Source: an uncultured virus (IMG/VR IMGVR_UViG_3300002835_000037)
Lineage: Duplodnaviria > Heunggongvirae > Uroviricota > Caudoviricetes
IMG/VR virus record: IMGVR_UViG_3300002835_000037
Reading direction: 5' to 3' (one strand)
Length of the DNA: 64,000 bases
Program-made: the position numbers and the translations under genes
Shown here: positions 1-64,000 of the stretch, piece by piece
Position numbering within the stretch: position 1 is the stretch's first letter
How the letters are laid out: each line of letters begins with the position of its first letter
The notes under the pieces: generated by a model
Database searches by the model: none
What the model saw: only the letters and a program-made list of their open reading frames with translations
Told to the model about the DNA's origin: nothing

Positions 1-47
1 AATAGAAGAAACTAAAAGTTTTTTCTGGCAATTAGTACAAATAGAAT

Positions 48-81
48 GGGGGGAGCTATAGTAGCTCTCCCCTTTTTTTTT
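48..81 (+). terminator. Intrinsic terminator for a convergent plus-strand unit lying left of the window
   Basis: GGGGGGAGCTA-tag-TAGCTCTCCCC stem (one G-U pair) followed by T9; abuts the stop codon of the last minus-strand gene. Confidence 0.8.
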
Positions 82-216
82 CTACCTCCCTTGTCCTCTA
101 TAAGCTTTTTTATAGTTAGGAGATTTCTTAGACTTAGAAGTTTTGGTTTTTGCATGCACTCCTTTACGAGACATTTTTACTTTCTTATAAGCTCTGGTTG
201 ATACTGTTTTTGACAT
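82..216 (-). CDS. Small basic protein, 44 aa (MSKTVSTRAYKKVKMSRKGVHAKTKTSKSKKSPNYKKAYRGQGR); not in the ORF track
   Basis: Hand-translated ATG(216) to TAG(82); starts 7 nt after the stop of the 2012-aa gene; Lys/Arg-rich. Confidence 0.75.
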   Translation of the reverse strand: MSKTVSTRAYKKVKMSRKGVHAKTKTSKSKKSPNYKKAYRGQGR

Positions 217-223
217 TGCTATA

Positions 224-3200
224 TTATTTTAATTTACCTGCATTTTCTAACCCTTGTAAGGATTGAGTTACGTCTCCTGTAGATCCTGTTATACCAACAG
301 ATTTAAGTAAACGACCTATGATTTTAGGTGATCCTTCTTGCTGCCAGAAGTACTCACCTTCTTTTCTACTATAGTAAGCCTTCTCATTAAAAGAAAGCAT
401 CCTAGCCACATCCTCTAGCATTTTTGCGTATAGACCCAAAGTGTTTCCAAAAGCTGATGTTGTTGTAGTAGCCATTTTCATATAGTCATCCATACCAAAA
501 TTAATTCCTGCTATTGTAGGAAGTGGTACAAATGCTGTTGCTTCTGCTTGTACACCAAGTAATAATACTAACATGTGATTTTGAATAAAACCCCAAGTTT
601 TAAAGTCATCCGTACCAAGAGCTCCTGATCTTTCTCGCATCTTTTTAAATCTTTCCTCATCATCAGGATCATACCCAAATATCATTGATGTTATCAAAGC
701 TGTAGTTATGACAAATAAACCTTCAGATAAAGTTTTTATCAAATCTCTCTTTTGATCTTCCGGCATATAAGCCCAATATTTACCTTTAGTTTTTATTAGT
801 TCTGAAAGACCTAAATAAGCATTTATATAAAAACCTATACTAGTTTTTCCAGTCATCCAGTTATATCTTTTTTCAAATTTAGGTTTCCAAAGACCTTCTT
901 CAACATTTACGCTGGCACCCAGTCTATTAGTAAACATAGGAATAAACCATTTTCTCATAAATGTGAACATTCTATATGGAAGATACAAGTTACCTTCTGA
1001 TTGAGAAAACTTATCATAAGATCCATATAATTTATGAGAAACACCTTGAAATTTATTTCTAAACTGTTTAAATTTCTCAGATTTTGCAATTATTATTTCT
1101 TGACCGTCTTCAAATTCTAATGCATTAACTACATTATTTCTTTTTTGAAGTTCTTCTACAGTTATAGAATAAATATCAGCAATTTCTTCTAAAGTCTGAC
1201 CTTTTATAAAAATATGATTTATTGTTTTATTACTCCAAGCCGGATCCACCCCTGGTTTGAGTTCTGCAATACCAGTTTCTGAATTTAATACCCAAGCATC
1301 TTTATAATTAATAGTAATTGTTTTACCATTAGATAGTTTTTGTTCTACTTTTTGAGCATTTAAAAAAGAACCAAAAAGCTGAAGTGCAGCTTCCATTTCT
1401 AAATTCTTTCTTATACTATACATCCATTCACCATTGAGCATGTCTTTAGCAAAATTTCTAGATACAGATCTACCAAAATCATCTACAAATTTAAATGCAG
1501 CATCAAACATCTCTATCATTTGTGAAGATAAAGCGGGAACACCTTTGGTATAAACACTACTAGAAGACCACTCAATCATTGTTTGAGCAGCCCATAATCG
1601 GGCTTGAGCCATATCTTTAAGTGTTATAGTATCTCCTCCGGCAGCTTCAATAATGTTCTGTACTATCTGACCATATCTATTTTTTAAATCCGAAGGAATA
1701 TTAATAGCCAAAGAAGCTCTAGCTGATAGTTTCTGTAACTGACCAACAAACTTATCTAAATACATAGAACTACCCTGGCCACTAAACTGTTTACCATAAT
1801 ACTCTCTTTCTATAAGTGACCTAACTTGGCCCGCTCTGTTATTAGTAGCTCCTGGTTTTGTTGTTTGTTTAAGTTTACCATTTATTCTATTAATAGTTTT
1901 ACTATAAGTATTAGGTGTTTTAGGAGCATTAGCTGGATCTTCTAATGTATCTAATACCGAAGTTACTAGCGGTAGTGTTTCTAATAGTTGACTTTGAGTT
2001 TCTAAAGAAAGCAAATACTTAAACATGCTTGATATAACATCAGGATCTGTGTTTTCAATATCAATATTATAAACACCAGAGACAGGGATATAAGAAATTT
2101 CTTCTGAATTAAGATCTGTATTAACTAGTCTATACTCTTCAAGATTATTATCTCTTTCATAGTTGTGTTCTAATTCAACTTCATCAACGGCTTTACCAAA
2201 TGCATCTGTTATAGATTGTTTTATACCTTTTTTAATTTGAGAGTATCTCTCACCAAATTTACCAGCTTGGATTCTAGACAGATTATCTCTTAGTACATAT
2301 CGAGGCATGTCAAGATAAAGTTTTGATTTATTTGACTTTCCTTCTTGAAATGCAAGAATTGATTTTTTCATTAATTCAAGTAATTGAAACCTAGTAGAGC
2401 TAGCTTGCTCTTTCAATCTCATGTACTCTTGATTAATATATTTGTTATTTTTTGCACTGTTTTTATCTCCTGGGTTGAACATCCTAGGTAAAAACTGTCC
2501 TTTGTTATCTATGTGCTCTCCTACTTTGAGTTCTATTTCTCCTGTTTGTGCATTATAGCCTGTTCTATATTTGTTTTTAACTCTGTAGATAGAGTGTCTG
2601 GCATTAGGGAGTCCCATAAAAGTTTCTTCTAAACCAGTCAATGGATTTAAAAGTACTGTTTTTTCATAATACTTTTCATTTTTGGGTACTGACACAGAAT
2701 TAGCCATAGATCTTTCATACCTAACTTCTAATTTTTTAGTCTTTCTGTTTTTTACTTTTCTTGATACATGATTATCTCTAAACCAATCTACAAGTTTACC
2801 ATCTGTTGCAAGCAAGTTTCTCATTTCAGAGCTATTGATAAAATCATCAATTTTCTCTTCGCTTACTGGAGCCACATTTAATCTTTGTAAGTGCTCATTT
2901 AATGAGTTTACATAATACTCAGTAGGTATTTTTTGAGTTAATGATGATAAGTCAGCATAAATGCTTTGCATAAGAGCAACTTCACCTATACTTAAACCAG
3001 TTTTAGATTGCTTTTCTAAAAGCTCACGGTATCTCAGCTTTTGTTCATCAGTTAATCTAGCAGGATCTTTTTTGTTTATAGCAATATATAATTCAAGTTC
3101 TTCAGCTTCATTCTGTGATAAACCAGTTTTAGTGTCAAATGCTGCTTTATAATCAATTATTTTCTGATGTAAATCCTTGATCATTTTCATTTTGTCAAGT

Positions 3201-6200
3201 CCTATTTCCGAAGGAATGGGTTGACCTTGCTCATCTTTGTATGCAAACATTAAGTTATAAATCTCATTGTATGCATTACCCATATCAAACTGTTCCCCTA
3301 TAACAGAATTTACTTTGCCCTGAAGCTTTTGTAATCTATCTATAAGATCCTTTCTTGAATCATAAAACTCTTGAGTATAAGCAGTTCTAATATTTTGTTT
3401 AATCCACTGTTCTTTTGCTTTTACTAATTCTTCTCCTGTAACACCTTCAGATTCTTGTAATGAAAGAAACTCATTAAATGCTGTTTGAAGAGAACCCGTT
3501 CTAGGTATAAACTCATAATAATCTCTAGTAGCTTCTTTATATTCAATAAGAACTTTAGCAATACTCAAATCATAAATACCATTAGCAGGATCATCTACTT
3601 TTGATGTACCATCAGCATATTTTAGAGAAGAAAGCATTTGATATTCTCTCCACAATTCTTGAAGAGTAGAATATTTCTGGAATCTTTCTAGTTCATCTGT
3701 AATTTCATTTACCTCATTAGTGTATTTATCAAGTGCCATTTTTCTAGCAAGCCACGCCAACTTACCAATCTCACCGTATTTTTCAAATACAGAATCTTTT
3801 TCATAAAATTCAGGAACATACTCATCATGCATGTAATCTTTTTTAAACTGCCTTAGTTCATCTGATGCAGCTTTTATTTTTTCCTGATCTTCTGAAGCAA
3901 ATGCCTCATCTAAATTATATTCTAACTTATCTAAATCATATCTCCATCCATTACCAAACTCATTTAGGAAAGTAAGAATCTCTCTTTCCATAGGTTTTTT
4001 AGTTTTTGGATCAATGTATAACACTTTGTCCTTAAACATAAGCATATCCACAAGTTGTCTTGTATTCAATGTGTTATATCCTATTTTTTCTAAAAGTGGT
4101 TGAAGCTCTTTTCTAAATTTATAAGACTTTTCTAGGGCTCTGTTTGCGGCTTCTGTTTTTTGATCATTAATAAAAATAGATAATCCACCTACTATAGGGT
4201 CATTACTAGAAGTGTAAGCTTCAAAGAATCTATTAAACCAACTAACATCTTGTAATTTACCTGACAAACCATCAGTAATCTTATCTTGATTTACAAGGAA
4301 TTTTTTATATTCATCAATAAACTTCTTGATGTATTTTGATTCAATACCTTTTTTATCTAGCTTGTCATATAGTTCTTGAGCAACTTCTGGATTATCAAGC
4401 TTTTGAGTTATAGCTAAATTATAAATCTCTTCTACTTCAGCAGCTGTTAATTTATCGGTTAGTACATTTTTAAGATTTTTACCAAGCTCTTCTTTTAAGA
4501 AATCATTCATGTAACCAGTTACCTCAACATAAAAGTTAATACTATTGGCTTTATAGATGTCTCTAATTTTTTTATCAGCTCTGAGTAAGTTATTCTTTAC
4601 TTCATTTATAAGGTCGACTAAATCATTTTGCTTTGAGATATCAAAACTATCTTCTTCCATTAAGAGCTCATCGAATGTAGTAAACATGTCATTCCATGAT
4701 CTTATTGAGCTTCTATATAAGAACAATAAGGCCATAGCATCTCTAGAATTTAATAAATCAGACTTTTGCATCATGTCCAAGTCATTAAATATGTTTTTAG
4801 AAATATTATTTACAATACCCACAGTATTTACAAAACTTCTAGCTCTATTAGTTAAATCTTCATTTCTAAGTTTTTCTGCTTCAATAGTATTTTCAATAAC
4901 CTCTTCTACTGTAAATCTTTGTTGATTAGAAACACTTTGATATCCTTGAAGAATTCTTCTAATACCAGGTAATAACTCAGCACTTTCTCCTTTTACCATT
5001 AAAGATTCTTTTAACATCTTTTGATACATTGGAGATCTGGTTCTGAAGTTTAATGCTTTATCATAAATAAGTTGATTAGTAGCATACATATCATTGATTG
5101 ACTCTTGGATTTTTTCTGCTTTAACATCTTTCGTCAATCTTTCAGCCATTTCTTTAATTTCTCGAGCATAGGCCACAGCATCAGCATCGGTAACATTTTC
5201 TGTTTGGTACTCAAAAGTTTTTTCCAAAAGCATGTCAGCAAGCTTATCTATGGTGGTGTTAACTTTGATATCAGAAACTTTTACCTTAAAGATTTTGTTG
5301 AGGATATCTCTTATAGCATTCATTAAACTATTAATGAATCCTGTAAATCCTTTTGTTTCTATCTGTTCTGTTACTTTGTTAGCTGCACTCCTTTGTAGAG
5401 CAAAAGCAAGTGCTTCCTCTTTAAAGAGGGGATCTTCCTCCGACAACTCAGGATAGTTATCTCTTACATGCTGAATTATAATTTCTCCCTCTGGAGTAGC
5501 TTCTAAGCTAGCATATAAGTTATTAAAAAGAGTCTCATTCTCTTTATAAATTGCTCTTAGTAAGGGGTGAGATAATTCATGAAGTACAGTATCAAAGTTT
5601 ACATTATCTCCTACTATATAAACTGTTCCGGCAAAGAAAAATGCCGGTTCATTATTATAAAGTTTTTTCCTTGATTCAAGTATCTCTTTGGCTTGTTCAT
5701 TAGTTACATACATGTACCGTACACCTAATGCTGCAGCAATCTTTTGACCTAATGCATCAGCAGCCTCCCGAGCCCGTGAATTTCTTACTGTTTTTTCATT
5801 AAAAGTAATAGATGGAGCATCCATAAAAGAAGGAAGATTTTGCCGTGAGCTTTCCTCTAACTTAGAAGGCTCTCTTAAAAACATAGGATCTATACTTTCA
5901 TCTTCAGGAAAAACTGAATCAGGCTCTTTTAAAATATCATAATCTTGTAATTCTTCTTTTATTTCAGCCCGCATTCTTTCATCATCTAAAGCTTCAAATA
6001 AAGGATTATTAGTCTGAGCATAGATTGTAGTTTTTATATCATCTCTCCAATATCTTGATGTTTCAGATAAACGTGTACTATGATCATAAGTACTAAAAGC
6101 AAGCTCTCCATCAAAATTAAGATTGTATTTGATCTCCATAAATCTGCTAAAGTTTCTATTAAACTTTTCAAATTCAATAGTGTCAAGAACTTGATTGAAT

Positions 6201-6262
6201 TCACCAAGAATTCCTTTTTCTTTTAGATGATTTAAAACTGTAGCCTTTGATTCACAAAACAT
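224..6262 (-). CDS. Giant virion cargo/ejection protein (2012 aa) with zincin-like HEXXH domain, LysM domain and C-terminal hydrophobic segments
   Basis: HELSH at 5567-5581 with downstream EEALA; LysM pattern KGQTLEEIADIYSITVEELQKRN..GQEIII at about 1088-1215; follows the RNAP gene as in crAss-like phages. Confidence 0.8.
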   Translation of the reverse strand: MFCESKATVLNHLKEKGILGEFNQVLDTIEFEKFNRNFSRFMEIKYNLNFDGELAFSTYDHSTRLSETSRYWRDDIKTTIYAQTNNPLFEALDDERMRAEIKEELQDYDILKEPDSVFPEDESIDPMFLREPSKLEESSRQNLPSFMDAPSITFNEKTVRNSRAREAADALGQKIAAALGVRYMYVTNEQAKEILESRKKLYNNEPAFFFAGTVYIVGDNVNFDTVLHELSHPLLRAIYKENETLFNNLYASLEATPEGEIIIQHVRDNYPELSEEDPLFKEEALAFALQRSAANKVTEQIETKGFTGFINSLMNAIRDILNKIFKVKVSDIKVNTTIDKLADMLLEKTFEYQTENVTDADAVAYAREIKEMAERLTKDVKAEKIQESINDMYATNQLIYDKALNFRTRSPMYQKMLKESLMVKGESAELLPGIRRILQGYQSVSNQQRFTVEEVIENTIEAEKLRNEDLTNRARSFVNTVGIVNNISKNIFNDLDMMQKSDLLNSRDAMALLFLYRSSIRSWNDMFTTFDELLMEEDSFDISKQNDLVDLINEVKNNLLRADKKIRDIYKANSINFYVEVTGYMNDFLKEELGKNLKNVLTDKLTAAEVEEIYNLAITQKLDNPEVAQELYDKLDKKGIESKYIKKFIDEYKKFLVNQDKITDGLSGKLQDVSWFNRFFEAYTSSNDPIVGGLSIFINDQKTEAANRALEKSYKFRKELQPLLEKIGYNTLNTRQLVDMLMFKDKVLYIDPKTKKPMEREILTFLNEFGNGWRYDLDKLEYNLDEAFASEDQEKIKAASDELRQFKKDYMHDEYVPEFYEKDSVFEKYGEIGKLAWLARKMALDKYTNEVNEITDELERFQKYSTLQELWREYQMLSSLKYADGTSKVDDPANGIYDLSIAKVLIEYKEATRDYYEFIPRTGSLQTAFNEFLSLQESEGVTGEELVKAKEQWIKQNIRTAYTQEFYDSRKDLIDRLQKLQGKVNSVIGEQFDMGNAYNEIYNLMFAYKDEQGQPIPSEIGLDKMKMIKDLHQKIIDYKAAFDTKTGLSQNEAEELELYIAINKKDPARLTDEQKLRYRELLEKQSKTGLSIGEVALMQSIYADLSSLTQKIPTEYYVNSLNEHLQRLNVAPVSEEKIDDFINSSEMRNLLATDGKLVDWFRDNHVSRKVKNRKTKKLEVRYERSMANSVSVPKNEKYYEKTVLLNPLTGLEETFMGLPNARHSIYRVKNKYRTGYNAQTGEIELKVGEHIDNKGQFLPRMFNPGDKNSAKNNKYINQEYMRLKEQASSTRFQLLELMKKSILAFQEGKSNKSKLYLDMPRYVLRDNLSRIQAGKFGERYSQIKKGIKQSITDAFGKAVDEVELEHNYERDNNLEEYRLVNTDLNSEEISYIPVSGVYNIDIENTDPDVISSMFKYLLSLETQSQLLETLPLVTSVLDTLEDPANAPKTPNTYSKTINRINGKLKQTTKPGATNNRAGQVRSLIEREYYGKQFSGQGSSMYLDKFVGQLQKLSARASLAINIPSDLKNRYGQIVQNIIEAAGGDTITLKDMAQARLWAAQTMIEWSSSSVYTKGVPALSSQMIEMFDAAFKFVDDFGRSVSRNFAKDMLNGEWMYSIRKNLEMEAALQLFGSFLNAQKVEQKLSNGKTITINYKDAWVLNSETGIAELKPGVDPAWSNKTINHIFIKGQTLEEIADIYSITVEELQKRNNVVNALEFEDGQEIIIAKSEKFKQFRNKFQGVSHKLYGSYDKFSQSEGNLYLPYRMFTFMRKWFIPMFTNRLGASVNVEEGLWKPKFEKRYNWMTGKTSIGFYINAYLGLSELIKTKGKYWAYMPEDQKRDLIKTLSEGLFVITTALITSMIFGYDPDDEERFKKMRERSGALGTDDFKTWGFIQNHMLVLLLGVQAEATAFVPLPTIAGINFGMDDYMKMATTTTSAFGNTLGLYAKMLEDVARMLSFNEKAYYSRKEGEYFWQQEGSPKIIGRLLKSVGITGSTGDVTQSLQGLENAGKLK

Positions 6263-6265
6263 CTC

Positions 6266-9200
6266 TTAACATTTTAATGGGTTATTTTCTCCTTCAAAGT
6301 TAGCTAATATTTCTGCATCAGTAACAGGTTGATATTTAGCTACCTCTTTACTTATTTCTTGAGCAAACTCGGAGCCTGGATTTAAGTATTGAAATTCTTC
6401 AAAAAGTCTCTTACTTAAATATACAAATAATTCTTGAGGCATCAAAGCAGGATCTCCATATCCGTTGATAGAGAATGCTACTTTACCACCATTGTCAACT
6501 ACTTGACGGATTTCATTTATAGCCTGCTCAATCTCAGCTTTTCTTTTTGGATAAAGCTTAGAGTCTAGAGTTGAGAATGCATCAGCAATACTATCTTGAC
6601 CAGTTATTATTCCTATAGAAGAACTATTAGCAATCTTTCTAATCTGAAGATTACCTTTTACTTTTTTCTTTTGGAATTCCGCATCTGTCATTTTATCCAA
6701 AGCTTGTTTTTGACCAAGACTAAACTGATATACAAATGTAAGATCTTGATTATTACCTACAATATACTGATAAGCTTTTTCAGTTCCAGACAGATCATTA
6801 TAAACAAACACATTAGGGTTAATGGTAGGAATCACATTCTTTCTTTCTAGCAAGTTATCTGAATCAGAAACATCTTCTGTTTGTGTATCAATCTGTGAAG
6901 CTTGTTCCTTGACAAATTGTTTAAACATAGCAATGTCTTTCTTAGTACCTAACTCATGAATTTGCTTGCTTGAATTTACTACAATCTGCAACTCTTTACC
7001 ACCTAATGGGTCTAGTGTATTAGTAGAATAAATTCCGTCATGCCCCTTATAGCTCTTTTCTGTTTCACTATACGGTCTGTTGTCCAAATACTTTGGGTTC
7101 TTTAAATTTATAATTGCAGGAATAACTTGTTCACCAACATTTAAATTCTCCAGAGTTCCTTGCTCAAAGGCATAAGCTTGTCTATTTTTCACATCCCAAG
7201 CAGCATATCTTGAAGCTGCTAGTAAGTCACTGAAATAAGAGCGATCTCTTAATTTTTCAATTTTGGTGCCCTCACCAGTTCCATGATAAACAATTTCTCT
7301 TACTAACCTATCAGGAAATATAGTATCTAAGTATTGAGAGTACTGTTCAGGTGTACCAGTAGTAGCCAATTCTGGAGTAGACTTAAATAATTCTTCTACA
7401 CCTTCTTTAGGTTTTATTGCTTTTACCTCAAGTTTAGCTTCAATTTTTTCAACGTCCAATCCAGTAAGATAGTTTTTGAATCTGCTTCTTGTTCTATTTG
7501 TTTGGCTATTTACTTGCTCAAACTTATTTTTGAAATCAATAAGCATTTTTAATTTAGCTGGTGATGTCAAGAACTTGGCAGTTTCATCATTCATTATATC
7601 AATAAACTTATCAAAGTCAGTTAAGTTTAAGAAGTTGTATTTACTCTTATTGGTACCGGCCTGCATCATTGCAACATATGTCATCTTAGCAAAGAAGTCA
7701 CTGATTCTATCATTTTCTGCTTTGTCTTGTACTTTTTGAACAGTTCTGTCAGCAAGATCCTGCAGATTTCTTGAATAAAGATTGGACTTAAATGTACTCA
7801 TATCTTTATCATCTACATACAGATTAAACATAGTTTTATCTGTAGTGCTATCAGGTACTATTCTAGCAAGTACAGGATAGTCTTTAACAAAATCATTTCT
7901 ATACTCACTTCTTAGTCTATCAAATCTGATAGCATAAGCATTGTCTCTATCATTGAATAAATGATAAGGATTAAGAGTATTATCTAAAGCTCTCATGGCT
8001 AAGATTTTTTCATAAGCATATCTTCTGTTAACCGCTTCTTTATCTGAAATACTTGTTTTATTTGCTAATTCAAGTTCTTTCTCATACTCTTTAGTTTTAG
8101 AAACTTCACCATAAGGCATTAAATGTCTTAAGTACTCTCTTTCAATTACAAAACGTATATATTCTGCTTTGTTAGATGAGGTATTACTTCCAAAATGACC
8201 TGGTTCTAGTGCATAAAGACCTCTTTGTTCATAGCTGTTTCTAGCCTCACTTCCTTTCAAATAAGCTTTATCAAAAAATTCTTTTTCAAGTTGAACTCTG
8301 TCTATAACCATTGTAGGACCTTTTGAGGTTTCAACAACCTGAGCTCCAAATTTAAGACCTGCTGCTAAAGTTAATGACATAGAGTCAGTCAAAGCAAACG
8401 AGCTGTATTCATTACCTAAGTTATACTTTCTTAAAGCATTTTGAAATATATAACTTAGTATGTCATTTCTAAAAGTTACTGGAAATTTATCTCTATAGTT
8501 TCTCCCAAAAGCTGCTTTTAATATGGCTGAATTTTTAATATCCCCCATATAAGATTGAATATAATCTTGTATATCCTCATCATATCTGAATTTGAATAAA
8601 GGTTTGGAAAGACCTCTGATCAACTTAGTGTTAAAGAAAGAACTAATTACAGAGTCGTTTAATAAACCCAGTCTTAAATCTTGATCTATCTTTGACTCTT
8701 CAGCTAATGCATCCATGTTAGCTTCGGCTTGAATGGCTTGTCCAACATCGGTCATAGTAGATGTGTCAGGATTAGATGCCATTTTCAATGCGGTAAGACC
8801 TTGTATCTGTTGTTCAATTGTAAGGTAATGCAAGAACATAGCTCTAGATAACTCACTAGCACCTAATTCAGGATTTGTTTTAGAATCTTCAATAAGTTTT
8901 AACATTTCTTCTTCAGTAAAATGTCTTTCATTATTTTTTCTTTTCTTAGTATCAAAATAATTTTCCATTACTTTCATACCTTCCTCGTATCTAGTTTGAT
9001 TATCAGGTATAAATTTTTCAAAGTTTTTAGCAATTACATCACTAGCGGCTTTAAAAGAAGCTCCTTGAAAACCAGGTTCTTTTCTTAAAGGTTCAGCAAA
9101 AGTACTTTGACCAAGTCTTTTTTCCTTTACATATTGTCTTACTAAAGGTTGAGATACAAAATATACTGCCTCTTTAAAAGGAACTCCGGTTTTTAGCAAG

Positions 9201-12200
9201 TATAGTAAAACAGGAGCTACCTCATAGTTACCCTGAACAAAGAATACCCATGCATCTTTTTCAACGTCAACCCAACCATTGATAAGCTGATTAATAATAT
9301 CAGCAATTTTATTTATACCATCTACATCATACTGATTAGATAGAGAGATCACATCCTGGCCGTTCTTTTTAACTGTATTATGTCTTAGACCTAAGAAAGA
9401 AACTCTATCTTGTTCTTCTTTACTGTGTTTATATACAGCCGGCATAGTAGCACCTAATGAGTTAAACACAACATTAAATGTGTTTTCAATGGCCCCTAAA
9501 CCAAGTGTCTTTTTACCTACTACATTTGATTCATGTTTATACAAGTTATAACCAACTTCAAAAATTCTTGTGGGGCTGATTACATCTTTTTGTTTTCCTT
9601 TTTTATCTGGAGCACTCTTTTTAACAGTATCAGACATCATGTTCTGAAGAGGACTGTAGTCCATCACATACTGTGCTAATCTATCTGCAGTTGGTTTAAC
9701 TAAGTAAGTACCGTTAGGAGTTGTTAATGAAACAAAGTTTTGAGGTAACTCAAGAATACTTCTGATATCATTTATAAGATTATTCTCAAGACCCGCTTTT
9801 TGCATTGCATACATTTGAGCTTTTGTCATTTCATACTTAGAAGGATCTTTAAGAGCTTCATAAAAATCTGAAGAGTTTTCAAACATTGCTTGAAGAATGT
9901 TTCCGTCAGAATCAATATTATTCATAAAGATTGAAAGTTTATCAATGTCAAAGTCAGCTCCAGACTTAGCAACAATCTCGGCCGGTGGTATAATTATATT
10001 ACCAGCTTCTGCAGGTAAGAAATGATACACTTCCATAAATTCCATAGAGTTAAGACCCTGAACTGGGATCCTAACACCAACCATTGTTATTGCCTTTCTG
10101 TTAGCTCCATTATTCTCATCTAACCATTCATCATCTTTGATAGCTTGATTTAGTCTATCTATAGTAGAGATGGGTTCTCCTTGATAATCTAAGTTTAAAA
10201 GATTTTCATAGTCACCTTGGAGAGAAATTGCAACCTTCATTGCTGTTGTATAACCATCTGTTGTTGTAGTAACTTTTGGTTTTCTACCAGCAATCTTATC
10301 TTTTAAATACTGAATTTCATCTCTAAGAGCTTGTTTATTTCTATCTGTCCAATAAGCAGCTTGTTCTTCTAAAACTCTTTCTTTAGTTTTTAAGGCTTCA
10401 TTTAATTTTTCTTTATCTGCATTTTTATAACGTGCTTCAAGATCAATTGTCTTTTTATGATATGTAGGTAAGAAGTTAGAACCCATGTATTTCTTAACAG
10501 CAGCAGCTCTGGTTTTCTTATCCATCTTTTCAAAATCTACAGGAGAATCAAAAAGACCTTCATAAAAGGCCGAAGACTTTTGTACAAGTGGTTCACCTTT
10601 TACTTTCTGCTTGATAATTCTCTTATTTATAAGAGATAGCAACAGCTTTTCAATTTTTACAGCTTCTGGATGGAGAGATAAATCAAATCTCATTTCACCC
10701 TCTTCAGTTACATCAATGATGTCAATAAGGTTATCACTTAAAACATCATCTCTAGTAAGATTTTCCCGGATCATTTTAGCCAGTTTCGCAACAGCATCTT
10801 TATCTTTTGGAACAAATTCACCAGATTCAGTTTCTTCAAACCCTAGTTCATCTATTAATTCATTCTTTAAAAGTTCAGTGTATTCACTAACTCTGTTTAT
10901 ATAGTTGGTAACTAACTGTCTAACTTTAGGATCTTTGGATGTTATCTCACCTTGCTCATATAAACCTTCAAGAATAAGCTTTCTTAACTGAGTAGAGAAA
11001 ATAGACTTAGCTTTATACTTAGAGTTTACTTCTGTTTGATTCTTCAAATACTCTGCAAAAATTACATTTTTTGTAAACTGCACAGAAGAATCAATATTGC
11101 CGTTAGCATCAGTAATAACATCTCCTGAACCAATATGGCCCACTTTTTCACCAGTTTCCATTAACACATAGTCTACATTTTGCTTAAGCATCATGTCATG
11201 AATTTGCCCAAGTCTTGTATTAGCAGTATGCACACTAGGAATTAAAGGAGCCAAAGAGAACTTATGGAAAGATGTCAATGGTAAACCTTCTGTTTTAATA
11301 TTACCATAGTATTGTAATTTGTATGGAGGGAAGAACTCTTCAATTTCAGAAGCTGTAATTTGCTCCCCGGCCACAACTCTTTTATAAAGATTATCCTGCG
11401 GAGTTTTCCAAGATCCTTCAAGCTTTTTAAGCATTCTATATGCTTCAAAGTTAAGCCACCCCTGACCATCAGCAACTTTCATATTGTCATACTCACCCAA
11501 TACAATTTCAGCCAGCTCCTCAGCCATTCTTTTAGCTTCAGCTTTTGATTTACCAGCTTTAGTAAATCTTTCTGTATATTCTTCTACATGGGCATCATAA
11601 TACTCAGGTTTATAAACTGACTCCTTAATTTGTTCTTCTTTAATAATAGCTGATGTTAAAGTACCATCATAAGCTTTAAGTTGATATCCTTGCTTTTCAG
11701 CATATAATCTTTGGAACATTGGGCTATTGATATAAGCTCTAGCTCTAAAGTCTGCTCTAAATCCTCTACCACCGGATCCTAAACCAGCATTACGTTTGTG
11801 AAACTCTTCCTTGTCATGGTTATACTGAGCAGCATCACCATAAGCAAGTATAGTAGTTTCAAAGTTATGTATCCAGGAATTGTAAGTATAAGCCTTAACT
11901 AACATTCTATCAATCTGTTGTCTGCTTAAAGCATCAGCCGGCACCATCTCATAAAGACTTTGATCTACATAGTTTGCATCCTCAAGTCTAGAATAATTGA
12001 GTTGAGATTGTTTATTAAAATAATCAATAACATCATTTTTAATAAGTTTTCTTAAATCAGGATCTTCATTTACAATATCTTTTAAATTAAATTCTTCAAA
12101 GCTTAAACCTTCTTCTATAGCTCTATCTATTATAGCATATAATTCAGCTTGAGTTTCAGAACTTAGCACATCATCAAAAGCCGTAAATGCTTCTCCGGCC

Positions 12201-15200
12201 TTTACAATAGAATCTGTATCTTTTCTAATTACATCTCTGTTATAGGATGTAAATTTAGCAAAGTAATCTTTCATCTGGGGAGACTTAAATCTAAAGATTC
12301 TACCCCCTTCTGCAGCAATATACCCTAATAGTATATTAAACGCTTGAGATTCTCCTAAGTTATTATCAGCTGTTGTATTAGCAGGACTAAAAGCCATCAC
12401 ATCTACATAAAGATTATCAGCTTTTTTGCTAGAATATGTATTTACTTTCTTAGCTCTTAAGTTCATGGCTGTTTGCTTAGATGCATGTCTCATGAACTCT
12501 TGAACTCCAGATTGCAACATTGTATGTAATTCTTGTAAGAACTTACTAGTAACATCTGTATTAGCTGTTGAAGTTCCTATAGAATCATTTGTTTCTTTAT
12601 TGATGATCTGAGTGCCCCCAATGTTTTCAAGAACAATACTGGCACCCGGAAATTTTTCACCATATGTATTTGACATTGGATTTAGATCAAATACTGAATT
12701 TAAGATCACAGAGAAAGCAGAAGCCGGGTTATTATCTTCACCTAACCATCTCATATGTTGGAATCTACCATTTGGATCTGCTTCATCCATTGTTAACTGT
12801 TGCCAATTCTCAGCTCTATTAATAGAAGTAACAACCCTGGTTATAGTATTATCTAAGAACTGTTCCCAAACTTTATTTTTCTCAGGAGTTAATACACTGT
12901 AATTTGAATAACCATCAGAAAACCTATTCTGTAATTCTGCTAACACTCTTACTTTGCTTCTAACATCTCTTGATTTTCCACCAGCTGCTTTTGTTATTGC
13001 TTCTGGAAGACCATTCATCAAATAGTAAAGTGGTTGTTTCTTAACCAAATCTGCAGCTGCATTTAATGCTAGGTCATCAGCTTTACCAGCTAAATGGACC
13101 AATCTAATATTTTCATATATGAAATCAATATTATATCTACTAGCAAAAGGAAACTTCTTATTATTTACAACTCCCCTAATTTCAGCACTAGTCATATCCA
13201 TTTGAATACCTAAAGCCGCTAGAAAGTCTCCAGCTTTTGAAGGTATTAGCTGTTTGTTTTGACTAAAGTCTTTCATCAATAGTTCCGTGTTAAGATAGTT
13301 ATTTCCAAATTCATCTCTTAACAAATACTTATTTACTGTAGGATCTCCAACATTAAAGTTGGTAGTCCAGTCAGTGATGATTCTATAGATATCAAAATTA
13401 GCTGCTGCCAATCTAGATTCATATTTAGATTTTTCAGGTATCCACTTACCATCAATTTTTTTAGCTTTCTCTAAGACAGTTTTATTAATATTCAACTGAA
13501 CAAATGGAATAACCGGTTTCTTAAGATCTTGCCAGAAATTTGTTTCTGACTGAAACTCTGTTGTGTTATTGTAAGAACCAGGAGCCGCAAGATAAGGATT
13601 AGGCAGCATCTGCATTACTTGAATAAATTCAGGATAGTTTTCTATGTTCTCTCTAAGCCTATCATACATTTCTTCATAATCTAAAGAGCCCTGCATTGTT
13701 CTTGCAAGTCTGTTCCACATGATATCAACCGGTTCAAGAATAGGTAGACCGAAATCATCTTCCTCTATAGAGTAAGACTTCACTCCAGCCTCATCTTCTG
13801 TCTGGATATAGTTACCCTGATCATCTCTCTTTAATTTATAAATACCAGAAAGCATCATCATAGTGTCATCTGTTGCAAGTTGTTTTGCAGATATAGCATT
13901 TCCTTCTGTGCTTTTAAAAAGAGCTACAGAAGCATCTTCTGTATCATCAATATATGCATCCTTTAAGATATTAAATCTAGATCTTTGCATATGGAAAGCT
14001 ACAACACCGACATCTGTCTGCTTAGACAAAGAAGCATCAATGTCACCGAAATTTTCAAAAGCTTTTAATAGCAACTGGAGTTTAGCATTTTCCTTTTGCT
14101 CAGTAATGTAATCAGGATTTTCATTATCAATCTCAGCATTTTTTAGAGCAATATTTCTAGCAACCTCAATTTGGTTATCTAGCAAAACACTTAGCTGTTT
14201 TTTTAAGTTATTATAAAGCTTTTGTCTATTGTTAATGTCAGATAGTAATTTTACTGCTCCACTTGTAGTACTAAACTTGCTATTGTACAAATAAAAAGTT
14301 CGGGCCATTAATGAATCCATTAAATCAACAATCTTACTAGATTCAACATCAGTAATTTCAGAAAAAGCTTTTGCTGCTACTTCAACTGGCTGAATTGTTT
14401 TCTTTGCACTATTCAATCTTTGGAAACCAGCCATTAAATTATTCTCAGCATTTTGAGTACTAATTTCAAATTTACCTGTGTAAAGTTTATCAAAATATTC
14501 TTTTACTTTCGGAATGTCTTGAAGTCTTGTTACATCTCTCTTAGTAGTATTACCAAAGAAGAAATCAATTAGCTTTTTGATTTTATCAAAAATAGTCTGG
14601 ATAAATCCTTTTTGTCTTTTTCCATTAGCAACATAGTCAATAAATTCTTCAGCAAGCTCTTCTTCAATATCAATGTACTCCATGTTTTTCCACTTGTCAT
14701 AATTACGAGCAGTATCATAGAGATCTTTCTTTTCACTCTTGGTAAGTACTAACTGTGAAAAAGCATGCCATGCTTCATGATAAAGAGTAACAGGTAATGC
14801 ATCTCCATATAGTTCTACTCTTGCTGCATAGCCATTCTTTCTTAACTTAACTGCAGCATCAGCAAGCATAGAACCAGCTGACATAAAAGTACCATAAGCA
14901 TCAGAATTGAATACTGTAGCCAGTCTTTCTAATTCCACAATTCCTTTTAAAGGAGATGAATCCCACCATTTCTGAACTTCGGTCCAACCTTGTTTACCAT
15001 AAAGTTGATTCATTACTCCAGCCTTTCTCTTATCTCTATTAAGAGGAACATCTGGTATAATATCAGATCCATCAAGAAGATCATCAATAGCTAATCTATT
15101 AATTTTTGCATCTTCTACTTTCTGTTCTTCAACAGACTTATTCTTTATTTCTACAGTTCTTCCTTTTACTTCAGCTGTTTTTGGAACAGTAGTAGTTTTA

Positions 15201-17788
15201 TCTTCTCTAGTTTCTACAACCTTAGCAGCTGCTTTCTTATAGGTTTTGGATGACTTACTAAAAAACCTTGATAGAAAATCAGCTCTTAAGTTTTTATTGG
15301 TCTTGTAACCAGAAGCTAAATATGGGGCTGCCGTTCTTAACTGATATCCTGAAAAAGCTCTAATCTTAACTGGTATACCAAGTCTCTTAGCAGCTTTGAT
15401 TGATGCTTCTGCAACACCTGTTTGACCATTACTAATAATTTTACTAATTGGAAATTGTTTAACTATTTCACTTAAGATGTTATAAATATATTTATCTATA
15501 TCAGCTTGAGAATATCCTTGTTTTGATAGTTCTGCAATATCATTACCTACTATATTTATTACATTACCTTTCATCTGAGAAAGGTTTTTTACCATTTGAT
15601 TAATAGAATCTGCAGAAGGTTTGAAATCTTTAGGAGCGTTTTTCTTAGTCCCTAATGTTACTCCATACCATTTATCTTCTCTACCTGCTCTTTCTTCAAC
15701 AACTTTTTCATCTTTTGTCTTAAAGTTGGTACCTAATCCAAATACACCATCTGCCTCATTTATATTTGCTACTAAAGTTTTATCATTAGTTATAGAACTT
15801 TGTGTAGTTTCAATACTAAATTTAGTACCTGTTTCTTCATCAACTTCTTCATCTACTGGGGCCGGCTTTTTAGTTTTTAAACCATTGTCAATATTTTTAG
15901 ATTTAATATCATTTTTTATTGGCATTCCCAAATCTATAAGCTGATCTGCAGGAGTTTCTAAATCAAAAGGTGTTGCAAAAGATAAATATGCATTGATTCC
16001 TACAAAGTAATCAGCTTCTCCAGATGTATAATCTACTTTAGCAAGTGGTTTTATAAAATCAAAGTAGTCTTTTTTAACTTCTTTAACTATGATATTACCT
16101 TTCGTATTTGTAGTAAACTCATAGTCTGTAAACTGAATACCTTTTTGAATAGCTCCGTCAACTGAAAAACCTTTCATGTAGCTCATACTTGCAGGATAGC
16201 TTTGTATACTACCGTCTCGTTTAGTATATTTATTAGCACTCATTAAATGATCGGTAATCATTTTTTCAGCATCTTTTGAGTTTAAATCCAAATTTATCTG
16301 TTCTTTAGATATAGGGTCTATTAAAGTTACTACTAATACATTTTGACCAAGTTGTGAAACTACATTAACTTTCATATGGTTTCTTTCTGTTTTATTAGAA
16401 AGAAAGGTTTCATAATAAGCAAGTTTAGCATCCGTACTCATAGGCTCACCATCAAGTAACCCGTTTGTAGTTAAAACTTTAGCAATATTTTTTGCAATAC
16501 TTTCATTAACATCCATGTATTGAAGATAAATTCTATTATCTATAGCAACTCCTTGGCTTAATCTGCTAGCAATAAAATAACTCATTCCCTTTAATTGACC
16601 AGAGTCATGAGTGTAAATCATTTCTAAGTCATTTGCAAAATCTGTTTTAGATAGTAATTCTGATTTGCTTTCTACAATACCATAACTACCACCAGTAACT
16701 GGCATCATTACAGGTTCACCAGTTGAAAGTTTTTCATTTAAAGCAAGCAAGTCATTCATTTTTTGAGTTTGCTCTTGCTTTATTCTAGCTAAAACTGCTT
16801 CTCTTTCTTTTTCATTATATAATTTACCTTCTGCTACACCTGCATCTATTTCTCTTTGAGCAAGTTTTTGAGCTTCAACAAGTGTATATAAAAACCCGGA
16901 TCTATTACCTAAATATAATCTACCATTTCTTTTTACTACAGGTCTTATATACTGATATACAATTCTACCTCCTGTTTCTACAATATTACCGTCTTCATCA
17001 AATCTAATAATGTTACCTTGCTCATCAGAAATTATAGCAACATTTATATCATAGTTTTTATTTTTACTTAGGAAACTAATATCATAATCTGTAAGATCTG
17101 CCGGATCAAGACTTCTAATAGATTGTGCTTTAAGCATTATGGGAGTATCTCCCAGCATTACTTTATCATCCTCCGTTCTATTTCTTGATGCCCATATTGT
17201 TGTTTTAACAACTTTATCAAATAGTTTTTTCTGAGAATCAACAGCATTCCTTTCTTCTTCAGTCATGGTCTCAGGATTTTTTGCTACTGCAATCTGTCCA
17301 GAAGTTTTATCTGGATAATCTACTTTAGCTTTTTCTTGAACTGCAGACCAAGGACCTTTTTGATTATTGTTATTATTCTGAACTACATTTTTAGAGTTTT
17401 TGTTACTTTTTTTAATAGTATTAGTTACTTGTTTTTTAGTAGGTTTGGTAACTTTTGGAGTTACAAACTTTAATACATTGTTTTCATCTTCAAAGTCTAA
17501 GGATAACTCTTGAATGTAATTAAAGAAAGTAGGTCCGGATTCTTTAACCAGATACTTTTTAACTTCAAGATCATTCTTAACTAAATCTAATACATCAGGA
17601 ATAGCTTGTACATAAAGCAGACCATTAGGCTCATCTTTGAACTCTTCATAAACTTCATTGATGAATTTATCTAATGCCTTATTATCAAATTTACCAAGCT
17701 TTGGATCTTGAATCCTATCCATAATTTCACCATAGATAAGTGAGTATAAAGCACTTAAATCATTTTCTGTATAGAGTTGACAAGCCAT
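6266..17788 (-). CDS. Virion-packaged single-chain two-barrel RNA polymerase (crAss-like, 3840 aa) with accessory zincin, SLOG-like and ART-like domains
   Basis: Catalytic GADFDIDK (DFDID at 9941-9955) preceded by RIPVQGLNSM; DGQGW motif; HEAWH at 14765-14779; size and position match crAss-like virion RNAPs. Confidence 0.9.
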   Translation of the reverse strand: MACQLYTENDLSALYSLIYGEIMDRIQDPKLGKFDNKALDKFINEVYEEFKDEPNGLLYVQAIPDVLDLVKNDLEVKKYLVKESGPTFFNYIQELSLDFEDENNVLKFVTPKVTKPTKKQVTNTIKKSNKNSKNVVQNNNNNQKGPWSAVQEKAKVDYPDKTSGQIAVAKNPETMTEEERNAVDSQKKLFDKVVKTTIWASRNRTEDDKVMLGDTPIMLKAQSIRSLDPADLTDYDISFLSKNKNYDINVAIISDEQGNIIRFDEDGNIVETGGRIVYQYIRPVVKRNGRLYLGNRSGFLYTLVEAQKLAQREIDAGVAEGKLYNEKEREAVLARIKQEQTQKMNDLLALNEKLSTGEPVMMPVTGGSYGIVESKSELLSKTDFANDLEMIYTHDSGQLKGMSYFIASRLSQGVAIDNRIYLQYMDVNESIAKNIAKVLTTNGLLDGEPMSTDAKLAYYETFLSNKTERNHMKVNVVSQLGQNVLVVTLIDPISKEQINLDLNSKDAEKMITDHLMSANKYTKRDGSIQSYPASMSYMKGFSVDGAIQKGIQFTDYEFTTNTKGNIIVKEVKKDYFDFIKPLAKVDYTSGEADYFVGINAYLSFATPFDLETPADQLIDLGMPIKNDIKSKNIDNGLKTKKPAPVDEEVDEETGTKFSIETTQSSITNDKTLVANINEADGVFGLGTNFKTKDEKVVEERAGREDKWYGVTLGTKKNAPKDFKPSADSINQMVKNLSQMKGNVINIVGNDIAELSKQGYSQADIDKYIYNILSEIVKQFPISKIISNGQTGVAEASIKAAKRLGIPVKIRAFSGYQLRTAAPYLASGYKTNKNLRADFLSRFFSKSSKTYKKAAAKVVETREDKTTTVPKTAEVKGRTVEIKNKSVEEQKVEDAKINRLAIDDLLDGSDIIPDVPLNRDKRKAGVMNQLYGKQGWTEVQKWWDSSPLKGIVELERLATVFNSDAYGTFMSAGSMLADAAVKLRKNGYAARVELYGDALPVTLYHEAWHAFSQLVLTKSEKKDLYDTARNYDKWKNMEYIDIEEELAEEFIDYVANGKRQKGFIQTIFDKIKKLIDFFFGNTTKRDVTRLQDIPKVKEYFDKLYTGKFEISTQNAENNLMAGFQRLNSAKKTIQPVEVAAKAFSEITDVESSKIVDLMDSLMARTFYLYNSKFSTTSGAVKLLSDINNRQKLYNNLKKQLSVLLDNQIEVARNIALKNAEIDNENPDYITEQKENAKLQLLLKAFENFGDIDASLSKQTDVGVVAFHMQRSRFNILKDAYIDDTEDASVALFKSTEGNAISAKQLATDDTMMMLSGIYKLKRDDQGNYIQTEDEAGVKSYSIEEDDFGLPILEPVDIMWNRLARTMQGSLDYEEMYDRLRENIENYPEFIQVMQMLPNPYLAAPGSYNNTTEFQSETNFWQDLKKPVIPFVQLNINKTVLEKAKKIDGKWIPEKSKYESRLAAANFDIYRIITDWTTNFNVGDPTVNKYLLRDEFGNNYLNTELLMKDFSQNKQLIPSKAGDFLAALGIQMDMTSAEIRGVVNNKKFPFASRYNIDFIYENIRLVHLAGKADDLALNAAADLVKKQPLYYLMNGLPEAITKAAGGKSRDVRSKVRVLAELQNRFSDGYSNYSVLTPEKNKVWEQFLDNTITRVVTSINRAENWQQLTMDEADPNGRFQHMRWLGEDNNPASAFSVILNSVFDLNPMSNTYGEKFPGASIVLENIGGTQIINKETNDSIGTSTANTDVTSKFLQELHTMLQSGVQEFMRHASKQTAMNLRAKKVNTYSSKKADNLYVDVMAFSPANTTADNNLGESQAFNILLGYIAAEGGRIFRFKSPQMKDYFAKFTSYNRDVIRKDTDSIVKAGEAFTAFDDVLSSETQAELYAIIDRAIEEGLSFEEFNLKDIVNEDPDLRKLIKNDVIDYFNKQSQLNYSRLEDANYVDQSLYEMVPADALSRQQIDRMLVKAYTYNSWIHNFETTILAYGDAAQYNHDKEEFHKRNAGLGSGGRGFRADFRARAYINSPMFQRLYAEKQGYQLKAYDGTLTSAIIKEEQIKESVYKPEYYDAHVEEYTERFTKAGKSKAEAKRMAEELAEIVLGEYDNMKVADGQGWLNFEAYRMLKKLEGSWKTPQDNLYKRVVAGEQITASEIEEFFPPYKLQYYGNIKTEGLPLTSFHKFSLAPLIPSVHTANTRLGQIHDMMLKQNVDYVLMETGEKVGHIGSGDVITDANGNIDSSVQFTKNVIFAEYLKNQTEVNSKYKAKSIFSTQLRKLILEGLYEQGEITSKDPKVRQLVTNYINRVSEYTELLKNELIDELGFEETESGEFVPKDKDAVAKLAKMIRENLTRDDVLSDNLIDIIDVTEEGEMRFDLSLHPEAVKIEKLLLSLINKRIIKQKVKGEPLVQKSSAFYEGLFDSPVDFEKMDKKTRAAAVKKYMGSNFLPTYHKKTIDLEARYKNADKEKLNEALKTKERVLEEQAAYWTDRNKQALRDEIQYLKDKIAGRKPKVTTTTDGYTTAMKVAISLQGDYENLLNLDYQGEPISTIDRLNQAIKDDEWLDENNGANRKAITMVGVRIPVQGLNSMEFMEVYHFLPAEAGNIIIPPAEIVAKSGADFDIDKLSIFMNNIDSDGNILQAMFENSSDFYEALKDPSKYEMTKAQMYAMQKAGLENNLINDIRSILELPQNFVSLTTPNGTYLVKPTADRLAQYVMDYSPLQNMMSDTVKKSAPDKKGKQKDVISPTRIFEVGYNLYKHESNVVGKKTLGLGAIENTFNVVFNSLGATMPAVYKHSKEEQDRVSFLGLRHNTVKKNGQDVISLSNQYDVDGINKIADIINQLINGWVDVEKDAWVFFVQGNYEVAPVLLYLLKTGVPFKEAVYFVSQPLVRQYVKEKRLGQSTFAEPLRKEPGFQGASFKAASDVIAKNFEKFIPDNQTRYEEGMKVMENYFDTKKRKNNERHFTEEEMLKLIEDSKTNPELGASELSRAMFLHYLTIEQQIQGLTALKMASNPDTSTMTDVGQAIQAEANMDALAEESKIDQDLRLGLLNDSVISSFFNTKLIRGLSKPLFKFRYDEDIQDYIQSYMGDIKNSAILKAAFGRNYRDKFPVTFRNDILSYIFQNALRKYNLGNEYSSFALTDSMSLTLAAGLKFGAQVVETSKGPTMVIDRVQLEKEFFDKAYLKGSEARNSYEQRGLYALEPGHFGSNTSSNKAEYIRFVIEREYLRHLMPYGEVSKTKEYEKELELANKTSISDKEAVNRRYAYEKILAMRALDNTLNPYHLFNDRDNAYAIRFDRLRSEYRNDFVKDYPVLARIVPDSTTDKTMFNLYVDDKDMSTFKSNLYSRNLQDLADRTVQKVQDKAENDRISDFFAKMTYVAMMQAGTNKSKYNFLNLTDFDKFIDIMNDETAKFLTSPAKLKMLIDFKNKFEQVNSQTNRTRSRFKNYLTGLDVEKIEAKLEVKAIKPKEGVEELFKSTPELATTGTPEQYSQYLDTIFPDRLVREIVYHGTGEGTKIEKLRDRSYFSDLLAASRYAAWDVKNRQAYAFEQGTLENLNVGEQVIPAIINLKNPKYLDNRPYSETEKSYKGHDGIYSTNTLDPLGGKELQIVVNSSKQIHELGTKKDIAMFKQFVKEQASQIDTQTEDVSDSDNLLERKNVIPTINPNVFVYNDLSGTEKAYQYIVGNNQDLTFVYQFSLGQKQALDKMTDAEFQKKKVKGNLQIRKIANSSSIGIITGQDSIADAFSTLDSKLYPKRKAEIEQAINEIRQVVDNGGKVAFSINGYGDPALMPQELFVYLSKRLFEEFQYLNPGSEFAQEISKEVAKYQPVTDAEILANFEGENNPLKC

Positions 17789-17790
17789 TT

Positions 17791-20700
17791 CTATTTAGGT
17801 TTACAGTTATTAATATTATCTTCTTTGCTTTTGTTTTTCAAAGCTGCCATTCTATCTTTTTTAGACATTCCCGCATTTTCTTTTGCTTTATTAATTAGCT
17901 CAGGATTTTCAGAAAATTCTTTAATGCTGCTTTTTGAAATATTAGAGTTTTCTTTTTCTTCAGGAGTTGGTTCCATAATTTCTATTTCTTCTTGGTTTAA
18001 AGCTTCTTCAGTAGTCTTAATAAAGTCATTTTCAACTTGTTTTTGAGTAAGTGTTTTTCTTCTAGGTTTACCGTTAATAATGTCTTCAACTTGATTAACA
18101 ATTACTTTACCATCTTTGATTTCTTTTACTACAACTACTTGATTAGCTGGACCATCAAAGATAGGTTTTTTACTAATAAGATATTCTCCTTCAGATATAT
18201 TTTCTTCAGAGGTATTAGTATTCAAAGCCATCTTTCTAATGTTGTATACATTTTCAACTAGATCTGAAAAAACTACATCAGATTCTGCCATTATCATAAG
18301 AATAGCATCTGTATATGCTTTCTCAAGTTCATCAAGAGTTTTAGAATTTCGTATATCTGCTAAGATCTTTTTAAACTCTTTAGAGGTAATACTTTCCGGT
18401 TCAGGAAATACATCTTTAACTCCTTTTTTAAGGGCATTGATTTCACTTTCTATTTCTTCATCTACTGTAGGTTCCTTAGCAACCTGTTCTAACTTAGCTA
18501 ATTCTTTTTCAACTTGTTCTAACTTGTTTTTTAAGCTAGTATACTCCGGAGAAAAGGTAACCATGTCTCCCATAGCAATAATACCACCGTCAGGTAAAGC
18601 AGCAAGTTTTTTATTTAAATCAGTTCTTCTTCTTTTTAGTTTTGTAATCTCAGCTTTTTTCTGATCTTCAGTGAGCTCTGGGGTAACCGATTTTTTACCA
18701 ACACTTTCTGATTTTAAATTATCCGGAAGCACTGGAGCTTTCATTACTACACCGTATTCGGCAAGAGTAGCATCTGGAATTGGTTCTAAAGGCACCGTAG
18801 TAGCTTTTTCTAACTCTTTGATTTTAGATTCCAATTCTTTTATTTTAGCTTCATCTGGCTTACTTGCTTTTTTCAAAGACAAAATTTTATTTCTAAGTTC
18901 ACGAATAGCCTCATTGTTTACATTTTTAGCTGCTGATTCAGCAGATAAAATATTCCCATCCATGTCTGTAGTAATAGCTATAGGAAGTATTGAAATACTT
19001 TTTGCTAATTCTCCAGTCATGTTAAACAACAAAGCTCTATAAATTGACTGTTGTAATCTATAAGTAAGCTTTTTATTAAATGAACCTTCCTTATTAAAAT
19101 TATTCCAGTTTCCTTGTTTACCGGTTTTTATATCTATAATTTTTAAATTACCAGTTTCTGTGTCAAAAGCAACTAAGTCCATGGCACCAACTATACCTGA
19201 CTCTAATAGAGATTGATCATAAATAATAACATCTTCTGAAAGAATAATATATTTACCATCAATTACAGCATCTTGAAGTTCTGTTATCATACCAAACTCA
19301 CCAAATAAATTATCATAAGCTTGTTGAGACATTCCTGCAGGTTTTTCAGGTCTAACAAAACCTCCTTCCTGACTTATTCTAAAAGAAGCTCTAACCATAG
19401 TATCAATAGTGTTACCTGCAATAGTTGATTCATCATAAGCAACATCTTTTACAACAGCAATTAATACTTCTTCAGTAAAGTTATTAGTAAGAGCATTTTT
19501 AATCTTATCTAGTTTTCTTTGACTTTTTAATTGGGCAAGCTTCCCACCTTTTACCGTAGTTTCTAAACCGGCCATAAATAAATTAAGTCTTTCTGTATCA
19601 GACTTAATTGCAGTATCTGTCTTAAGTTCTCTAAAGAGATTTAATAACTGACCACCTCTTTGTTTACCATCTTTATCAGTGTAAGGTTCCTGAACAGCCT
19701 CATATAAGAAAGGTGGTTTGTTAGTCATTTTGTTTTCTATCTCTTCAGTAAGTTTAGTAACCCTCATAGGTTTACCATCTACTCCAGGGAACTCGTAACC
19801 AATAGTATTACCTTCAGCATCAAGTATTCTAGATATATTATCTTGTTTATTAATGACCATCTCTTCAAAAATTCTAAACACTCTTTCAGTGTTTGTTTTT
19901 GGAGTATAGTTTGCTCTTAAGTAATTTAAATATTTTTGTAACTCATTGATATCATTTTTTATAGCAGCTTTTTCTGTATTGTTTAAAGGTCTACCATTAA
20001 TGTTATTTCTATCTAGAATAGCTTCAAGTTCTTTTCTCATAGTCCGAAGCTGCGTAAGACCGTATTCTGTAATAGGTTTTTTAAAAGTTAAGTACTTAAT
20101 GGTGGGCATAGCAGACTCTTCATCAAATGCTCTTTCATTATAAGTTCTGATTACATCTTTCTGAGTTTCTAACCAGTTGCCTCTTATTATCTCATACTGG
20201 TTTGGATTTATTCTTTGAAAATCTTTAGGCTTTTTCAAAGTCTCAACTAAATAAATATCAAATGCAGCCTGAAGCTCAGCTTGCAAATCTTCAGGTAATT
20301 CATTCCATGTTGAACTAGTACTTACATCTTTCTTAGCTTCTTTTTTAGCAGGCGCTGCTGCAGGTTTCCCAGAATCTTCTTCATCAAAAGTTCTTTGAGC
20401 TTTTAATTTATCAATTAAAGTTTCATATCTTTTTATAGTTATATCTACTTGTTTTTGATAACTTTTCCAAGCATCTGTGGTTTCAATAGGTGGTGTTGTA
20501 TCAGCTTCAGCAACAGGTTCTTCTGCAGTAAGCTCTGCAATTTTATCTTCTAGTACCTGCAATAAACCAAACTTCATTTCTGTAGCTCGTAGTCTCTCCT
20601 CCTGCTCTATTGAGGGGTCTAAAGATTTAAGAAACTTTTTAGCTTCTTTTTTATTATTATTTATTGCGGCATTTTTAATCTCTTCCCAATTCTCTGGTAT

Positions 20701-23700
20701 TAAACCTTGTTCAGAAAAAGCATTATAAAGTTCAAAAACTTCATCTGCATTTTTAGCATCATCTATTAATGTAAGATTAGCTTTAAAGTCTTTTATTTCT
20801 GCATCTATTTCTTCTTGAGTTCTTCCTTCAGCGGCAGCAGGTTGCATTTTTTCCCACTCTTCTCTAGTTCTTCCTGTTGTAGCTACTAGATCTTCTTCTA
20901 ACTGTTGTCTAAGTTTTTCTAATTGAGTATCTCTTCTCTCAACAAGTTGAGCAATTCTTAATTCTAGTTCAGCTTTTTTAGATTCATCTTTAGCCATATC
21001 TCCAAGCTCTTTTAAAGCTTTGTAGTCTGTTAATACTTGAAAATATCTGTCATAAGCAATACTTCCTTCAGGAATTACTAAACCTTTTCTTTCATCATAG
21101 AATTCTTTAGGTGGCTTGTTTTCATCTCTGTAGAGAATGAAATCATTAGCCTCCATAAAGATTCCTTGTTGCGCAAGAAAATTTAGCAATCCGTTATCTT
21201 CAATATTAGATAGTTCTTGTGTAACAATGTCTCTATAATAGTCTCCTCTCTTTAACCAAAGATTAGTCATCCATTTATAGTTTCTTTCAAACACATCAAT
21301 AAATCCTTTTGGATCATTCATGACATTTATTAAATCAACCATTTGACGGGACTCATCATTGAGTTTATAAAAGTCCATTACTAATTCAAAAGCATCATCT
21401 ACAGTATTAGTAAATAAGTAATCATCTGGTTTTCCCGATATAGATCTAAGAAGGTTATTATACTCTTTTTCAAGATTTAACAGTACTTCACTTTCTATAT
21501 CTGCATTTTTAGGTCCAAACTTATCATCAAGAAATTCTTCAATTTCTGTATCTGTTACAGTTTCACCTTCAGCTTTTTGAGATTGTAAAATTGACTTAGC
21601 TCTATTATAGTATCTATCTCTATGATAATAATCTGTAAATTCATCATAAGCATTTAGATATTTTTGAAGAGCTTCTGCTTCTTTTAATTTTTCCTTAGCC
21701 ATTTTTTTAGACTCAGGATCTCCAACTGCAATTAAATTATTAGCTTCATTTTTCAACAAGCCAATTTCATTTTTCATTTCTTCAGGTCGAAGAATAATGT
21801 CAGATTGTCTTTTAGACATTCCTTGTAAAGCTCTTTCATCATAATGTTTATTCATTATGCCTGTCATTCTTTCTCTAACATCATCAAAAACTTCCCCATA
21901 AAAAACTGCTGATTTCTTACCAAGTTCCCACATTTCATGCATCATATAAGCATCTTCATAATCTTCTTCTTCTTTTGTATATCTAGAAAGATTAATAGGG
22001 TTAGGGTAAAGCTTATCATAGAAATCTAATTTCTGTTTTATAGTTTTAGCTTTATTAACTACTTCACCAATTCTTGCTTTATATTTAGAAATTTCATTTT
22101 CTGGAATTTTAGGAAAAGCTTCTTTAAATTCAGGATTGGTCATATCTACATAGCTACCAATGGCATCTAAATAAAGATCTAAAACACCATATTCATTAAG
22201 CATAGTAATATGATTAACAAGAGATTCTGTTTCAGCATCCATTACTTTTTTCTTGTTACCACCCTCTTGAACTTTTGCTAATATTTCTTGAGCTCCTCCG
22301 TTAAACAATCGGCTATTAACAAACTCTTCAACCCCAAAAGCATTCATTTTCTCTACTAAATCTGTAGCAATTTTACTTTTTTCTTGAACATATTCTTGAT
22401 AGGTCCCTTTGTCAAAAATTTTATTAGCATTTTCATACAAGAAAGTCATTGATTTGTTAAGACCTCCAGTAAGAGAACCCATGGCAAAACCTGAAGCAAA
22501 AGTTGCAAACCCTTCTTTAGTAGTTGTCATTTCTTTCAACTTTCTACCATAATAACTTAAAGGAGTACTATCTTTTCCAAATGCCGCTTTAGTAACTAAA
22601 TTCTTTCTTACTGTTGCACTATGAAAAGTATCTTTATAATATTTTTCATTAGCTCCAGAAATTGTTTCTTGTAAAGTTTCTTGAATACCTTCTGAAATAT
22701 TTGCTTTTAAATAACCAACAGTACCCCAAACAGATTTATAAAAAGGATCTGTTTTCCAACCATTCCACCAAGTTGCAAAACCTCTTTCAGCAAATTTCCA
22801 TTCATTCTTAGCAACATCAAACACAACATTACCAAGTTCACCAAATCTACCTCCCCCTACAGTTTTCCAGTCTATTATTCTCTGACGTAAAAAACCCTGC
22901 GTACCAATTCTAGGATTAAGAATATTATCAAAACTAATTTTGTTAGTAGCATATATTAAACCAACATTCCAAAAAGATGTTTCATAAGAACCTCTTTTTG
23001 CTTGATTTATAATACCCTGCATTTCATCATCGGAAGGAGCTCTCCCTGTTTCATTATAGAATTTATTATACAAGTCCTCTATTAAGGTATTATAAACCAT
23101 TCCTGACTCAAGCCGAGCTTCTGCTATAGCCATGTTTATATTTCTAAAGTCTCTGTATGCAGCACCTGCTGTATTCATAAATGTTCTTCCTGATTGCAGG
23201 TACCCATTAAAATCATCTGTAGAATTTAAAATAGCATATGCATTATCAGTTAAATTACTAAGAGGGTTTAATACTCTACCAACAGGTGATGTTACAGCTT
23301 TTTGAAATCTACCTATACGATTAGATTTATCCCAAGCTTCTCTTACTTTATTAATATCTTTAAATTCTTCAAGAGCTTGACTATAAGCTTTAATACCATC
23401 AATTCCTTTTCCAGCTTGATATTCTTTCCATAGTAAATTTGCTGATTTTTGAGTAATAGTTTTAGCACCGGTAAAAGCACTTATCCCAGCACCAATCCAG
23501 TTTTCAGCTAAAGCTGTAGCCATTATACCAAATGTATAACCAGCATTTATAATTAGATTATTAGCAAACGAACCTAAGTTATCTTTACTTGAATAATTTT
23601 TTGCATTTATAGTTGCGTACTCTCTGGCCAATTGACCATCTTCTCCTAAAAAATCTCCCTGATTAAAAATTCTAGCTGTACTAGACCAAGTACTTTTAAA

Positions 23701-24159
23701 ACCATTCCAAAACATGGGTAAAACAGCTTGTGATATTGATCTATACATATCACCTGCAAAATTTGTATTTTCATTTTTCCAAGATTCGTTGTTAAACAAT
23801 GGATGGAAATCAAGCTTACCTGGTACTGTAAATTGTTTGTATCTTTCATAATAAGCACCAGAAGGACCAGAGTTATATGAATATACTTTAGCCCATTCAT
23901 TATTATCTTCATTTGCATTAGTTAATGACTTACTATAATCTCTTAATGCAGCAACTTTAGCATCAAAATCTTGCTGTGTATAAGAAGATGAAGGCGGTTT
24001 TTTAGAAGGCATGGGACCTGGAGAAACACCAGTAATTCTTTGCTTAACCTGCATAGGATCAGGAAAAGGTTTTACTGTACCTAAGCTTGAAGGTATAGGA
24101 ACTTGATTAGGATTAGAGTATGTATCAGCTACACTCTTTTCAAAACTATTTTCTTTCAT
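17791..24159 (-). CDS. Giant virion cargo/ejection protein (about 2122 aa) with a PD-(D/E)xK nuclease-like domain
   Basis: GAMDLVAFD..KIIDIKTG..YRLQQSIY motif; helical/coiled-coil body; second Met (24159) preferred over 24174 because the overlap with the upstream gene is shorter. Confidence 0.78.
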   Translation of the reverse strand: MKENSFEKSVADTYSNPNQVPIPSSLGTVKPFPDPMQVKQRITGVSPGPMPSKKPPSSSYTQQDFDAKVAALRDYSKSLTNANEDNNEWAKVYSYNSGPSGAYYERYKQFTVPGKLDFHPLFNNESWKNENTNFAGDMYRSISQAVLPMFWNGFKSTWSSTARIFNQGDFLGEDGQLAREYATINAKNYSSKDNLGSFANNLIINAGYTFGIMATALAENWIGAGISAFTGAKTITQKSANLLWKEYQAGKGIDGIKAYSQALEEFKDINKVREAWDKSNRIGRFQKAVTSPVGRVLNPLSNLTDNAYAILNSTDDFNGYLQSGRTFMNTAGAAYRDFRNINMAIAEARLESGMVYNTLIEDLYNKFYNETGRAPSDDEMQGIINQAKRGSYETSFWNVGLIYATNKISFDNILNPRIGTQGFLRQRIIDWKTVGGGRFGELGNVVFDVAKNEWKFAERGFATWWNGWKTDPFYKSVWGTVGYLKANISEGIQETLQETISGANEKYYKDTFHSATVRKNLVTKAAFGKDSTPLSYYGRKLKEMTTTKEGFATFASGFAMGSLTGGLNKSMTFLYENANKIFDKGTYQEYVQEKSKIATDLVEKMNAFGVEEFVNSRLFNGGAQEILAKVQEGGNKKKVMDAETESLVNHITMLNEYGVLDLYLDAIGSYVDMTNPEFKEAFPKIPENEISKYKARIGEVVNKAKTIKQKLDFYDKLYPNPINLSRYTKEEEDYEDAYMMHEMWELGKKSAVFYGEVFDDVRERMTGIMNKHYDERALQGMSKRQSDIILRPEEMKNEIGLLKNEANNLIAVGDPESKKMAKEKLKEAEALQKYLNAYDEFTDYYHRDRYYNRAKSILQSQKAEGETVTDTEIEEFLDDKFGPKNADIESEVLLNLEKEYNNLLRSISGKPDDYLFTNTVDDAFELVMDFYKLNDESRQMVDLINVMNDPKGFIDVFERNYKWMTNLWLKRGDYYRDIVTQELSNIEDNGLLNFLAQQGIFMEANDFILYRDENKPPKEFYDERKGLVIPEGSIAYDRYFQVLTDYKALKELGDMAKDESKKAELELRIAQLVERRDTQLEKLRQQLEEDLVATTGRTREEWEKMQPAAAEGRTQEEIDAEIKDFKANLTLIDDAKNADEVFELYNAFSEQGLIPENWEEIKNAAINNNKKEAKKFLKSLDPSIEQEERLRATEMKFGLLQVLEDKIAELTAEEPVAEADTTPPIETTDAWKSYQKQVDITIKRYETLIDKLKAQRTFDEEDSGKPAAAPAKKEAKKDVSTSSTWNELPEDLQAELQAAFDIYLVETLKKPKDFQRINPNQYEIIRGNWLETQKDVIRTYNERAFDEESAMPTIKYLTFKKPITEYGLTQLRTMRKELEAILDRNNINGRPLNNTEKAAIKNDINELQKYLNYLRANYTPKTNTERVFRIFEEMVINKQDNISRILDAEGNTIGYEFPGVDGKPMRVTKLTEEIENKMTNKPPFLYEAVQEPYTDKDGKQRGGQLLNLFRELKTDTAIKSDTERLNLFMAGLETTVKGGKLAQLKSQRKLDKIKNALTNNFTEEVLIAVVKDVAYDESTIAGNTIDTMVRASFRISQEGGFVRPEKPAGMSQQAYDNLFGEFGMITELQDAVIDGKYIILSEDVIIYDQSLLESGIVGAMDLVAFDTETGNLKIIDIKTGKQGNWNNFNKEGSFNKKLTYRLQQSIYRALLFNMTGELAKSISILPIAITTDMDGNILSAESAAKNVNNEAIRELRNKILSLKKASKPDEAKIKELESKIKELEKATTVPLEPIPDATLAEYGVVMKAPVLPDNLKSESVGKKSVTPELTEDQKKAEITKLKRRRTDLNKKLAALPDGGIIAMGDMVTFSPEYTSLKNKLEQVEKELAKLEQVAKEPTVDEEIESEINALKKGVKDVFPEPESITSKEFKKILADIRNSKTLDELEKAYTDAILMIMAESDVVFSDLVENVYNIRKMALNTNTSEENISEGEYLISKKPIFDGPANQVVVVKEIKDGKVIVNQVEDIINGKPRRKTLTQKQVENDFIKTTEEALNQEEIEIMEPTPEEKENSNISKSSIKEFSENPELINKAKENAGMSKKDRMAALKNKSKEDNINNCKPK

Positions 24160-27100
24160 ATTGCCTTCTTTCATTATTTTGAGAGTATTCTAGTTGAGGA
24201 GCAAACTCGTTAAAGAATTGGGTTCTATCTTGTCGAATGTTTGTTCCCATATTTTTAAGATTTTGCACATCATCTATTATAACCATACTGTTAGTTGTAG
24301 GATTGTAAACAGGATATTTTTTAATAACTGTATATGCACCTGGATTAAACATATCTGTTTTATAAGTAATAGAATAATCTTTGTATCTAGGATCCGTATA
24401 AGTTACTCCTTTATCTCCGGCTTGTTCAATTCTTATTTGTTCTGGTGTTTTATAAGAATTTCTAAACATAGCAAGATTTTGTAATTTTGAAGCATCCGTA
24501 ATAAATGTTATACCATTTGCTAATATAGACTGATAAGCTTTCTCATCTAAGCCTTCAATTTTTGTAATGCTTTTTGTTGGAGCAAATTGTTTTAAATAGT
24601 CTTCTGGTAACTTAAATGTAATTGAAGCTTTAGATGCATCATATCCAGCAAAAGGAGTAACACTTACATTAAATGCAGGCATTCCTTTTTCACCAGCTTT
24701 ATTAAATACATCTCGTATTATTGTATTAAAAATGAACCTATTAGTAGCAATACTTCCTTCAACACCATCTTTTCCAAAATCTTCTTTTGTAGTGTTTGGA
24801 CCGCTTAATGCAACATAAGCATTATCACCTGATGGATCCAAAGTAATATTTCTTATAGTTTTTTTTATTTCTAAAAAATGGTTATAGGTGGGAGTCATAA
24901 GTCCAGGAACAATTTTAATTGATGCTCCTGATCCTGCATAATAACCGGTACCTTTTTCTCTATAACCCAGACCATAAGTATCCAAAGTTCTACCAACTGT
25001 GCCAGCTGTTACATTTCTAAATCTATCTAGAAAACCAAGTTCTTTATCAGATACTGCATGATTTGAAGCAGGTACCCCTGAAGAAAGCAAACTATTTTCA
25101 ACAAATTGTCCATACATATCTATCATAGCATTATACTCATCTTCTATTGTTCTAGCTTCCCCCCATCCTCCATAAGAAGGAGTTAGTAATGTATAACTAG
25201 ACATGCCATCACTAAAATAATTTTTGATATAACTAAAAAGTCCTTTTCCAAGATAACCGGCTCCTCCTGCAACCGCTCCAGCACCAAAACCAGCTACACC
25301 AGCAGGTGCCATGCCAGGTCCTGAAGGAGAAGCTACAGCCATAGAATAGCCCGCACCAGCAGTAGCAGCTGCCATAACAGTATTCATAAAACCTCCAAAC
25401 GTTATAGCATCATCTTTTATAACATGATCAGGATTCCATTTAGCTACATTTTCTAAAAAAGCTTCAGGACTTGTAACAAAATTTAAATCTTTATCAAAGA
25501 AAAACTCGGCATAGTTAAACCCATCTGCTTTTAGTTTATCTTTTACTTCAGTAGCCCATTCAATCTTAGCAGCTCTATAAGCTTTTTTAACAGATGCATA
25601 GTCTTCTAACTCATGAGCAGAACTAACCAATCCTCCTATAGTAGAACTATTTTTAATATTAGGATCATCTTTTTTCTTTTCTATAACCGTATTCAATCTT
25701 TTAGAAATACCAGCAATTTGGGTAGGAGATAAATCTATCAATGATAAATCTGCTAAGTTTTCTAAAGTTATCTGATTTTGTAAATTAACTGTTGGACTCC
25801 CGGCTTCTAATTCAAGTTTTGTTACATAAACCCCAGCTTGCCTTAAAGCGCCATAGGCAGCAGGATCTTCCTCATAGCTACCCGCTCCTTTCTTTTCATT
25901 GGCTTGCAACCAAGCCATCATGGGTGCCATGTTAAAGTTTAAACCACTTTTTTTAGATCCTGGACCTATAAGAATTTCATAAAGTTCTCTGTCAGATAAA
26001 ACACCTTCTTTATTTAACTCATCAATTGTTTTAAGAATGTAAGTTTTAGTATTATTAGCTGTTTGCGTATAAAGATCATTTGTTCTATCCAACATAGCTC
26101 TAGGATCAGCACTTTCAGTAGAAGAGTATGCAGAAGGATCTGATTGAACATCGTTTAATTCTGGTATAGGTTTTACCTCACCTGTTTTAGGATCCTTATA
26201 GTGAGTACCATTATTTATTTTTGTTTCTTCTTCTTTTTTATCAAAATCTAGAAGATACTTAAAATAAGCAACTTCTTTTTGAGCATCTGTTCTTTGTCTA
26301 ATCAAAGAAGAATCATAAAGAAATTTCTTTTTCATTACAGCAAAAGGATTTGGGTCAACCGTTTGCTCATAATTAATATATGCAAAACTTCTTGCAGCTG
26401 CATCAAGATCTACTTGAAGTAAAGTTGAAGCTGTAACAGCATCAACTCTAGATCTAAGTTGATTTATGTCATCTGTAGAAAGTTTAGCTCCTCCTGTAGT
26501 TGATAGAGTTCTATTAACATTATCTGTTATTAAACTCATGTCATTTTCATTTTGCTTTATCATTTCTGCTAACTTGTCATTAGCATCACGATATCTTTGT
26601 AAAGTTTCATTAGTAGAGCTATTATCCGTACCATCTATTAAAGATTGCTCTAGTTTACTGATCATCTTGTCATTTACTTTTTTCTCACTCAGTAGAGAAC
26701 CCCGGATTAATTCTGTCTGGTTCTGAAGCACAGACAAAGTATTGTTTAAATACTTTTTTTCTGTTAATTCAGCATTCCCACCAAACTCCGGATTATCTTT
26801 ATTAGACATTACATAATCTTTTCTTTCAAGATAAGCTCGCGTAGCATAAACTTCTTTTACTCTAGGATCTTTTCCTAAAACTGAATAAAAAACACTTTGT
26901 AGAATTGGAATAGCAGGTTCCCCATTCTTTTCAGTAATTATCCAATCTCCTTGTGGAGTTGTTCTTTTAATATTAAGTTTTAATTTAGAAGCTATATCTA
27001 ATGCTTCTTTTTCTACATTGACATATGGAGTATATTTTACATCTCCAAATCCTGTTAACTGATCATAAGGTGTTTCTTTAAATTCTTGAACTTTATAGTC

Positions 27101-27535
27101 AATAGCTCTTAAACCTCCATCCCAATATTGAGAATAAATTTTTTCATCGGTAGATACTCTTTTACCTTCTCCTAAAGCTCTTTCAAACCCTACATTTTTA
27201 GTAAAGACCATGTCTCTCATAAGACTCTTATCTTCATAAAAAGGTCTGAATAACTGTGTTGCCTGCTGAACATTCTGCTCTAAAGAGAGATCTAAACCTG
27301 TAATCCTTTTTAAATCAAAGTCAATTCTCTTTAATGTATTATCTCTTCTGTTTACACTTTCATCATGAGTAAGTGGGGCATTTAAGATTTGTCCATAAAT
27401 ATTATTTAACCTTTGCCAGTTCTGATCATATTGAGTTTGTTTTAACTGCAATATATTTGCAGCAAAATTAAAATCAGGCTGATAAGGCTGATAATCCGGA
27501 ATAAAAGTTGAAACCCCTTGTGGATATGTTGCCAT
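24146..27535 (-). CDS. Virion cargo/ejection protein (1129 aa) with a Gly/Ala-rich putative membrane-inserting segment
   Basis: Long ORF; MAAATAGAGYSMAV..GVAGFGAGAVAGGAGYLG at about 25230-25410; lies in the cargo block. Confidence 0.7.
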   Translation of the reverse strand: MATYPQGVSTFIPDYQPYQPDFNFAANILQLKQTQYDQNWQRLNNIYGQILNAPLTHDESVNRRDNTLKRIDFDLKRITGLDLSLEQNVQQATQLFRPFYEDKSLMRDMVFTKNVGFERALGEGKRVSTDEKIYSQYWDGGLRAIDYKVQEFKETPYDQLTGFGDVKYTPYVNVEKEALDIASKLKLNIKRTTPQGDWIITEKNGEPAIPILQSVFYSVLGKDPRVKEVYATRAYLERKDYVMSNKDNPEFGGNAELTEKKYLNNTLSVLQNQTELIRGSLLSEKKVNDKMISKLEQSLIDGTDNSSTNETLQRYRDANDKLAEMIKQNENDMSLITDNVNRTLSTTGGAKLSTDDINQLRSRVDAVTASTLLQVDLDAAARSFAYINYEQTVDPNPFAVMKKKFLYDSSLIRQRTDAQKEVAYFKYLLDFDKKEEETKINNGTHYKDPKTGEVKPIPELNDVQSDPSAYSSTESADPRAMLDRTNDLYTQTANNTKTYILKTIDELNKEGVLSDRELYEILIGPGSKKSGLNFNMAPMMAWLQANEKKGAGSYEEDPAAYGALRQAGVYVTKLELEAGSPTVNLQNQITLENLADLSLIDLSPTQIAGISKRLNTVIEKKKDDPNIKNSSTIGGLVSSAHELEDYASVKKAYRAAKIEWATEVKDKLKADGFNYAEFFFDKDLNFVTSPEAFLENVAKWNPDHVIKDDAITFGGFMNTVMAAATAGAGYSMAVASPSGPGMAPAGVAGFGAGAVAGGAGYLGKGLFSYIKNYFSDGMSSYTLLTPSYGGWGEARTIEDEYNAMIDMYGQFVENSLLSSGVPASNHAVSDKELGFLDRFRNVTAGTVGRTLDTYGLGYREKGTGYYAGSGASIKIVPGLMTPTYNHFLEIKKTIRNITLDPSGDNAYVALSGPNTTKEDFGKDGVEGSIATNRFIFNTIIRDVFNKAGEKGMPAFNVSVTPFAGYDASKASITFKLPEDYLKQFAPTKSITKIEGLDEKAYQSILANGITFITDASKLQNLAMFRNSYKTPEQIRIEQAGDKGVTYTDPRYKDYSITYKTDMFNPGAYTVIKKYPVYNPTTNSMVIIDDVQNLKNMGTNIRQDRTQFFNEFAPQLEYSQNNERRQYERK

Positions 27536-27593
27536 AGTATTTTATATATTGTAAAACTATTAAAATTTATTAAGTTTACTAAACTTACAAAGT

Positions 27594-29861
27594 TTATCTC
27601 ATGAACGGATAGATAGTATCACCATAAATATAACCACCATATTGTGCTCTATTCATCCTAGCTTCTTTGTATGCCATATCAAATGCTTTTGGATAATCTC
27701 CTGTTTTAGAAAGATAATATTCAATTCTATCTTCAAAGCTAGCACCTGTTCCACCAACAAGAGGTTTTTCTACTCCAGTAGGATAAATAAATCCGTAGTC
27801 ATAATCAGTACCATACTGAGGTGTTGTAACTCCTAAATTTTGTCTAGCTGTCATTTCAGCATTAGCATCCATAACAGCTTGAGCTGTATTAAACAAGCGT
27901 CTATTTTTATTAGCTGTTTCAGTATCTTGTCTTACTCTTTGAGATTCTAAAGCTTGTTGCATAGCTTGAGCTCTTGCTAGATTATTAGTATTTTCTATAG
28001 TAGCATTTTGAACATTCAAAGTATTTTGTCTATCAACATTTCTAGATGCTACATTTGCAACAGCATCCATAGCAGCCCTAACTGATTTGCCAGCAATATC
28101 TTTTAACATTGATTGCTTCTTACCAGTTGGTCCAGCCATACCCTGCATTACAGCAGTTTGTAAAGCTGAATTAGCAGCTAGTGCTTGGTCAACTTTGGTT
28201 TGATATTCTTCATAAGCTCCTTCAACCCCTCTAGCGCTTGGTAAAACCACATTGGAAGCCGCAGGGCTAGTTCTCATAGCCATGTTTCTGAGAATGTTAA
28301 GTTTAGCATTTTTACTCCATCTTGGAGAATCCATAATACTTTGAGCAGATACTGTACCTTCTGAAAGTTCTCCTTGTGAACCATCTTCACAAATACAGTC
28401 TTCTTCTTTTTCAATAGGGTATTCTGTAACTTCTCCTGTTACAGGATCTGTACATTTACAAGTAAGAGTTTCTACATTTTCATTTTCAGCAGCTTCTACA
28501 TTTTCATTTTCTATATCTGTATAAATAGCTTCTTCTTCTAATATAGGTGCTTGAACTTCACAACCTTTAAGTGTAGCTGCAGCAGCCGGACTTAACCCAG
28601 CATAAGCAACAACTTCTTCAGCTGTTTTACCATAGTGAAAAGAACCTGGAGTTTGCATGTTTCTACAAAGATCCTTTATTAAATTAGGATTACTTCCCGA
28701 ACCTCTAGGAGCTCTAGTGCTTGTGTACTCTTTTCTTTGTATTTGACCAGTTTTTTTATTGTATTTAAATTCACCTTGAGCATCTCTTCTAATTTCCCAG
28801 TCAGATGCTTGGTAAACTCCTGGCTCAACAGCTCTTGCAGTAGCTGGTCTTTGTTGAACTTGACTATTACCGGGTCCTTCAAATTTAGGAACTCCTCCGT
28901 AAGCCATTTGTTCAGGTTGATATGGAAAATCATAACCACCCATTTGCATACCGTACATTGCATAAGGCACACCACCATAAGCCATCATGCCAGGTTCTTG
29001 CATCATACCTTGTTGCTGCATCATTTCTGGTGGCGGCATTGAACCAGCACCAGCCATTTGTTGCATCATATCTGGTGAAGCCACTGGAGCTCCACTAGGC
29101 ATTTGTTCAGGGTAAGCCATTTCTTCTTGACCCATCATTTGTTCTTGCCCCATCATTCCTGCTTCAGGAGCCATCATGGGCTGACCTTGAGATTCCATTG
29201 ATTGAGCTAAAGCATCTGCTTGTTCTTTTAATTCAGGCATTAAATCTTCTTCAGAAATTCCATTAGCCTCCATATAAGGCTTGGCCATTTCCGGAATACC
29301 TTGAGGAAAACCTTTCATAGATTCTTGCACTAAAGCTAAAGCACCTAACTTCATGATATAGTTTTTAATCATGATAGTAGCAGTATTTCTTTCTAACTTA
29401 CCAGTGTCAGGATCTAATAAAATTCCTTTATACTTACTTATATTATATGGTTTAGCAAGCTCGGCCGGAGTGTGACCCCCTTTCTTAGGAGTCTTGTTAA
29501 ACATTGCTAATATAGCCGGATCATTTATCCTTAAAGAGGCAGTATCACTAAATACAAATGTATCGTCAGGAAGATTCAAAGGTACTCCTCCTTCATGATG
29601 TCGTTTACCTGCAATCTTAATATGATCAGGAATACTTTGACCACTAATAGGACCAAAGGCAGTCTCACCACCTTCAGCTTCTAAATTAGCATCTTCTCTA
29701 GGCACAGCTGACATAGATTCATTTACACCACCATAACTTTTTTTGTCTGATTCTCTATAATCAGCTCCACCAAAAGCTCCTGGTTGTAATGATAATGAAC
29801 CTTCAACTTGTTTGCCATATGCAGCCTTATCTAAAGGCAATTGTTTAATTCTAACTTTCAT
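27594..29861 (-). CDS. Putative virion cargo protein (755 aa) with a Met/Gln/Pro low-complexity tract and xYGG motifs
   Basis: Long ORF; N-terminal NLEAEGGE..GKRHHEGGVPL..FVFSD domain; MAYGG twice, MQMGG, AQYGG. Confidence 0.7.
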   Translation of the reverse strand: MKVRIKQLPLDKAAYGKQVEGSLSLQPGAFGGADYRESDKKSYGGVNESMSAVPREDANLEAEGGETAFGPISGQSIPDHIKIAGKRHHEGGVPLNLPDDTFVFSDTASLRINDPAILAMFNKTPKKGGHTPAELAKPYNISKYKGILLDPDTGKLERNTATIMIKNYIMKLGALALVQESMKGFPQGIPEMAKPYMEANGISEEDLMPELKEQADALAQSMESQGQPMMAPEAGMMGQEQMMGQEEMAYPEQMPSGAPVASPDMMQQMAGAGSMPPPEMMQQQGMMQEPGMMAYGGVPYAMYGMQMGGYDFPYQPEQMAYGGVPKFEGPGNSQVQQRPATARAVEPGVYQASDWEIRRDAQGEFKYNKKTGQIQRKEYTSTRAPRGSGSNPNLIKDLCRNMQTPGSFHYGKTAEEVVAYAGLSPAAAATLKGCEVQAPILEEEAIYTDIENENVEAAENENVETLTCKCTDPVTGEVTEYPIEKEEDCICEDGSQGELSEGTVSAQSIMDSPRWSKNAKLNILRNMAMRTSPAASNVVLPSARGVEGAYEEYQTKVDQALAANSALQTAVMQGMAGPTGKKQSMLKDIAGKSVRAAMDAVANVASRNVDRQNTLNVQNATIENTNNLARAQAMQQALESQRVRQDTETANKNRRLFNTAQAVMDANAEMTARQNLGVTTPQYGTDYDYGFIYPTGVEKPLVGGTGASFEDRIEYYLSKTGDYPKAFDMAYKEARMNRAQYGGYIYGDTIYPFMR

Positions 29862-29870
29862 ATTTTAAAG

Positions 29871-32800
29871 TTATATAAATTCTATTTTTCCACCAGCAGC
29901 CAGTATTCTTCCTATTTCATTTTGATCAAGATCGTATACACCACCCTCTTTATATTTTATCTGACCTCCTTTTTTAACAAAAGAAGCATTTCCAACAACT
30001 CCTGTAAAGGTAGGTGCTCCAACAGATCTTTGAGTAAGTCCGCTATAACCTCCTCTATAATCTAAATTATTTGTAAATGCCATATTATCTGAAGTAGTTC
30101 TATCACGCAGATATTGATCTTGATATCTATTATCAAAAGCTCTACTTGCTTCTTGAATGCCTACACCTGCTGCACCCATTATATTAGCAATATTACCGGT
30201 GTCTAATGTTCTAGCTTTCTTAAGATTATAAGTTGCTGTAAAATCTTGAGGTCTAAAGCTTGGATCATAACACATACTGTTAGGATCCATTTTTTCAGAA
30301 TCACTACATTGACTAGCTGTTTGATTATTAATATTAGGATCAAAAGCATTAGTGTTTTCTGGATTTACTTCACTATCACCTGGACCTTGAAATCTATACA
30401 AATCATTATACTCAGGTATATAACCACCAAATGCCATATAAGGTTTATCAACTGTAGGACCTGCTGTATTTTGAATAGTGTTTTGCCAACTAGCATCAAA
30501 ATCTTTTTCAGGAAGTGTTAATTGACTTTGCATATATTGAGCAGGAGTAATGTTTTGTTCTGGTATTGTAGCTCCTGGTTCAATAGATGTATTTGTGGTA
30601 GGAACAGCAGATTCCGGAGTTACCGAAGGTGAAGGTGCTGTACCGGCATTAGGGTTAGTTGGATCAATCCATTTTCCGGTTACACTTAATGTTCTTTTAC
30701 CAGACCACCACGGTCCTTTTTCATATTTATAGTCATATCTGTAACCAGGTTTTGTAGGATCCATTTGAGCTTGTGTAAAAGGTTGCCCTGCATTAACACC
30801 AGGTTGAAATATTTGACCATCTGCTGTTCTAGCAGGACCTGCTTGAGAAGCCCACATAAAGTCATAGTTTCTACCAGTTTGAGGGTTTCTTTGAAATGGT
30901 GAAAACATTCCTCTTATCTGCTGTCCTACAGAAGGAGCAGTAGGATACTGCCCTCTCAATTGAGGGGTTTGACCTCTCATTTGAGTATTTTTATTTGGCT
31001 CGCCCGGTTGTCCTGTTAAATCAGCCATTCTTCTTTGAAGAATTTGTTGGTAAACTGGATCATTAAGATTAGCATTATAAGAGGTCATGTTCTGATTACC
31101 TTGTGCATTTCTGTTCATCCATTCATTATACTCAACAAGAGCTTCTTTTTCTACTTTTCTTTTTAACCAATTATTGTAGTCATTACTATTTTGACCAGAA
31201 TTTCCCTGTGGAAAACAATTAGTGTGGGTACATATGTCATTTACTTGGCTATTACCTGTACCTTGATATTTATATAAACCACCTTTTTTAAACATGAATG
31301 GATCATCTACATCTTTACTTGACATGTAATCATCTTCATATTCTAAGATTGGGCTATCTGGCATTTCATTACCTCCGTAGACAAATCTTTGTAGGTTTCC
31401 GTATTCATCACTAAAAGGGTTATTTACAGTACCTCCTGATTGGAATTTGCTTCCATATTTTTCCATAGCACTTTGTAATAATGAAGGATAATAATTTGTA
31501 TAATCAGGAGTATCCTCATCAGTAAACCTTTCAATAATGTCATTTAACCGGTAATCCCAAGGAGCCATTTCCTCAGAAGATAAGTCCTTATTTCTTTCGT
31601 TATAATAGTTAACTAACTCTTCATGTGACATACTATTTAAAACATCCTGAGTTATATTCTCATTCATTGCAATTAATATATCTTGAGGATTTCTTCCGGA
31701 TTTTATGTGATAGTCAATTAGTTGTGCTTTTACCACATCAGAGAGTTCATCAAACCTTGGTATTTGAGCTCTAACAGCTTCTACTTGTTCTGCTGTTGGA
31801 TTGATAACAGGAGTAACATTAGGAGTTGTAACCACTGGGTCATTTACAACAGGAATATTAGACTCGGGTACCACAGCATTAGTTGAAGCAGGAACTATAG
31901 GAGTAACACCTGGTGTAACAGGTTTTGTAGTTGTACTTCTTATAACTTCACCAGGATATTGTCTTCTAGTATCGTATGTTGTAGTTTGAGGTACATACCC
32001 AGATCCATAATTAGTACCCATTCCTCTTCCCATGCCCATACCCATGCCCATAAACATTTCAGCAGGAATTCCTTCAGCAGTCCATTCCCTTTTACCTGAC
32101 CACCAAGGACCCTTCTTAAAACTCATGTTTACTAGTGGTCCAGGAACATTCATCTGAGTAGCCTGTTCTGGAGATGCTTGTCCAGACATTACATTAGGAG
32201 ATATCATTTGTAAATAGTTAGGCATTCCAGGAACTCCTATATACCCAACTGCAATATCTCCAAACATCTTTTGCCAATCTTTATTTGCTTGCCTAGTTTC
32301 TCTATCTGCAGCTCTTTGTTCACGGCCTTTTCTTGCCATAGGCATTTCATAACCAGGACCATGAACCTGATTCATTGGTTGTTTAAATATATTAGATAAA
32401 GCTGAAGAATAAGCTTGCAAATGATGCATAGGATTTTCAATATCCGTTTCCTGCATGTTCATATTATTTACTTCTACACCTTCTTGAGCCATTGGAGATA
32501 GTCCACTAACTTGTTGTTGAAGTTGCATTGTTTTATCATAGATATCTTTAGCATAATGCTCATTACCTAAATCTTTAATACCTCTTCTAAAATTATTTAC
32601 TTTAGATTGTCTACCACCTATAGGAGTATCTCTAATATCACCTATATTAGATTCTGATTGTTCCATACCCTCAGAAGCTTTCTTTAGTTTTCTTAAAGTA
32701 TCTTTAACAAACTTCTTTTTACTAATGGTTCCTCCCTTTCTCTGTAAAGAGAGAGCCCGTTCATCCTCTATAGCTAGATCATCTTCATCTTCAAAACCAG

Positions 32801-33170
32801 TATCATCTGGATAATACATATCATCCGCTGCTGATGGTTCATCAAATCCATAATCATATGTAGGTTTTATAGGAGTTTCCTCTTCTTCAAAATATTCATC
32901 TTCTAAAGAAACATCTTCTACATTCATGTTGTACATACCATCTACAACATTTTTGATTTCTTCTAAAGCACTTTCATAATTTATACCAAATTCTCTACTT
33001 ATGTTTTCTGCCATAAAATCTAAATCAGAGTCCAATGTTAGTTCATCAAGAATAGCATCGGTAATATCACGCTGTGGACCAGAAGACATTTGCATACCCA
33101 TCTGAGCTTTATTTAAAAATTGCCCTAATGCGCTGGTATTATTGTTATTGTTTGCAAATTTATTATTCAT
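29871..33170 (-). CDS. Putative virion cargo protein (1099 aa), largely low-complexity, many xxxGG motifs
   Basis: Long ORF; KGPWWSGKR twice; QRKGG, FQSGG, FVYGG, FKKGG, MAFGG, VKKGG, YKEGG. Confidence 0.7.
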   Translation of the reverse strand: MNNKFANNNNNTSALGQFLNKAQMGMQMSSGPQRDITDAILDELTLDSDLDFMAENISREFGINYESALEEIKNVVDGMYNMNVEDVSLEDEYFEEEETPIKPTYDYGFDEPSAADDMYYPDDTGFEDEDDLAIEDERALSLQRKGGTISKKKFVKDTLRKLKKASEGMEQSESNIGDIRDTPIGGRQSKVNNFRRGIKDLGNEHYAKDIYDKTMQLQQQVSGLSPMAQEGVEVNNMNMQETDIENPMHHLQAYSSALSNIFKQPMNQVHGPGYEMPMARKGREQRAADRETRQANKDWQKMFGDIAVGYIGVPGMPNYLQMISPNVMSGQASPEQATQMNVPGPLVNMSFKKGPWWSGKREWTAEGIPAEMFMGMGMGMGRGMGTNYGSGYVPQTTTYDTRRQYPGEVIRSTTTKPVTPGVTPIVPASTNAVVPESNIPVVNDPVVTTPNVTPVINPTAEQVEAVRAQIPRFDELSDVVKAQLIDYHIKSGRNPQDILIAMNENITQDVLNSMSHEELVNYYNERNKDLSSEEMAPWDYRLNDIIERFTDEDTPDYTNYYPSLLQSAMEKYGSKFQSGGTVNNPFSDEYGNLQRFVYGGNEMPDSPILEYEDDYMSSKDVDDPFMFKKGGLYKYQGTGNSQVNDICTHTNCFPQGNSGQNSNDYNNWLKRKVEKEALVEYNEWMNRNAQGNQNMTSYNANLNDPVYQQILQRRMADLTGQPGEPNKNTQMRGQTPQLRGQYPTAPSVGQQIRGMFSPFQRNPQTGRNYDFMWASQAGPARTADGQIFQPGVNAGQPFTQAQMDPTKPGYRYDYKYEKGPWWSGKRTLSVTGKWIDPTNPNAGTAPSPSVTPESAVPTTNTSIEPGATIPEQNITPAQYMQSQLTLPEKDFDASWQNTIQNTAGPTVDKPYMAFGGYIPEYNDLYRFQGPGDSEVNPENTNAFDPNINNQTASQCSDSEKMDPNSMCYDPSFRPQDFTATYNLKKARTLDTGNIANIMGAAGVGIQEASRAFDNRYQDQYLRDRTTSDNMAFTNNLDYRGGYSGLTQRSVGAPTFTGVVGNASFVKKGGQIKYKEGGVYDLDQNEIGRILAAGGKIEFI

Positions 33171-33188
33171 AAATGTAGTTCTATATAT

Positions 33189-33200
33189 TAATATACTAAA
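33189..33200 (-). promoter_or_regulatory. Candidate phage late-promoter motif TTTAGTATATTA
   Basis: Identical 12-mer at 50852-50863; variants at 53569-53580 and 57605-57616; each is intergenic and upstream of a start codon. Confidence 0.5.
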
Positions 33201-33271
33201 TTATAGTTTAACCGTTAAACTTTAAATATTTAAATGAATTATTAGTTATACATTTTATACAAAGATGCTAT

Positions 33272-36200
33272 TTATTTTTGTTTTGGAATTATAAGTGCTG
33301 ATCCTGTACCATAATCATTGTTATAACCATCAAAGAAATTAACACTTAGTTTACCATTTACAGCAGCGGGTTTTGCACTAAATGAACCAACATCATGATA
33401 TCCAATTACAAGTTCATTATCTTTTAAACCATACTTTGTTTTTATATCAGCACCTTCTTTTTGAATGTCATTAATTGTACCACTAAAATCTCTTACAATA
33501 TTATTTCCATAACTATCTTTAAATATAAAGGATACTGTTACACCATCAAATCTACCATATTTATTTTTAGCAGGATCTGTGAATAATAGATTTGTTAATT
33601 TACCATCCTTAGTTTTTAAATATTTAGCTTGTTTAAAGTTTGGAGCTTTTACTGAAGAATTAAAATCAACATCATCAAAATTATACTGTCGTAATGGTGC
33701 AACAATTTTTACTTTATCATAATTGATAGCCTCAGCATATTCTTTTGCAATCTGATCTTTTTCTGATTTGTTTTTTGCTTTAGCAGCTCTTTCAGCATAT
33801 TCATTAAATATAGATAGTGCTTTAAGTTCTTCTTCAGTCATTTCTGATGGTTTTTTATATTTCATAATTACCTGACCATCACTATTAGGAATTGATTCAA
33901 ACATTGGTATATAGTTATCTGATTCAACAGCACGATTAATAAAAGCAAAGTTATTTGGGTGCATATATGTTTTACCATCTAACGGTGAAGCATCAAGTAT
34001 AAAATGGCCAACTCCTTCAACATCTGTATAAGTTTTGTTAACGTCTCTTTGTTTATTTTTTGGTTCTGTGTTATAAAAAGTAAATCCTTTGTTTGCATCC
34101 CATTGACTTCTATAAGATAATAATTGAGATCCTGGAAGAGCTTTTTGATGCTTATCACCTGTTACTTCAATTTGCTCATAAAAATTTTTAACTTCAGGTT
34201 TTACTTCTTTAATTTTATCTGTTGGCTTTGCTTGTACTACATGGCTATCTGGTTTTTTATAACCTTTCTTAACCAGAAATCTGTCAAAATAAGAATTAAA
34301 GTTACGTGTATAATCATCTATCACAACACCCATTTCATTCATTACAACACCCATTTCATCTACTCCTTTTTCAATATCAAGACCTCCCGTATAAGTTTGA
34401 CCAGCTGCTTTAAAGATACCATCTACAAAACTAGGTTCTTTATAAGGAATTCGGCCTTTAGCTTCTTCTTTATCTCTTTGTCTTTTTTCTTCAGTAAATC
34501 TCAACAAATCTTGATTTATAAAACCTGGTGTAGAAGTATTTGAAAATTTAGAAGCTATACCACCAGGTATTGGTTGCTGCTCTTTCCGTCTAGATAAAGA
34601 AGGAACTTCTGCCGAAACTTTTGGTAACATTGCCCCCGGTGGTGTAAACGTAGATTGGTCTACATACAAAGATGGATGTAATGATTGTTTAGGAACTTGA
34701 TTAAAGTTTTTAAGAGCTTCTAATTCTTTGGCATATTTTAAAGGATCTTTCATATATTGACGCAACATTGCTGTAGGACCAGCCATTGAGTTCTTTCTTT
34801 TTAAGTCTTTAATTTTTTCTCTTAGTTCATTTATATTAATAGGAGCTTGCTGCTGGGGTTTAACAACAGGCGGTGTTATTACCGGAGTCTCCTTTACTGA
34901 GACAGGAGAATTCCTTTTGGTAGTTTCTTTTTTAGCTGAAGGTTTATCTGGTAAAGTCTTAGGTTGTTGAGGACTTTGTTGATTAAATAAATCCGGGAAT
35001 CTATTTATCAATCCAGATCTAGTACCTACCCTTTGTGTTACAAGATCGTCTAAAGTAGCACCTCTCATAACTTTATCTACAACCATTTTATCATAAGCAG
35101 CTCTAGAGTTTTGATAATCCTCATAAGATACTTGAGATTCTCCAAATTCTCCTGCTAAAACTCTATTAGCCAAAGCTATATTTTGAGCAGCTGAACCATC
35201 TGTCAATCCTTGTCTCTTAGCTTCTGACCATGATGTACCTGTATGCTGCTTCCAAATTTCAGAAGGTGTTCCACCTTGTTGAAGTTTTAATGTTGATGCT
35301 ATTCTTGATTTCCAATCTGTAGCACCACCTGATTGAAAAATTCCGCCATACCTTTGTTGAGGTAATGTTTGGATTATAACATACCCTGAGTACCCTGCTG
35401 GTGCTTTTACCACTTGAAGTTGAGAAGTCTCTACTCCTAATTGTTGAGCTGTTTGTTCTATGGCATTTGTTGCTGCTTGTTTTGAGAAGTAAGGTTTATA
35501 AAGGTCTGTAACCAGTTTATTCCCTGTTGTTGCCCAAGGTGTTGCTCCTAATTTGTTGTATGCTTCATTTGCTCTTTTTAAAGCATAAGTATCTGCGTGT
35601 TGAGATATTTGTCTTGGGTTATTGCTTGGAGCATACCCATAAATTTGTGGGTCAAGAGGTTGTCCTAAATTATCTGTCCACACATTATATCCACTAGGTA
35701 TTTGAGGTGCAGGTGTTACCTGTGGTTGATTTGTTTGAACAGGTTGTTGAACAGATTCTTCAGTAGAACTTATTTCTTCTGGTACAATCTCTGGTGTTGC
35801 TTCAGGTTCTGTTGTTTGTGTTTTTTGAAACTCTACCCATGCAGCTTCTGACTTTGGTCCCCAAATACCATCTGCTTTACCTATGTTAAAACCTGCATTA
35901 ATAAGTTGTTGTTGTTTGGCTACTATCTCAGGGTCTGGTTTGAAAACAACAGGTTGTTTTGGTTTTTGATATACAGGTAACGCAAAGTGTGTGGTCATGT
36001 CTCCTTTTTTAAATAACTTTTGATCTCTATCGTACAAGGTGGGGGTTGAAATCCCACTCGGGTTTCCATAAATGTTTTTTAAATTTGGGTGCGTAAAAAA
36101 GTTATTTTCCCTTGTCAAAGTGTAGCCACTAGAATGGGTTGTAATGCTAGGTTTTCCTTGATATACAACATAATCCACAGGGTTGTTCACTCTTCCTTTA

Positions 36201-39200
36201 TTGTTGTAAGAAATATTTCCTTCTAAGTCTCTTTTTTCTTGTAGTGTGGGTTTTATGCCTGTCCTTGTTAAGGTAGGGTAGTTATTTGCGATTTGGATAT
36301 TGTGTTGTGCATTATTGTATTTCCCAAGGCTGTCCTGATATGCAACTAATCTCGGGTCATTTGGATTTGTTACGTAGATAGGTGGCGGGTCTCCATGTAC
36401 CCCCCCCAAAGCGTATGTATTCTGCTCTAGTTCTTCGAGGTCTACGTAAAGAGTAGATCTTTGACCACCCTTTTGCATCATAGGATATTCATCTACATAA
36501 TCTGCTCCTGGGAATGTATAATTAGCTCCAGGGTACATCATCTGTTGATTACCAAAATTATCCACACCTAATAGAGGTGTAGACATACCTTTTGTTGTAA
36601 TAACATCACTTGGGATTCTTGTATGTACTCCTGATTGAAAACTTCCTCCTTGTTGAAATTGAGATGCTGCTCCTAGTGCTCCTATTCCTACTACACTAGC
36701 CAAACCAATTTTATTCAATGATTTTATTATTTTAGAAATATCAAAGTCATTAATATTTTGCATGTATGGATGGTTATCAGCTATCATTTTTTCTAAGGCT
36801 GTTTTAATTTCAGCTTCATCCGCTTTCGTGTAAACTCTTTTTCCAAGTTTATCTCCAAGTAACATTCTTAATTCTCCTTGCACAGCTTCGGCTTCTAAAA
36901 CAGGTAAAGATGAACCATCTGCATCCTTTAACCCTTGCCAAGCATCATCTAATATTGCCCTTTCTTCTTTAGTAGCAGGAAGTCTCACACTTCTACTATG
37001 ACCTGTTTCATGTATCGCAGCGTCATATATTTTACTTTGTGGTTTATGCTTGTTTACAATTGCTAAATCATCCATATCTCCAAAATTTCTTGCTCCATAA
37101 TTACCTTCCGCTGCCCCTTGCCAATTTTCTGTATTTCTATAATTTAAAAAGTGAGGGGCATCTTTCATAAGTTTAGAAAACTTTTCTCTAGCTAAAGGGT
37201 CATTATGAAATAGTGCTTCTGTATTAGTAACATTAAAATCTTGATTAGGTCTAAACTCTCGTAATTTAACCTTATTATAAGGTGATTGTGAAAATGCTAA
37301 AGCATCAGCATTAGCTCTTGCTAATTCAGCTTCTGCATTTAAAGAAGGTGGTAAAAAAGGTTCTGGTTTCTTTTTATTAAAAATATTCCACAAGCGTAAA
37401 TTAACATTTCCTGACTCTAAACCTCTACCAACATCATCAGCAGAAGAAGTTGCTTTACTTCCCCACCACTTACTATATGGAATATTAGAGGCTACTGCGT
37501 GTAAATCATGGCTACTACTTATCTTAATACCTGGATTTAACTTTTCTAAAGCTTCGGCGACTTTTTTAAATTCAAGGGTCTTGTCTCTAGTATGATGCAA
37601 CCTTGCGTATTCATTTAAAATATCATGATTCACACCTTCTGGTAAAACATAATCTGTACCATTTTTTGCCCACAAGTAACTCTCAGGTAATCCCTTAACA
37701 TCGACATTATTCTTTTTTAAAAAAGTATGCACTTCCTTATTAATAATATTTTCAGGTTCAAATGCTAAGTTGGCTGGATGAATAACATCACTTTCGGTTT
37801 TAATTCTAGAAGTTGGGAACTTGTAAGTACTTTGACTACGTGGTACAAACACAACATCATCTACAGAAGAAATAACATTAGGTGAGCTTGGTAGTTGTCT
37901 AGGTGTGTTAGCTACAGTTCTAGGATTTAAAGATGAACCTATATCATCTAAGTAAGGTGTAAAAGATTTTCTACCAATTTGGTCTACTATAGACTTTATT
38001 TCATTCTTTAATGCTTTTATATGATTAGGTTTTAATGCATCCAATCCCCCTTTTTTAAAAAGGTTAAAAGCTGATTTAAGATCTTTACTAAACTTAGATG
38101 TAGCAGGTTTTTTTAAAAGAAAAGCAAACAATGCAGATACAGAAGCTTCACTTAAATCAGAATTATTTTCATCCATAAAAGAATCTGCAGCTAAAGCTCC
38201 TCCTATAATAACAGGTAAATTATTAATTACTTTTTCTAATAAATTAAAGTTTTCAGATTTGTTCTGCATGATATCATAAACTCTCAGTGGGAATTTTGAA
38301 TCTCCTGCTTTTTTATAGTTTTCATAATGTGTTTTAAGCATTCTATTTGTTATAGGCTGGTGCTCAGATTTGATGATTCCTTTTTGAAGCATGTCTTCTC
38401 TGACTTCTGCTAAGAAAGAAGTTTTTTCTGTTCCCTTAGAACCTTCGTTCCAATAGTTAACAGCTTCCTTAAGGTAATCGTCTTTATCAGCTTTAAGCAC
38501 CGTATAAGCTGATGATTTCTCAGGAGTAGTTTTTGCAAAAGGAATTTTAATTTGTTTAGAAAAATCAGTAATAAGCTGCAATCCTTCTAATTGTTTATCT
38601 ATATAAGTAGGTGTTACTTTTTTAAATGAAGATAGAAAATGAGCTAGTTCATGAGAAGTAACTAGAGGAAGTTCCTTTAAAGGAAATGCTCCAGGTTGGA
38701 TTCTTACACCTTGTTCAAAAGTTCTTGTATTTAAATCAAAAGCTCCGGAATATTGTTTTAAAGCAATTTCAATATCTTTAAGATTACTAATTAATATTCT
38801 TTCTTTTTGGTCAAGTTCATTAATTTCAATTTTATAATCAGCTACACTAAGATAACCTTCAGCATATGCAATTTCAATTTGTCTTTTTTTAGAATCAATA
38901 TCATCCAATGCTTTTAATTTATCAGAGTATGTTCTATTTACATTTGTTACTTGCTCCATAGCTTCCGATAAACTCTCAGGAGTTTCTCCTTTTAAAGCAG
39001 GAGTATTGTCTATCATTTTTTGTAATCTCCGTTTTCCTTCAGGAGTTTTCCATAGCTCTAATTTTCTATTTTTTATATCATCAATAATATTAGCAGCAAG
39101 TTCATTATCATTTTTAGAAAATACCGCTACATCATCTGTATAATCAGACATTCCCGATGTTTTTAAAAACGGATCTTTTTCATTTCTTAAACCTCTACCA

Positions 39201-42200
39201 ATATCATCTATAGGAGAAATAGCATTAGGTGAACCTCTAAATTGTTGAGGTAAATTTTCCATCAAAGCAGGAGTAGTTACTTCAACAGCTTGCCCAGCTC
39301 TAGTCATATCACCAAGAAGAGCATTGGGTTTTACATTACTTACAGCTTGATTTTGCTTAAGTATTTTAAATTCACCAAGACCTGCTTCTTTTGTAAATCT
39401 GCTTAAAGGGTTTACTATTTTTTCAAATGCTGGAGCGGCTTCTCCTAAATTAGGATTACCAACAAGCAGTCCTGATTCCATAGGCGACTTATAAGCAAAA
39501 CTGTATTTACCAGCTCCTGGAATAATAGACATACTTCCTGGAGTTCTTAATGCTTTAACAGTTTGCATACCAGGTCTAATAAAAGGAGCTATTCCTAAAG
39601 TTCCCCATAAGGCATTCTCAACACCTTTTCCGTAATCTTCTTCTTTAAATCCTTGATATGATTTATCTAAAAATCCTTCAGGTTTAAATGTTTCATATGC
39701 AAAATGTGTATTAAGAGCACCGTGTCCAGTTAACCAAGGTAATTGTTTTATTGGAGCATATGATAAAAATTTATTAGCCCCCCGAAGCACTGTAGGAACA
39801 TACTTAGCTAAAGGAATGGGTGCCATCCTTAAACCTTCTAGCATAGCTTGTTTATAATCTCCTGCTGCTGTATTTCTAACAACTTTGTCAGTTACATCAA
39901 AAGGATTTGCAAAGGTATTTATAGCATTCCCTACAAGATTATCAGGATCAACATCATACCCAGCCATTCTTGCTTCATTAATGTACTGAGGCATGTTTCT
40001 AAAATCTCCAGTTTGAACTGAGTATTTAAAAGCAGTAAATGGATTTGTTATTACATCCCAAGTTCTGCTTGCCATACCCTGTTCTTCATAAGCACTAAGC
40101 TCTTCATTTTTGGGTCCTGGATTATACATATTATAATACTTCTCAAGACCACCAAAGTCAGATTGAGACACTTCTTGTAAAGCTTGTTCTTTTGTTTTAA
40201 AACCATAATCAGAACCATAAGTATCATTATGGTATTTCATATAGTTTTCAGCAGCCCTATCTAAATAGGCAGCTTTTGCTTTTTTTTCTTCTTGCTCTCT
40301 AATTTGTTGAGACTGTGCACGTCTTGTTACTTCCTCTATAGGAAGGCCTGTGCTTTGTTGGATAGTTTCCGATGGTTGTTGCTGAACTACAGGCTGCTGG
40401 TTGTACTTGTCCAAGGTTGCTTGTCTTGCCTTCTCAGAAGGTTTGATAGTTTTTGGTTGTTCAAGTTTTCTCCCTGTAAGTTTTTCATAGGCAGCTTTTC
40501 TTTTAGCAAATTCTTCAGGTGATAACTGTCCTCCTTGTTGAAAGAATGTTCCTCCAGTTTTTTTTATTATTAAATTATACCCTGGGTTTCCTTTTCTATT
40601 TATATCCTGCTCGTAATAGTTCTTAAAATCCTGTTGTGTCAGTCCTTGTTCATTAACTCCATAAAACTCGTACCTGCCGTTATCTAAATGGATGTACTGT
40701 GCGTCCTTGTTTTCTTTCAAAAACTTGTTGACCTCTTCCACCCCTCTCTTTCCATTTGTGATGTAAATAAACGCTGCTTTTTCAGTAGATGGAGAATAAA
40801 GAATAAACTTCCCTGTATTTGGGGTATTCTGATATATAGGCTGTCCTTTGTTGTCTAGTAACCTCATCTCTACCCCATTTAAAACAGCTTTGCTTATATT
40901 CTTCGCTCCGAACCTTCTTGGTACTAACTGTGTCTCTGATTTAAAATCTTTTGCTTTTCCTACTTTAAATTTCCCATCTTCTACTCCATAAAAAGATTCT
41001 ATCTTGTCGCTCGGGTAATTTTTGTCTGAATAAGTGTCTTCTGCTCTAAGCCAATCTTTAGCTTTTCTGACTGTGTTATTAGAAGATTCTATAAACTCTC
41101 CTCCTATTATAACCGTTCCGTCTTTTATTTCATTTACTCTTGCAAAATCCATGTTCCTGTTTGTAATATCTATTGTTGTGTCCTTAGCCTCTAAGCCTCC
41201 TGGCACTCCTTGTATCCCTACACTCCTCATGACTTTTGAACGCACAGCTGGGGGTGCTAAAGCTAGCCCATAGAGCCCTGCAACAGATGGCATAGCCCCT
41301 CCAATTACCCCTGCCATAAGATAATCTGGCCAAGACCAGTTGTCTCCTCCATATAAAACAGAATTTATCCCTGTCCTGTTACCTGTTAAAAAGTTTTCTC
41401 TCAAATACTCTTTTGCAAGAGGGTCTAAATCCCACATATCCCCGTATGCTTTTTTCGCTTCTCTGTGTCTCTTCAAACTCTCTTTGTAAAAGTCGCTGTT
41501 CATGTAAGCCTCCAGCTCTTCCTTTGTCAGTTTTCCTTTAGGATATTTTTGAAACGCTCCTTTCATGTTTATAAACCCTGCTTGTTTAACATCATCTACA
41601 GAAGAAATAGCATTAGGTGATCCTGGTAGTTGTTGAGGAGTTTTTGTAGGAAAAAAGTTTTTTAGATTTTTACCAAAACCTGGCAATGCTCTTGCAATAG
41701 CATAGCCATCAGCTATTTCCATGCCTGTCATTAGAGCGTTTCCTGTATTAGATAATCCTGTGTTTAGAAAGTTAAACATCTTGTTCTGAGAATATGGATT
41801 CAATTGATTCAGATTGTATGCTTGCTGTGCTTTCTCCCAGTCATCTCCTCCTGAAACATAGTCCCAGAAATTACCTGCTTGGAACAGGGGTGCTTGTACT
41901 GCATTTACAATTTGTTGTTTCCAATCAGGGTCTGTTAATTGATTTGCATAAAACTGGTCTCTTTCTCGTTGTGCATTAGAACGGTTGTCTGCTTCAAAAG
42001 AAGTTCTACTGTCATCTATTCTTTGACGGTTTCTTTCTTCTATTTCTTCTCTAGTTGAGTTATCTAACTCTTGTTGGATATTTGCGTTATTTACTCCTCT
42101 GCTTTGTTGTGTTGTTTCTGAAGGTTGTGATTGAATTACTGGTTGTTGGTTATATTTATTTTGATAATATTCTCTTGCTTGTGGTGATTGTTTAAAAGAT

Positions 42201-43186
42201 TTAGGTGGTTCAAAATCTCTACCAGTCATTTTCTTGTAAGCTGCCTTACGTTTCTCAAATTCTTCTTGTGACATTTTAGTACCGCCTTTTTGAAAAGAAG
42301 GATTAGGTATATACTTAAATCTTTGTAACTCTGGATCAAATACAGGAGTACTTTCATTTGCTCTAGGACTTAAGTAATGACCTGCTATCTCCATCCATGT
42401 AGTATCCCCTTCTTTAGTATCACCTGGTTTTCCGGACTTTAAAAATACACCTGTTTCAGGATTAACACTGAAGCCATGATACATCTTATCATAAGGATCG
42501 GGTTCCCAATCAGGATTCATTTCAAGTGCTTGTTGAAAATCTTTAGGCTTACCTAATGCTTCCCACATACCATAGTGATCATAATTGTCAGGATCTCCAT
42601 AGAAATAGTTTTGGTTCGGTCTTCTGTTTTCAGGAGCTGTTCTTGAGTAATCTAAAAATGCTTGATAATCTTCCGGTTCAGTTCCTGTAATTATAGGATT
42701 TACAAAAGGTATATCCTCCATAGGAGCTTCAGCTGAAACATAAGGGTTATAGTCATAAGGAATAAAACCTCCGTCTTGAAAATACATTGCTGAAGGGTCA
42801 TATGTTTTACTCTTATAGTTTTTCTTTTTAAATAAAGGGTTCTTCTTTAATAGCTTGTTAGTAGCCGATAGACTTTTAGATTGTTTCTTACTGCCCCCTT
42901 TTTTCATGAGTGGTTCTTCCTTTATAGAGGAAGCCCCGGGAAAATGTACATTGGTTTCATCAAATGGATTCAAAAATTTCTGAATACCATTATCCGAAGT
43001 AGCCTTAATGGTATAAGGAGTTGGATTGTATAAAGTATCCGTTGGTAAAACAACTGGTTTACCAGCATAAATAGGATTTAACATTCCTTTACCTGTAGGA
43101 TCAAAAGAAATATCTTTCTTTTTAATCGGAGCCTTAGTTTTTTCAAGATTCTTAAGGGCTTCTAAAAGTATCTTCTTATTATACAT
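33272..43186 (-). CDS. Giant modular (polyvalent-type) protein, 3304 aa, with two HEXXH zincin-like domains, a peptidoglycan-binding domain and duplicated modules
   Basis: HELAH 38639-38653; HETGH 36998-37012; PG_binding_1-like QQQLINAGFNIGKADGIWGPKSEAAW at about 35822-35932; TAATG coupling to the muzzle gene. Confidence 0.8.
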   Translation of the reverse strand: MYNKKILLEALKNLEKTKAPIKKKDISFDPTGKGMLNPIYAGKPVVLPTDTLYNPTPYTIKATSDNGIQKFLNPFDETNVHFPGASSIKEEPLMKKGGSKKQSKSLSATNKLLKKNPLFKKKNYKSKTYDPSAMYFQDGGFIPYDYNPYVSAEAPMEDIPFVNPIITGTEPEDYQAFLDYSRTAPENRRPNQNYFYGDPDNYDHYGMWEALGKPKDFQQALEMNPDWEPDPYDKMYHGFSVNPETGVFLKSGKPGDTKEGDTTWMEIAGHYLSPRANESTPVFDPELQRFKYIPNPSFQKGGTKMSQEEFEKRKAAYKKMTGRDFEPPKSFKQSPQAREYYQNKYNQQPVIQSQPSETTQQSRGVNNANIQQELDNSTREEIEERNRQRIDDSRTSFEADNRSNAQRERDQFYANQLTDPDWKQQIVNAVQAPLFQAGNFWDYVSGGDDWEKAQQAYNLNQLNPYSQNKMFNFLNTGLSNTGNALMTGMEIADGYAIARALPGFGKNLKNFFPTKTPQQLPGSPNAISSVDDVKQAGFINMKGAFQKYPKGKLTKEELEAYMNSDFYKESLKRHREAKKAYGDMWDLDPLAKEYLRENFLTGNRTGINSVLYGGDNWSWPDYLMAGVIGGAMPSVAGLYGLALAPPAVRSKVMRSVGIQGVPGGLEAKDTTIDITNRNMDFARVNEIKDGTVIIGGEFIESSNNTVRKAKDWLRAEDTYSDKNYPSDKIESFYGVEDGKFKVGKAKDFKSETQLVPRRFGAKNISKAVLNGVEMRLLDNKGQPIYQNTPNTGKFILYSPSTEKAAFIYITNGKRGVEEVNKFLKENKDAQYIHLDNGRYEFYGVNEQGLTQQDFKNYYEQDINRKGNPGYNLIIKKTGGTFFQQGGQLSPEEFAKRKAAYEKLTGRKLEQPKTIKPSEKARQATLDKYNQQPVVQQQPSETIQQSTGLPIEEVTRRAQSQQIREQEEKKAKAAYLDRAAENYMKYHNDTYGSDYGFKTKEQALQEVSQSDFGGLEKYYNMYNPGPKNEELSAYEEQGMASRTWDVITNPFTAFKYSVQTGDFRNMPQYINEARMAGYDVDPDNLVGNAINTFANPFDVTDKVVRNTAAGDYKQAMLEGLRMAPIPLAKYVPTVLRGANKFLSYAPIKQLPWLTGHGALNTHFAYETFKPEGFLDKSYQGFKEEDYGKGVENALWGTLGIAPFIRPGMQTVKALRTPGSMSIIPGAGKYSFAYKSPMESGLLVGNPNLGEAAPAFEKIVNPLSRFTKEAGLGEFKILKQNQAVSNVKPNALLGDMTRAGQAVEVTTPALMENLPQQFRGSPNAISPIDDIGRGLRNEKDPFLKTSGMSDYTDDVAVFSKNDNELAANIIDDIKNRKLELWKTPEGKRRLQKMIDNTPALKGETPESLSEAMEQVTNVNRTYSDKLKALDDIDSKKRQIEIAYAEGYLSVADYKIEINELDQKERILISNLKDIEIALKQYSGAFDLNTRTFEQGVRIQPGAFPLKELPLVTSHELAHFLSSFKKVTPTYIDKQLEGLQLITDFSKQIKIPFAKTTPEKSSAYTVLKADKDDYLKEAVNYWNEGSKGTEKTSFLAEVREDMLQKGIIKSEHQPITNRMLKTHYENYKKAGDSKFPLRVYDIMQNKSENFNLLEKVINNLPVIIGGALAADSFMDENNSDLSEASVSALFAFLLKKPATSKFSKDLKSAFNLFKKGGLDALKPNHIKALKNEIKSIVDQIGRKSFTPYLDDIGSSLNPRTVANTPRQLPSSPNVISSVDDVVFVPRSQSTYKFPTSRIKTESDVIHPANLAFEPENIINKEVHTFLKKNNVDVKGLPESYLWAKNGTDYVLPEGVNHDILNEYARLHHTRDKTLEFKKVAEALEKLNPGIKISSSHDLHAVASNIPYSKWWGSKATSSADDVGRGLESGNVNLRLWNIFNKKKPEPFLPPSLNAEAELARANADALAFSQSPYNKVKLREFRPNQDFNVTNTEALFHNDPLAREKFSKLMKDAPHFLNYRNTENWQGAAEGNYGARNFGDMDDLAIVNKHKPQSKIYDAAIHETGHSRSVRLPATKEERAILDDAWQGLKDADGSSLPVLEAEAVQGELRMLLGDKLGKRVYTKADEAEIKTALEKMIADNHPYMQNINDFDISKIIKSLNKIGLASVVGIGALGAASQFQQGGSFQSGVHTRIPSDVITTKGMSTPLLGVDNFGNQQMMYPGANYTFPGADYVDEYPMMQKGGQRSTLYVDLEELEQNTYALGGVHGDPPPIYVTNPNDPRLVAYQDSLGKYNNAQHNIQIANNYPTLTRTGIKPTLQEKRDLEGNISYNNKGRVNNPVDYVVYQGKPSITTHSSGYTLTRENNFFTHPNLKNIYGNPSGISTPTLYDRDQKLFKKGDMTTHFALPVYQKPKQPVVFKPDPEIVAKQQQLINAGFNIGKADGIWGPKSEAAWVEFQKTQTTEPEATPEIVPEEISSTEESVQQPVQTNQPQVTPAPQIPSGYNVWTDNLGQPLDPQIYGYAPSNNPRQISQHADTYALKRANEAYNKLGATPWATTGNKLVTDLYKPYFSKQAATNAIEQTAQQLGVETSQLQVVKAPAGYSGYVIIQTLPQQRYGGIFQSGGATDWKSRIASTLKLQQGGTPSEIWKQHTGTSWSEAKRQGLTDGSAAQNIALANRVLAGEFGESQVSYEDYQNSRAAYDKMVVDKVMRGATLDDLVTQRVGTRSGLINRFPDLFNQQSPQQPKTLPDKPSAKKETTKRNSPVSVKETPVITPPVVKPQQQAPININELREKIKDLKRKNSMAGPTAMLRQYMKDPLKYAKELEALKNFNQVPKQSLHPSLYVDQSTFTPPGAMLPKVSAEVPSLSRRKEQQPIPGGIASKFSNTSTPGFINQDLLRFTEEKRQRDKEEAKGRIPYKEPSFVDGIFKAAGQTYTGGLDIEKGVDEMGVVMNEMGVVIDDYTRNFNSYFDRFLVKKGYKKPDSHVVQAKPTDKIKEVKPEVKNFYEQIEVTGDKHQKALPGSQLLSYRSQWDANKGFTFYNTEPKNKQRDVNKTYTDVEGVGHFILDASPLDGKTYMHPNNFAFINRAVESDNYIPMFESIPNSDGQVIMKYKKPSEMTEEELKALSIFNEYAERAAKAKNKSEKDQIAKEYAEAINYDKVKIVAPLRQYNFDDVDFNSSVKAPNFKQAKYLKTKDGKLTNLLFTDPAKNKYGRFDGVTVSFIFKDSYGNNIVRDFSGTINDIQKEGADIKTKYGLKDNELVIGYHDVGSFSAKPAAVNGKLSVNFFDGYNNDYGTGSALIIPKQK
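37418..41638. repeat. Dispersed, about 50-bp imperfect direct repeat (3 full copies, 1 partial) encoding the QLPGSPNAISSVDDV linker
   Basis: Copies at 41588-41638, 39200-39250, 37853-37903 and partial 37418-37447; core aacatcatctacagaagaaatagcattaggtga. Confidence 0.85.
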
Positions 43187-46100
43187 TATCTTGGAGAGTA
43201 TTGAGTTTTTGTATTTAATATCTTCAGAATCATATTAGTGTTTCTAGAATCCAATTTAGAAAGCTTTAAGAAATTAATATAATGTCTGAATTTTTTTCTT
43301 TGCAAATCTGGTTTTAAATAATCTAAGTTATCCAAATTTAATTCTTTTATATATCCATTAGGTTCCGTAACCCAAATATTTCTTTCTTCATAGTTTCCTA
43401 ACAAAACTGTAGAAGAAGGATCTGGAAAATATGGTCCTGGTGTAGGAGGATAAACTGAACCAATAGGAAACTCACCTCTGTCTTTCGTAATATCCCAAAA
43501 TTGGTTTACTCTATACTTATGTTCCTCTTTGCTATATAATACATCATAACTCTGTTGATTTGCTGCTAATCTAGGAAACTGCAATGATAATGGAATATCA
43601 TTCTTAGGATATAAATTCAAATTTAAATATCCAGAAGCTTGCCCCGAATTATGCACTACTAAATAATCAAAGTTATAATCTAGTACATGAAATTGATCTA
43701 CACATAAGTTTCTATCTCTTCTGTAACATTCTAAATAATATTCAATACTTTTTACTGTGTTAATTACTTGACCTGTAGGCACCGGAAGTTCTATCTCAAA
43801 TGGATATTGAGTTCCGTAAAAATTACAATAATCATTACAGAAGGGACCATGTTTCCATATTGAATCTCCTTTGGTAGTTAAGAAATTACCTTTACTTGGC
43901 ATATAGAAACTTGGATGCCAGTCATGGAAACTTACCCAGAACTGAAGTTTTGGATCATAACTTGTAGTCCAAGAAGCATCGTCAAAATATCTCAGATCTC
44001 CCAATTTAAAATTAATCAATCTTGCAGATCCTGGACTAGCCGGAATTGTAAAGTTATCTCTTTCAGAATCATATGCAACTAAACCTCGGAACTCATCTTT
44101 AAGTTTAAAGTCCCTCTTAGAAAAATAAAGAACACTGTCATCATTATTATAACTAGCAGTACAACATATTCCAGCTACCGGATTATCTGTATGAGGATAG
44201 TTAGGGAAATCTTCTAATAGTTTATAAGGCAAGAATTCATTAAACCACCATTTCATACCGTTTTGAGAAATTTCTTGAATACCCTCTCTAAAGGAAAGCA
44301 CCTTACCTTGATTTTGAGATAAATAGTAAAGGCCTGCCGGAGTAGATATTACCCCAAATCTATTTTGAGAAGAGCCGTATTCATATGCTCTTTCTGCAAC
44401 TACAACATTCTGTGGAGCTTGTGCAAATAAACCAGCATCACCAACAGTAACTTTGGTACCACTATCGTCTAATTGTAGTGTATCTACTCCTTGGTATATA
44501 AGAGGGCTATCATTTTCAAAAGTGATAAACATACCTGTTTTTGCAAAACTTTTTACAGAGCTTAATTTGCTTTTGAAATCAACTTTATTTAAAGGTAAAA
44601 ACATCAACCAAGAATCTATATCACTATCTGATTCTTGTTGCTGTAAAGAGTAGTTAATTCTGTTTGGATAACTTACATAACATAACTCAGCAACATTTGG
44701 ATTATAAGTTGTGCCTTGTAAAAACCCGGCCGTAAAGTACTGATTAAATAAAAACCTAGCAGCACTTAGACTATAATCATAAGCATAATAATTACCCTTA
44801 GCTAAAATATCAGGATTAGAATCAAAAAGAGATTCTAAATCTGTATATTTAAACTTGTTGTAAGGTGTTTGCCAAGGGAAAGTACCAACTTCTCTAAAGT
44901 CTACAAGTACCTCAGACTCTACAAAGAAGTCTCTGACTCCGTTAGCTGATGTATAGAAATAAGAATCTTTAACTCCTACAAATCCAGGATATATAAGACT
45001 TAGGTTTGTAAAAAGATTGTAATAAACATTATCTAGATCATAAAAACTGTTAGGTAATAAACCTTCTCCATAGTCAGGTGTTGATTGAAACAGACCTGCA
45101 ATATTTGCAAGACTAAACTGACTTATATCCCAAGGAACGCTGTTAACTTGAAATTTAGGTTCAGGAACCATTTGATTTAAAAAGTAGTTGTATTCTATAT
45201 TATCTGGAACATCATAAAGCCAGTTGTAAAAGAAATGCATTATGTTTTTTTCTGCAAATCTATTTACATAGGTATCCCCTCCAAAAAAAGCAGGTGTTTC
45301 TAATTTTCTTTGAGAAAAGTTTTGAATATTACAAATATTTCCAAATATAGTTTCTGAAAGTGTATTAGGTCCAATAGTACCTTCAAAATCAATCTTTTGT
45401 TCACAAGGTGTTGCAACTACTTGTTGAATTGTATCTACCTGCCCATATTGATTTTCAATTCTATATTTTAAACCAACATAGTGACTAGCTATTTTATTTA
45501 TGAAGTTTTTATTTTTACCTGAGTCTGACCAATTTACTATATTAGGTGTAAAAAGAGAAGACCCGGGAATCATACCAAAAGGTACATTAAATGTTCTAAT
45601 AGCATGACCTAAAGTCATAGAAGATTGATCTATACTTGTATTATCGGAGTTTAATAAAAAGTGTGGACCAGAAGTTGTATTATTACTCCTTTTAGTTCTT
45701 AGTACAGCTAACTTAGGTCTTTTAAGATTGTTAATTCTGTATTTTCTAACTGTTCCTCCACTATCGATATAATCTGGTAAAGCCTGAAGTTGATCAAATA
45801 TGTACTGACCTTCTTCAAGAATAAATCTACGGTCTAGTAAGTCATTTGGTGGGACAAAAGTAAAGTAATCACCATGAGCAATCATCTCAAGAGCATATTG
45901 TCTTTTTCTAATTATAGCGTAAAGTGTATCAACAGCAAGTTGCATACCTTCTAAGAAATAATAAAAAAGCTGACCACCGTTTGTTATTGCTGATAAAAAT
46001 CCACTGATTGTAGGACCAAGCAATTGATTACCAGTATATGTTTTTTCATAAACAGCTTGTTGAATTTGTCCCGTATTTTGCATTACACTATTGGATCCTA

Positions 46101-48612
46101 TAAAAATTGCATCAAGAGCAGCACCTCCTGTAAGAAAATCTAGTACTGGGGCACCGGTACTAAAATAATTATTTAAAGCTGTTGTAGTTATACCGGCTTG
46201 TATACCAGCTGTTGTAGTAGCTCCAATATCATAGTCTCCACCAGCTGCAGGTGTTACGACAGTTGGTAGTCCTGTTGGAGGTGTAGTTGAACCATTAGCT
46301 GTTAAGGGAAAAACAGGACGAGTATAATTTCCAGCTGGATAATTTATTTTTACTTCACCTAACCCTTTCAGTAAAGCATTGATAACACCTGTTGCTAGTG
46401 CAAAAGGTATCATACCATTTGATATAAGCTTAAACTTAGGGTGTTTGCTAGGTTCAATAAAAGCTTGTATAGCTTCCCCCTGAACACTTCCATATATTTT
46501 TAACTCAGTAGTGGAAAGAAATGGATTAATGAAACTAGTATCCGGTGAATGGAAAGATATAATATCCAGAGGAATATTTTGATTTTCTATATCACCATCA
46601 TTATCTGTTTTAGTGATAAAAGGATCATTATACAAGTAATTAGCTGCCGAAGGATTTGCAAGGTTGTTTTGTTGAGGAACAATAGTATTAAATGGATAAT
46701 TAGCATATAGACCAACTATATCGGAATCTGCAGCCCCACCTCTTGGATTATAATCCCGGAAGTTGTTAATCATCCCTTTAGCTAGAATACTCTTGTTACC
46801 ATGTCTAGATCCTCTAAGTATTTCATATCCGACAATTCCAGGAATATCATTACCATCATTATCTTTTGGAAAGATTATATTTTTAAACTGTACACCCATA
46901 ATTCTTATATCAAACTCACCGTCAGGTTTTTTATCAAAATGGTATGTTGATGGATGTAAAGCATTATCAGGAAATCTATGGTGTCTAATAGGTTTCCCAC
47001 AAAGATCATAATTTGGATCTGTAGTTTGAGTCCAGCATTGAGAACTTGAATTCCAAACATCGGGTTGAAAATCTGGATATATTTCTGCTGATTCCCAATA
47101 ACCCATATTACCTCGTGAAAGAATTTTACCTCCGTCAGGTAAAAGTTCATTTATGTTTATTTGTGTTATAGTAGCTGTATTTATACTTTGAAAAAACAAC
47201 TCATCTCCCGGTAAAGTAACACCTACTTGATTAATAAAAGGTGCTAATTCAAACACAGAGTTTCCGTTATAATTATAAAACCCAGCAGGTCTTCCCGGAA
47301 TATGATATGATGCAGATTTGTCACCTGTATTATAAACCCATCTAATAAAGAAAGAATATACTTCATCTCTAAGATAACCAGCATTTTTTCCACCATTAAA
47401 ATAATAAGTTTCTGGGTATTCAATTGAAACCCACTCTGCTTGAATTAAATTAGCTAAAGGCTGATAATTAAAATCGAATTTACCAGTAGGTCCTATTCTT
47501 AATAAATAATTATTTACTTCAGACATTTGATTAGACTTTTCAAAAACAGGATTCTGAAGTATTAAAGTTTCTACAGATACAGTAGCTGCAGTTTCAGGAA
47601 TCTGATCTAATACAATCTTTTTAGTTCTTGTTGAATAAAAACCAACTCTTTTAGCACTAAGATTCTGATTTATAAATCTTACAACAACAAGTTCAAATTC
47701 ATCAAAGTGTTCTGAGTCAGCATCTACCGTAATTTCAAAAGAACCTCTTTCATTAATATCACTCTTAATCGGTTGTATATAACTAGGAGAAAAATAGTTT
47801 GTAACTCTTTGTCTATTAATAACATAAGCAACAGTTACAGCATAAGAACCATTCTCAATTACACCTTGTTGTAATGATAAATTTATATCTAAACAAGGTG
47901 TCTTTACTAAGCTTGCTATTCTAAGTTTATCACAATCTAATTCATTAATATCTTTACATATTTGACATGTTAAACCAGGACCTTGGTCTTCACAATTTTG
48001 AATCCAAAAAACACCTGGCCAAAGAATATTTGTACCAGAACCATTACCATAGTAATTTACATTTGATGAATTAGGCCCAGTGCTTAACCAAACGTAATCA
48101 TCAGCTGGCCAAGTTTGAGGATCTCCTACATTTAAATATCTATCTGGATTTAATCCATCAGCCCAATATACTTGCCATGTACAATCATCTTTTAATCTTG
48201 ATGCTCCTGTAATTATATTAAGCTTACTAAAGTTAAGACACACATCTTGAACTATAGGTCTGTATATACATTGGTCTGCTTCAAATAAACCTATTTCAGA
48301 ATTAATGGGTGTAGTATTTAACTGATCATAAGCTACACTGTATACTATCCATTTATCACTATACAAATGGATTTTACCTATTATGTAAACAAAAGAAGAA
48401 CCCATTGTTGTTCCTACTTTTGCACATAAAAAATTAGACTCCTCATTAGAGATAGTGCCTAGATCCCCCTCAACTGTATTATTTACAGCATTTCGAGCAT
48501 GTGTCCACATACCTTCTTGTACAAATAGTGGATCAGCATCTTTATTTAACCCTTTGATAAAAGAATTAGTCTGTTGACTATTAGTATTTTGATTTTGATT
48601 CTTCTTGGCCAT
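43186..48612 (-). CDS. Tail muzzle / stabilization protein (P22 gp10-like, crAss Tstab), about 1808 aa
   Basis: N-terminal NSFIKGLNKD..WTHARNAV, GYLRDEVYSFFI and WVSFHDWHP motifs; follows the ring genes; likely start MAKKNQ at 48612, just after the upstream stop at 48614. Confidence 0.8.
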   Translation of the reverse strand: MAKKNQNQNTNSQQTNSFIKGLNKDADPLFVQEGMWTHARNAVNNTVEGDLGTISNEESNFLCAKVGTTMGSSFVYIIGKIHLYSDKWIVYSVAYDQLNTTPINSEIGLFEADQCIYRPIVQDVCLNFSKLNIITGASRLKDDCTWQVYWADGLNPDRYLNVGDPQTWPADDYVWLSTGPNSSNVNYYGNGSGTNILWPGVFWIQNCEDQGPGLTCQICKDINELDCDKLRIASLVKTPCLDINLSLQQGVIENGSYAVTVAYVINRQRVTNYFSPSYIQPIKSDINERGSFEITVDADSEHFDEFELVVVRFINQNLSAKRVGFYSTRTKKIVLDQIPETAATVSVETLILQNPVFEKSNQMSEVNNYLLRIGPTGKFDFNYQPLANLIQAEWVSIEYPETYYFNGGKNAGYLRDEVYSFFIRWVYNTGDKSASYHIPGRPAGFYNYNGNSVFELAPFINQVGVTLPGDELFFQSINTATITQININELLPDGGKILSRGNMGYWESAEIYPDFQPDVWNSSSQCWTQTTDPNYDLCGKPIRHHRFPDNALHPSTYHFDKKPDGEFDIRIMGVQFKNIIFPKDNDGNDIPGIVGYEILRGSRHGNKSILAKGMINNFRDYNPRGGAADSDIVGLYANYPFNTIVPQQNNLANPSAANYLYNDPFITKTDNDGDIENQNIPLDIISFHSPDTSFINPFLSTTELKIYGSVQGEAIQAFIEPSKHPKFKLISNGMIPFALATGVINALLKGLGEVKINYPAGNYTRPVFPLTANGSTTPPTGLPTVVTPAAGGDYDIGATTTAGIQAGITTTALNNYFSTGAPVLDFLTGGAALDAIFIGSNSVMQNTGQIQQAVYEKTYTGNQLLGPTISGFLSAITNGGQLFYYFLEGMQLAVDTLYAIIRKRQYALEMIAHGDYFTFVPPNDLLDRRFILEEGQYIFDQLQALPDYIDSGGTVRKYRINNLKRPKLAVLRTKRSNNTTSGPHFLLNSDNTSIDQSSMTLGHAIRTFNVPFGMIPGSSLFTPNIVNWSDSGKNKNFINKIASHYVGLKYRIENQYGQVDTIQQVVATPCEQKIDFEGTIGPNTLSETIFGNICNIQNFSQRKLETPAFFGGDTYVNRFAEKNIMHFFYNWLYDVPDNIEYNYFLNQMVPEPKFQVNSVPWDISQFSLANIAGLFQSTPDYGEGLLPNSFYDLDNVYYNLFTNLSLIYPGFVGVKDSYFYTSANGVRDFFVESEVLVDFREVGTFPWQTPYNKFKYTDLESLFDSNPDILAKGNYYAYDYSLSAARFLFNQYFTAGFLQGTTYNPNVAELCYVSYPNRINYSLQQQESDSDIDSWLMFLPLNKVDFKSKLSSVKSFAKTGMFITFENDSPLIYQGVDTLQLDDSGTKVTVGDAGLFAQAPQNVVVAERAYEYGSSQNRFGVISTPAGLYYLSQNQGKVLSFREGIQEISQNGMKWWFNEFLPYKLLEDFPNYPHTDNPVAGICCTASYNNDDSVLYFSKRDFKLKDEFRGLVAYDSERDNFTIPASPGSARLINFKLGDLRYFDDASWTTSYDPKLQFWVSFHDWHPSFYMPSKGNFLTTKGDSIWKHGPFCNDYCNFYGTQYPFEIELPVPTGQVINTVKSIEYYLECYRRDRNLCVDQFHVLDYNFDYLVVHNSGQASGYLNLNLYPKNDIPLSLQFPRLAANQQSYDVLYSKEEHKYRVNQFWDITKDRGEFPIGSVYPPTPGPYFPDPSSTVLLGNYEERNIWVTEPNGYIKELNLDNLDYLKPDLQRKKFRHYINFLKLSKLDSRNTNMILKILNTKTQYSPR

Positions 48613-48613
48613 A

Positions 48614-49609
48614 CTATAGTACTCTTGAGTTATGGTTATTTCTATACCCAATATTAGGACTATAACTTCGGAACATATCATAGAACATACCATTCATAGC
48701 TTTTCTATTTGCTTTCCAAAGTTTTTCCATTTCTTTAAAGTTTGGAGTATTTACCAAACCTAATGCTTGATTTCTAGCAGCTCTAAGTTTTGGCATTATT
48801 AGCTGTAATCTTTGAGCTACATCTTCTCCGTTCATATAAAGATTCTCTAGTATTCTTTCTTTTAATGCATACTCATAATATTCATTAAGAAGCTCATGAT
48901 CAGGAACCATTAAGTTTCCATGTTCATCTTCCATATGACCTTGATAGTTAATATACACCGTACCTTCTTGAAAAGATGTATACAAAAATCCAAACTTTAT
49001 CCAACCTTCATTATGGGTATTGTAATAAAGATTTGGACAATCACAATCAATTTCTTGACTAGACTTCATTCTTAAAGGTTGAGTGTTTCTATAAATTCTA
49101 GTAGTAGCTTCATTTACTACCTGAACTAACTCATAAGCTTCACCTTTTTTATTTACAAAAACTCTAGGTTTAATGCACGTATCTCCATATGGTTGATCAG
49201 GATTATGAGTTACACAAACCCCCTCCTTTCCGTTGAAACAACAAGGTTGTTCAACAGGAGCTTCACAACAATTCAAAATAGTTTTAGCAGGATACTCTCT
49301 ATAAGGTACTTCTTCAATATGAGTTCCACCTATTGAATAACCTGAATAATGAATGTAACTTCCGCAAACCAATGCAAAATTAAAAGCATAAAAGTCATCA
49401 GGTAATTTTACCTTTCCGTGACTTACTTCTAGTAGGGCTTCTTTTTGCTGAGTAATTCTTAAACCTAGATCATAGTTTATCTTTCTAGCAAGTTTAATCA
49501 ACTGCTGAGGTTCAATCATATTTTCTAAAGCAAAAGTATGCAAGTCAACTCTTACATCTTCTAAAAGTTGATCAAAAGTTCTATACTTGAGGGTGTAGTT
49601 AAAATCCAT
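48614..49609 (-). CDS. Tail tubular / ring protein (P22 gp4-like, ring 1 position), 331 aa
   Basis: Directly before the muzzle gene; KVKLPDDF and TVYINYQG..DEHGNLMVPDH motifs; Cys/Pro-rich insert. Confidence 0.65.
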   Translation of the reverse strand: MDFNYTLKYRTFDQLLEDVRVDLHTFALENMIEPQQLIKLARKINYDLGLRITQQKEALLEVSHGKVKLPDDFYAFNFALVCGSYIHYSGYSIGGTHIEEVPYREYPAKTILNCCEAPVEQPCCFNGKEGVCVTHNPDQPYGDTCIKPRVFVNKKGEAYELVQVVNEATTRIYRNTQPLRMKSSQEIDCDCPNLYYNTHNEGWIKFGFLYTSFQEGTVYINYQGHMEDEHGNLMVPDHELLNEYYEYALKERILENLYMNGEDVAQRLQLIMPKLRAARNQALGLVNTPNFKEMEKLWKANRKAMNGMFYDMFRSYSPNIGYRNNHNSRVL

Positions 49610-50271
49610 TATCTTAAGATATTTTGACTGTCATCTGTAGTATCTACAGGCACCTGAGCAATCATGATTAGTTCTTTTAATGCATACTGTTCAATCTCTG
49701 AATACAAGTATTCAGGAACATTTAAAGGTTGATCCTGAATTAATTGACAAGGGTCACTGTCACAATTAGGAACATCATTTTCAAAAATAGCTTCTACTCT
49801 AATAGCTTCCCAATCAACATTAGGTATATAAATGTAACCATCTAGATACCAAAAATAAGGATTTTTATTATATCTAAAAGTAGTTGACTTTGTCATTGCA
49901 ACCCATATCCCCGGCTCTGTTCTACTTAGTTCAATACTACCATCTATAGAAGATAGTGTTCTAATAAGAGGACCAAACATACCATTTAAAATTGCAGGAA
50001 TTTTTTCCTTACTTCTTTTAAAATAACAACCAGAGTACACTCCAATACAACCCGCTTCTACTTTATCTACGTCAATAAGTTCAACATAAGGAAGCGCTTT
50101 AAAAAGAGAGCTCATTCTCATAAGTCTCATTTGGTTATCTTCTCGTTTGATAAAAGTTTTGGCATATTTACTAATGACAAAATATATTTGCCTATCAGTA
50201 AAAAATGCATCTTCTTTTACTGCTTTTATTGCATTTCTAACTCTAGATATTGCTTCACCAACACTTGTCAT
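49609..50271 (-). CDS. Tail ring/adaptor protein (220 aa)
   Basis: Gene order; DAFFTDRQIY, YFWYLDGYIYI and IRVEAIFE motifs; ATGA/TAATG coupling to both neighbours. Confidence 0.6.
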   Translation of the reverse strand: MTSVGEAISRVRNAIKAVKEDAFFTDRQIYFVISKYAKTFIKREDNQMRLMRMSSLFKALPYVELIDVDKVEAGCIGVYSGCYFKRSKEKIPAILNGMFGPLIRTLSSIDGSIELSRTEPGIWVAMTKSTTFRYNKNPYFWYLDGYIYIPNVDWEAIRVEAIFENDVPNCDSDPCQLIQDQPLNVPEYLYSEIEQYALKELIMIAQVPVDTTDDSQNILR

Positions 50272-50849
50272 AATTCAAATTCATTATAGCTTTTTAAAGC
50301 TTGTTTTTCTTTATTCACAACCATACTTTTATATACAGCTTTTTCATAGGTTTTCCTTAGTTTAATGGTTGAATCTACAGCTACATACATATTCCAATTC
50401 TCAGGATAACTTTTAGAAACAGATCTTTTAAAGTCTCGACATGCTACAAAATTCCAAAATTCTCTGTTTTTCATTTTGTGCTTTGGTGCATAGTTTGTAA
50501 AAAAGATTTTTGCTAGTTTACCATCAGTATCAAAATTGCTATTTGTAACAGTTACTCCATACTTGTTAGACTTTGCATAATCTACATTTGTCTTTTTACT
50601 TTTTTGACAAGTACCAATAAAAAGCCATCCAACATTCTCTGGTAATTGAACACCATCTCTTTTTTCTATCACTGTTGTATAAACCATTTTATTGAATGCT
50701 TTTATTATCTCTCTCAACTCAGCATTTGTATAATCTTTATACTTAGCATGTTTTTTTCTAAAGTCATCAAAAAATTTTTTATCTAAAACACTGTGTGTTT
50801 CTGGTCTAAACCTAGGTGCTTTTAAATCAGGCTTTTTAAATGTCTTCAT
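50268..50849 (-). CDS. IHF/HU-like DNA-binding protein of the crAss-like tail module (193 aa)
   Basis: LREIIKAFNKMVYTTVIEKRDGVQLPENVGWLFI resembles the HU/IHF core; basic; expected position. Confidence 0.55.
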   Translation of the reverse strand: MKTFKKPDLKAPRFRPETHSVLDKKFFDDFRKKHAKYKDYTNAELREIIKAFNKMVYTTVIEKRDGVQLPENVGWLFIGTCQKSKKTNVDYAKSNKYGVTVTNSNFDTDGKLAKIFFTNYAPKHKMKNREFWNFVACRDFKRSVSKSYPENWNMYVAVDSTIKLRKTYEKAVYKSMVVNKEKQALKSYNEFEL

Positions 50850-50851
50850 AA

Positions 50852-50863
50852 TAATATACTAAA
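50852..50863 (-). promoter_or_regulatory. Candidate phage promoter motif TTTAGTATATTA
   Basis: Exact copy of 33189-33200; just downstream of a terminator. Confidence 0.45.
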
Positions 50864-50889
50864 AATTAATGATATCTGCAAATATACAT

Positions 50890-50924
50890 ATAAAACAAAG
50901 CCCTCACAAGTGCAAGGGCTTTGT
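50890..50924 (-). terminator. Intrinsic terminator after the 382-aa gene
   Basis: 10-bp perfect stem ACAAAGCCCT/AGGGCTTTGT (50895-50904 and 50915-50924) running into T residues on the minus strand. Confidence 0.75.
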
Positions 50925-50928
50925 CTGT

Positions 50929-50958
50929 TTGTCACAGAAACCAACAAACCTGTAACAA
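50929..50958 (-). ncRNA. Candidate 3'-UTR hairpin / small RNA with loop GUUUGUUGGUUU
   Basis: Stem UUGUUACAG/CUGUGACAA (9 bp including a U-G pair available only on the minus strand) with a 12-nt loop, directly before the terminator. Confidence 0.4.
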
Positions 50959-50960
50959 TA

Positions 50961-52109
50961 TTATCCTATGACAGTGATACTAAAGTTATTTAAAGCTACT
51001 AAAGATGTGTTAGTCACAGTAATTTGATTAGCACTATTAATTACATATGTATAATCAGCGGGTGAAGTATACACTACAAAAGGTGCTGGTAAAGCTTCAT
51101 TAATTGCTGAAACCACAATCCCAAAAGTATTTAAATTATGAGTTATTACAGCAGTACCCCCTGGAGCCAAAGGTACTATTAAAACTTCTCTGTATTTTTG
51201 AACATCTGCTGAAATAGTAACATCTGTAGCTGTTGAAGTCAATGTAATACCTGAACCTGCGGCCAAACCTTTATTTGCTAAAGTAGGTCCTGCTCCATCA
51301 TTAACTAAGGATTCTGTTCCCAAACCTCCTGCGGAAGTTAAAGATACAGCTGAAGCAGGTGATGAGTTAGTGATTCTAATAGCATCTGTACCAGGAACAG
51401 TACTAGCATTAAGAGTAATTCCAGTACCAGCTACAAAATTTAAAGTATCTCCAGGAGCTTCAGCAATCTGAATATTTGTAGGATCATTATCCGGACCCCA
51501 CACAAAACCTGAATCAGGATTAATCTGAGCTCTATCAAAATCATTTGGTTGAATTACACTTCCCGGTACTACTGATGCTCCAGTAACGTGTCCAAAAGTA
51601 TCAAATGTAAAGAATATATCTTGTATAAATGAATTACCACTGTTATCACTATTTAAATTTGCTACAGATGATGTATCTTGATGAGATACAGTAACAGCAC
51701 TTGTGATAGGATTAACAGCTACATTAATACCAGGACCAGCAAAAAATGATGATGCAATAGTTTGTGCAATAATAATATCAAAGTAAGCTTGTAAAGCCGG
51801 AATATCAACTGATACTGTATATGTTGTTACATTACCTACGGTTGCTGGTACAACGTCAACATAAGTAGAACCTACAACCGTGGTTACAGGACCTACTGTA
51901 TTACAGATATAGTTTACTAATTTAGTAATAACAGTGTCCATATAATCATATCGACTGATTACAACATCCCCATTACATGTAATATCAGTACCTGTATAAA
52001 CAATACAAGAAGCATTAAACACTTCGGGACATGAAGGAGGACAAGGTGGTGTAACAACGTATGTATCAGTACATCCGCAATTTTTAGTACAATTGTGAGA
52101 AGTTGCCAT
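50961..52109 (-). CDS. Putative tail/head fibre-like structural protein (382 aa)
   Basis: Cys-rich N-terminus similar to the 463-aa neighbour; repeated AGxGI(T/N) beta segments; ITHNLNT C-terminal motif. Confidence 0.55.
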   Translation of the reverse strand: MATSHNCTKNCGCTDTYVVTPPCPPSCPEVFNASCIVYTGTDITCNGDVVISRYDYMDTVITKLVNYICNTVGPVTTVVGSTYVDVVPATVGNVTTYTVSVDIPALQAYFDIIIAQTIASSFFAGPGINVAVNPITSAVTVSHQDTSSVANLNSDNSGNSFIQDIFFTFDTFGHVTGASVVPGSVIQPNDFDRAQINPDSGFVWGPDNDPTNIQIAEAPGDTLNFVAGTGITLNASTVPGTDAIRITNSSPASAVSLTSAGGLGTESLVNDGAGPTLANKGLAAGSGITLTSTATDVTISADVQKYREVLIVPLAPGGTAVITHNLNTFGIVVSAINEALPAPFVVYTSPADYTYVINSANQITVTNTSLVALNNFSITVIG

Positions 52110-52160
52110 TTTTATTTTATTTAATTAAACATATATATAATTCGGTTCATCATTCTAATT

Positions 52161-53552
52161 TTATTTTACTCTTTGTATACTAAATCTTACATAGTCATCT
52201 GTTTCAGAAAGATAGTCAAAGGTTGTAAGATTAATTACTTTTAAACATATTTGAGTACCTGCAGTAAATTTTTGAATAAGTGATCCATTGATTGAAGCAT
52301 GTTTTTGTGTAACTACTGGAGTATCATTATTTACACAGTAAATACGACATCCTATTGGAGAAGTAATACCTGCTATAAACATTCCTGGTACTAAAGCATC
52401 GTGCCAACCATCAGCAGAATCTTTTGTATACAGTGTTGCAAAAGATATTATATAAACACCATCTGTAGGAAATGTAAATATCCCTGTTGTTGAATCATAA
52501 GCTAAACCAAAATCATTATAATTTATGGTATTCATTATTTGAATAGAACCATCACATATTCTACCTGTATTTAATCCAGGAGCTGTTTTTAACAGATTTG
52601 CTGGTGCTGATAATTCAACAGATAACCCGGGTTTTTCAATCTCACTTACAGTATAAGTTTCAACTAACCCAACTGTAGATAAACTAACATCTATCCAAGT
52701 ACTTCCAGCAACAATGACTGAAGAGTTTTCAACTGCGGTTCTTACATCACACAAAGCTACCCACAAATTAGTTATGGCATCTGCTACTGTATTATAAGAA
52801 GCTGATTGAACCCAATTAGGATTTGTTGAAAATGGTGTTCCCGTAGCTAATTGTAAATCAATGTCAGTTATACAGATTTCACTTATAGCACTTATTAAAC
52901 TTGTAGTAGTACCTGTAACAGCTTGAAATGGACACCACACATTATTGATAAATTCTTGTAATGCTACATTTATGAACTGTTGACTTCCTTGAGGTAGTAT
53001 TCCTATTTGGCATCCTAAAGTAAAGGATGGGATCACCGGTTCAGGAATTGGAGTATTTTCTAGAGTTTCAACTCTTATGGTTAACTGATCAATTTGTTGA
53101 TTAATAATAGTAATACTAGAAATAAGAGCGCAAACTTTATCAGCAATCATTTGAACATAGTCTAATAATTGCATAGTAGTTTGATTACCTGTTCTGAAAC
53201 AAGAGGCAACAGTTACAACACAATCTGGACAATTTCCGGATGTTCTAGTAGTAGATGTTCTAGTATCTGATTCAATAGCATTATGATCTTCACAAACTTT
53301 ATCAATAAGCAATTGAATTAAAGCTTGAAAATCATTTGGTCCACAGGCAGTTATTCCCAAACAAGCTAAGTCGTAGTTAGAAACATTTAACTGATCTAAA
53401 ATTGTACAAAGTTCCGTAGCCATAGCAGCCACTACATCGGAAATAGTATCTCCTTTACAGAGATTGATGCATTCAATGTCAGGACCTTGCCAAACTATAC
53501 AGTTTGAGGACACCGGACTACATGGTCTATTATCTAAATTTAATGGCTTCAT
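52161..53552 (-). CDS. Putative fibre protein with C-terminal C1q/TNF-like domain (463 aa)
   Basis: YDSTTGIFTFPTDGVYIISF is a C1q-like signature; short coiled coil; Cys-rich N-terminus. Confidence 0.6.
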   Translation of the reverse strand: MKPLNLDNRPCSPVSSNCIVWQGPDIECINLCKGDTISDVVAAMATELCTILDQLNVSNYDLACLGITACGPNDFQALIQLLIDKVCEDHNAIESDTRTSTTRTSGNCPDCVVTVASCFRTGNQTTMQLLDYVQMIADKVCALISSITIINQQIDQLTIRVETLENTPIPEPVIPSFTLGCQIGILPQGSQQFINVALQEFINNVWCPFQAVTGTTTSLISAISEICITDIDLQLATGTPFSTNPNWVQSASYNTVADAITNLWVALCDVRTAVENSSVIVAGSTWIDVSLSTVGLVETYTVSEIEKPGLSVELSAPANLLKTAPGLNTGRICDGSIQIMNTINYNDFGLAYDSTTGIFTFPTDGVYIISFATLYTKDSADGWHDALVPGMFIAGITSPIGCRIYCVNNDTPVVTQKHASINGSLIQKFTAGTQICLKVINLTTFDYLSETDDYVRFSIQRVK

Positions 53553-53568
53553 ATTCTTTATCTATTTA

Positions 53569-53580
53569 TAATATACAAAT
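53569..53580 (-). promoter_or_regulatory. Candidate phage promoter motif ATTTGTATATTA
   Basis: Variant of the GTATATTA motif, 16 nt upstream of the ATG at 53552. Confidence 0.45.
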
Positions 53581-55427
53581 TAATTTCCACATTTGCAAGT
53601 TAAGCATGATTTTCCGGAATTACAAGAGCAGGGACATGATGGGCATTTGTAATTAGGATCCTTCAAAGATTGTAAGTCAATTAGTTCTTTTTTCATTAAC
53701 CACTTCTCATCTTCATCAGGACAACAATTGCTAATACCATATCTTTTTTCAAGAACCTGTTTATATACAACATCTGCAAAGCGACATGTTATCTTATCAT
53801 ATTCGTCAGGATTGCAGTTAGGTGTATTATATCCAGGTTTTACAGTTCTATTATTTTTGAATACTGGAGGCGGGCAATTACCAAATTTACATTCTCCAAA
53901 TGTTTCAAAATAATCATATACTGTAAATTCTATAGGGTTTTCTATATCTCCTAAAAACCATTCTGTTGCACAAACTTTATCACTACTTTGTCCGGGAACT
54001 AATGATATTTCATGAAGAATGTTATCACAATCAAAATATGAATAAACTGTAACTACTGCATTTAAATTAGTAACTTTTGTACAATTACATGTAAGAACTT
54101 TACAATCACTGCAGCTTATATAATCGGTAGTTACAGTTACTTCAATTGCATTAAGATAGTCTTCTGTATTTTCTACTGACCAACATTCTGTACAACCTTC
54201 AACTTTAATAACTCCACCTACATATTGAGCAAGATCTGAATAAGTAATAACAATATTTTCAGCATTCTCACAATCAGTTAGTTTATAATAAGTTCTTAAA
54301 CAAGTTACACAATTAGGATAACTATTATCAATTTCAATTACTTGCGGACTTACAGGATTATAATTTACTTTTTCAACTAAATAACAATCACAATCATTTT
54401 TTACTACTTGACCTATATAAACTTCTAAATCTGAATAAGTATGTATGGTGCTCCCATCTGTACAAGATGTTAATTTATAAGCTACTACACCAATACATTC
54501 CTCACAATCTTTAAAACTTGCAGTTACTGTAACATCAATTGGACAATCACATTCTTCTTCATCATCAAGTTCAGAAGCTATCCAACAACCTTCTCTACCG
54601 AGTATATTAACAACATTATTAGTTCCATATACATTAGGAATTACACTGTTTGAAGTTGTATAAATTACCAAATCTGAATTTTTACAGTTTGTTAATTTAA
54701 AGCATTGTACAAGACAAAGACCTTCAACACAGGAACCGAGATCAATAATCTGCGGTGATATTGATCCATCTTCTGCTATAGGTGGTATTTTTGAACAAAC
54801 TTTTAAATAAGGTTGAGCATTTGCTAAAGAAACATTTTGCAAAACGTTATCACTGTCTACATAAAAGAACCCATTTGTATTTGCTACATAATAACAAATT
54901 AAGTCACATTCACATGGTGTATCAATTGGTTCTATTGCAATAGCTTCTGAGCAATCAGTGTACCTCAGTGCTGTTATATAAGCACATCCTGCATAAACTT
55001 CGCTATCCACTGTAATAAATGAATTAAGATAAGTTTCAAATGCGGAATTATTACTTATGATTGGTTCAGTTCCATCACAAGGTATTATCATATAACATTG
55101 TGGTATTTCAACATCACAAGAACATTTAGCATCTTCACAACCATCAGGTATTAGACTAAATAAAGATGCTACAGGATCAATGGCTGGATATGGAGGTATG
55201 CCGTCCACATATCCAGAATAAAAAATATAACATATTCCAAATTCACCAGTAGTTGGCTCTAATGATCCTCCTGCCCCCGGAAATGGTGTAGTACCTATAT
55301 AAGTTACAACATCACCATTTACAAAAGGCAAAGATCCTCTGAAAAATATTTCTTGGCCAGTACAACAGTTAACAAATTTTATAAGATTTGCTATAGGAGT
55401 TGGATCTGGGATCAAAGTTGCTGCCAT
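53580..55427 (-). CDS. Cys-rich repeat structural protein (615 aa)
   Basis: Repeats of about 60 aa beginning CFKLTNC / YKLTSC / YYKLTDC and ending CxxC; Cys-rich tail. Confidence 0.7.
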   Translation of the reverse strand: MAATLIPDPTPIANLIKFVNCCTGQEIFFRGSLPFVNGDVVTYIGTTPFPGAGGSLEPTTGEFGICYIFYSGYVDGIPPYPAIDPVASLFSLIPDGCEDAKCSCDVEIPQCYMIIPCDGTEPIISNNSAFETYLNSFITVDSEVYAGCAYITALRYTDCSEAIAIEPIDTPCECDLICYYVANTNGFFYVDSDNVLQNVSLANAQPYLKVCSKIPPIAEDGSISPQIIDLGSCVEGLCLVQCFKLTNCKNSDLVIYTTSNSVIPNVYGTNNVVNILGREGCWIASELDDEEECDCPIDVTVTASFKDCEECIGVVAYKLTSCTDGSTIHTYSDLEVYIGQVVKNDCDCYLVEKVNYNPVSPQVIEIDNSYPNCVTCLRTYYKLTDCENAENIVITYSDLAQYVGGVIKVEGCTECWSVENTEDYLNAIEVTVTTDYISCSDCKVLTCNCTKVTNLNAVVTVYSYFDCDNILHEISLVPGQSSDKVCATEWFLGDIENPIEFTVYDYFETFGECKFGNCPPPVFKNNRTVKPGYNTPNCNPDEYDKITCRFADVVYKQVLEKRYGISNCCPDEDEKWLMKKELIDLQSLKDPNYKCPSCPCSCNSGKSCLTCKCGN

Positions 55428-55468
55428 TTTTAATAAACTTTTTAGAATTTGTATAAATACTTAATTAC

Positions 55469-55609
55469 TTAGCTTTTTATTTCAGAATCCGTTTTTAAAG
55501 TATTTTCATAATTTTTTAAACAATTGCTACAAACAACTTTTCCATTAGATGCTGTTCTTCTTTGGCACCCACAGGATAATTTTTTTAAGCAATTAGGACA
55601 TGTACTCAT
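55469..55609 (-). CDS. Small Cys-rich (zinc-finger-like) protein, 46 aa (MSTCPNCLKKLSCGCQRRTASNGKVVCSNCLKNYENTLKTDSEIKS); not in the ORF track
   Basis: Hand-translated; CxxC..CxC..CxxC; fills the intergenic gap; A-rich leader. Confidence 0.7.
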   Translation of the reverse strand: MSTCPNCLKKLSCGCQRRTASNGKVVCSNCLKNYENTLKTDSEIKS

Positions 55610-55630
55610 AGTTGTTGGTTTTTTATAAGT

Positions 55631-56173
55631 TTAACAATTTTTACAATCTATTTTATTTAAGAGCTTCACTGCATAGTTAAAAAGTGTCATTCCTTCTTGA
55701 CTTTTATGACATATTTCAACTTTAGCTTTAGCTGCTTCTAAATACATTTTTATAAGTCTTAACTCCCGAAGCCTCTCCTTTACTTTAGCTGGGGGATCAC
55801 AATCAGCAACATCAATATCACACAATATTTTTTCATACTGATTTAATGCACAAGTCATTCTTAAGTGATTATACTCAACATAAACTTTACACTCAGGATC
55901 TACTGAATATTTTACTACATAGATACCATCAGGTAAAGCAACATATGATGTACCACAATTTTCATGTTGTAATTCAAAATCACATGCTGTATATGTAGGA
56001 GTTGATCCTGGCTCAAAAGATAGTTCAACACAAGATTTAAAACCAGGAACTGTTACATTAATTCTTGGTTGAAATATACCAACAAGTGGTGAATAAACAC
56101 TTGTATCAAAAATCTTAAAAACACAAGAGTTTGTTACTGTAGGTATCTCTAAACTTAATACATGATTTGCCAT
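55631..56173 (-). CDS. Structural protein, possibly tail hub (180 aa)
   Basis: LPDGIYVVKYSV beta domain followed by a helical C-terminus; follows the auxiliary capsid gene. Confidence 0.5.
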   Translation of the reverse strand: MANHVLSLEIPTVTNSCVFKIFDTSVYSPLVGIFQPRINVTVPGFKSCVELSFEPGSTPTYTACDFELQHENCGTSYVALPDGIYVVKYSVDPECKVYVEYNHLRMTCALNQYEKILCDIDVADCDPPAKVKERLRELRLIKMYLEAAKAKVEICHKSQEGMTLFNYAVKLLNKIDCKNC

Positions 56174-56180
56174 AATTTTT

Positions 56181-56220
56181 AAAATAAAAAGGAGAGGAAA
56201 GGTTACCTTTCACTCTCCTT
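56181..56220 (-). terminator. Intrinsic terminator after the 442-aa gene
   Basis: AAGGAGAGtGAAAGG-taa-CCTTTCCTCTCCTT followed by TTTATTTT. Confidence 0.8.
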
Positions 56221-56245
56221 AAGTTACTATTAATGCATCAAAAGA

Positions 56246-57574
56246 TTAACCTTCACCGACACTGTCACCAGGAATCGGAACCACATAATCTGTACATGGT
56301 ACTCCTTCTCGAATAACAGGTTGACAACCTGAACCACATGTCTCTAACCATGTTTCAAGTTGAGTAAAAATGTTATCAGGATCTCCTTGAGGAACGATAA
56401 TTTCTAACATATATTGATCATTATCAAAGGTTCCTGTTGGATTGTACATTCTAGGTACATTATGCTGTAAATAGATTCTGTCATAAAGACCATCTCTAGA
56501 TATACCAGCTGCATTAAGAATATCATATCCTTGAGTAATTTCTCTGATACGTTCATCAGTAGCAAAATGATTTTGTCTGTAAGATTCAGAAAGAATCACA
56601 TCTCTTACTACAGTTTCACCAAGACCATTTACTTGACGACCATAACATTCTACTCCAACACAAAGAGTTTCAAATTCACATGGAGCTCCTGTATAATCTA
56701 CTTCAGAAGCATACACTCTTACAGGTTCAATTTCATAGAAGTCAGAAACTTGGAATGTACAGTTGCCAAATCTTGTTTCATAGTAAGCACCATTAAGTAC
56801 AAGACCTCCACATTCTCCTTCAAAAGGACCTGCTGGAGAAACATAGTTATCCCAAGTACCAACCCCGCCTAAAGCAAGTACTACTGCAGCAGGTGTTCCT
56901 GGAGGATACCAAGCAGCCAAAGCGCTATCAATAACTACAGGATAAACAAAAGGGTTTATCAAAGGTGAATTCAAAATTTGATTAGCCCACTGAATATAAA
57001 CTAATACTGGATCAGTTGCTATAGGTGCAATTGCATCATCTGGACAACATCCGGTATAAGCTTCAAGAGTAAGATATGCATTGTGATTTAGCAATCTCAT
57101 TGCAGGAGAACCTTTGATATCTAAACGTAGATAGTATGTTTCACCACATAAAAATGACTTACAACAGTTACCTGCTGTTTCACCTGGGTTAGAGCTATTT
57201 GGAGGATTAACATCTGTCCAAGGAGTTAAACCAACATGTGTTACATAACGCTGAGCTGGATTAGCAGGAGCATAATATAACTTGTTTACATACTTAGCTT
57301 TGATTGTTTTAGATTTGTTAGACTCTAAATAACCACCAGCAAAAGGACCAATTTTGTCATTTTGCATTAATGATCCAGAAGCTAAAATCATTTCACAACA
57401 ATCAGTTAAAGGAGCTGTTGTATTTCTAACTCGAAAAGTGTTAGGGTTAATAAAAGTAATTTCACCTGCAGCCAATGTATTTGCAACTGAAGTACCTAAT
57501 TGAACATTGTTCAATGTTGAAATGCCATTTGTAGCTACAAAGACTTTTCTAAAAGCATGATTAAAATGAGACAT
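56246..57574 (-). CDS. Abundant structural protein, probably auxiliary capsid protein (442 aa)
   Basis: Position in the capsid module; own candidate promoter and terminator; CGETYYLRLDIKGS motif. Confidence 0.55.
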   Translation of the reverse strand: MSHFNHAFRKVFVATNGISTLNNVQLGTSVANTLAAGEITFINPNTFRVRNTTAPLTDCCEMILASGSLMQNDKIGPFAGGYLESNKSKTIKAKYVNKLYYAPANPAQRYVTHVGLTPWTDVNPPNSSNPGETAGNCCKSFLCGETYYLRLDIKGSPAMRLLNHNAYLTLEAYTGCCPDDAIAPIATDPVLVYIQWANQILNSPLINPFVYPVVIDSALAAWYPPGTPAAVVLALGGVGTWDNYVSPAGPFEGECGGLVLNGAYYETRFGNCTFQVSDFYEIEPVRVYASEVDYTGAPCEFETLCVGVECYGRQVNGLGETVVRDVILSESYRQNHFATDERIREITQGYDILNAAGISRDGLYDRIYLQHNVPRMYNPTGTFDNDQYMLEIIVPQGDPDNIFTQLETWLETCGSGCQPVIREGVPCTDYVVPIPGDSVGEG

Positions 57575-57635
57575 ATTTTTTTGTTTTAGTTAATAAATAT
57601 AATATAATATAGTGAAAGTTTTTTTGATATCCAAA

Positions 57636-58157
57636 TTATTTTAGAAAAAGTAATTTATATTTAGTAGAATTAATAGCATCTTTTACAAGATCTAAGTTAT
57701 TTACTATTTCTGAATAAGGCATCATACCTTGAAGTTTATTTATTATAGCATATAAATCTCTTAAGTAAGAAATTCCATCAGAAACATCTTCAAGAGTTCT
57801 GGGTGCTAAATCTTTACACGTAAGAATTTTTTCTGATACTCCTTGATAGCCTTCCATAAGAGTATCTACAAAGTCAGGAATTTGATCATAAAGCTCATTA
57901 AGTGCTTTATGTGCGGCATAAGATCCAGGACCTGTTACTTTAAGATGCAGTTTATGAAAACTATTTCTAGCATTCATTAGTTCTACAGCACATGCTGCTA
58001 CCATATTATCTAGAGAACTTCCCCCTACCCCAGTGTCTTTAACAGGTTCTGGTTTAACAGGTTCTGGTTTAGTAGGTTCTGGTGCAGGAGTTTGAGGTCT
58101 AGTAATTGTTTTAACTGGCTCAGGATTTCTTTTTAAAAGTCTTGACGGTGTTTGCAT
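57636..58157 (-). CDS. Ferritin/Dps-like four-helix protein with Pro-rich N-terminus (173 aa)
   Basis: HKLHLKVTGPGSYAAHKALNELYDQIPDFVDTLMEGYQG matches the Dps-like ferroxidase pattern. Confidence 0.75.
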   Translation of the reverse strand: MQTPSRLLKRNPEPVKTITRPQTPAPEPTKPEPVKPEPVKDTGVGGSSLDNMVAACAVELMNARNSFHKLHLKVTGPGSYAAHKALNELYDQIPDFVDTLMEGYQGVSEKILTCKDLAPRTLEDVSDGISYLRDLYAIINKLQGMMPYSEIVNNLDLVKDAINSTKYKLLFLK

Positions 58158-58160
58158 CTT

Positions 58161-58859
58161 TTAGTTATTTCTTTCTGCAGTTTCTGTACCTCTAGAGAAT
58201 TGGTTTATTGATTCAATATCTCCAGCTAAAATACTTACTGCTTCATCAATTATTAATTCTATAATATCATCTTTAAACTCAGATTCTATGTTAGTTGTAG
58301 AAGCTATATTAGTATAAGGATCTACACAACCTTCTATTTGAATTCTAACAGGTTGTCTGTAATAAGTAAGCTCTGCTTGTTCAATATCAAAGTCTTCATT
58401 TGTATAAATATTTACCTTACCACCTTTTAAAGTTGCTAAAGTTTCTCCCCATTCAAAGCTTGGTTGCTTAGCTTTATCTCTTAAAAGTTCTCGTAGATTA
58501 CCTTCTTCTGCAAGATATACCATCATCGTCCTATTACCACAACAATCTTTCTTTGCAGAGACATCCACTCTCTTCCATTGAAGATAATCTGCAGGAATAT
58601 CTCCATCATAATAATATTGTTTATTAGCAATGTTTAATTCTAAAGTTTCTAAGAGAACTTGTAAGTCATCTTTTCTTCTTGTTGAACCTTCATCTCCCTC
58701 TCGAGTAAGATTTACACCATGAAGTTGTCTTCTAGCCCATTCTACCTGAGCTTTATTAAAAGCCTCAACAATATTCCAGCAAGTTATATTATCATAATCT
58801 TGACTATCAAGCTTGTTAAGCCTTTGTTTAATCTTTATGGTTATAGTAGTATTAAGCAT
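58161..58859 (-). CDS. Head-tail ring/adaptor protein (232 aa)
   Basis: LNKLDSQDY..FNKAQ, KQPSFEWGET and LTYYRQP motifs; gene order. Confidence 0.6.
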   Translation of the reverse strand: MLNTTITIKIKQRLNKLDSQDYDNITCWNIVEAFNKAQVEWARRQLHGVNLTREGDEGSTRRKDDLQVLLETLELNIANKQYYYDGDIPADYLQWKRVDVSAKKDCCGNRTMMVYLAEEGNLRELLRDKAKQPSFEWGETLATLKGGKVNIYTNEDFDIEQAELTYYRQPVRIQIEGCVDPYTNIASTTNIESEFKDDIIELIIDEAVSILAGDIESINQFSRGTETAERNN

Positions 58860-59050
58860 TATCTTTTAATATTTTTCCACATTGCGGCTGCAGCAATTCT
58901 TTTTCCTTTTTCACCACCCCCTGCTTCTTTAGCTACTTCGTCAAAGTTTTTACCTTTTTTACCAATATCTTTACCTGCTCTGGCTTTCTTAGTAACGGAT
59001 GACTTTTGCTTTTTAGTCAGGCCGGCAGAAGGTTTTTTCTTAGTTGCCAT
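58859..59050 (-). CDS. Small basic protein (63 aa)
   Basis: Lys-rich ORF, TAATG-coupled to the next gene. Confidence 0.75.
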   Translation of the reverse strand: MATKKKPSAGLTKKQKSSVTKKARAGKDIGKKGKNFDEVAKEAGGGEKGKRIAAAAMWKNIKR

Positions 59051-59052
59051 AG

Positions 59053-59307
59053 TTATTTCTTCTTAGCTGTTTTTCTTTTAGTTGCTCCAGCAATTCTATC
59101 AGCAGCTGTAGGTTTTGGATTTTTATCAATTCCTGCTATTACTGAAAGCATACCAAAAGGATTGCTTTTTTTGGCACCACCTTTTTTCATAGTGATTGGG
59201 CTGGTAGTTGCATTGTAACCAGGCATTGTTTTGGTCATATTAGGTTGACCACCTTTTGACATTTTTTTCATAGAGCCTCCGCATTTAGCACACATTACTT
59301 TTTTCAT
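59053..59307 (-). CDS. Small basic protein with KxGG motifs (84 aa)
   Basis: AKCGG, MSKGG, MKKGG; tightly packed with neighbours. Confidence 0.75.
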   Translation of the reverse strand: MKKVMCAKCGGSMKKMSKGGQPNMTKTMPGYNATTSPITMKKGGAKKSNPFGMLSVIAGIDKNPKPTAADRIAGATKRKTAKKK

Positions 59308-59319
59308 AATAAATATATT

Positions 59320-59892
59320 TTAACAATTCCATTTTCTTAAATACTCTTTTGCTTCAGAAGACTCTTTATTATAATATAGTAAATAAATCCGTGCAAACTC
59401 TAATAAAAAAGGATCATCTTTAAAATGACCTAATCCCATATTACAATTATTGCAAAGCATTCCCCTTACTATATTTGTAGTATGACAGTGATCAACTACA
59501 AGGTTTTCTTCAGATCCACATATAATACAACCTTCAGTTTTGATTAATTCTTTTAATTCTTCATCACTAATCATTGATCTATATTGACCTCTTCTTATTT
59601 CACTTCTATAAGAAGCTCTACATGTTTTACACCAACTGTCAAAACCATCTAAGGTTCTTTTATGTGCTGTAAAATATTCATTTGTTCTTGGTTTTTCTAT
59701 GTTACATTTCTTACATGTTTTGTTTTCTGAAAAACCTTTTTCTAATTGTATTTTATTGTTATAATCTTTTGAACAAGTTATAGTACAAAAAACAGTATTA
59801 TTCTTTTTTAATGTTCTTTCAATATCTGATTTACCTCTTATAAAAGAATTATCACAATGTGTACAATTATATTCTATCTTCTTTGATGGCAT
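59320..59892 (-). CDS. Endonuclease VII-family HNH (putative homing) endonuclease, 190 aa
   Basis: CIICG..LVVDHCH..VRGMLCNNCNMGLGHFKDD; N-terminal CxxC zinc ribbons. Confidence 0.88.
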   Translation of the reverse strand: MPSKKIEYNCTHCDNSFIRGKSDIERTLKKNNTVFCTITCSKDYNNKIQLEKGFSENKTCKKCNIEKPRTNEYFTAHKRTLDGFDSWCKTCRASYRSEIRRGQYRSMISDEELKELIKTEGCIICGSEENLVVDHCHTTNIVRGMLCNNCNMGLGHFKDDPFLLEFARIYLLYYNKESSEAKEYLRKWNC

Positions 59893-59909
59893 ATCAACAA
59901 TTCCATTTT
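59322..59909. mobile_element. HNH endonuclease insertion bounded by a 14-bp direct repeat
   Basis: aacaattccatttt at 59322-59335 and 59896-59909. Confidence 0.6.
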
Positions 59910-60175
59910 TTCCTTGCTAATCTTAATCTACTATTTGGATCTTTAGCAGCTTTTGGAAAATTAGCCATTTGCCCTGCAGATCTACTACAAAAAGACTTTC
60001 TTCTTTTAGCATCTTTGCTATCAGGATCAAGCTGCGATGGTTTTTTGGTAACAGCAGTTTGTAACTTACTACCTGGATTAGCTGCTCTATAGCTAGCTAC
60101 TCCTTTTGCATTAAGACCTCCTTTAGGATCTTTACCCTCTTTACGAGTCCATGCAGCTGTTTTCTTTTTTGCCAT
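59894..60175 (-). CDS. Small basic phage protein (93 aa)
   Basis: AWTRKEGKDPKGGLNAKG..RRKSFCSR..KWNC; tightly packed with neighbours. Confidence 0.8.
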   Translation of the reverse strand: MAKKKTAAWTRKEGKDPKGGLNAKGVASYRAANPGSKLQTAVTKKPSQLDPDSKDAKRRKSFCSRSAGQMANFPKAAKDPNSRLRLARKKWNC

Positions 60176-60177
60176 GA

Positions 60178-60420
60178 CTATTTCATTTTACCATTAGCAA
60201 GATTATTAAACATCTTAGCTTGTTCCATTGCCATCTTTTTTACATCCGACATAAGCTTGGAATCATTTTGAATTTCTGCTGCTCTCTTTAATGTAGACAT
60301 AGCAGATTCAATTTCCCACTTTCTCATCTCAGCTTTATTAGTACCAAGACCAATTGAAATACTTGCTGTATTTGATTTTTTAGCTGGTGCTTTTTTAGCA
60401 GTTGTTTTTCTTATTGCCAT
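60178..60420 (-). CDS. Small basic protein (80 aa)
   Basis: Histone-H1-like AKKAPAKK N-terminus; 2-nt gaps to both neighbours. Confidence 0.75.
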   Translation of the reverse strand: MAIRKTTAKKAPAKKSNTASISIGLGTNKAEMRKWEIESAMSTLKRAAEIQNDSKLMSDVKKMAMEQAKMFNNLANGKMK

Positions 60421-60422
60421 AA

Positions 60423-60761
60423 CTATACTTTTTTAACTCTTCTCCCCATACCTACTCTAGACTTCTCAGCTTTCTTAGCAGCTAGTTTAGAAGGAGAAAT
60501 TTCACTTTTAGTTTTAGGTGTTTTACTTGAAACTCTTTTGGTAGGCCGGCAGTATTCATTTTTACCACCGGCCCCACAAGCTTTTCCAGATTTTGTATCT
60601 TGCCATTTTTCTGCTTGCCATCTTTTAAGCTCAGTACCCTTCTCAGTCTTTCTTACTTGACCTTTACCTTTACGGCATTTAGCAATAGCTTGAGAAGCTC
60701 TTGCTGAAGGAAATACATCGTACCTTGCCTTTACACTATGATAGCAAGAATCTTTAGGCAT
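60423..60761 (-). CDS. Small basic phage protein (112 aa)
   Basis: KDSCYHSVKARYDVFPSA..LKRWQAEKW..CRPTKRVSSKTPKT; TAATG coupling. Confidence 0.8.
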   Translation of the reverse strand: MPKDSCYHSVKARYDVFPSARASQAIAKCRKGKGQVRKTEKGTELKRWQAEKWQDTKSGKACGAGGKNEYCRPTKRVSSKTPKTKSEISPSKLAAKKAEKSRVGMGRRVKKV

Positions 60762-60958
60762 TACATTTTCTTTTTAACTGATCCACCTTTTTTCATTTTT
60801 TCAGTTGCTTTGATTACACGGTTTTCAGTTCTAGCAGCTCTTTTTAAAAGTCTATCTGCTTTTCTTTCTCTACCTTCATCAACAGCCTTGTTCCCTTTAT
60901 AAACAAGTTTGTTTTCTTTTTTTTCTAATCGGGCAACTTTACCTTTAGGACTTCTCAT
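60761..60958 (-). CDS. Small basic protein (65 aa) with MKKGG near its C-terminus
   Basis: Lys/Arg-rich ORF within the operon. Confidence 0.7.
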   Translation of the reverse strand: MRSPKGKVARLEKKENKLVYKGNKAVDEGRERKADRLLKRAARTENRVIKATEKMKKGGSVKKKM

Positions 60959-60966
60959 CTTAATGA

Positions 60967-61323
60967 TTATTTAGATTTCATTTTTCCACCTTTTTTCATC
61001 ATACCTGGTTTTACAGCCATTCCGTATGCAGCTTTAGGTGTAAGAGGTTTTTTAGACATTGTTGCCATAGAACCTTTTTTAGTAGTAATGCTTTTACCTA
61101 CACCTGTAGTACCGTCTTTTTGCATAAATTTTTTTGGACGAGAATCTGGATTAAGTTGATAAGGAGGTCTTGACTGTTCTTTCATAGAGTTTTTAAACTT
61201 TTTTGAAGCTTCAGAAACAGCTCCTTTATTAGATTTTCTAATAGCTCCATTATTAGATTTCATGGGAGGTTGAGTACCCATCAATGGTTCACCACCAGCT
61301 TGATACTTTTTAACAGTTTTCAT
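60967..61323 (-). CDS. Small basic protein (118 aa) with YQAGG and MKKGG motifs
   Basis: Lys/Met-rich ORF within the operon. Confidence 0.75.
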   Translation of the reverse strand: MKTVKKYQAGGEPLMGTQPPMKSNNGAIRKSNKGAVSEASKKFKNSMKEQSRPPYQLNPDSRPKKFMQKDGTTGVGKSITTKKGSMATMSKKPLTPKAAYGMAVKPGMMKKGGKMKSK

Positions 61324-61335
61324 TTTTATATTAAT

Positions 61336-62349
61336 TTAAGATTGCCAAACTTTTTCTACAGCAGAGTTCAGATCATTTAAAATATCTTCATGTAAAGGGT
61401 TTTTTAAATACTCAACTACATCAGATACATTTCGACCAAGCAGTGTGACTGTCTTAGCATGATAAATATATCCATCTGCCTTATTAATAATATACTTAAA
61501 AAAACTGGAATCTCTAACAATTGATTTAATTTTTAAAGTTTCCATGTCAAGATTAGCGGCATCTATAAATGATTTAGCTGATCTTTCTTTGTTTGGTTCG
61601 GAACCTTCTCCATTAATGTGTCTATCCATATTTTCATATATCACATCCAACGGAGTTGCTTTTCTATATTGGGCACTATTACCATCTACAATTTTTGCAA
61701 TGTAAAATAGTTTAGTGCTGTTCTTATCATATAATTTCTGAAGTTCAGCAAGAGCTTTGTTACGCATCTTCTTGTATTCAGTTCTAATCATTGAAGTTTC
61801 TTCTTCTTTATCTAGATAGAATTTAGGTGGTACAGGTCTTGATCTAGCATCTTCATAGCTTTTTGCTACAATTGAAAATCCTCCTGCTTCAATAGCTAAA
61901 TACTTAATTCTATCAAAAGGTTGAGTAAGATCTAAGAATACCGGTTCATTACCACACTTAATCTCAATCTTATTCCAAAACTCTGAATTATCAGGTTTTA
62001 ACATTTTTACCTGGTTCCAAAAATCTTTATCTTCAGGATCTAATACATTTGCTGCTAGTTCTTTTTCTAATTCTGAAACTGTTTCTCTAATTTGTCTTAC
62101 TCTAGCTTCTCTTTCTTCTGTAGGAAGAAGCTTGATTTCTGGAGCAAATTCATTAAGGCCTGTTAAATATCTCATTACACCATTAGCTTCAAGACATGCT
62201 AATTGTTCATGATGTTTAACACCGTCATATAAAGCTAGACCATATTCTTCAAGACCCATGTTACCTGAATTAGTATCTATAAAAGGTCTAATTGCTAACT
62301 TAGTTTTTTTTCTGCTGGTAGTTTCTACCATTGTAAATTTTGTTTCCAT
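61336..62349 (-). CDS. Conserved capsid-module protein following MCP (crAss gene 75 position), 337 aa
   Basis: Directly downstream of MCP; RYLTGL, DFWN and LGRNVSDVVEYLKNP motifs. Confidence 0.6.
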   Translation of the reverse strand: METKFTMVETTSRKKTKLAIRPFIDTNSGNMGLEEYGLALYDGVKHHEQLACLEANGVMRYLTGLNEFAPEIKLLPTEEREARVRQIRETVSELEKELAANVLDPEDKDFWNQVKMLKPDNSEFWNKIEIKCGNEPVFLDLTQPFDRIKYLAIEAGGFSIVAKSYEDARSRPVPPKFYLDKEEETSMIRTEYKKMRNKALAELQKLYDKNSTKLFYIAKIVDGNSAQYRKATPLDVIYENMDRHINGEGSEPNKERSAKSFIDAANLDMETLKIKSIVRDSSFFKYIINKADGYIYHAKTVTLLGRNVSDVVEYLKNPLHEDILNDLNSAVEKVWQS

Positions 62350-62386
62350 GTTGGTTTTTTATTTGTTGGTTATTAAATACAAAGTT

Positions 62387-62415
62387 AAAAAAAGGGAGGA
62401 GTTTCCCCCTCCCTT
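62387..62415 (-). terminator. Intrinsic terminator after the major capsid gene
   Basis: AAGGGAGG-ggaaact-CCTCCCTT followed by a T run. Confidence 0.85.
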
Positions 62416-62427
62416 GTAATTATAAAT

Positions 62428-64000
62428 TTAGAATGAACCTCCTGTAACAGGATTACGCATAACAATTTTTAATACTTTAGTTGGGTCTTTTACCCATACT
62501 GCAGGCATTGTTTGTGTCATCATTACACGGTAACCGTTGAACTGACCAGAAGACTGGAAGCCTTGGCTACGTCCCATGTAGTCCATAGTACCATTTTGAT
62601 ACCACCACTTCAATTGATTATCCCAAGACAACTTCAATAAGAAAATATTGTCATTAGTATTATCAGTGATATCAAAAATAATGAATGAATAAGAAGACAA
62701 TGGGAAACCATCAATGATTGGGTTTTCAATGTCATTAGTATGAATATTATCAAATGCTGGGTTAAGAACAAACTTAACATTAGCAAGGAATGGAATTACA
62801 TATGAAGTATAAGCAAAACCAAAGTTCAAGTCCATACCTTTACCAGTGATTGCTCCGATATCAGCAGCCTGAATAACAAGACCTGATGCTACAGCTTCAC
62901 GCTTAATGGCTTCATTAACCATTCTCATACCCCCCATACCAGTTTGAACTATTAGAGAACGTTTTGGATCCGGCCCTTGGAATTCAACCTTACCATTGAA
63001 GAAGTTATAGATTTCTCCACGGAACAAGTCAAGAGTAAAGTTATTTTTGTTGTATACTCTCTTGAAAGAGTTATCCAACTGCTTCCAAAGACCTACAGAC
63101 AATCTAATATCATCTGGACCATCTTGACGAACTCTACCACCTTGTCCCCACATCAAGTAAGTCTCGATGTCAGTTGCAATTTTAGAAAGGTGTGCAGCTT
63201 CCATAGAAGTCAAGAAAGTTCTAGAAAGATCACCATTATCAAAAGCTTTTTTCACTTTATCTTTACCCATAATCTTGATCATATCTTCAAGATTAGAGAT
63301 TGATGGATCTTGGATAGACTTATCAAAAGTTCTCCAGATTTCAGTTACAGGAATAGTACCGTCTGCATTCATACCACCTTTGATCATCAAGTCAGCACGA
63401 GAAGATACTGAATAGTGAACGTGAGCTTCTGCTCCTCCTACAAAGTTGTAGAATTCACGGAATGAAGTTCTAGTAGTAATATCAGAGAATCTTTCTCCAT
63501 ATTCACCACGAGCAGAACCTTTACGGAAAAACTTAGTTCCGTTTGCAAGATACTTGTGATCTAAAAATTTAAAATTGTCATTGTTTACCAATTGTACTGT
63601 GTAAACAAAACCATCACCAAGTGGAAGAATATCTTCATCAGTAATGTACATCTCAACTCCGTTATATTTGTCATAAGTGATGATATCACCATGTCCAAAT
63701 TCACGTCTGTTAAGTTTAATTTTAAAGGTAGAACCATCTGTACCAAGGATTTTAACAGGATCCTCAATGTCTTCAATAATGTAAGGAAGATCAATTGCTA
63801 CAGGTGTTTGCCATCTGTATTCACCTCTGTGGTTGTCCACATTGATCACATTCTTCCCACCAAAACTTGACATTTGGTAAAGAGGCATTTCTACTTTCTG
63901 TGCCATAGCCCAAAGGTCTACAGGACCTAAGTCCATTGGCTCAGCATCTTTAAGCATATTCACCAGGTGGTATGAATCCACATGGGAACTTGCATTGTAA
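62428..64000 (-). CDS. Major capsid protein (5' end outside the window)
   Basis: Frame stays open past the GTG at 63981 to the window edge (..YNASSHVDSYHL); more than 520 aa; many C-ending codons; strong terminator; heads the crAss-like structural gene order. Confidence 0.8.
   Translation of the reverse strand, partial: YNASSHVDSYHLVNMLKDAEPMDLGPVDLWAMAQKVEMPLYQMSSFGGKNVINVDNHRGEYRWQTPVAIDLPYIIEDIEDPVKILGTDGSTFKIKLNRREFGHGDIITYDKYNGVEMYITDEDILPLGDGFVYTVQLVNNDNFKFLDHKYLANGTKFFRKGSARGEYGERFSDITTRTSFREFYNFVGGAEAHVHYSVSSRADLMIKGGMNADGTIPVTEIWRTFDKSIQDPSISNLEDMIKIMGKDKVKKAFDNGDLSRTFLTSMEAAHLSKIATDIETYLMWGQGGRVRQDGPDDIRLSVGLWKQLDNSFKRVYNKNNFTLDLFRGEIYNFFNGKVEFQGPDPKRSLIVQTGMGGMRMVNEAIKREAVASGLVIQAADIGAITGKGMDLNFGFAYTSYVIPFLANVKFVLNPAFDNIHTNDIENPIIDGFPLSSYSFIIFDITDNTNDNIFLLKLSWDNQLKWWYQNGTMDYMGRSQGFQSSGQFNGYRVMMTQTMPAVWVKDPTKVLKIVMRNPVTGGSF

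Follow-up and report, generated by a model that had tools for sequence, protein, structure and literature searches.

Facing terminal cysteines at the junctions of three giant putative cargo genes suggest a disulfide-linked protein chain in crAss-like phages

The window analysed here is a stretch of 64,000 nucleotides from an uncultured virus (IMG/VR IMGVR_UViG_3300002835_000037), and it carries three consecutive giant genes on the minus strand, called A, B and C in their order of reading (Table 1). A crassvirus structural module with capsid, ring and muzzle proteins, recognized by Pfam, lies upstream on the same strand. Together, the three proteins hold four cysteines in 7979 residues, one on each side of each junction, and the outer ends of the trio, i.e., the N-terminus of A and the C-terminus of C, are devoid of cysteine. 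Rechecking of the ORF translations and junction sequences reproduced exactly the cysteine positions (A -4, B +3, B last, C +3) and coordinates of a first-pass annotation. B and C share a reading frame and are separated by a single TAA; a single fused RNA polymerase (RNAP) polyprotein was considered for the window and not found at the level of the ORFs, the trio being three separate ORFs with the stops TAG and TAA.

Table 1. Features of the window. Positions are those of the whole stretch.
Feature	Position	Strand	Description
Protein A	17791..24174	(-)	2127 aa, 241.8 kDa; first of trio; sole Cys is residue 2124, fourth from C-terminus
A Cys2124 codon TGT	17803..17805	(-)	C-terminal end ..NINNCKPK, then stop
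A-B junction	17786..17793	(-)	A stop TAG, 2-nt spacer, B ATG
Protein B	6266..17788	(-)	3840 aa, 436.2 kDa; homologue of the virion RNA polymerase; its two Cys are residue 3 and the last residue
B Cys3 codon TGT	17780..17782	(-)	MACQ; column C3 invariant in alignment A1
B zincin-like module, HExxH (HEAWH)	14765..14779	(-)	residues 1004-1008; H1004, E1005, H1008 invariant in A1
B catalytic motif DFDID, two-barrel RNAP	9941..9955	(-)	residues 2612-2616; invariant in A1 (26 sequences)
B C-terminal alpha/beta domain	6359..6841	(-)	about residues 3650-3810; then tail ending in Cys3840
B Cys3840 codon TGT	6269..6271	(-)	..NPLKC, then stop; invariant in A1
B-C junction	6260..6268	(-)	TAA stop, one codon (GAG), C ATG
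Protein C	224..6262	(-)	2012 aa, 232.1 kDa; homologue of phi14:2 gp65 RNAP-associated zincin protein; sole Cys is residue 3
C Cys3 codon TGT	6254..6256	(-)	MFCE; alignment A4 has no invariant column except C3
C N-terminal module	5945..6262	(-)	residues 1-106; small folded domain; first helix from residue 4, directly after Cys3
C HExxH (HEFSH)	5567..5581	(-)	residues 228-232; invariant in alignment A2; inside predicted helix 223-241
1129-aa protein upstream of A	24146..27535	(-)	Cys-free; context
3304-aa protein directly after muzzle gene	33272..43186	(-)	Cys-free; peptidoglycan-binding/endolysin-like stretch, residues 2416-2466; context
crAss_MUZ (muzzle)	43186-48693	same as trio	Pfam 5.4e-19
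CrAss_Ring_1	upstream	same as trio	Pfam 2.2e-11
CrAss_Ring_2	upstream	same as trio	Pfam 1.6e-23
Crass_capsid	62428-63981	same as trio	Pfam 2.6e-31

The RNAP label that had initially been given to B was borne out by its invariant DFDID, DFDxD being named as the RNAP catalytic site (10.1101/2020.03.07.982082), and by homology to the "catalytic RNA polymerase subunit" gp66 of phage phi14:2. B matched g066/gp66 in tblastn (E 4e-10), its residues 1963-2283 and 2565-2915 matched gp66 in BLASTP (E 2e-15 and 1e-12, small database), and profile matches reached 2.4e-11 and 1e-7 (Z=1e6); phmmer against PDB sequences gave no match at E <= 0.01. The zincin module of B has its match in the C-terminal part of gp47, the protein A of crAss001, and residues 1586-1739 of A weakly match gp47 1714-1871 (E 4e-8, small database). 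Residues 1-85 of C are 33% identical to phi14:2 gp65 1-84. AlphaFold2 models of the two termini facing each other at the B-C junction gave a pLDDT of 95-98 for the C-terminal domain of B, falling to 81, 75 and 66 over the last 30 residues (alignment A3), and of 82-97 for residues 1-100 of C, with a disordered linker at 111-160 (alignment A4); no fold in the PDB matched the B domain model at E <= 0.001. Both cysteines of this junction are predicted to lie at chain ends, beside confidently folded domains but outside them.

Given the position-specific base composition, 23, 44 and 25 cysteines would be expected in A, B and C, about 92 in total, and each of the two off-frames of the trio contains between 31 and 233 TGY. 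As a background, the structural module has 16 further minus-strand ORFs, with 167 cysteines in 6340 residues (2.63%), versus 4 in 12,412 for the five giants of the window together. For the window alone, the probability of four uniformly placed cysteines falling one per facing terminus is about 1.5e-12, and the pattern of the trio is more than chance. Depletion extends beyond the trio, as two more upstream giants (1129 and 3304 aa) are free of cysteine; the 1129-aa protein is probably cargo outside the cysteine-marked chain, and the ORF upstream of A had no cysteine in nearly all loci compared.

Cysteine suppression itself, i.e., near-zero cysteine against a normal proteome background, has already been published for the ejection proteins of N4-like phages (Schitoviridae; Nat Commun 2024, PMC11445570), and the window giants show the same. 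The ejection operon of this family (N4 gp50/51/52; DEV gp71/72/73) also shares a giant virion RNAP that needs unfolding for tail passage. N4 gp50/51/52 contain 0 cysteines in 3500+644+150 residues; unlike the window trio, they display no terminal cysteine, and their RNAP is T7-like and not of the two-barrel type. We relate the missing terminal cysteines to the polymerase and its flanking domains forming one polypeptide in N4. The published reason for the suppression is avoidance of disulfides in the oxidising periplasm, not control of pairing. The first-pass suggestion that other cysteines had been purged against mispairing is retained here as one possible reason, but N4, DEV and T7 gp15/gp16 suppress cysteine while carrying no terminal pair.

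The terminal cysteines were found to be conserved among 321 homologues with identities of 24-100%, whose 886,609 residues include only 10 internal cysteines, though these are related sequences and their counts are not independent events. All 81 homologues of A have a cysteine within the last 10 residues and none internally. For B, it lies in the first 10 residues in 116/120 and in the last 10 in 120/120, with two internal cysteines in 425,117 residues; C shows one in the first 10 residues in 114/120, in the last 10 in 0/120, and eight internally in 283,519 residues. With the starts as called, the N-terminal cysteine is absent from the full-length-sized C homologues P0268 and P0302 and from the B homologue P0080. 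Across 73 loci on viral contigs, 199 junctions separate consecutive ORFs of 150 aa or more. Cysteines stood on both sides of 131 of these junctions, on neither side of 65 and on one side of three, the latter explained by a frameshift in C, whose true N-terminal piece begins MAC (L046), by a wrongly called start (L010) and by a downstream ORF that is unrelated (L065). Among 17 named crAss-like genomes, chosen from homology hit lists for taxonomic spread, 21 of 21 unfused junctions were paired.

The cultured phages phi14:2 (gp67 -1; gp66 +3/-2; gp65 +3) and crAss001 (gp47 -3; gp50 +5/-9; gp49 +5) possess homologues of the window trio with the same terminal pattern, and their RNAP-module proteins have been detected in virions by mass spectrometry (phi14:2 record; PMC10172136). 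With its 3840 aa, B of the window is far larger than its counterparts in these phages (2180-2412 aa). The module boundary has also shifted: in crAss001 the zincin module is C-terminal in A, but in the window it lies about 1000 residues inside B, so the cysteine pair tracks the gene boundary and not a domain. Gut relatives have several internal cysteines, up to 15 in cr8_1 gp93.

Genes at these junctions are tightly packed, 111 of the 131 paired cases having gaps between -1 and 4 nt, and B and C of the window share a frame, so that the cysteines might be a by-product of nucleotide signals for translational coupling or reinitiation, or of general cysteine depletion, which is published (PMC11445570), combined with chance. 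We regard this as highly improbable, and the data already contradict it. In crAss001 and DAC15, gene A lies on the opposite strand, away from B, and its C-terminal cysteine is still present; the codon may be TGT or TGC, and the positions range over +2..+9 and -1..-10. The pair is therefore not a nucleotide artefact. In addition, one paired junction is interrupted by a homing-endonuclease gene, and neither the depleted proteins of N4, DEV and T7 (gp15/16), which bear no terminal pairs, nor the chance value for the window fits such an origin.

The initial proposal that the pair would vanish on gene fusion and appear on splitting was borne out in both directions. Fpv1 gp33, an A+B fusion of 4401 aa, has a single cysteine at -2, and Fpv1 gp34 has Cys3. 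Likewise, cysteine near the fused junction is absent in cr10_1, cr1_1, cr50_1 and cr108_1 (A+B) and in Rudgehvirus (B+C), a count that leaves out the six Cys-richer fusions of p-crAssphage, crAss002, cr8_1, ctbg_1, cr52_1 and cr7_1. At the sequence level, fusion thus appears to remove exactly the facing pair, and the other pair stays. The fused protein of p-crAssphage carries Cys2220 near the estimated junction. Splitting is illustrated by locus L013, in which the first ~375 aa of C are encoded by an ORF of their own (396 aa, ending ..DCG), followed by a GIY-YIG endonuclease gene and then the remainder of C, restarting with MAC. In L025, the orthologue is unsplit (61% identity) and has Cys3 only. 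Extra inserted proteins carry one cysteine at each end, as in a 242-aa extra link of L077 with cysteines only at residue 3 and the last residue.

Cysteine partners cannot be assigned from sequence alone, and several cargo copies are present per virion (PMC10172136), so disulfides with other partners have to be weighed, namely homodimers (A-A, C-C, B-B), B closed into a ring together with an A-C bond, or links to a further virion protein, e.g., the portal or other cargo. The first cargo protein of Intestiviridae has a lone cysteine near its C-terminus (p-crAssphage gp47, crAss002 gp30, Rudgehvirus g49), a terminal cysteine outside the A-B-C scheme, and the N-terminus of cr8_1 gp90 reads MTKKC; both are a poor fit to a simple three-link chain. 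Nevertheless, we consider other partners unlikely. The polarity is strict, with the cysteine of A at the C-terminal end in 81/81, that of C at the N-terminal end and never the reverse. End members have one cysteine and internal members, including two extra links, have two; each fusion drops exactly two facing cysteines and leaves the other junction intact, the split in L013 made one cysteine per new end, and the solved bond in phage A-4L is heterotypic and head-to-tail (PMC12002296).

A role without any disulfide appears slightly less probable still. Conserved single thiols at chain ends would be compatible with bridging metal ligands, covalent modification (e.g., acylation, with membrane contact after ejection) or a redox-sensing thiol switch, and T7 gp14 and gp6.7, both ejected with residue 2 as their only cysteine, hint at such other uses. 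However, the homologues and loci compared display no conserved adjacent histidine or second cysteine, as a metal site would, and their flanking residues vary, while a modification or sensor does not predict the joint gain and loss of facing cysteines with gene boundaries.

For a head-to-tail disulfide, the closest known case is the pre-ejectosome of the Anabaena cyanopodophage A-4L (A4), where cryo-EM revealed a Cys1715-Cys5 bond between gp27 and gp26 and showed the gp27 C-terminal helix sitting in a cleft of gp26 (PNAS 2025, PMC12002296). By our count, these are the only cysteines of gp27 (1717 aa) and gp26 (1114 aa). As in the window, adjacent genes encode large ejection proteins (all-alpha in A4) with one cysteine each, and the signature equals that at the A-B and B-C junctions: a single cysteine near each facing terminus of an otherwise cysteine-free chain. 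Unlike the window, where the chain would comprise three or more proteins, A4 has one link between two and involves no RNA polymerase; its portal is encircled by an ordered pentameric ring, while the crassvirus cargo is unresolved. When A-4L gp26, gp27 and gp28 were searched by phmmer (E <= 10) against a set of 36 proteins from crass-like phages, N4 and A-4L, only self matches were returned; as homology to the crass proteins is not detectable in the sequence, the likeness is one of mechanism and not of family. The first-pass view that nothing of the kind had been described needs amending, as A4 provides one such disulfide between two ejection proteins, but it holds for Crassvirales within the source text available, in which none was found. 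In that text, "cysteine" occurs 0 times in the crAss001 paper (PMC10172136), as do "cysteine", "disulfide" and "Cys" in the gp66 preprint (10.1101/2020.03.07.982082), and the A4 paper describes neither the cysteine-free background nor a fusion/split rule.

Taken together, we favour the reading, with a probability of roughly 0.6, that A, B and C are joined head-to-tail by disulfides in the virion. Comparison upholds the part of the initial linkage claim by which the four cysteines act as two facing pairs, through conservation, fusion and splitting, extra links and A-4L; it does not extend to the bonds themselves. The three proteins would be cargo that is carried in the head and then ejected into the host cell, with the C-terminal cysteine of A bonded to Cys3 of B and the last residue of B to Cys3 of C, giving a single covalent chain of 7979 residues and 910 kDa. 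In the crAss001 reconstruction, gp47, gp49 and gp50 are unresolved (PMC10172136), and inter-subunit disulfides exist in crAss001 virions. An oxidation step must be assumed, since the cytoplasm in which virions assemble is reducing and many hosts are anaerobic.

Fused crAss-like RNAP polyproteins such as Fpv1 gp33 and p-crAssphage gp44 carry the same modules in the same A-B-C order on one chain, for which later proteolytic cleavage has been proposed (10.1101/2020.03.07.982082). They are joined by peptide bonds, whereas the window has separate genes with a cysteine pair at each boundary, and the disulfide may replace the peptide bond of these relatives. Likely consequences would be 1:1:1 co-packaging and threading of the trio through the tail in one piece, which N4 achieves with its single 3500-aa chain; conceivably, ejection would follow gene order and reduction in the cytoplasm would then separate the subunits. 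For a general rule in all crAss-like phages, we see about equal odds: genes would be cut by drift, domain shuffling or homing-endonuclease insertion, a cysteine pair would evolve at each cut, a covalent thread of ~0.9 MDa would leave the capsid, and the reducing cytoplasm would act as scissors that free the subunits, RNA polymerase included, as a redox-timed device for delivery and activation.

No phages are more abundant in the human gut than the crassviruses, which also occur widely in the sea. Both the crAss001 paper (PMC10172136) and the N4 structure paper state as open how megadaltons of protein, among them a polymerase far broader than the tail channel, are moved into the cell. The idea of a covalent tether is directly testable on the cultured phages phi14:2, crAss001 and DAC15, and such a tether would explain the stoichiometry and ordered threading of the three RNAP-module proteins as well as the interchangeability of fused and split gene architectures. 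If true, terminal-only cysteines on a cysteine-free background would be a sequence predictor of injected proteins and their connectivity, and would provide a simple annotation rule for cargo proteins in thousands of uncultured genomes.

Within its first 24 kb, the window carries a trio of minus-strand ORFs that encode the giant proteins A, B and C (Table; combined mass 910 kDa), and the same-strand genes upstream form a crassvirus structural module with major capsid, ring proteins 1 and 2 and muzzle protein, as assigned via Pfam. Judged by its sequence, B is a virion RNA polymerase homologue, homologous to phi14:2 gp66 and crAss001 gp50, with a DFDID motif (residues 2612-2616) invariant among homologues. 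C shares 33% identity with phi14:2 gp65 over residues 1-85 and matches it in later parts too, and A gave a weak match to crAss001 gp47. B and C each carry an invariant HExxH motif, which places two zincin-like modules in the phage cargo set. Pfam and PHROGs searches with A, B and C returned no family besides phrog_10774 (unknown function) in B, phmmer of the three against PDB sequences found nothing, and blastn of the window DNA against the phage collection gave no match. The only locus from a single-protein scan of viral_contigs, L001, was a spurious low-complexity hit and was superseded by a profile scan.

Table. Giant cargo genes, motifs and other ORFs of the window.
Feature	Position	Strand	Description
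A	17791-24174	-	2127 aa; sole Cys is residue 2124, fourth from the C-terminal end
B	6266-17788	-	3840 aa; Cys only at 3 and 3840 (last residue)
C	224-6262	-	2012 aa; sole Cys is residue 3
HEAWH	14765-14779	-	B residues 1004-1008, invariant HExxH
HEFSH	5567-5581	-	C residues 228-232, invariant HExxH
Giant upstream protein			1129 aa, Cys-free
Giant upstream protein	33272-43186	-	3304 aa, Cys-free, directly after muzzle gene
615-aa ORF	53580-55427	-	50 Cys (8.1%), no Pfam match
Cys-rich neighbour of 615-aa ORF	52161-53552		4.3% Cys
Cys-rich neighbour of 615-aa ORF	55631-56173		6.1% Cys
Endonuclease VII domain ORF	59320-59892	-	E 5.9e-15, 14 Cys, inside structural module

From four Cys at facing termini, the first-pass annotation had proposed that the trio forms a head-to-tail disulfide chain, and its Cys positions and coordinates were confirmed in the three ORFs. 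All four codons (A-2124, B-3, B-3840, C-3) are TGT, and the outer ends of the trio, namely the N-terminus of A and the C-terminus of C, are Cys-free. Position-specific composition would lead one to expect about 92 Cys in A, B and C together; in the window's 16 remaining structural ORFs, Cys make up 2.63%, and 31-233 TGY occur per off-frame of A, B and C. The genes lie close together, with TAG, 2 nt and ATG at the A-B junction and TAA, one codon and ATG at the B-C junction, where both ORFs are in frame. That the facing Cys reflect a nucleotide signal at such junctions, or chance, is nevertheless very improbable: four randomly placed Cys would fall on the four facing termini of the window with p of about 1.5e-12, and the C-terminal Cys of A is retained in crAss001 and DAC15, although both encode A apart from B and on the other strand.

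Counted by position in orthologues, as had been suggested along with the chain, the terminal Cys proved to be kept, and internal Cys amounted to 10 in 886,609 residues over all homologues of the three proteins. The database searches supplied 120 homologues of B, 81 of A and 120 of C, with identities of 24-100%. Among those of B, 116/120 have a Cys within the first 10 residues, the exceptions being three N-truncated fragments and P0080, and all 120 have one within the last 10. All 81 homologues of A carry a Cys within the last 10 residues, one of them with an extra Cys8 owing to a miscalled start. For C, a Cys stands within the first 10 residues in 114/120 (four truncated proteins, P0268 and P0302 lack it) and within the last 10 in 0/120. 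Near-identical relatives of B and C differ by whole modules, and every inserted module is Cys-free: P0001 matches B at 100% identity yet is 4232 aa long, P0002 (4009 aa, 96% identical to B) has a Zeta-toxin/AAA_33 kinase domain, and P0203 is 99% identical to C yet 2511 aa long; past residue 143, the window's C lacks about 400 positions of the profile.

The viral_contigs profile scan yielded 73 loci with B, taken with up to 10 kb per side. Successive plus-strand ORFs, each 150 aa or longer, form 199 junctions at these loci: 131 have Cys on both sides, 65 on neither and three on one side only. The last are those in L046, with a frameshifted C whose true N-terminal piece starts MAC, in L010, with a miscalled start, and in L065, where C is followed, 600 nt further on, by an unrelated ORF. 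Both Cys codons are used, at positions +2 to +9 from the N-terminus and -1 to -10 from the C-terminus. Bonds of the terminal Cys to disulfide partners other than the facing Cys seem unlikely. Two seemingly Cys-less splits, of B in L064 and of A in L038, were rejected as 1-nt frameshifts inside conserved sequence.

We further compared 17 named crAss-like genomes, picked from the hit lists for taxonomic spread. A, B and C are separate in phi14:2, crAss001, DAC15 and cr111_1; A and B are fused in Fpv1, cr10_1, cr50_1, cr1_1, cr52_1, cr7_1 and cr108_1; B and C are fused in p-crAssphage, crAss002, Rudgehvirus, cr8_1 and ctbg_1; and cr124_1 was readable at the B-C junction only. A pair, that is, one Cys on each side at facing termini, was present at 21/21 unfused junctions, where that of crAss002 requires the gp33 start to be shifted to Met33 (MSC) and that of cr10_1 uses an unannotated downstream ORF (MKIIC). 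In six genomes (Fpv1, cr10_1, cr1_1, cr50_1, cr108_1 and Rudgehvirus), Cys are clearly absent from the fused junction, a count that leaves out six Cys-richer fused proteins (p-crAssphage, crAss002, cr8_1, ctbg_1, cr52_1 and cr7_1) and in which the junction positions of cr1_1, cr50_1 and Rudgehvirus are estimates from tblastn coordinates. Fpv1 gp33, a fused A+B of 4401 aa, has one Cys only, at -2, and in cr10_1 gp32, where BLAST maps the junction to around residue 2000, no Cys occurs over residues 1-2442.

Some of these genomes showed peculiarities of their own. The RNAP ORF of cr108_1 is broken within the catalytic DFDID motif by a gap of some 290 nt (L005 21824-22115), gp54 ending ..AGSD and gp53 beginning ..DIDK; this gap resembles an intron or a comparable insertion and was dismissed as a counter-example, since it interrupts the motif itself. 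Annotated giant cargo CDSs of cr124_1, cr52_1 and cr7_1 (L006, L091, L093) contain 26-148 in-frame table-11 stops, which would fit stop-codon reassignment in these Suoliviridae; their terminal pairs are still present. Intestiviridae carry a single Cys near the C-terminus of their first cargo protein, with no facing partner evident (856/857 in p-crAssphage gp47, 550/557 in crAss002 gp30, 747/757 in Rudgehvirus g49), and cr8_1 gp90 begins MTKKC, likewise with no evident facing partner.

In the contig locus L013 (20710-29246), gene C is truly split in two. A 396-aa ORF corresponds to the first ~375 residues of relatives' C, ends ..DLIVDCG and is 61% identical to the C of L025, whose sole Cys is Cys3; the remainder begins MAC and has a new N-terminal AAA_33 kinase domain, and the split point itself is occupied by a free-standing gene (21952-22545) for a GIY-YIG homing endonuclease. 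With Cys at both new ends here and Cys3 only in the unsplit protein, a new pair thus arose at the new boundary. The expectation that pairs vanish on fusion and appear on splitting held for the six Cys-free fusions and for L013. In another locus, L077, B and C are separated by one more ORF, of 242 aa, whose Cys are confined to residue 3 and the last residue. By a weak and partly transitive homology, the zincin module occupies the C-terminal end of the crAss001 A and, in the window, a place about 1000 residues inside B, which suggests that the pair tracks the limits of genes rather than those of domains.

AlphaFold2, run on alignments of the window and viral_contigs loci, predicted a confident alpha/beta domain (pLDDT 95-98) for the last 280 residues of B, followed by a tail falling to pLDDT 66 at Cys3840. 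For C, residues 1-106 were predicted with confidence as a small domain, its first helix starting immediately behind Cys3; a disordered linker and then the zincin-like part come next. Both Cys are thus predicted at chain ends beside folded modules, which fits, and proves nothing about, a docked tether like that of cyanophage A4. In Foldseek searches of the PDB, neither model had a match at E ≤ 0.001; weaker hits were generic phosphatase-like and zincin-like folds. In the cryo-EM structure of A4, a disulfide links Cys1715 of gp27 to Cys5 of gp26, and the C-terminal helix of gp27 docks into gp26 (PMC12002296). In A-4L, Cys1715 of 1717 and Cys5 are the only Cys of these ejection proteins, a signature like that of the window's junctions but without sequence homology to the crass proteins. 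A thiol role other than disulfide formation appears rather improbable for the crassvirus Cys. N4 gp50, gp51 and gp52 and T7 gp15 and gp16 have no Cys at all. The small ejected T7 proteins gp14 and gp6.7 each have residue 2 as their only Cys.

Elsewhere in the window, the 3304-aa protein greatly exceeds crAss001 gp45 in size and is probably a cargo protein that is ejected and degrades the wall; its residues 2416-2466 form a short peptidoglycan-binding/endolysin-like stretch (phrog_2649 at E 1.8e-5; PG_binding_1 at E 5e-4, which misses the Pfam cut-off). The Cys-rich 615-aa ORF shares an operon with the Cys-free giants.

According to the paper on phage DEV (PMC11445570), Cys suppression is already known for the ejection proteins of Schitoviridae and may, it has been suggested, be owed to their transit of the oxidising periplasm. 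What is new is thus not the depletion itself but the conserved terminal pairs. Full-text literature searches, supplements apart, found no description of terminal Cys in crassviruses; the word 'cysteine' does not occur in the accessible text of the crAss001 structure paper, where disulfides concern tail and portal-vertex proteins (PMC10172136), nor do 'cysteine', 'disulfide' or 'Cys' in that of the gp66 preprint, which regards fused polyproteins as 'likely cleaved' (10.1101/2020.03.07.982082). On the sequence evidence, we give a probability of roughly 0.6 to A, B and C forming a head-to-tail disulfide chain in the virion, its disulfides replacing the peptide bonds of fused relatives; as we infer, the three would leave the virion in order and would be released by reduction.

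What the first reader, a model, noticed from the sequence alone, without database searches (positions are those of the whole stretch)
50890..50958. 3'-UTR hairpin whose loop is antisense to the AAACCAAC element before two start codons: candidate phage small RNA
Seen: 2 nt after the stop of the 382-aa gene, the minus-strand RNA forms UUGUUACAG-[GUUUGUUGGUUU]-CUGUGACAA and then a terminator. The loop complements AAACCAACAA just before the ATG of the 46-aa gene (55612-55621, 10 bp). It also complements two tandem sites in the leader of the 337-aa gene (AACCAACAAAU 62361-62371; AAACCAACA 62349-62357, including the A of AUG). Inference: a trans-acting riboregulator with an exposed seed loop that controls translation of genes tagged with AAACCAAC, in a host group that largely ignores Shine-Dalgarno signals.
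Basis: partly seen in the sequence, partly recalled or inferred. Interest (0 to 1): 0.72.

Follow-up and report, generated by a model that had tools for sequence, protein, structure and literature searches.

The report
Conserved anti-leader hairpin in crAss-like phages
A freshwater crAss-like phage keeps, just after a tail-region gene, a small RNA hairpin whose exposed loop mirrors a short tag placed right before the start codons of a few phage genes, so it is a strong but still untested candidate for an RNA that tunes how much of those proteins is made.

Summary
On the minus strand, 2 nt after the stop of the 382-aa gene, sit UUGUUACAG[GUUUGUUGGUUU]CUGUGACAA and then an intrinsic terminator. 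The loop complements AAACCAAC boxes before the ATGs of the 46-aa and 337-aa genes.

The window is a lake-water crAss-like phage. The hairpin is present in every related phage examined where I looked for it. The loop core GUUGGUUU is invariant, while the stem changes with pair-preserving substitutions, so it is a selected RNA structure.

The box AAACCAAC lies 0-8 nt before the ATG of three orthologous gene families (perfect in 118 of 130 distinct leaders). It is not enriched in five Bacteroidota genomes and has no complement in 62 Bacteroidota 16S genes.

Hairpin and boxes co-occur in all nine divergent genomes tested. However, loop flanks and box flanks do not co-vary (permutation P=0.80), and box substitutions are not biased towards wobble. 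No RNA data exist.

Best reading (about 0.55): the loop pairs RNA-to-RNA with the boxes and modulates translation initiation. Whether it acts in trans, and in which direction, is unknown.

The scan reported this same element on eight other genomes. I could not reproduce the claim, made in two of those notes, that loop and boxes change together. No Rfam family and no paper matched in my searches.

The parts
50929..50958 (-). Seed hairpin. The 5' arm is 50958-50950, the 12-nt loop GUUUGUUGGUUU is 50949-50938 (invariant core GUUGGUUU) and the 3' arm is 50937-50929.
   Evidence: Searches give the fold. Searches give conservation and stem covariation.
50891..50926 (-). Intrinsic terminator hairpin with a G+C core (GCCC/GGGC), loop ACUU and a U-rich tail. 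It would form the 3' end of the transcript that carries the seed hairpin.
   Evidence: Compensatory changes in relatives are visible.
50961..52109 (-). The 382-aa gene whose 3' UTR holds the hairpin. Its function is unknown, and it lies just upstream of the tail ring genes.
55612..55621 (-). Leader box AAACCAACAA, 2 nt before the ATG (55609) of the 46-aa Cys-rich gene. It sits inside a 21-nt intercistronic gap.
55469..55609 (-). The 46-aa Cys-rich gene, which is box-tagged.
62349..62371 (-). Two tandem leader boxes (AACCAACAAAU at 62371-62361 and AAACCAACA at 62357-62349) in front of the 337-aa gene.
61336..62349 (-). The 337-aa gene directly after the major capsid gene and its terminator. It is box-tagged.
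50852..50886 (-). Conserved promoter-like block between the terminator and the next gene. It comprises TATATTTG (50886-50879) and TTTAGTATATTA (50863-50852) abutting the ATG at 50849 of the 193-aa gene.
   Evidence: The promoter reading is inference.

Best explanation
The hairpin is a selected RNA structure at the 3' end of the transcript ending after the 382-aa gene. It may also be released as a roughly 70-nt RNA made of the seed hairpin plus the terminator hairpin.

Its single-stranded loop (core GUUGGUUU) base-pairs with the AAACCAAC box. That box occupies about -4 to -14 in front of the start codon of a small set of phage mRNAs. In the window these are the 337-aa gene next to the capsid gene and the 46-aa Cys-rich gene. 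In relatives they also include the ~418-aa gene just before the capsid gene, which lies beyond the window end, and a few others.

Pairing over the ribosome-loading region would change translation initiation. Repression is the more likely direction, because the leaders are otherwise A-rich and unstructured in a phage that uses no Shine-Dalgarno sequences.

Shown: the structure, its conservation, the box, its position and its specificity to the phage. Inferred: that the two pair, that this happens in trans, and the sign of the effect.
For: 1. RNA structure.
- All 33 distinct close variants fold into the hairpin.
- 83 of 84 distinct segments, including distant ones, form at least 6 pairs around the core, using 48 different stems. 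Examples are GUUACAG/CUGUGAC, GUCACGA/UCGUGAC, GCUGUGA/UCGCAGC and GUCGGAG/CUUCGAC.
- On the model-fitted alignment, 91.9% of cells are paired against 21-61% when partners are slid. Two pairs have changes on both sides. The covariation score is 0.243 against 0.185, reached by 0 of 500 shuffles.
- Many variants use G.U pairs, which work only on this strand as RNA.

2. Loop conservation.
- TTGTTGG is present in 62 of 62 distinct regions.
- A stem-anchored pattern scan of IMG/VR gave 64 hits. Of these, 57 were true hairpins, all with a (U/G)(U)UGUUGGUUU loop, and 7 were unrelated coding DNA.

3. Box conservation.
- ACCAAC is present in 52 of 55, 36 of 41 and 55 of 55 distinct leaders of the three gene families.
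- Perfect AAACCAAC is present in 118 of 130 distinct leaders, and the other 12 have one mismatch. The spacer to the ATG is mostly 3-6 nt.

4. Translation-level placement. The box of the Cys-rich gene sits in an intercistronic gap of about 20 nt, with no room for a promoter.

5. Distribution in a 96%-complete relative. AACCAACA occurs 12 times.
- 1 is the hairpin.
- 5 lie within 15 nt 5' of a called ATG.
- 1 is a tandem copy 29 nt upstream of an ATG.
- 1 lies before an alternative in-frame ATG.
- 1 lies just after an ATG.
- 3 are internal to genes.

6. Co-occurrence. Hairpin and boxes are both present in 9 of 9 divergent genomes. That includes 5 in which the hairpin has moved 1.4-2 kb away from the 193-aa gene.

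7. Phage-specific tag. AAACCAAC-N0-8-ATG occurs 241 times against 270 for the reversed control in five Bacteroidota genomes.

8. Duplex energy. The loop pairs with the two tagged start regions at -13.4 and -12.3 kcal/mol. The next best of 28 start regions is -8.0.
Against: - There is no direct evidence of a transcript, a processed RNA or an effect.
- There is no intermolecular covariation. In nine genomes with variant loops, the phage's own loop fits its own leaders no better than other phages' leaders (-10.0 against -10.3 kcal/mol, P=0.80).
- Where loops changed next to the core (UUAGUUGG, UAAGUUGG, UUGGUUGG), the boxes mostly stayed CCAACAA or CCAACC. Only the 8-nt core is then complementary.
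- Box substitutions are not biased towards wobble-preserving changes: 5 of 12 preserve pairing.
- Within this window alone the duplex energies are not exceptional. 2.3% of all 42-nt sense windows reach -12 kcal/mol.
- The fixed SD-like spacing and the absolute invariance of both cores over deep divergence could reflect a third partner rather than mutual pairing.
- The host is unknown.
Confidence: 0.55

Rival explanations
1. Independent elements. The box is an autonomous ribosome-recruiting tag, standing in for a Shine-Dalgarno sequence and read by a host or phage factor. The hairpin has another job, such as protecting the mRNA 3' end, aiding termination or binding a protein. On this reading the complementarity is never used.
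For: The SD-like spacing of the box is 0-8 nt, mostly 3-6. Both cores are invariant with no covariation. Substitutions show no wobble bias. The hairpin always sits beside a terminator, and in 64 of 80 distinct contexts the stop of a long ORF lies within -6 to +16 nt of the stem.
Against: An exact complement of 8-11 nt between the only invariant loop and the only conserved leader motif of the phage is very unlikely by chance. The two elements co-occur in 9 of 9 divergent genomes. An end-protecting or termination-helping hairpin needs no conserved loop sequence, yet the loop is the most conserved part while the stem drifts.
Confidence: 0.15
2. Reverse direction. Box-bearing head-gene mRNAs pair with the loop and change the folding of the hairpin-terminator pair. 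This would set how much transcription reads through into the downstream 193-aa, ring-protein and giant-protein genes. In short, an RNA-controlled terminator.
For: The hairpin is always immediately 5' of a terminator, which is followed by the next operon. The loop's UUUG and the 3' flank ACAAC/ACAAA allow alternative local pairings.
Against: No conserved antiterminator helix was found. In five genomes the hairpin-terminator pair precedes a different, inserted gene. A conserved promoter-like block follows the terminator, so the downstream genes need not depend on read-through.
Confidence: 0.08
3. DNA-level site. AAACCAACAA is the operator of a DNA-binding regulator, and one copy happens to lie in inverted orientation between two operons.
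For: The motif occurs in both orientations. Some boxes lie shortly downstream of a promoter-like block.
Against: All boxes share one orientation and a fixed distance to the ATG. One box lies in an intercistronic gap of about 20 nt without a promoter. The inverted copy is framed by a stem under RNA-type selection, with G.U pairs and compensatory changes, which a DNA site would not need.
Confidence: 0.05
4. rRNA mimicry. The boxes pair with a segment of host 16S rRNA, and the loop is a decoy copy of that segment.
For: The box has SD-like spacing, and both cores are invariant.
Against: GTTGGTTT was found in 1 of 62 near-full Bacteroidota 16S genes, and that copy lies beyond the 3' end of the rRNA. 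The true host is unknown, and 23S and other RNAs were not examined.
Confidence: 0.03

Closest known systems
3'UTR-derived base-pairing small RNAs of bacteria (CpxQ, SroC, DapZ type; named from my own knowledge, not from a call)
   Same: It lies in the 3' UTR of a protein gene and shares that gene's intrinsic terminator. It has a short conserved single-stranded seed complementary to the translation-start regions of several mRNAs.
   Different: It is encoded by a lytic-type crAss-like phage, and its targets are the phage's own genes. The seed is presented in a hairpin loop. The targets carry one uniform tag at a fixed SD-like distance rather than diverse sites. No Hfq or ProQ context is known, and expression and processing have not been seen.
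c4 antisense RNA of phages P1/P7 (from my own knowledge; also named in earlier scan notes)
   Same: It is a phage-made RNA whose loops complement sequences at the ribosome-binding region of the phage's own genes, and it acts on translation.
   Different: There is no sequence or Rfam relationship: no family reached its gathering score and c4 was not among the weak matches. It has one loop and several dispersed target genes, instead of two loops and one operon. The setting is virion genes, not immunity.
Shine-Dalgarno / anti-Shine-Dalgarno pairing
   Same: A short invariant motif a few nucleotides before the start codon has an invariant complementary RNA partner.
   Different: The partner here is a phage hairpin, not 16S rRNA. 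No complement was found in 62 Bacteroidota 16S genes. Only a handful of genes carry the tag.
Rfam MicC (RF00121) and GibS (RF04182), the weak matches of the permissive scan
   Same: They have a small-RNA-like layout with a terminal hairpin.
   Different: MicC scores 32.9 bits against a gathering score of 90. GibS scores 25.4 against 115 and lies on the opposite strand. Neither is a family member.

Membership tests
3'UTR-derived base-pairing sRNA | Lies downstream of a stop codon and ends at the mRNA's own intrinsic terminator | tested here: met
   The stop is at 50961-50963, the hairpin at 50958-50929 and the terminator at 50926-50893. A long ORF's stop lies within -6 to +16 nt of the stem in 64 of 80 distinct contexts.
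3'UTR-derived base-pairing sRNA | Conserved single-stranded seed complementary to target mRNAs | tested here: met
   The loop core is invariant. It complements AAACCAAC boxes at start codons.
3'UTR-derived base-pairing sRNA | Accumulates as a discrete small RNA, by processing or from an internal promoter | not testable with these tools
   No RNA run is listed for this DNA. No conserved promoter is seen 5' of the hairpin in relatives.
3'UTR-derived base-pairing sRNA | Regulation depends on base pairing, shown by covariation or compensatory mutations | tested here: inconclusive
   The core is invariant on both sides. The flanks do not co-vary (P=0.80). Box substitutions show no wobble bias, with 5 of 12 preserving pairing.
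P1/P7 c4 antisense RNA (Rfam C4) | Sequence and structure homology to the family model | tested here: not met
   No Rfam family reached its gathering score in the window. C4 is absent from the permissive list.
Intrinsic terminator (second hairpin only) | G+C-rich stem followed by a U tract | tested here: met
   RNAfold gives 15 pairs with a U-rich tail. The simple scanner did not list it. Stems in relatives show compensatory changes.
SD-like element read by 16S rRNA | A complement of the box exists in the host small-subunit rRNA | tested here: not met
   GTTGGTTT is in 1 of 62 near-full Bacteroidota 16S genes, outside the mature 3' end. The host itself is unknown.
crAss-like phage (context) | Crassvirales virion genes | tested here: met
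   Pfam CrAss_Ring_2 (1.6e-23) and CrAss_Ring_1 (2.2e-11) match. The capsid gene matches PHROG 11589. Giant ORFs of 1835-3840 aa are present.

The most novel reading that the evidence does not exclude
The hairpin RNA is a phage-made surrogate anti-Shine-Dalgarno. On this reading it is a small RNA that rides on, or is handed to, the host 30S subunit. It pairs with the AAACCAAC tag at a fixed SD-like distance (mostly 3-6 nt before AUG). This would recruit ribosomes to a chosen set of phage mRNAs in a host whose own anti-SD is unused, making it an activator rather than a repressor. The fixed spacing, the absolute invariance of both 8-nt cores across deeply diverged phages, the lack of any 16S complement and the phage-specificity of the tag are all compatible with this. 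Nothing tested here excludes it.
Probability: 0.06. Interest if true: 0.95.

Novelty: new variant of a known kind. Interest (0 to 1): 0.66.

Why it matters
No regulatory RNA turned up for crAss-like phages in my literature searches, although they are among the most abundant phages of gut and water. How genes are selected for translation in hosts that ignore Shine-Dalgarno signals is also poorly understood.

This element pairs one invariant loop with a uniform tag placed at the ribosome-loading site of a few virion genes, and it is kept across hundreds of phage genomes. That makes it a compact and directly testable system for RNA-controlled translation in such hosts. If the pairing is real, it would be a phage-wide post-transcriptional regulon. 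If the loop recruits rather than blocks ribosomes, it would be a new principle of start-site selection.

Tried and rejected
- **RNA evidence.** The look-up of sequencing runs listed 20 DNA holders, all freshwater or lake metagenomes. No RNA holder was listed, so I did not lay reads.
- **16S mimicry.** Rejected for 62 Bacteroidota 16S genes.
- **Host-wide leader motif.** Rejected: 241 matches against 270 for the reversed control in five Bacteroidota genomes.
- **Loop/box covariation.** Sought in nine divergent genomes and not found. Wobble bias in box substitutions was also not found.
- **RNAcofold of the 3' UTR with leaders.** Uninformative, because a loop-to-leader kissing complex is a pseudoknot that it cannot model.
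- **Covariance model R1.** It recovered close relatives but missed or only partly matched distant stems. Its second window hit, at 60039-60071 (E=0.045), is coding sequence without the loop.
- **Named relatives.** GenBank phages have no DNA match and no match to the 193-aa protein. The best capsid match is 28.8% identical, in Leptolyngbya phage Lbo-JY46.
- **Function of tagged proteins.**
  - PHROGs and Pfam gave nothing for the 418-, 337- and 46-aa proteins.
  - PDB sequence searches gave nothing.
  - AlphaFold models were poor, with pLDDT 58.9 and 56.0.
  - Foldseek gave no match at E<=0.001.
- **Rfam.** No family reached its gathering score. The permissive scan gave only sub-threshold MicC and GibS-like noise.
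- **Apparent ORF-free 10 kb at the end of relative G004.** This is one open frame running off the contig, not recoding.
- **First distant-homologue alignment (A2).** It was too divergent for the search for related loci. A smaller alignment (A3) worked.

Full report
**1. The observation**

Reading the minus strand, the 382-aa ORF (50961-52109) ends with TAA. Two bases later come TTGTTACAG (50958-50950), GTTTGTTGGTTT (50949-50938) and CTGTGACAA (50937-50929). This is a 9-pair stem with one U.G pair and a 12-nt loop.

A second, 15-pair G+C-cored hairpin with a U-rich tail follows at 50926-50893. The 126-nt region folds at z = -4.6, and 0 of 200 shuffles fold as well. Next comes a conserved promoter-like block, and then the ATG of the 193-aa gene at 50849.

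The leader sites are also exactly as reported.
- AAACCAACAA lies at 55621-55612, 2 nt before the ATG of the 46-aa gene.
- AACCAACAAAT lies at 62371-62361, and AAACCAACA at 62357-62349, before and into the ATG of the 337-aa gene.

AAACCAAC occurs 9 times on both strands against 2.5 expected, with 0 of 100 shuffles reaching 9. Only three copies are in the sense orientation, and two of those three are at start codons. The 12-mer loop is unique in the window.

**2. Context**

All genes in the window lie on the minus strand. They include giant ORFs of 1835-3840 aa, a capsid gene (PHROG 11589) and the crAss tail ring proteins (Pfam CrAss_Ring_2 at 1.6e-23 and CrAss_Ring_1 at 2.2e-11). This is a crAss-like phage.

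- No GenBank phage is close. There is no DNA match and no match to the 193-aa protein. The best capsid match is 28.8% identical.
- The DNA is held by 20 freshwater or lake metagenome runs, and no RNA run is listed.
- None of the roughly 30 start codons has a Shine-Dalgarno-like leader. This fits the SD-independent initiation known for Bacteroidota (my own knowledge). The host itself is unknown.

**3. The hairpin is a selected RNA structure**

Relatives whose 382-aa protein is only 53-64% identical keep the hairpin with an identical loop.

Retrieval through the downstream 193-aa protein, which does not depend on the hairpin sequence, gave 80 loci with 62 distinct upstream regions. All 62 contain TTGTTGG inside a hairpin that is followed by a terminator. 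All 33 distinct hairpin segments fold as predicted, at -4.6 to -9.4 kcal/mol.

Stem changes are mostly pair-preserving transitions through G.U (A-U to G.U, and U.G to U-A). One subclass uses a different stem, AGUUGAAG...CUU-A-CAACU.

Distant homologues (193-aa protein about 40-56% identical to the query) carry the same loop on quite different stems. Examples are GUCACGA/UCGUGAC, GCUGUGA/UCGCAGC, GUCGCAG/CUGUGGC and GUCCACA/UGUGGAC.

- Over 84 distinct segments, 83 form at least 6 pairs around the core, using 48 distinct stems. Native arms average -8.0 kcal/mol against -5.9 for swapped arms.
- On the model-fitted alignment of 38 matches, 91.9% of cells pair against 21-61% with slid partners. 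Two pairs change on both sides (7 cells). The covariation score exceeds all 500 shuffles. That alignment leans towards the structure, and it covers mainly close relatives.
- A stem-anchored pattern scan of IMG/VR returned 64 hits. Of these, 57 are true hairpins, all with a (U/G)(U)UGUUGGUUU loop, and 7 are unrelated coding sequence.

The frequent G.U pairs mean the structure exists only on the transcribed strand, so it is RNA. The stop of a long ORF lies within -6 to +16 nt of the first stem base in 64 of 80 distinct contexts. In the other 16 no long ORF was detected by my criteria.

**4. The box is a conserved, phage-specific start-site tag**

In relatives the box sits before three orthologous genes:
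- a gene of about 418 aa, two genes before the capsid gene and just beyond the window's end;
- the 337-340-aa gene after the capsid terminator;
- the small Cys-rich gene.

ACCAAC is present in 52 of 55, 36 of 41 and 55 of 55 distinct leaders, from 80, 53 and 80 loci respectively. Counted more strictly, perfect AAACCAAC is present in 46 of 52, 31 of 36 and 41 of 42 distinct leaders. Every remaining leader has a single mismatch. The spacer to the ATG is 0-8 nt, mostly 3-6.

The Cys-rich gene's box lies in an intercistronic gap of about 20 nt with no room for a promoter. It must therefore act on RNA.

In a 96%-complete relative (115 kb), AACCAACA occurs 12 times:
- 1 is the hairpin;
- 5 are within 15 nt 5' of a called ATG;
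- 1 is a tandem copy 29 nt upstream of an ATG;
- 1 precedes an alternative in-frame ATG;
- 1 follows an ATG by 8 nt;
- 3 are internal to genes.

Two of the tagged genes in that relative lie outside the virion module.

The tag is not a general feature of Bacteroidota. AAACCAAC-N0-8-ATG occurs 241 times in five genomes, against 270 for the reversed control.

**5. Are the loop and the box linked?**

They are exact complements over 8 nt (GUUGGUUU and AAACCAAC), extending to 10-11 nt in this window and most relatives. Duplex energies of the loop with the two tagged start regions are -13.4 and -12.3 kcal/mol, and the next best of 28 start regions is -8.0. However, 2.3% of all 42-nt sense windows reach -12, so energy alone is weak evidence.

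Hairpin and boxes co-occur in 9 of 9 divergent genomes that I examined.
- Four have variant loops.
- In the other five the region just before the 193-aa homologue lacks the hairpin, but the hairpin plus terminator lies 1.4-2 kb upstream, with an extra gene inserted between them.
- 36 of the 63 distinct distant upstream regions lacked the hairpin at that place. I checked only those five genomes.

I found no intermolecular covariation.
- Variant loops (UUAGUUGGUUU, UAAGUUGGUUU, AAAGUUGGUUU, UUGGUUGGUUUCC) are not matched by changed boxes.
- A permutation test over the nine genomes gives -10.0 kcal/mol for a phage's own loop and leaders, against -10.3 when permuted (P=0.80).
- Of the 12 single substitutions in boxes, 5 are wobble-preserving (C to U, or A to G) and 7 are not.

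Two earlier notes of this scan state that loop and boxes change together. I could not reproduce this.

**6. Rivals tested**

- **A 16S rRNA segment mimicked by the loop.** GTTGGTTT is in 1 of 62 near-full Bacteroidota 16S genes, and that copy lies past the 3' end. Not supported.
- **A DNA operator.** This is disfavoured by the single orientation and fixed ATG distance of the boxes, by the promoter-less intercistronic copy, and by RNA-type selection on the stem around the inverted copy.
- **Independent functions with unused complementarity.** This cannot be excluded. It gains some weight from the SD-like spacing and from the lack of covariation. It does not explain why the loop, rather than the stem, is the invariant part.
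- **A reverse arrangement, in which box RNAs modulate termination.** This remains possible, but no conserved antiterminator was seen.

**7. Mechanism proposed**

Shown: a conserved 3'-UTR RNA hairpin with an invariant exposed loop, next to a terminator. Also shown: a phage-specific invariant tag at the ribosome-loading site of 3-7 genes per genome, perfect complementarity of the two cores, and strict co-occurrence.

Inferred: the loop pairs with the tags, as part of the full mRNA or as a processed RNA of about 70 nt, and alters initiation. Occlusion, meaning repression, is the simplest outcome. It could balance head-associated proteins once the tail-region operon is transcribed.

The boldest reading not excluded is activation, with the RNA serving as a surrogate anti-SD.

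**8. Comparison and novelty**

- No Rfam family reaches its gathering score. The permissive scan gives only MicC at 32.9 of 90 bits and GibS at 25.4 of 115 bits, the latter on the other strand.
- Literature searches produced nothing on regulatory RNAs or leader tags in crAss-like phages. I saw only the listings and abstract openings.
- In passages found by term search, a 2025 review of phage small RNAs (PMC12197685) has no occurrence of 'crass' or 'bacteroid'.
- A paper on phage bS21 in freshwater Bacteroidetes phages (PMC9723584) has no occurrence of 'motif'.
- By layout the element works like a 3'UTR-derived base-pairing sRNA, or like the P1/P7 c4 RNA (both recalled from my own knowledge). 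It is not a member of any described family.
- The scan has reported the same element on eight other genomes.

**9. Limits**

- There are no RNA data.
- The host is unknown.
- The functions of the tagged proteins are unresolved. The ~418-aa protein is predicted to be largely helical with disordered ends and sits just before the capsid gene. That would fit a scaffold-like role, but the model is poor (pLDDT 56.0).
- The intermolecular test rests on nine divergent genomes.

Noticed in passing
window 50852-50863 (-), 33189-33200 (-), 53569-53580 (-): A conserved block, TTT(A/T)GTATATTA, lies directly before several genes. At the 193-aa gene it abuts the ATG, and in relatives it is followed by 0-12 nt. 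This suggests a phage promoter type giving leaderless or very short-leader mRNAs. The same block precedes the ~418-aa gene in relatives.
   Followed up: partly
L474:3185-3250, L475:3177-3235, L476 (between capsid gene and 337-aa homologue): Distant relatives replace the simple capsid-gene terminator with a terminator plus a structure of about 60 nt. That structure has an acceptor-like stem and a tRNA T-arm motif (GGTTCGATCC), and it sits just 5' of the box-bearing leader. ARAGORN finds no tRNA and Rfam finds nothing. The folds have z = -3.4 and -4.1. It may be a processing signal.
   Followed up: partly
L246, L251-L256, L262, L296, L300 etc. (418-aa gene homologues): Many homologues carry a second AACCAACA copy immediately after the ATG, within codons 3-5 (ATGGAAACAACCAACA). 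The start codon is therefore bracketed by two boxes, much like the tandem boxes upstream of the 337-aa gene.
   Followed up: no
window 50921-50931 (-) and the same place in relatives: The 3' flank of the hairpin (ACAAACA here, ACAACAAC in most relatives) resembles the box and can pair with the loop. This gives a possible self-masking alternative fold. It is absent from some distant relatives (GACUGACAGG).
   Followed up: no
G012:33809, G013:16663, G014:115898, G015:106363, G016:77503: In one large subgroup an extra gene of about 1.4-2 kb is inserted between the hairpin-terminator pair and the 193-aa gene. The hairpin therefore stays with the upstream operon's end, not with the downstream promoter.
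   Followed up: partly
window 55469-55609 (-): The 46-aa box-tagged protein is Cys-rich (CxxC...C-G-C) and is conserved at 46-67 aa across relatives. It looks like a zinc-ribbon-like mini-protein, and its function is unknown.
   Followed up: no
window 59320-59892 (-): An endonuclease VII / HNH-like gene (PHROG 2633, 9.5e-29) sits among small genes inside the virion module. It is absent at this place in some relatives.
   Followed up: no
window 48614-48693: The ATG-to-stop ORF of the 1835-aa protein overlaps the end of the Ring_1 gene by 80 nt. The true start may be further downstream.
   Followed up: no
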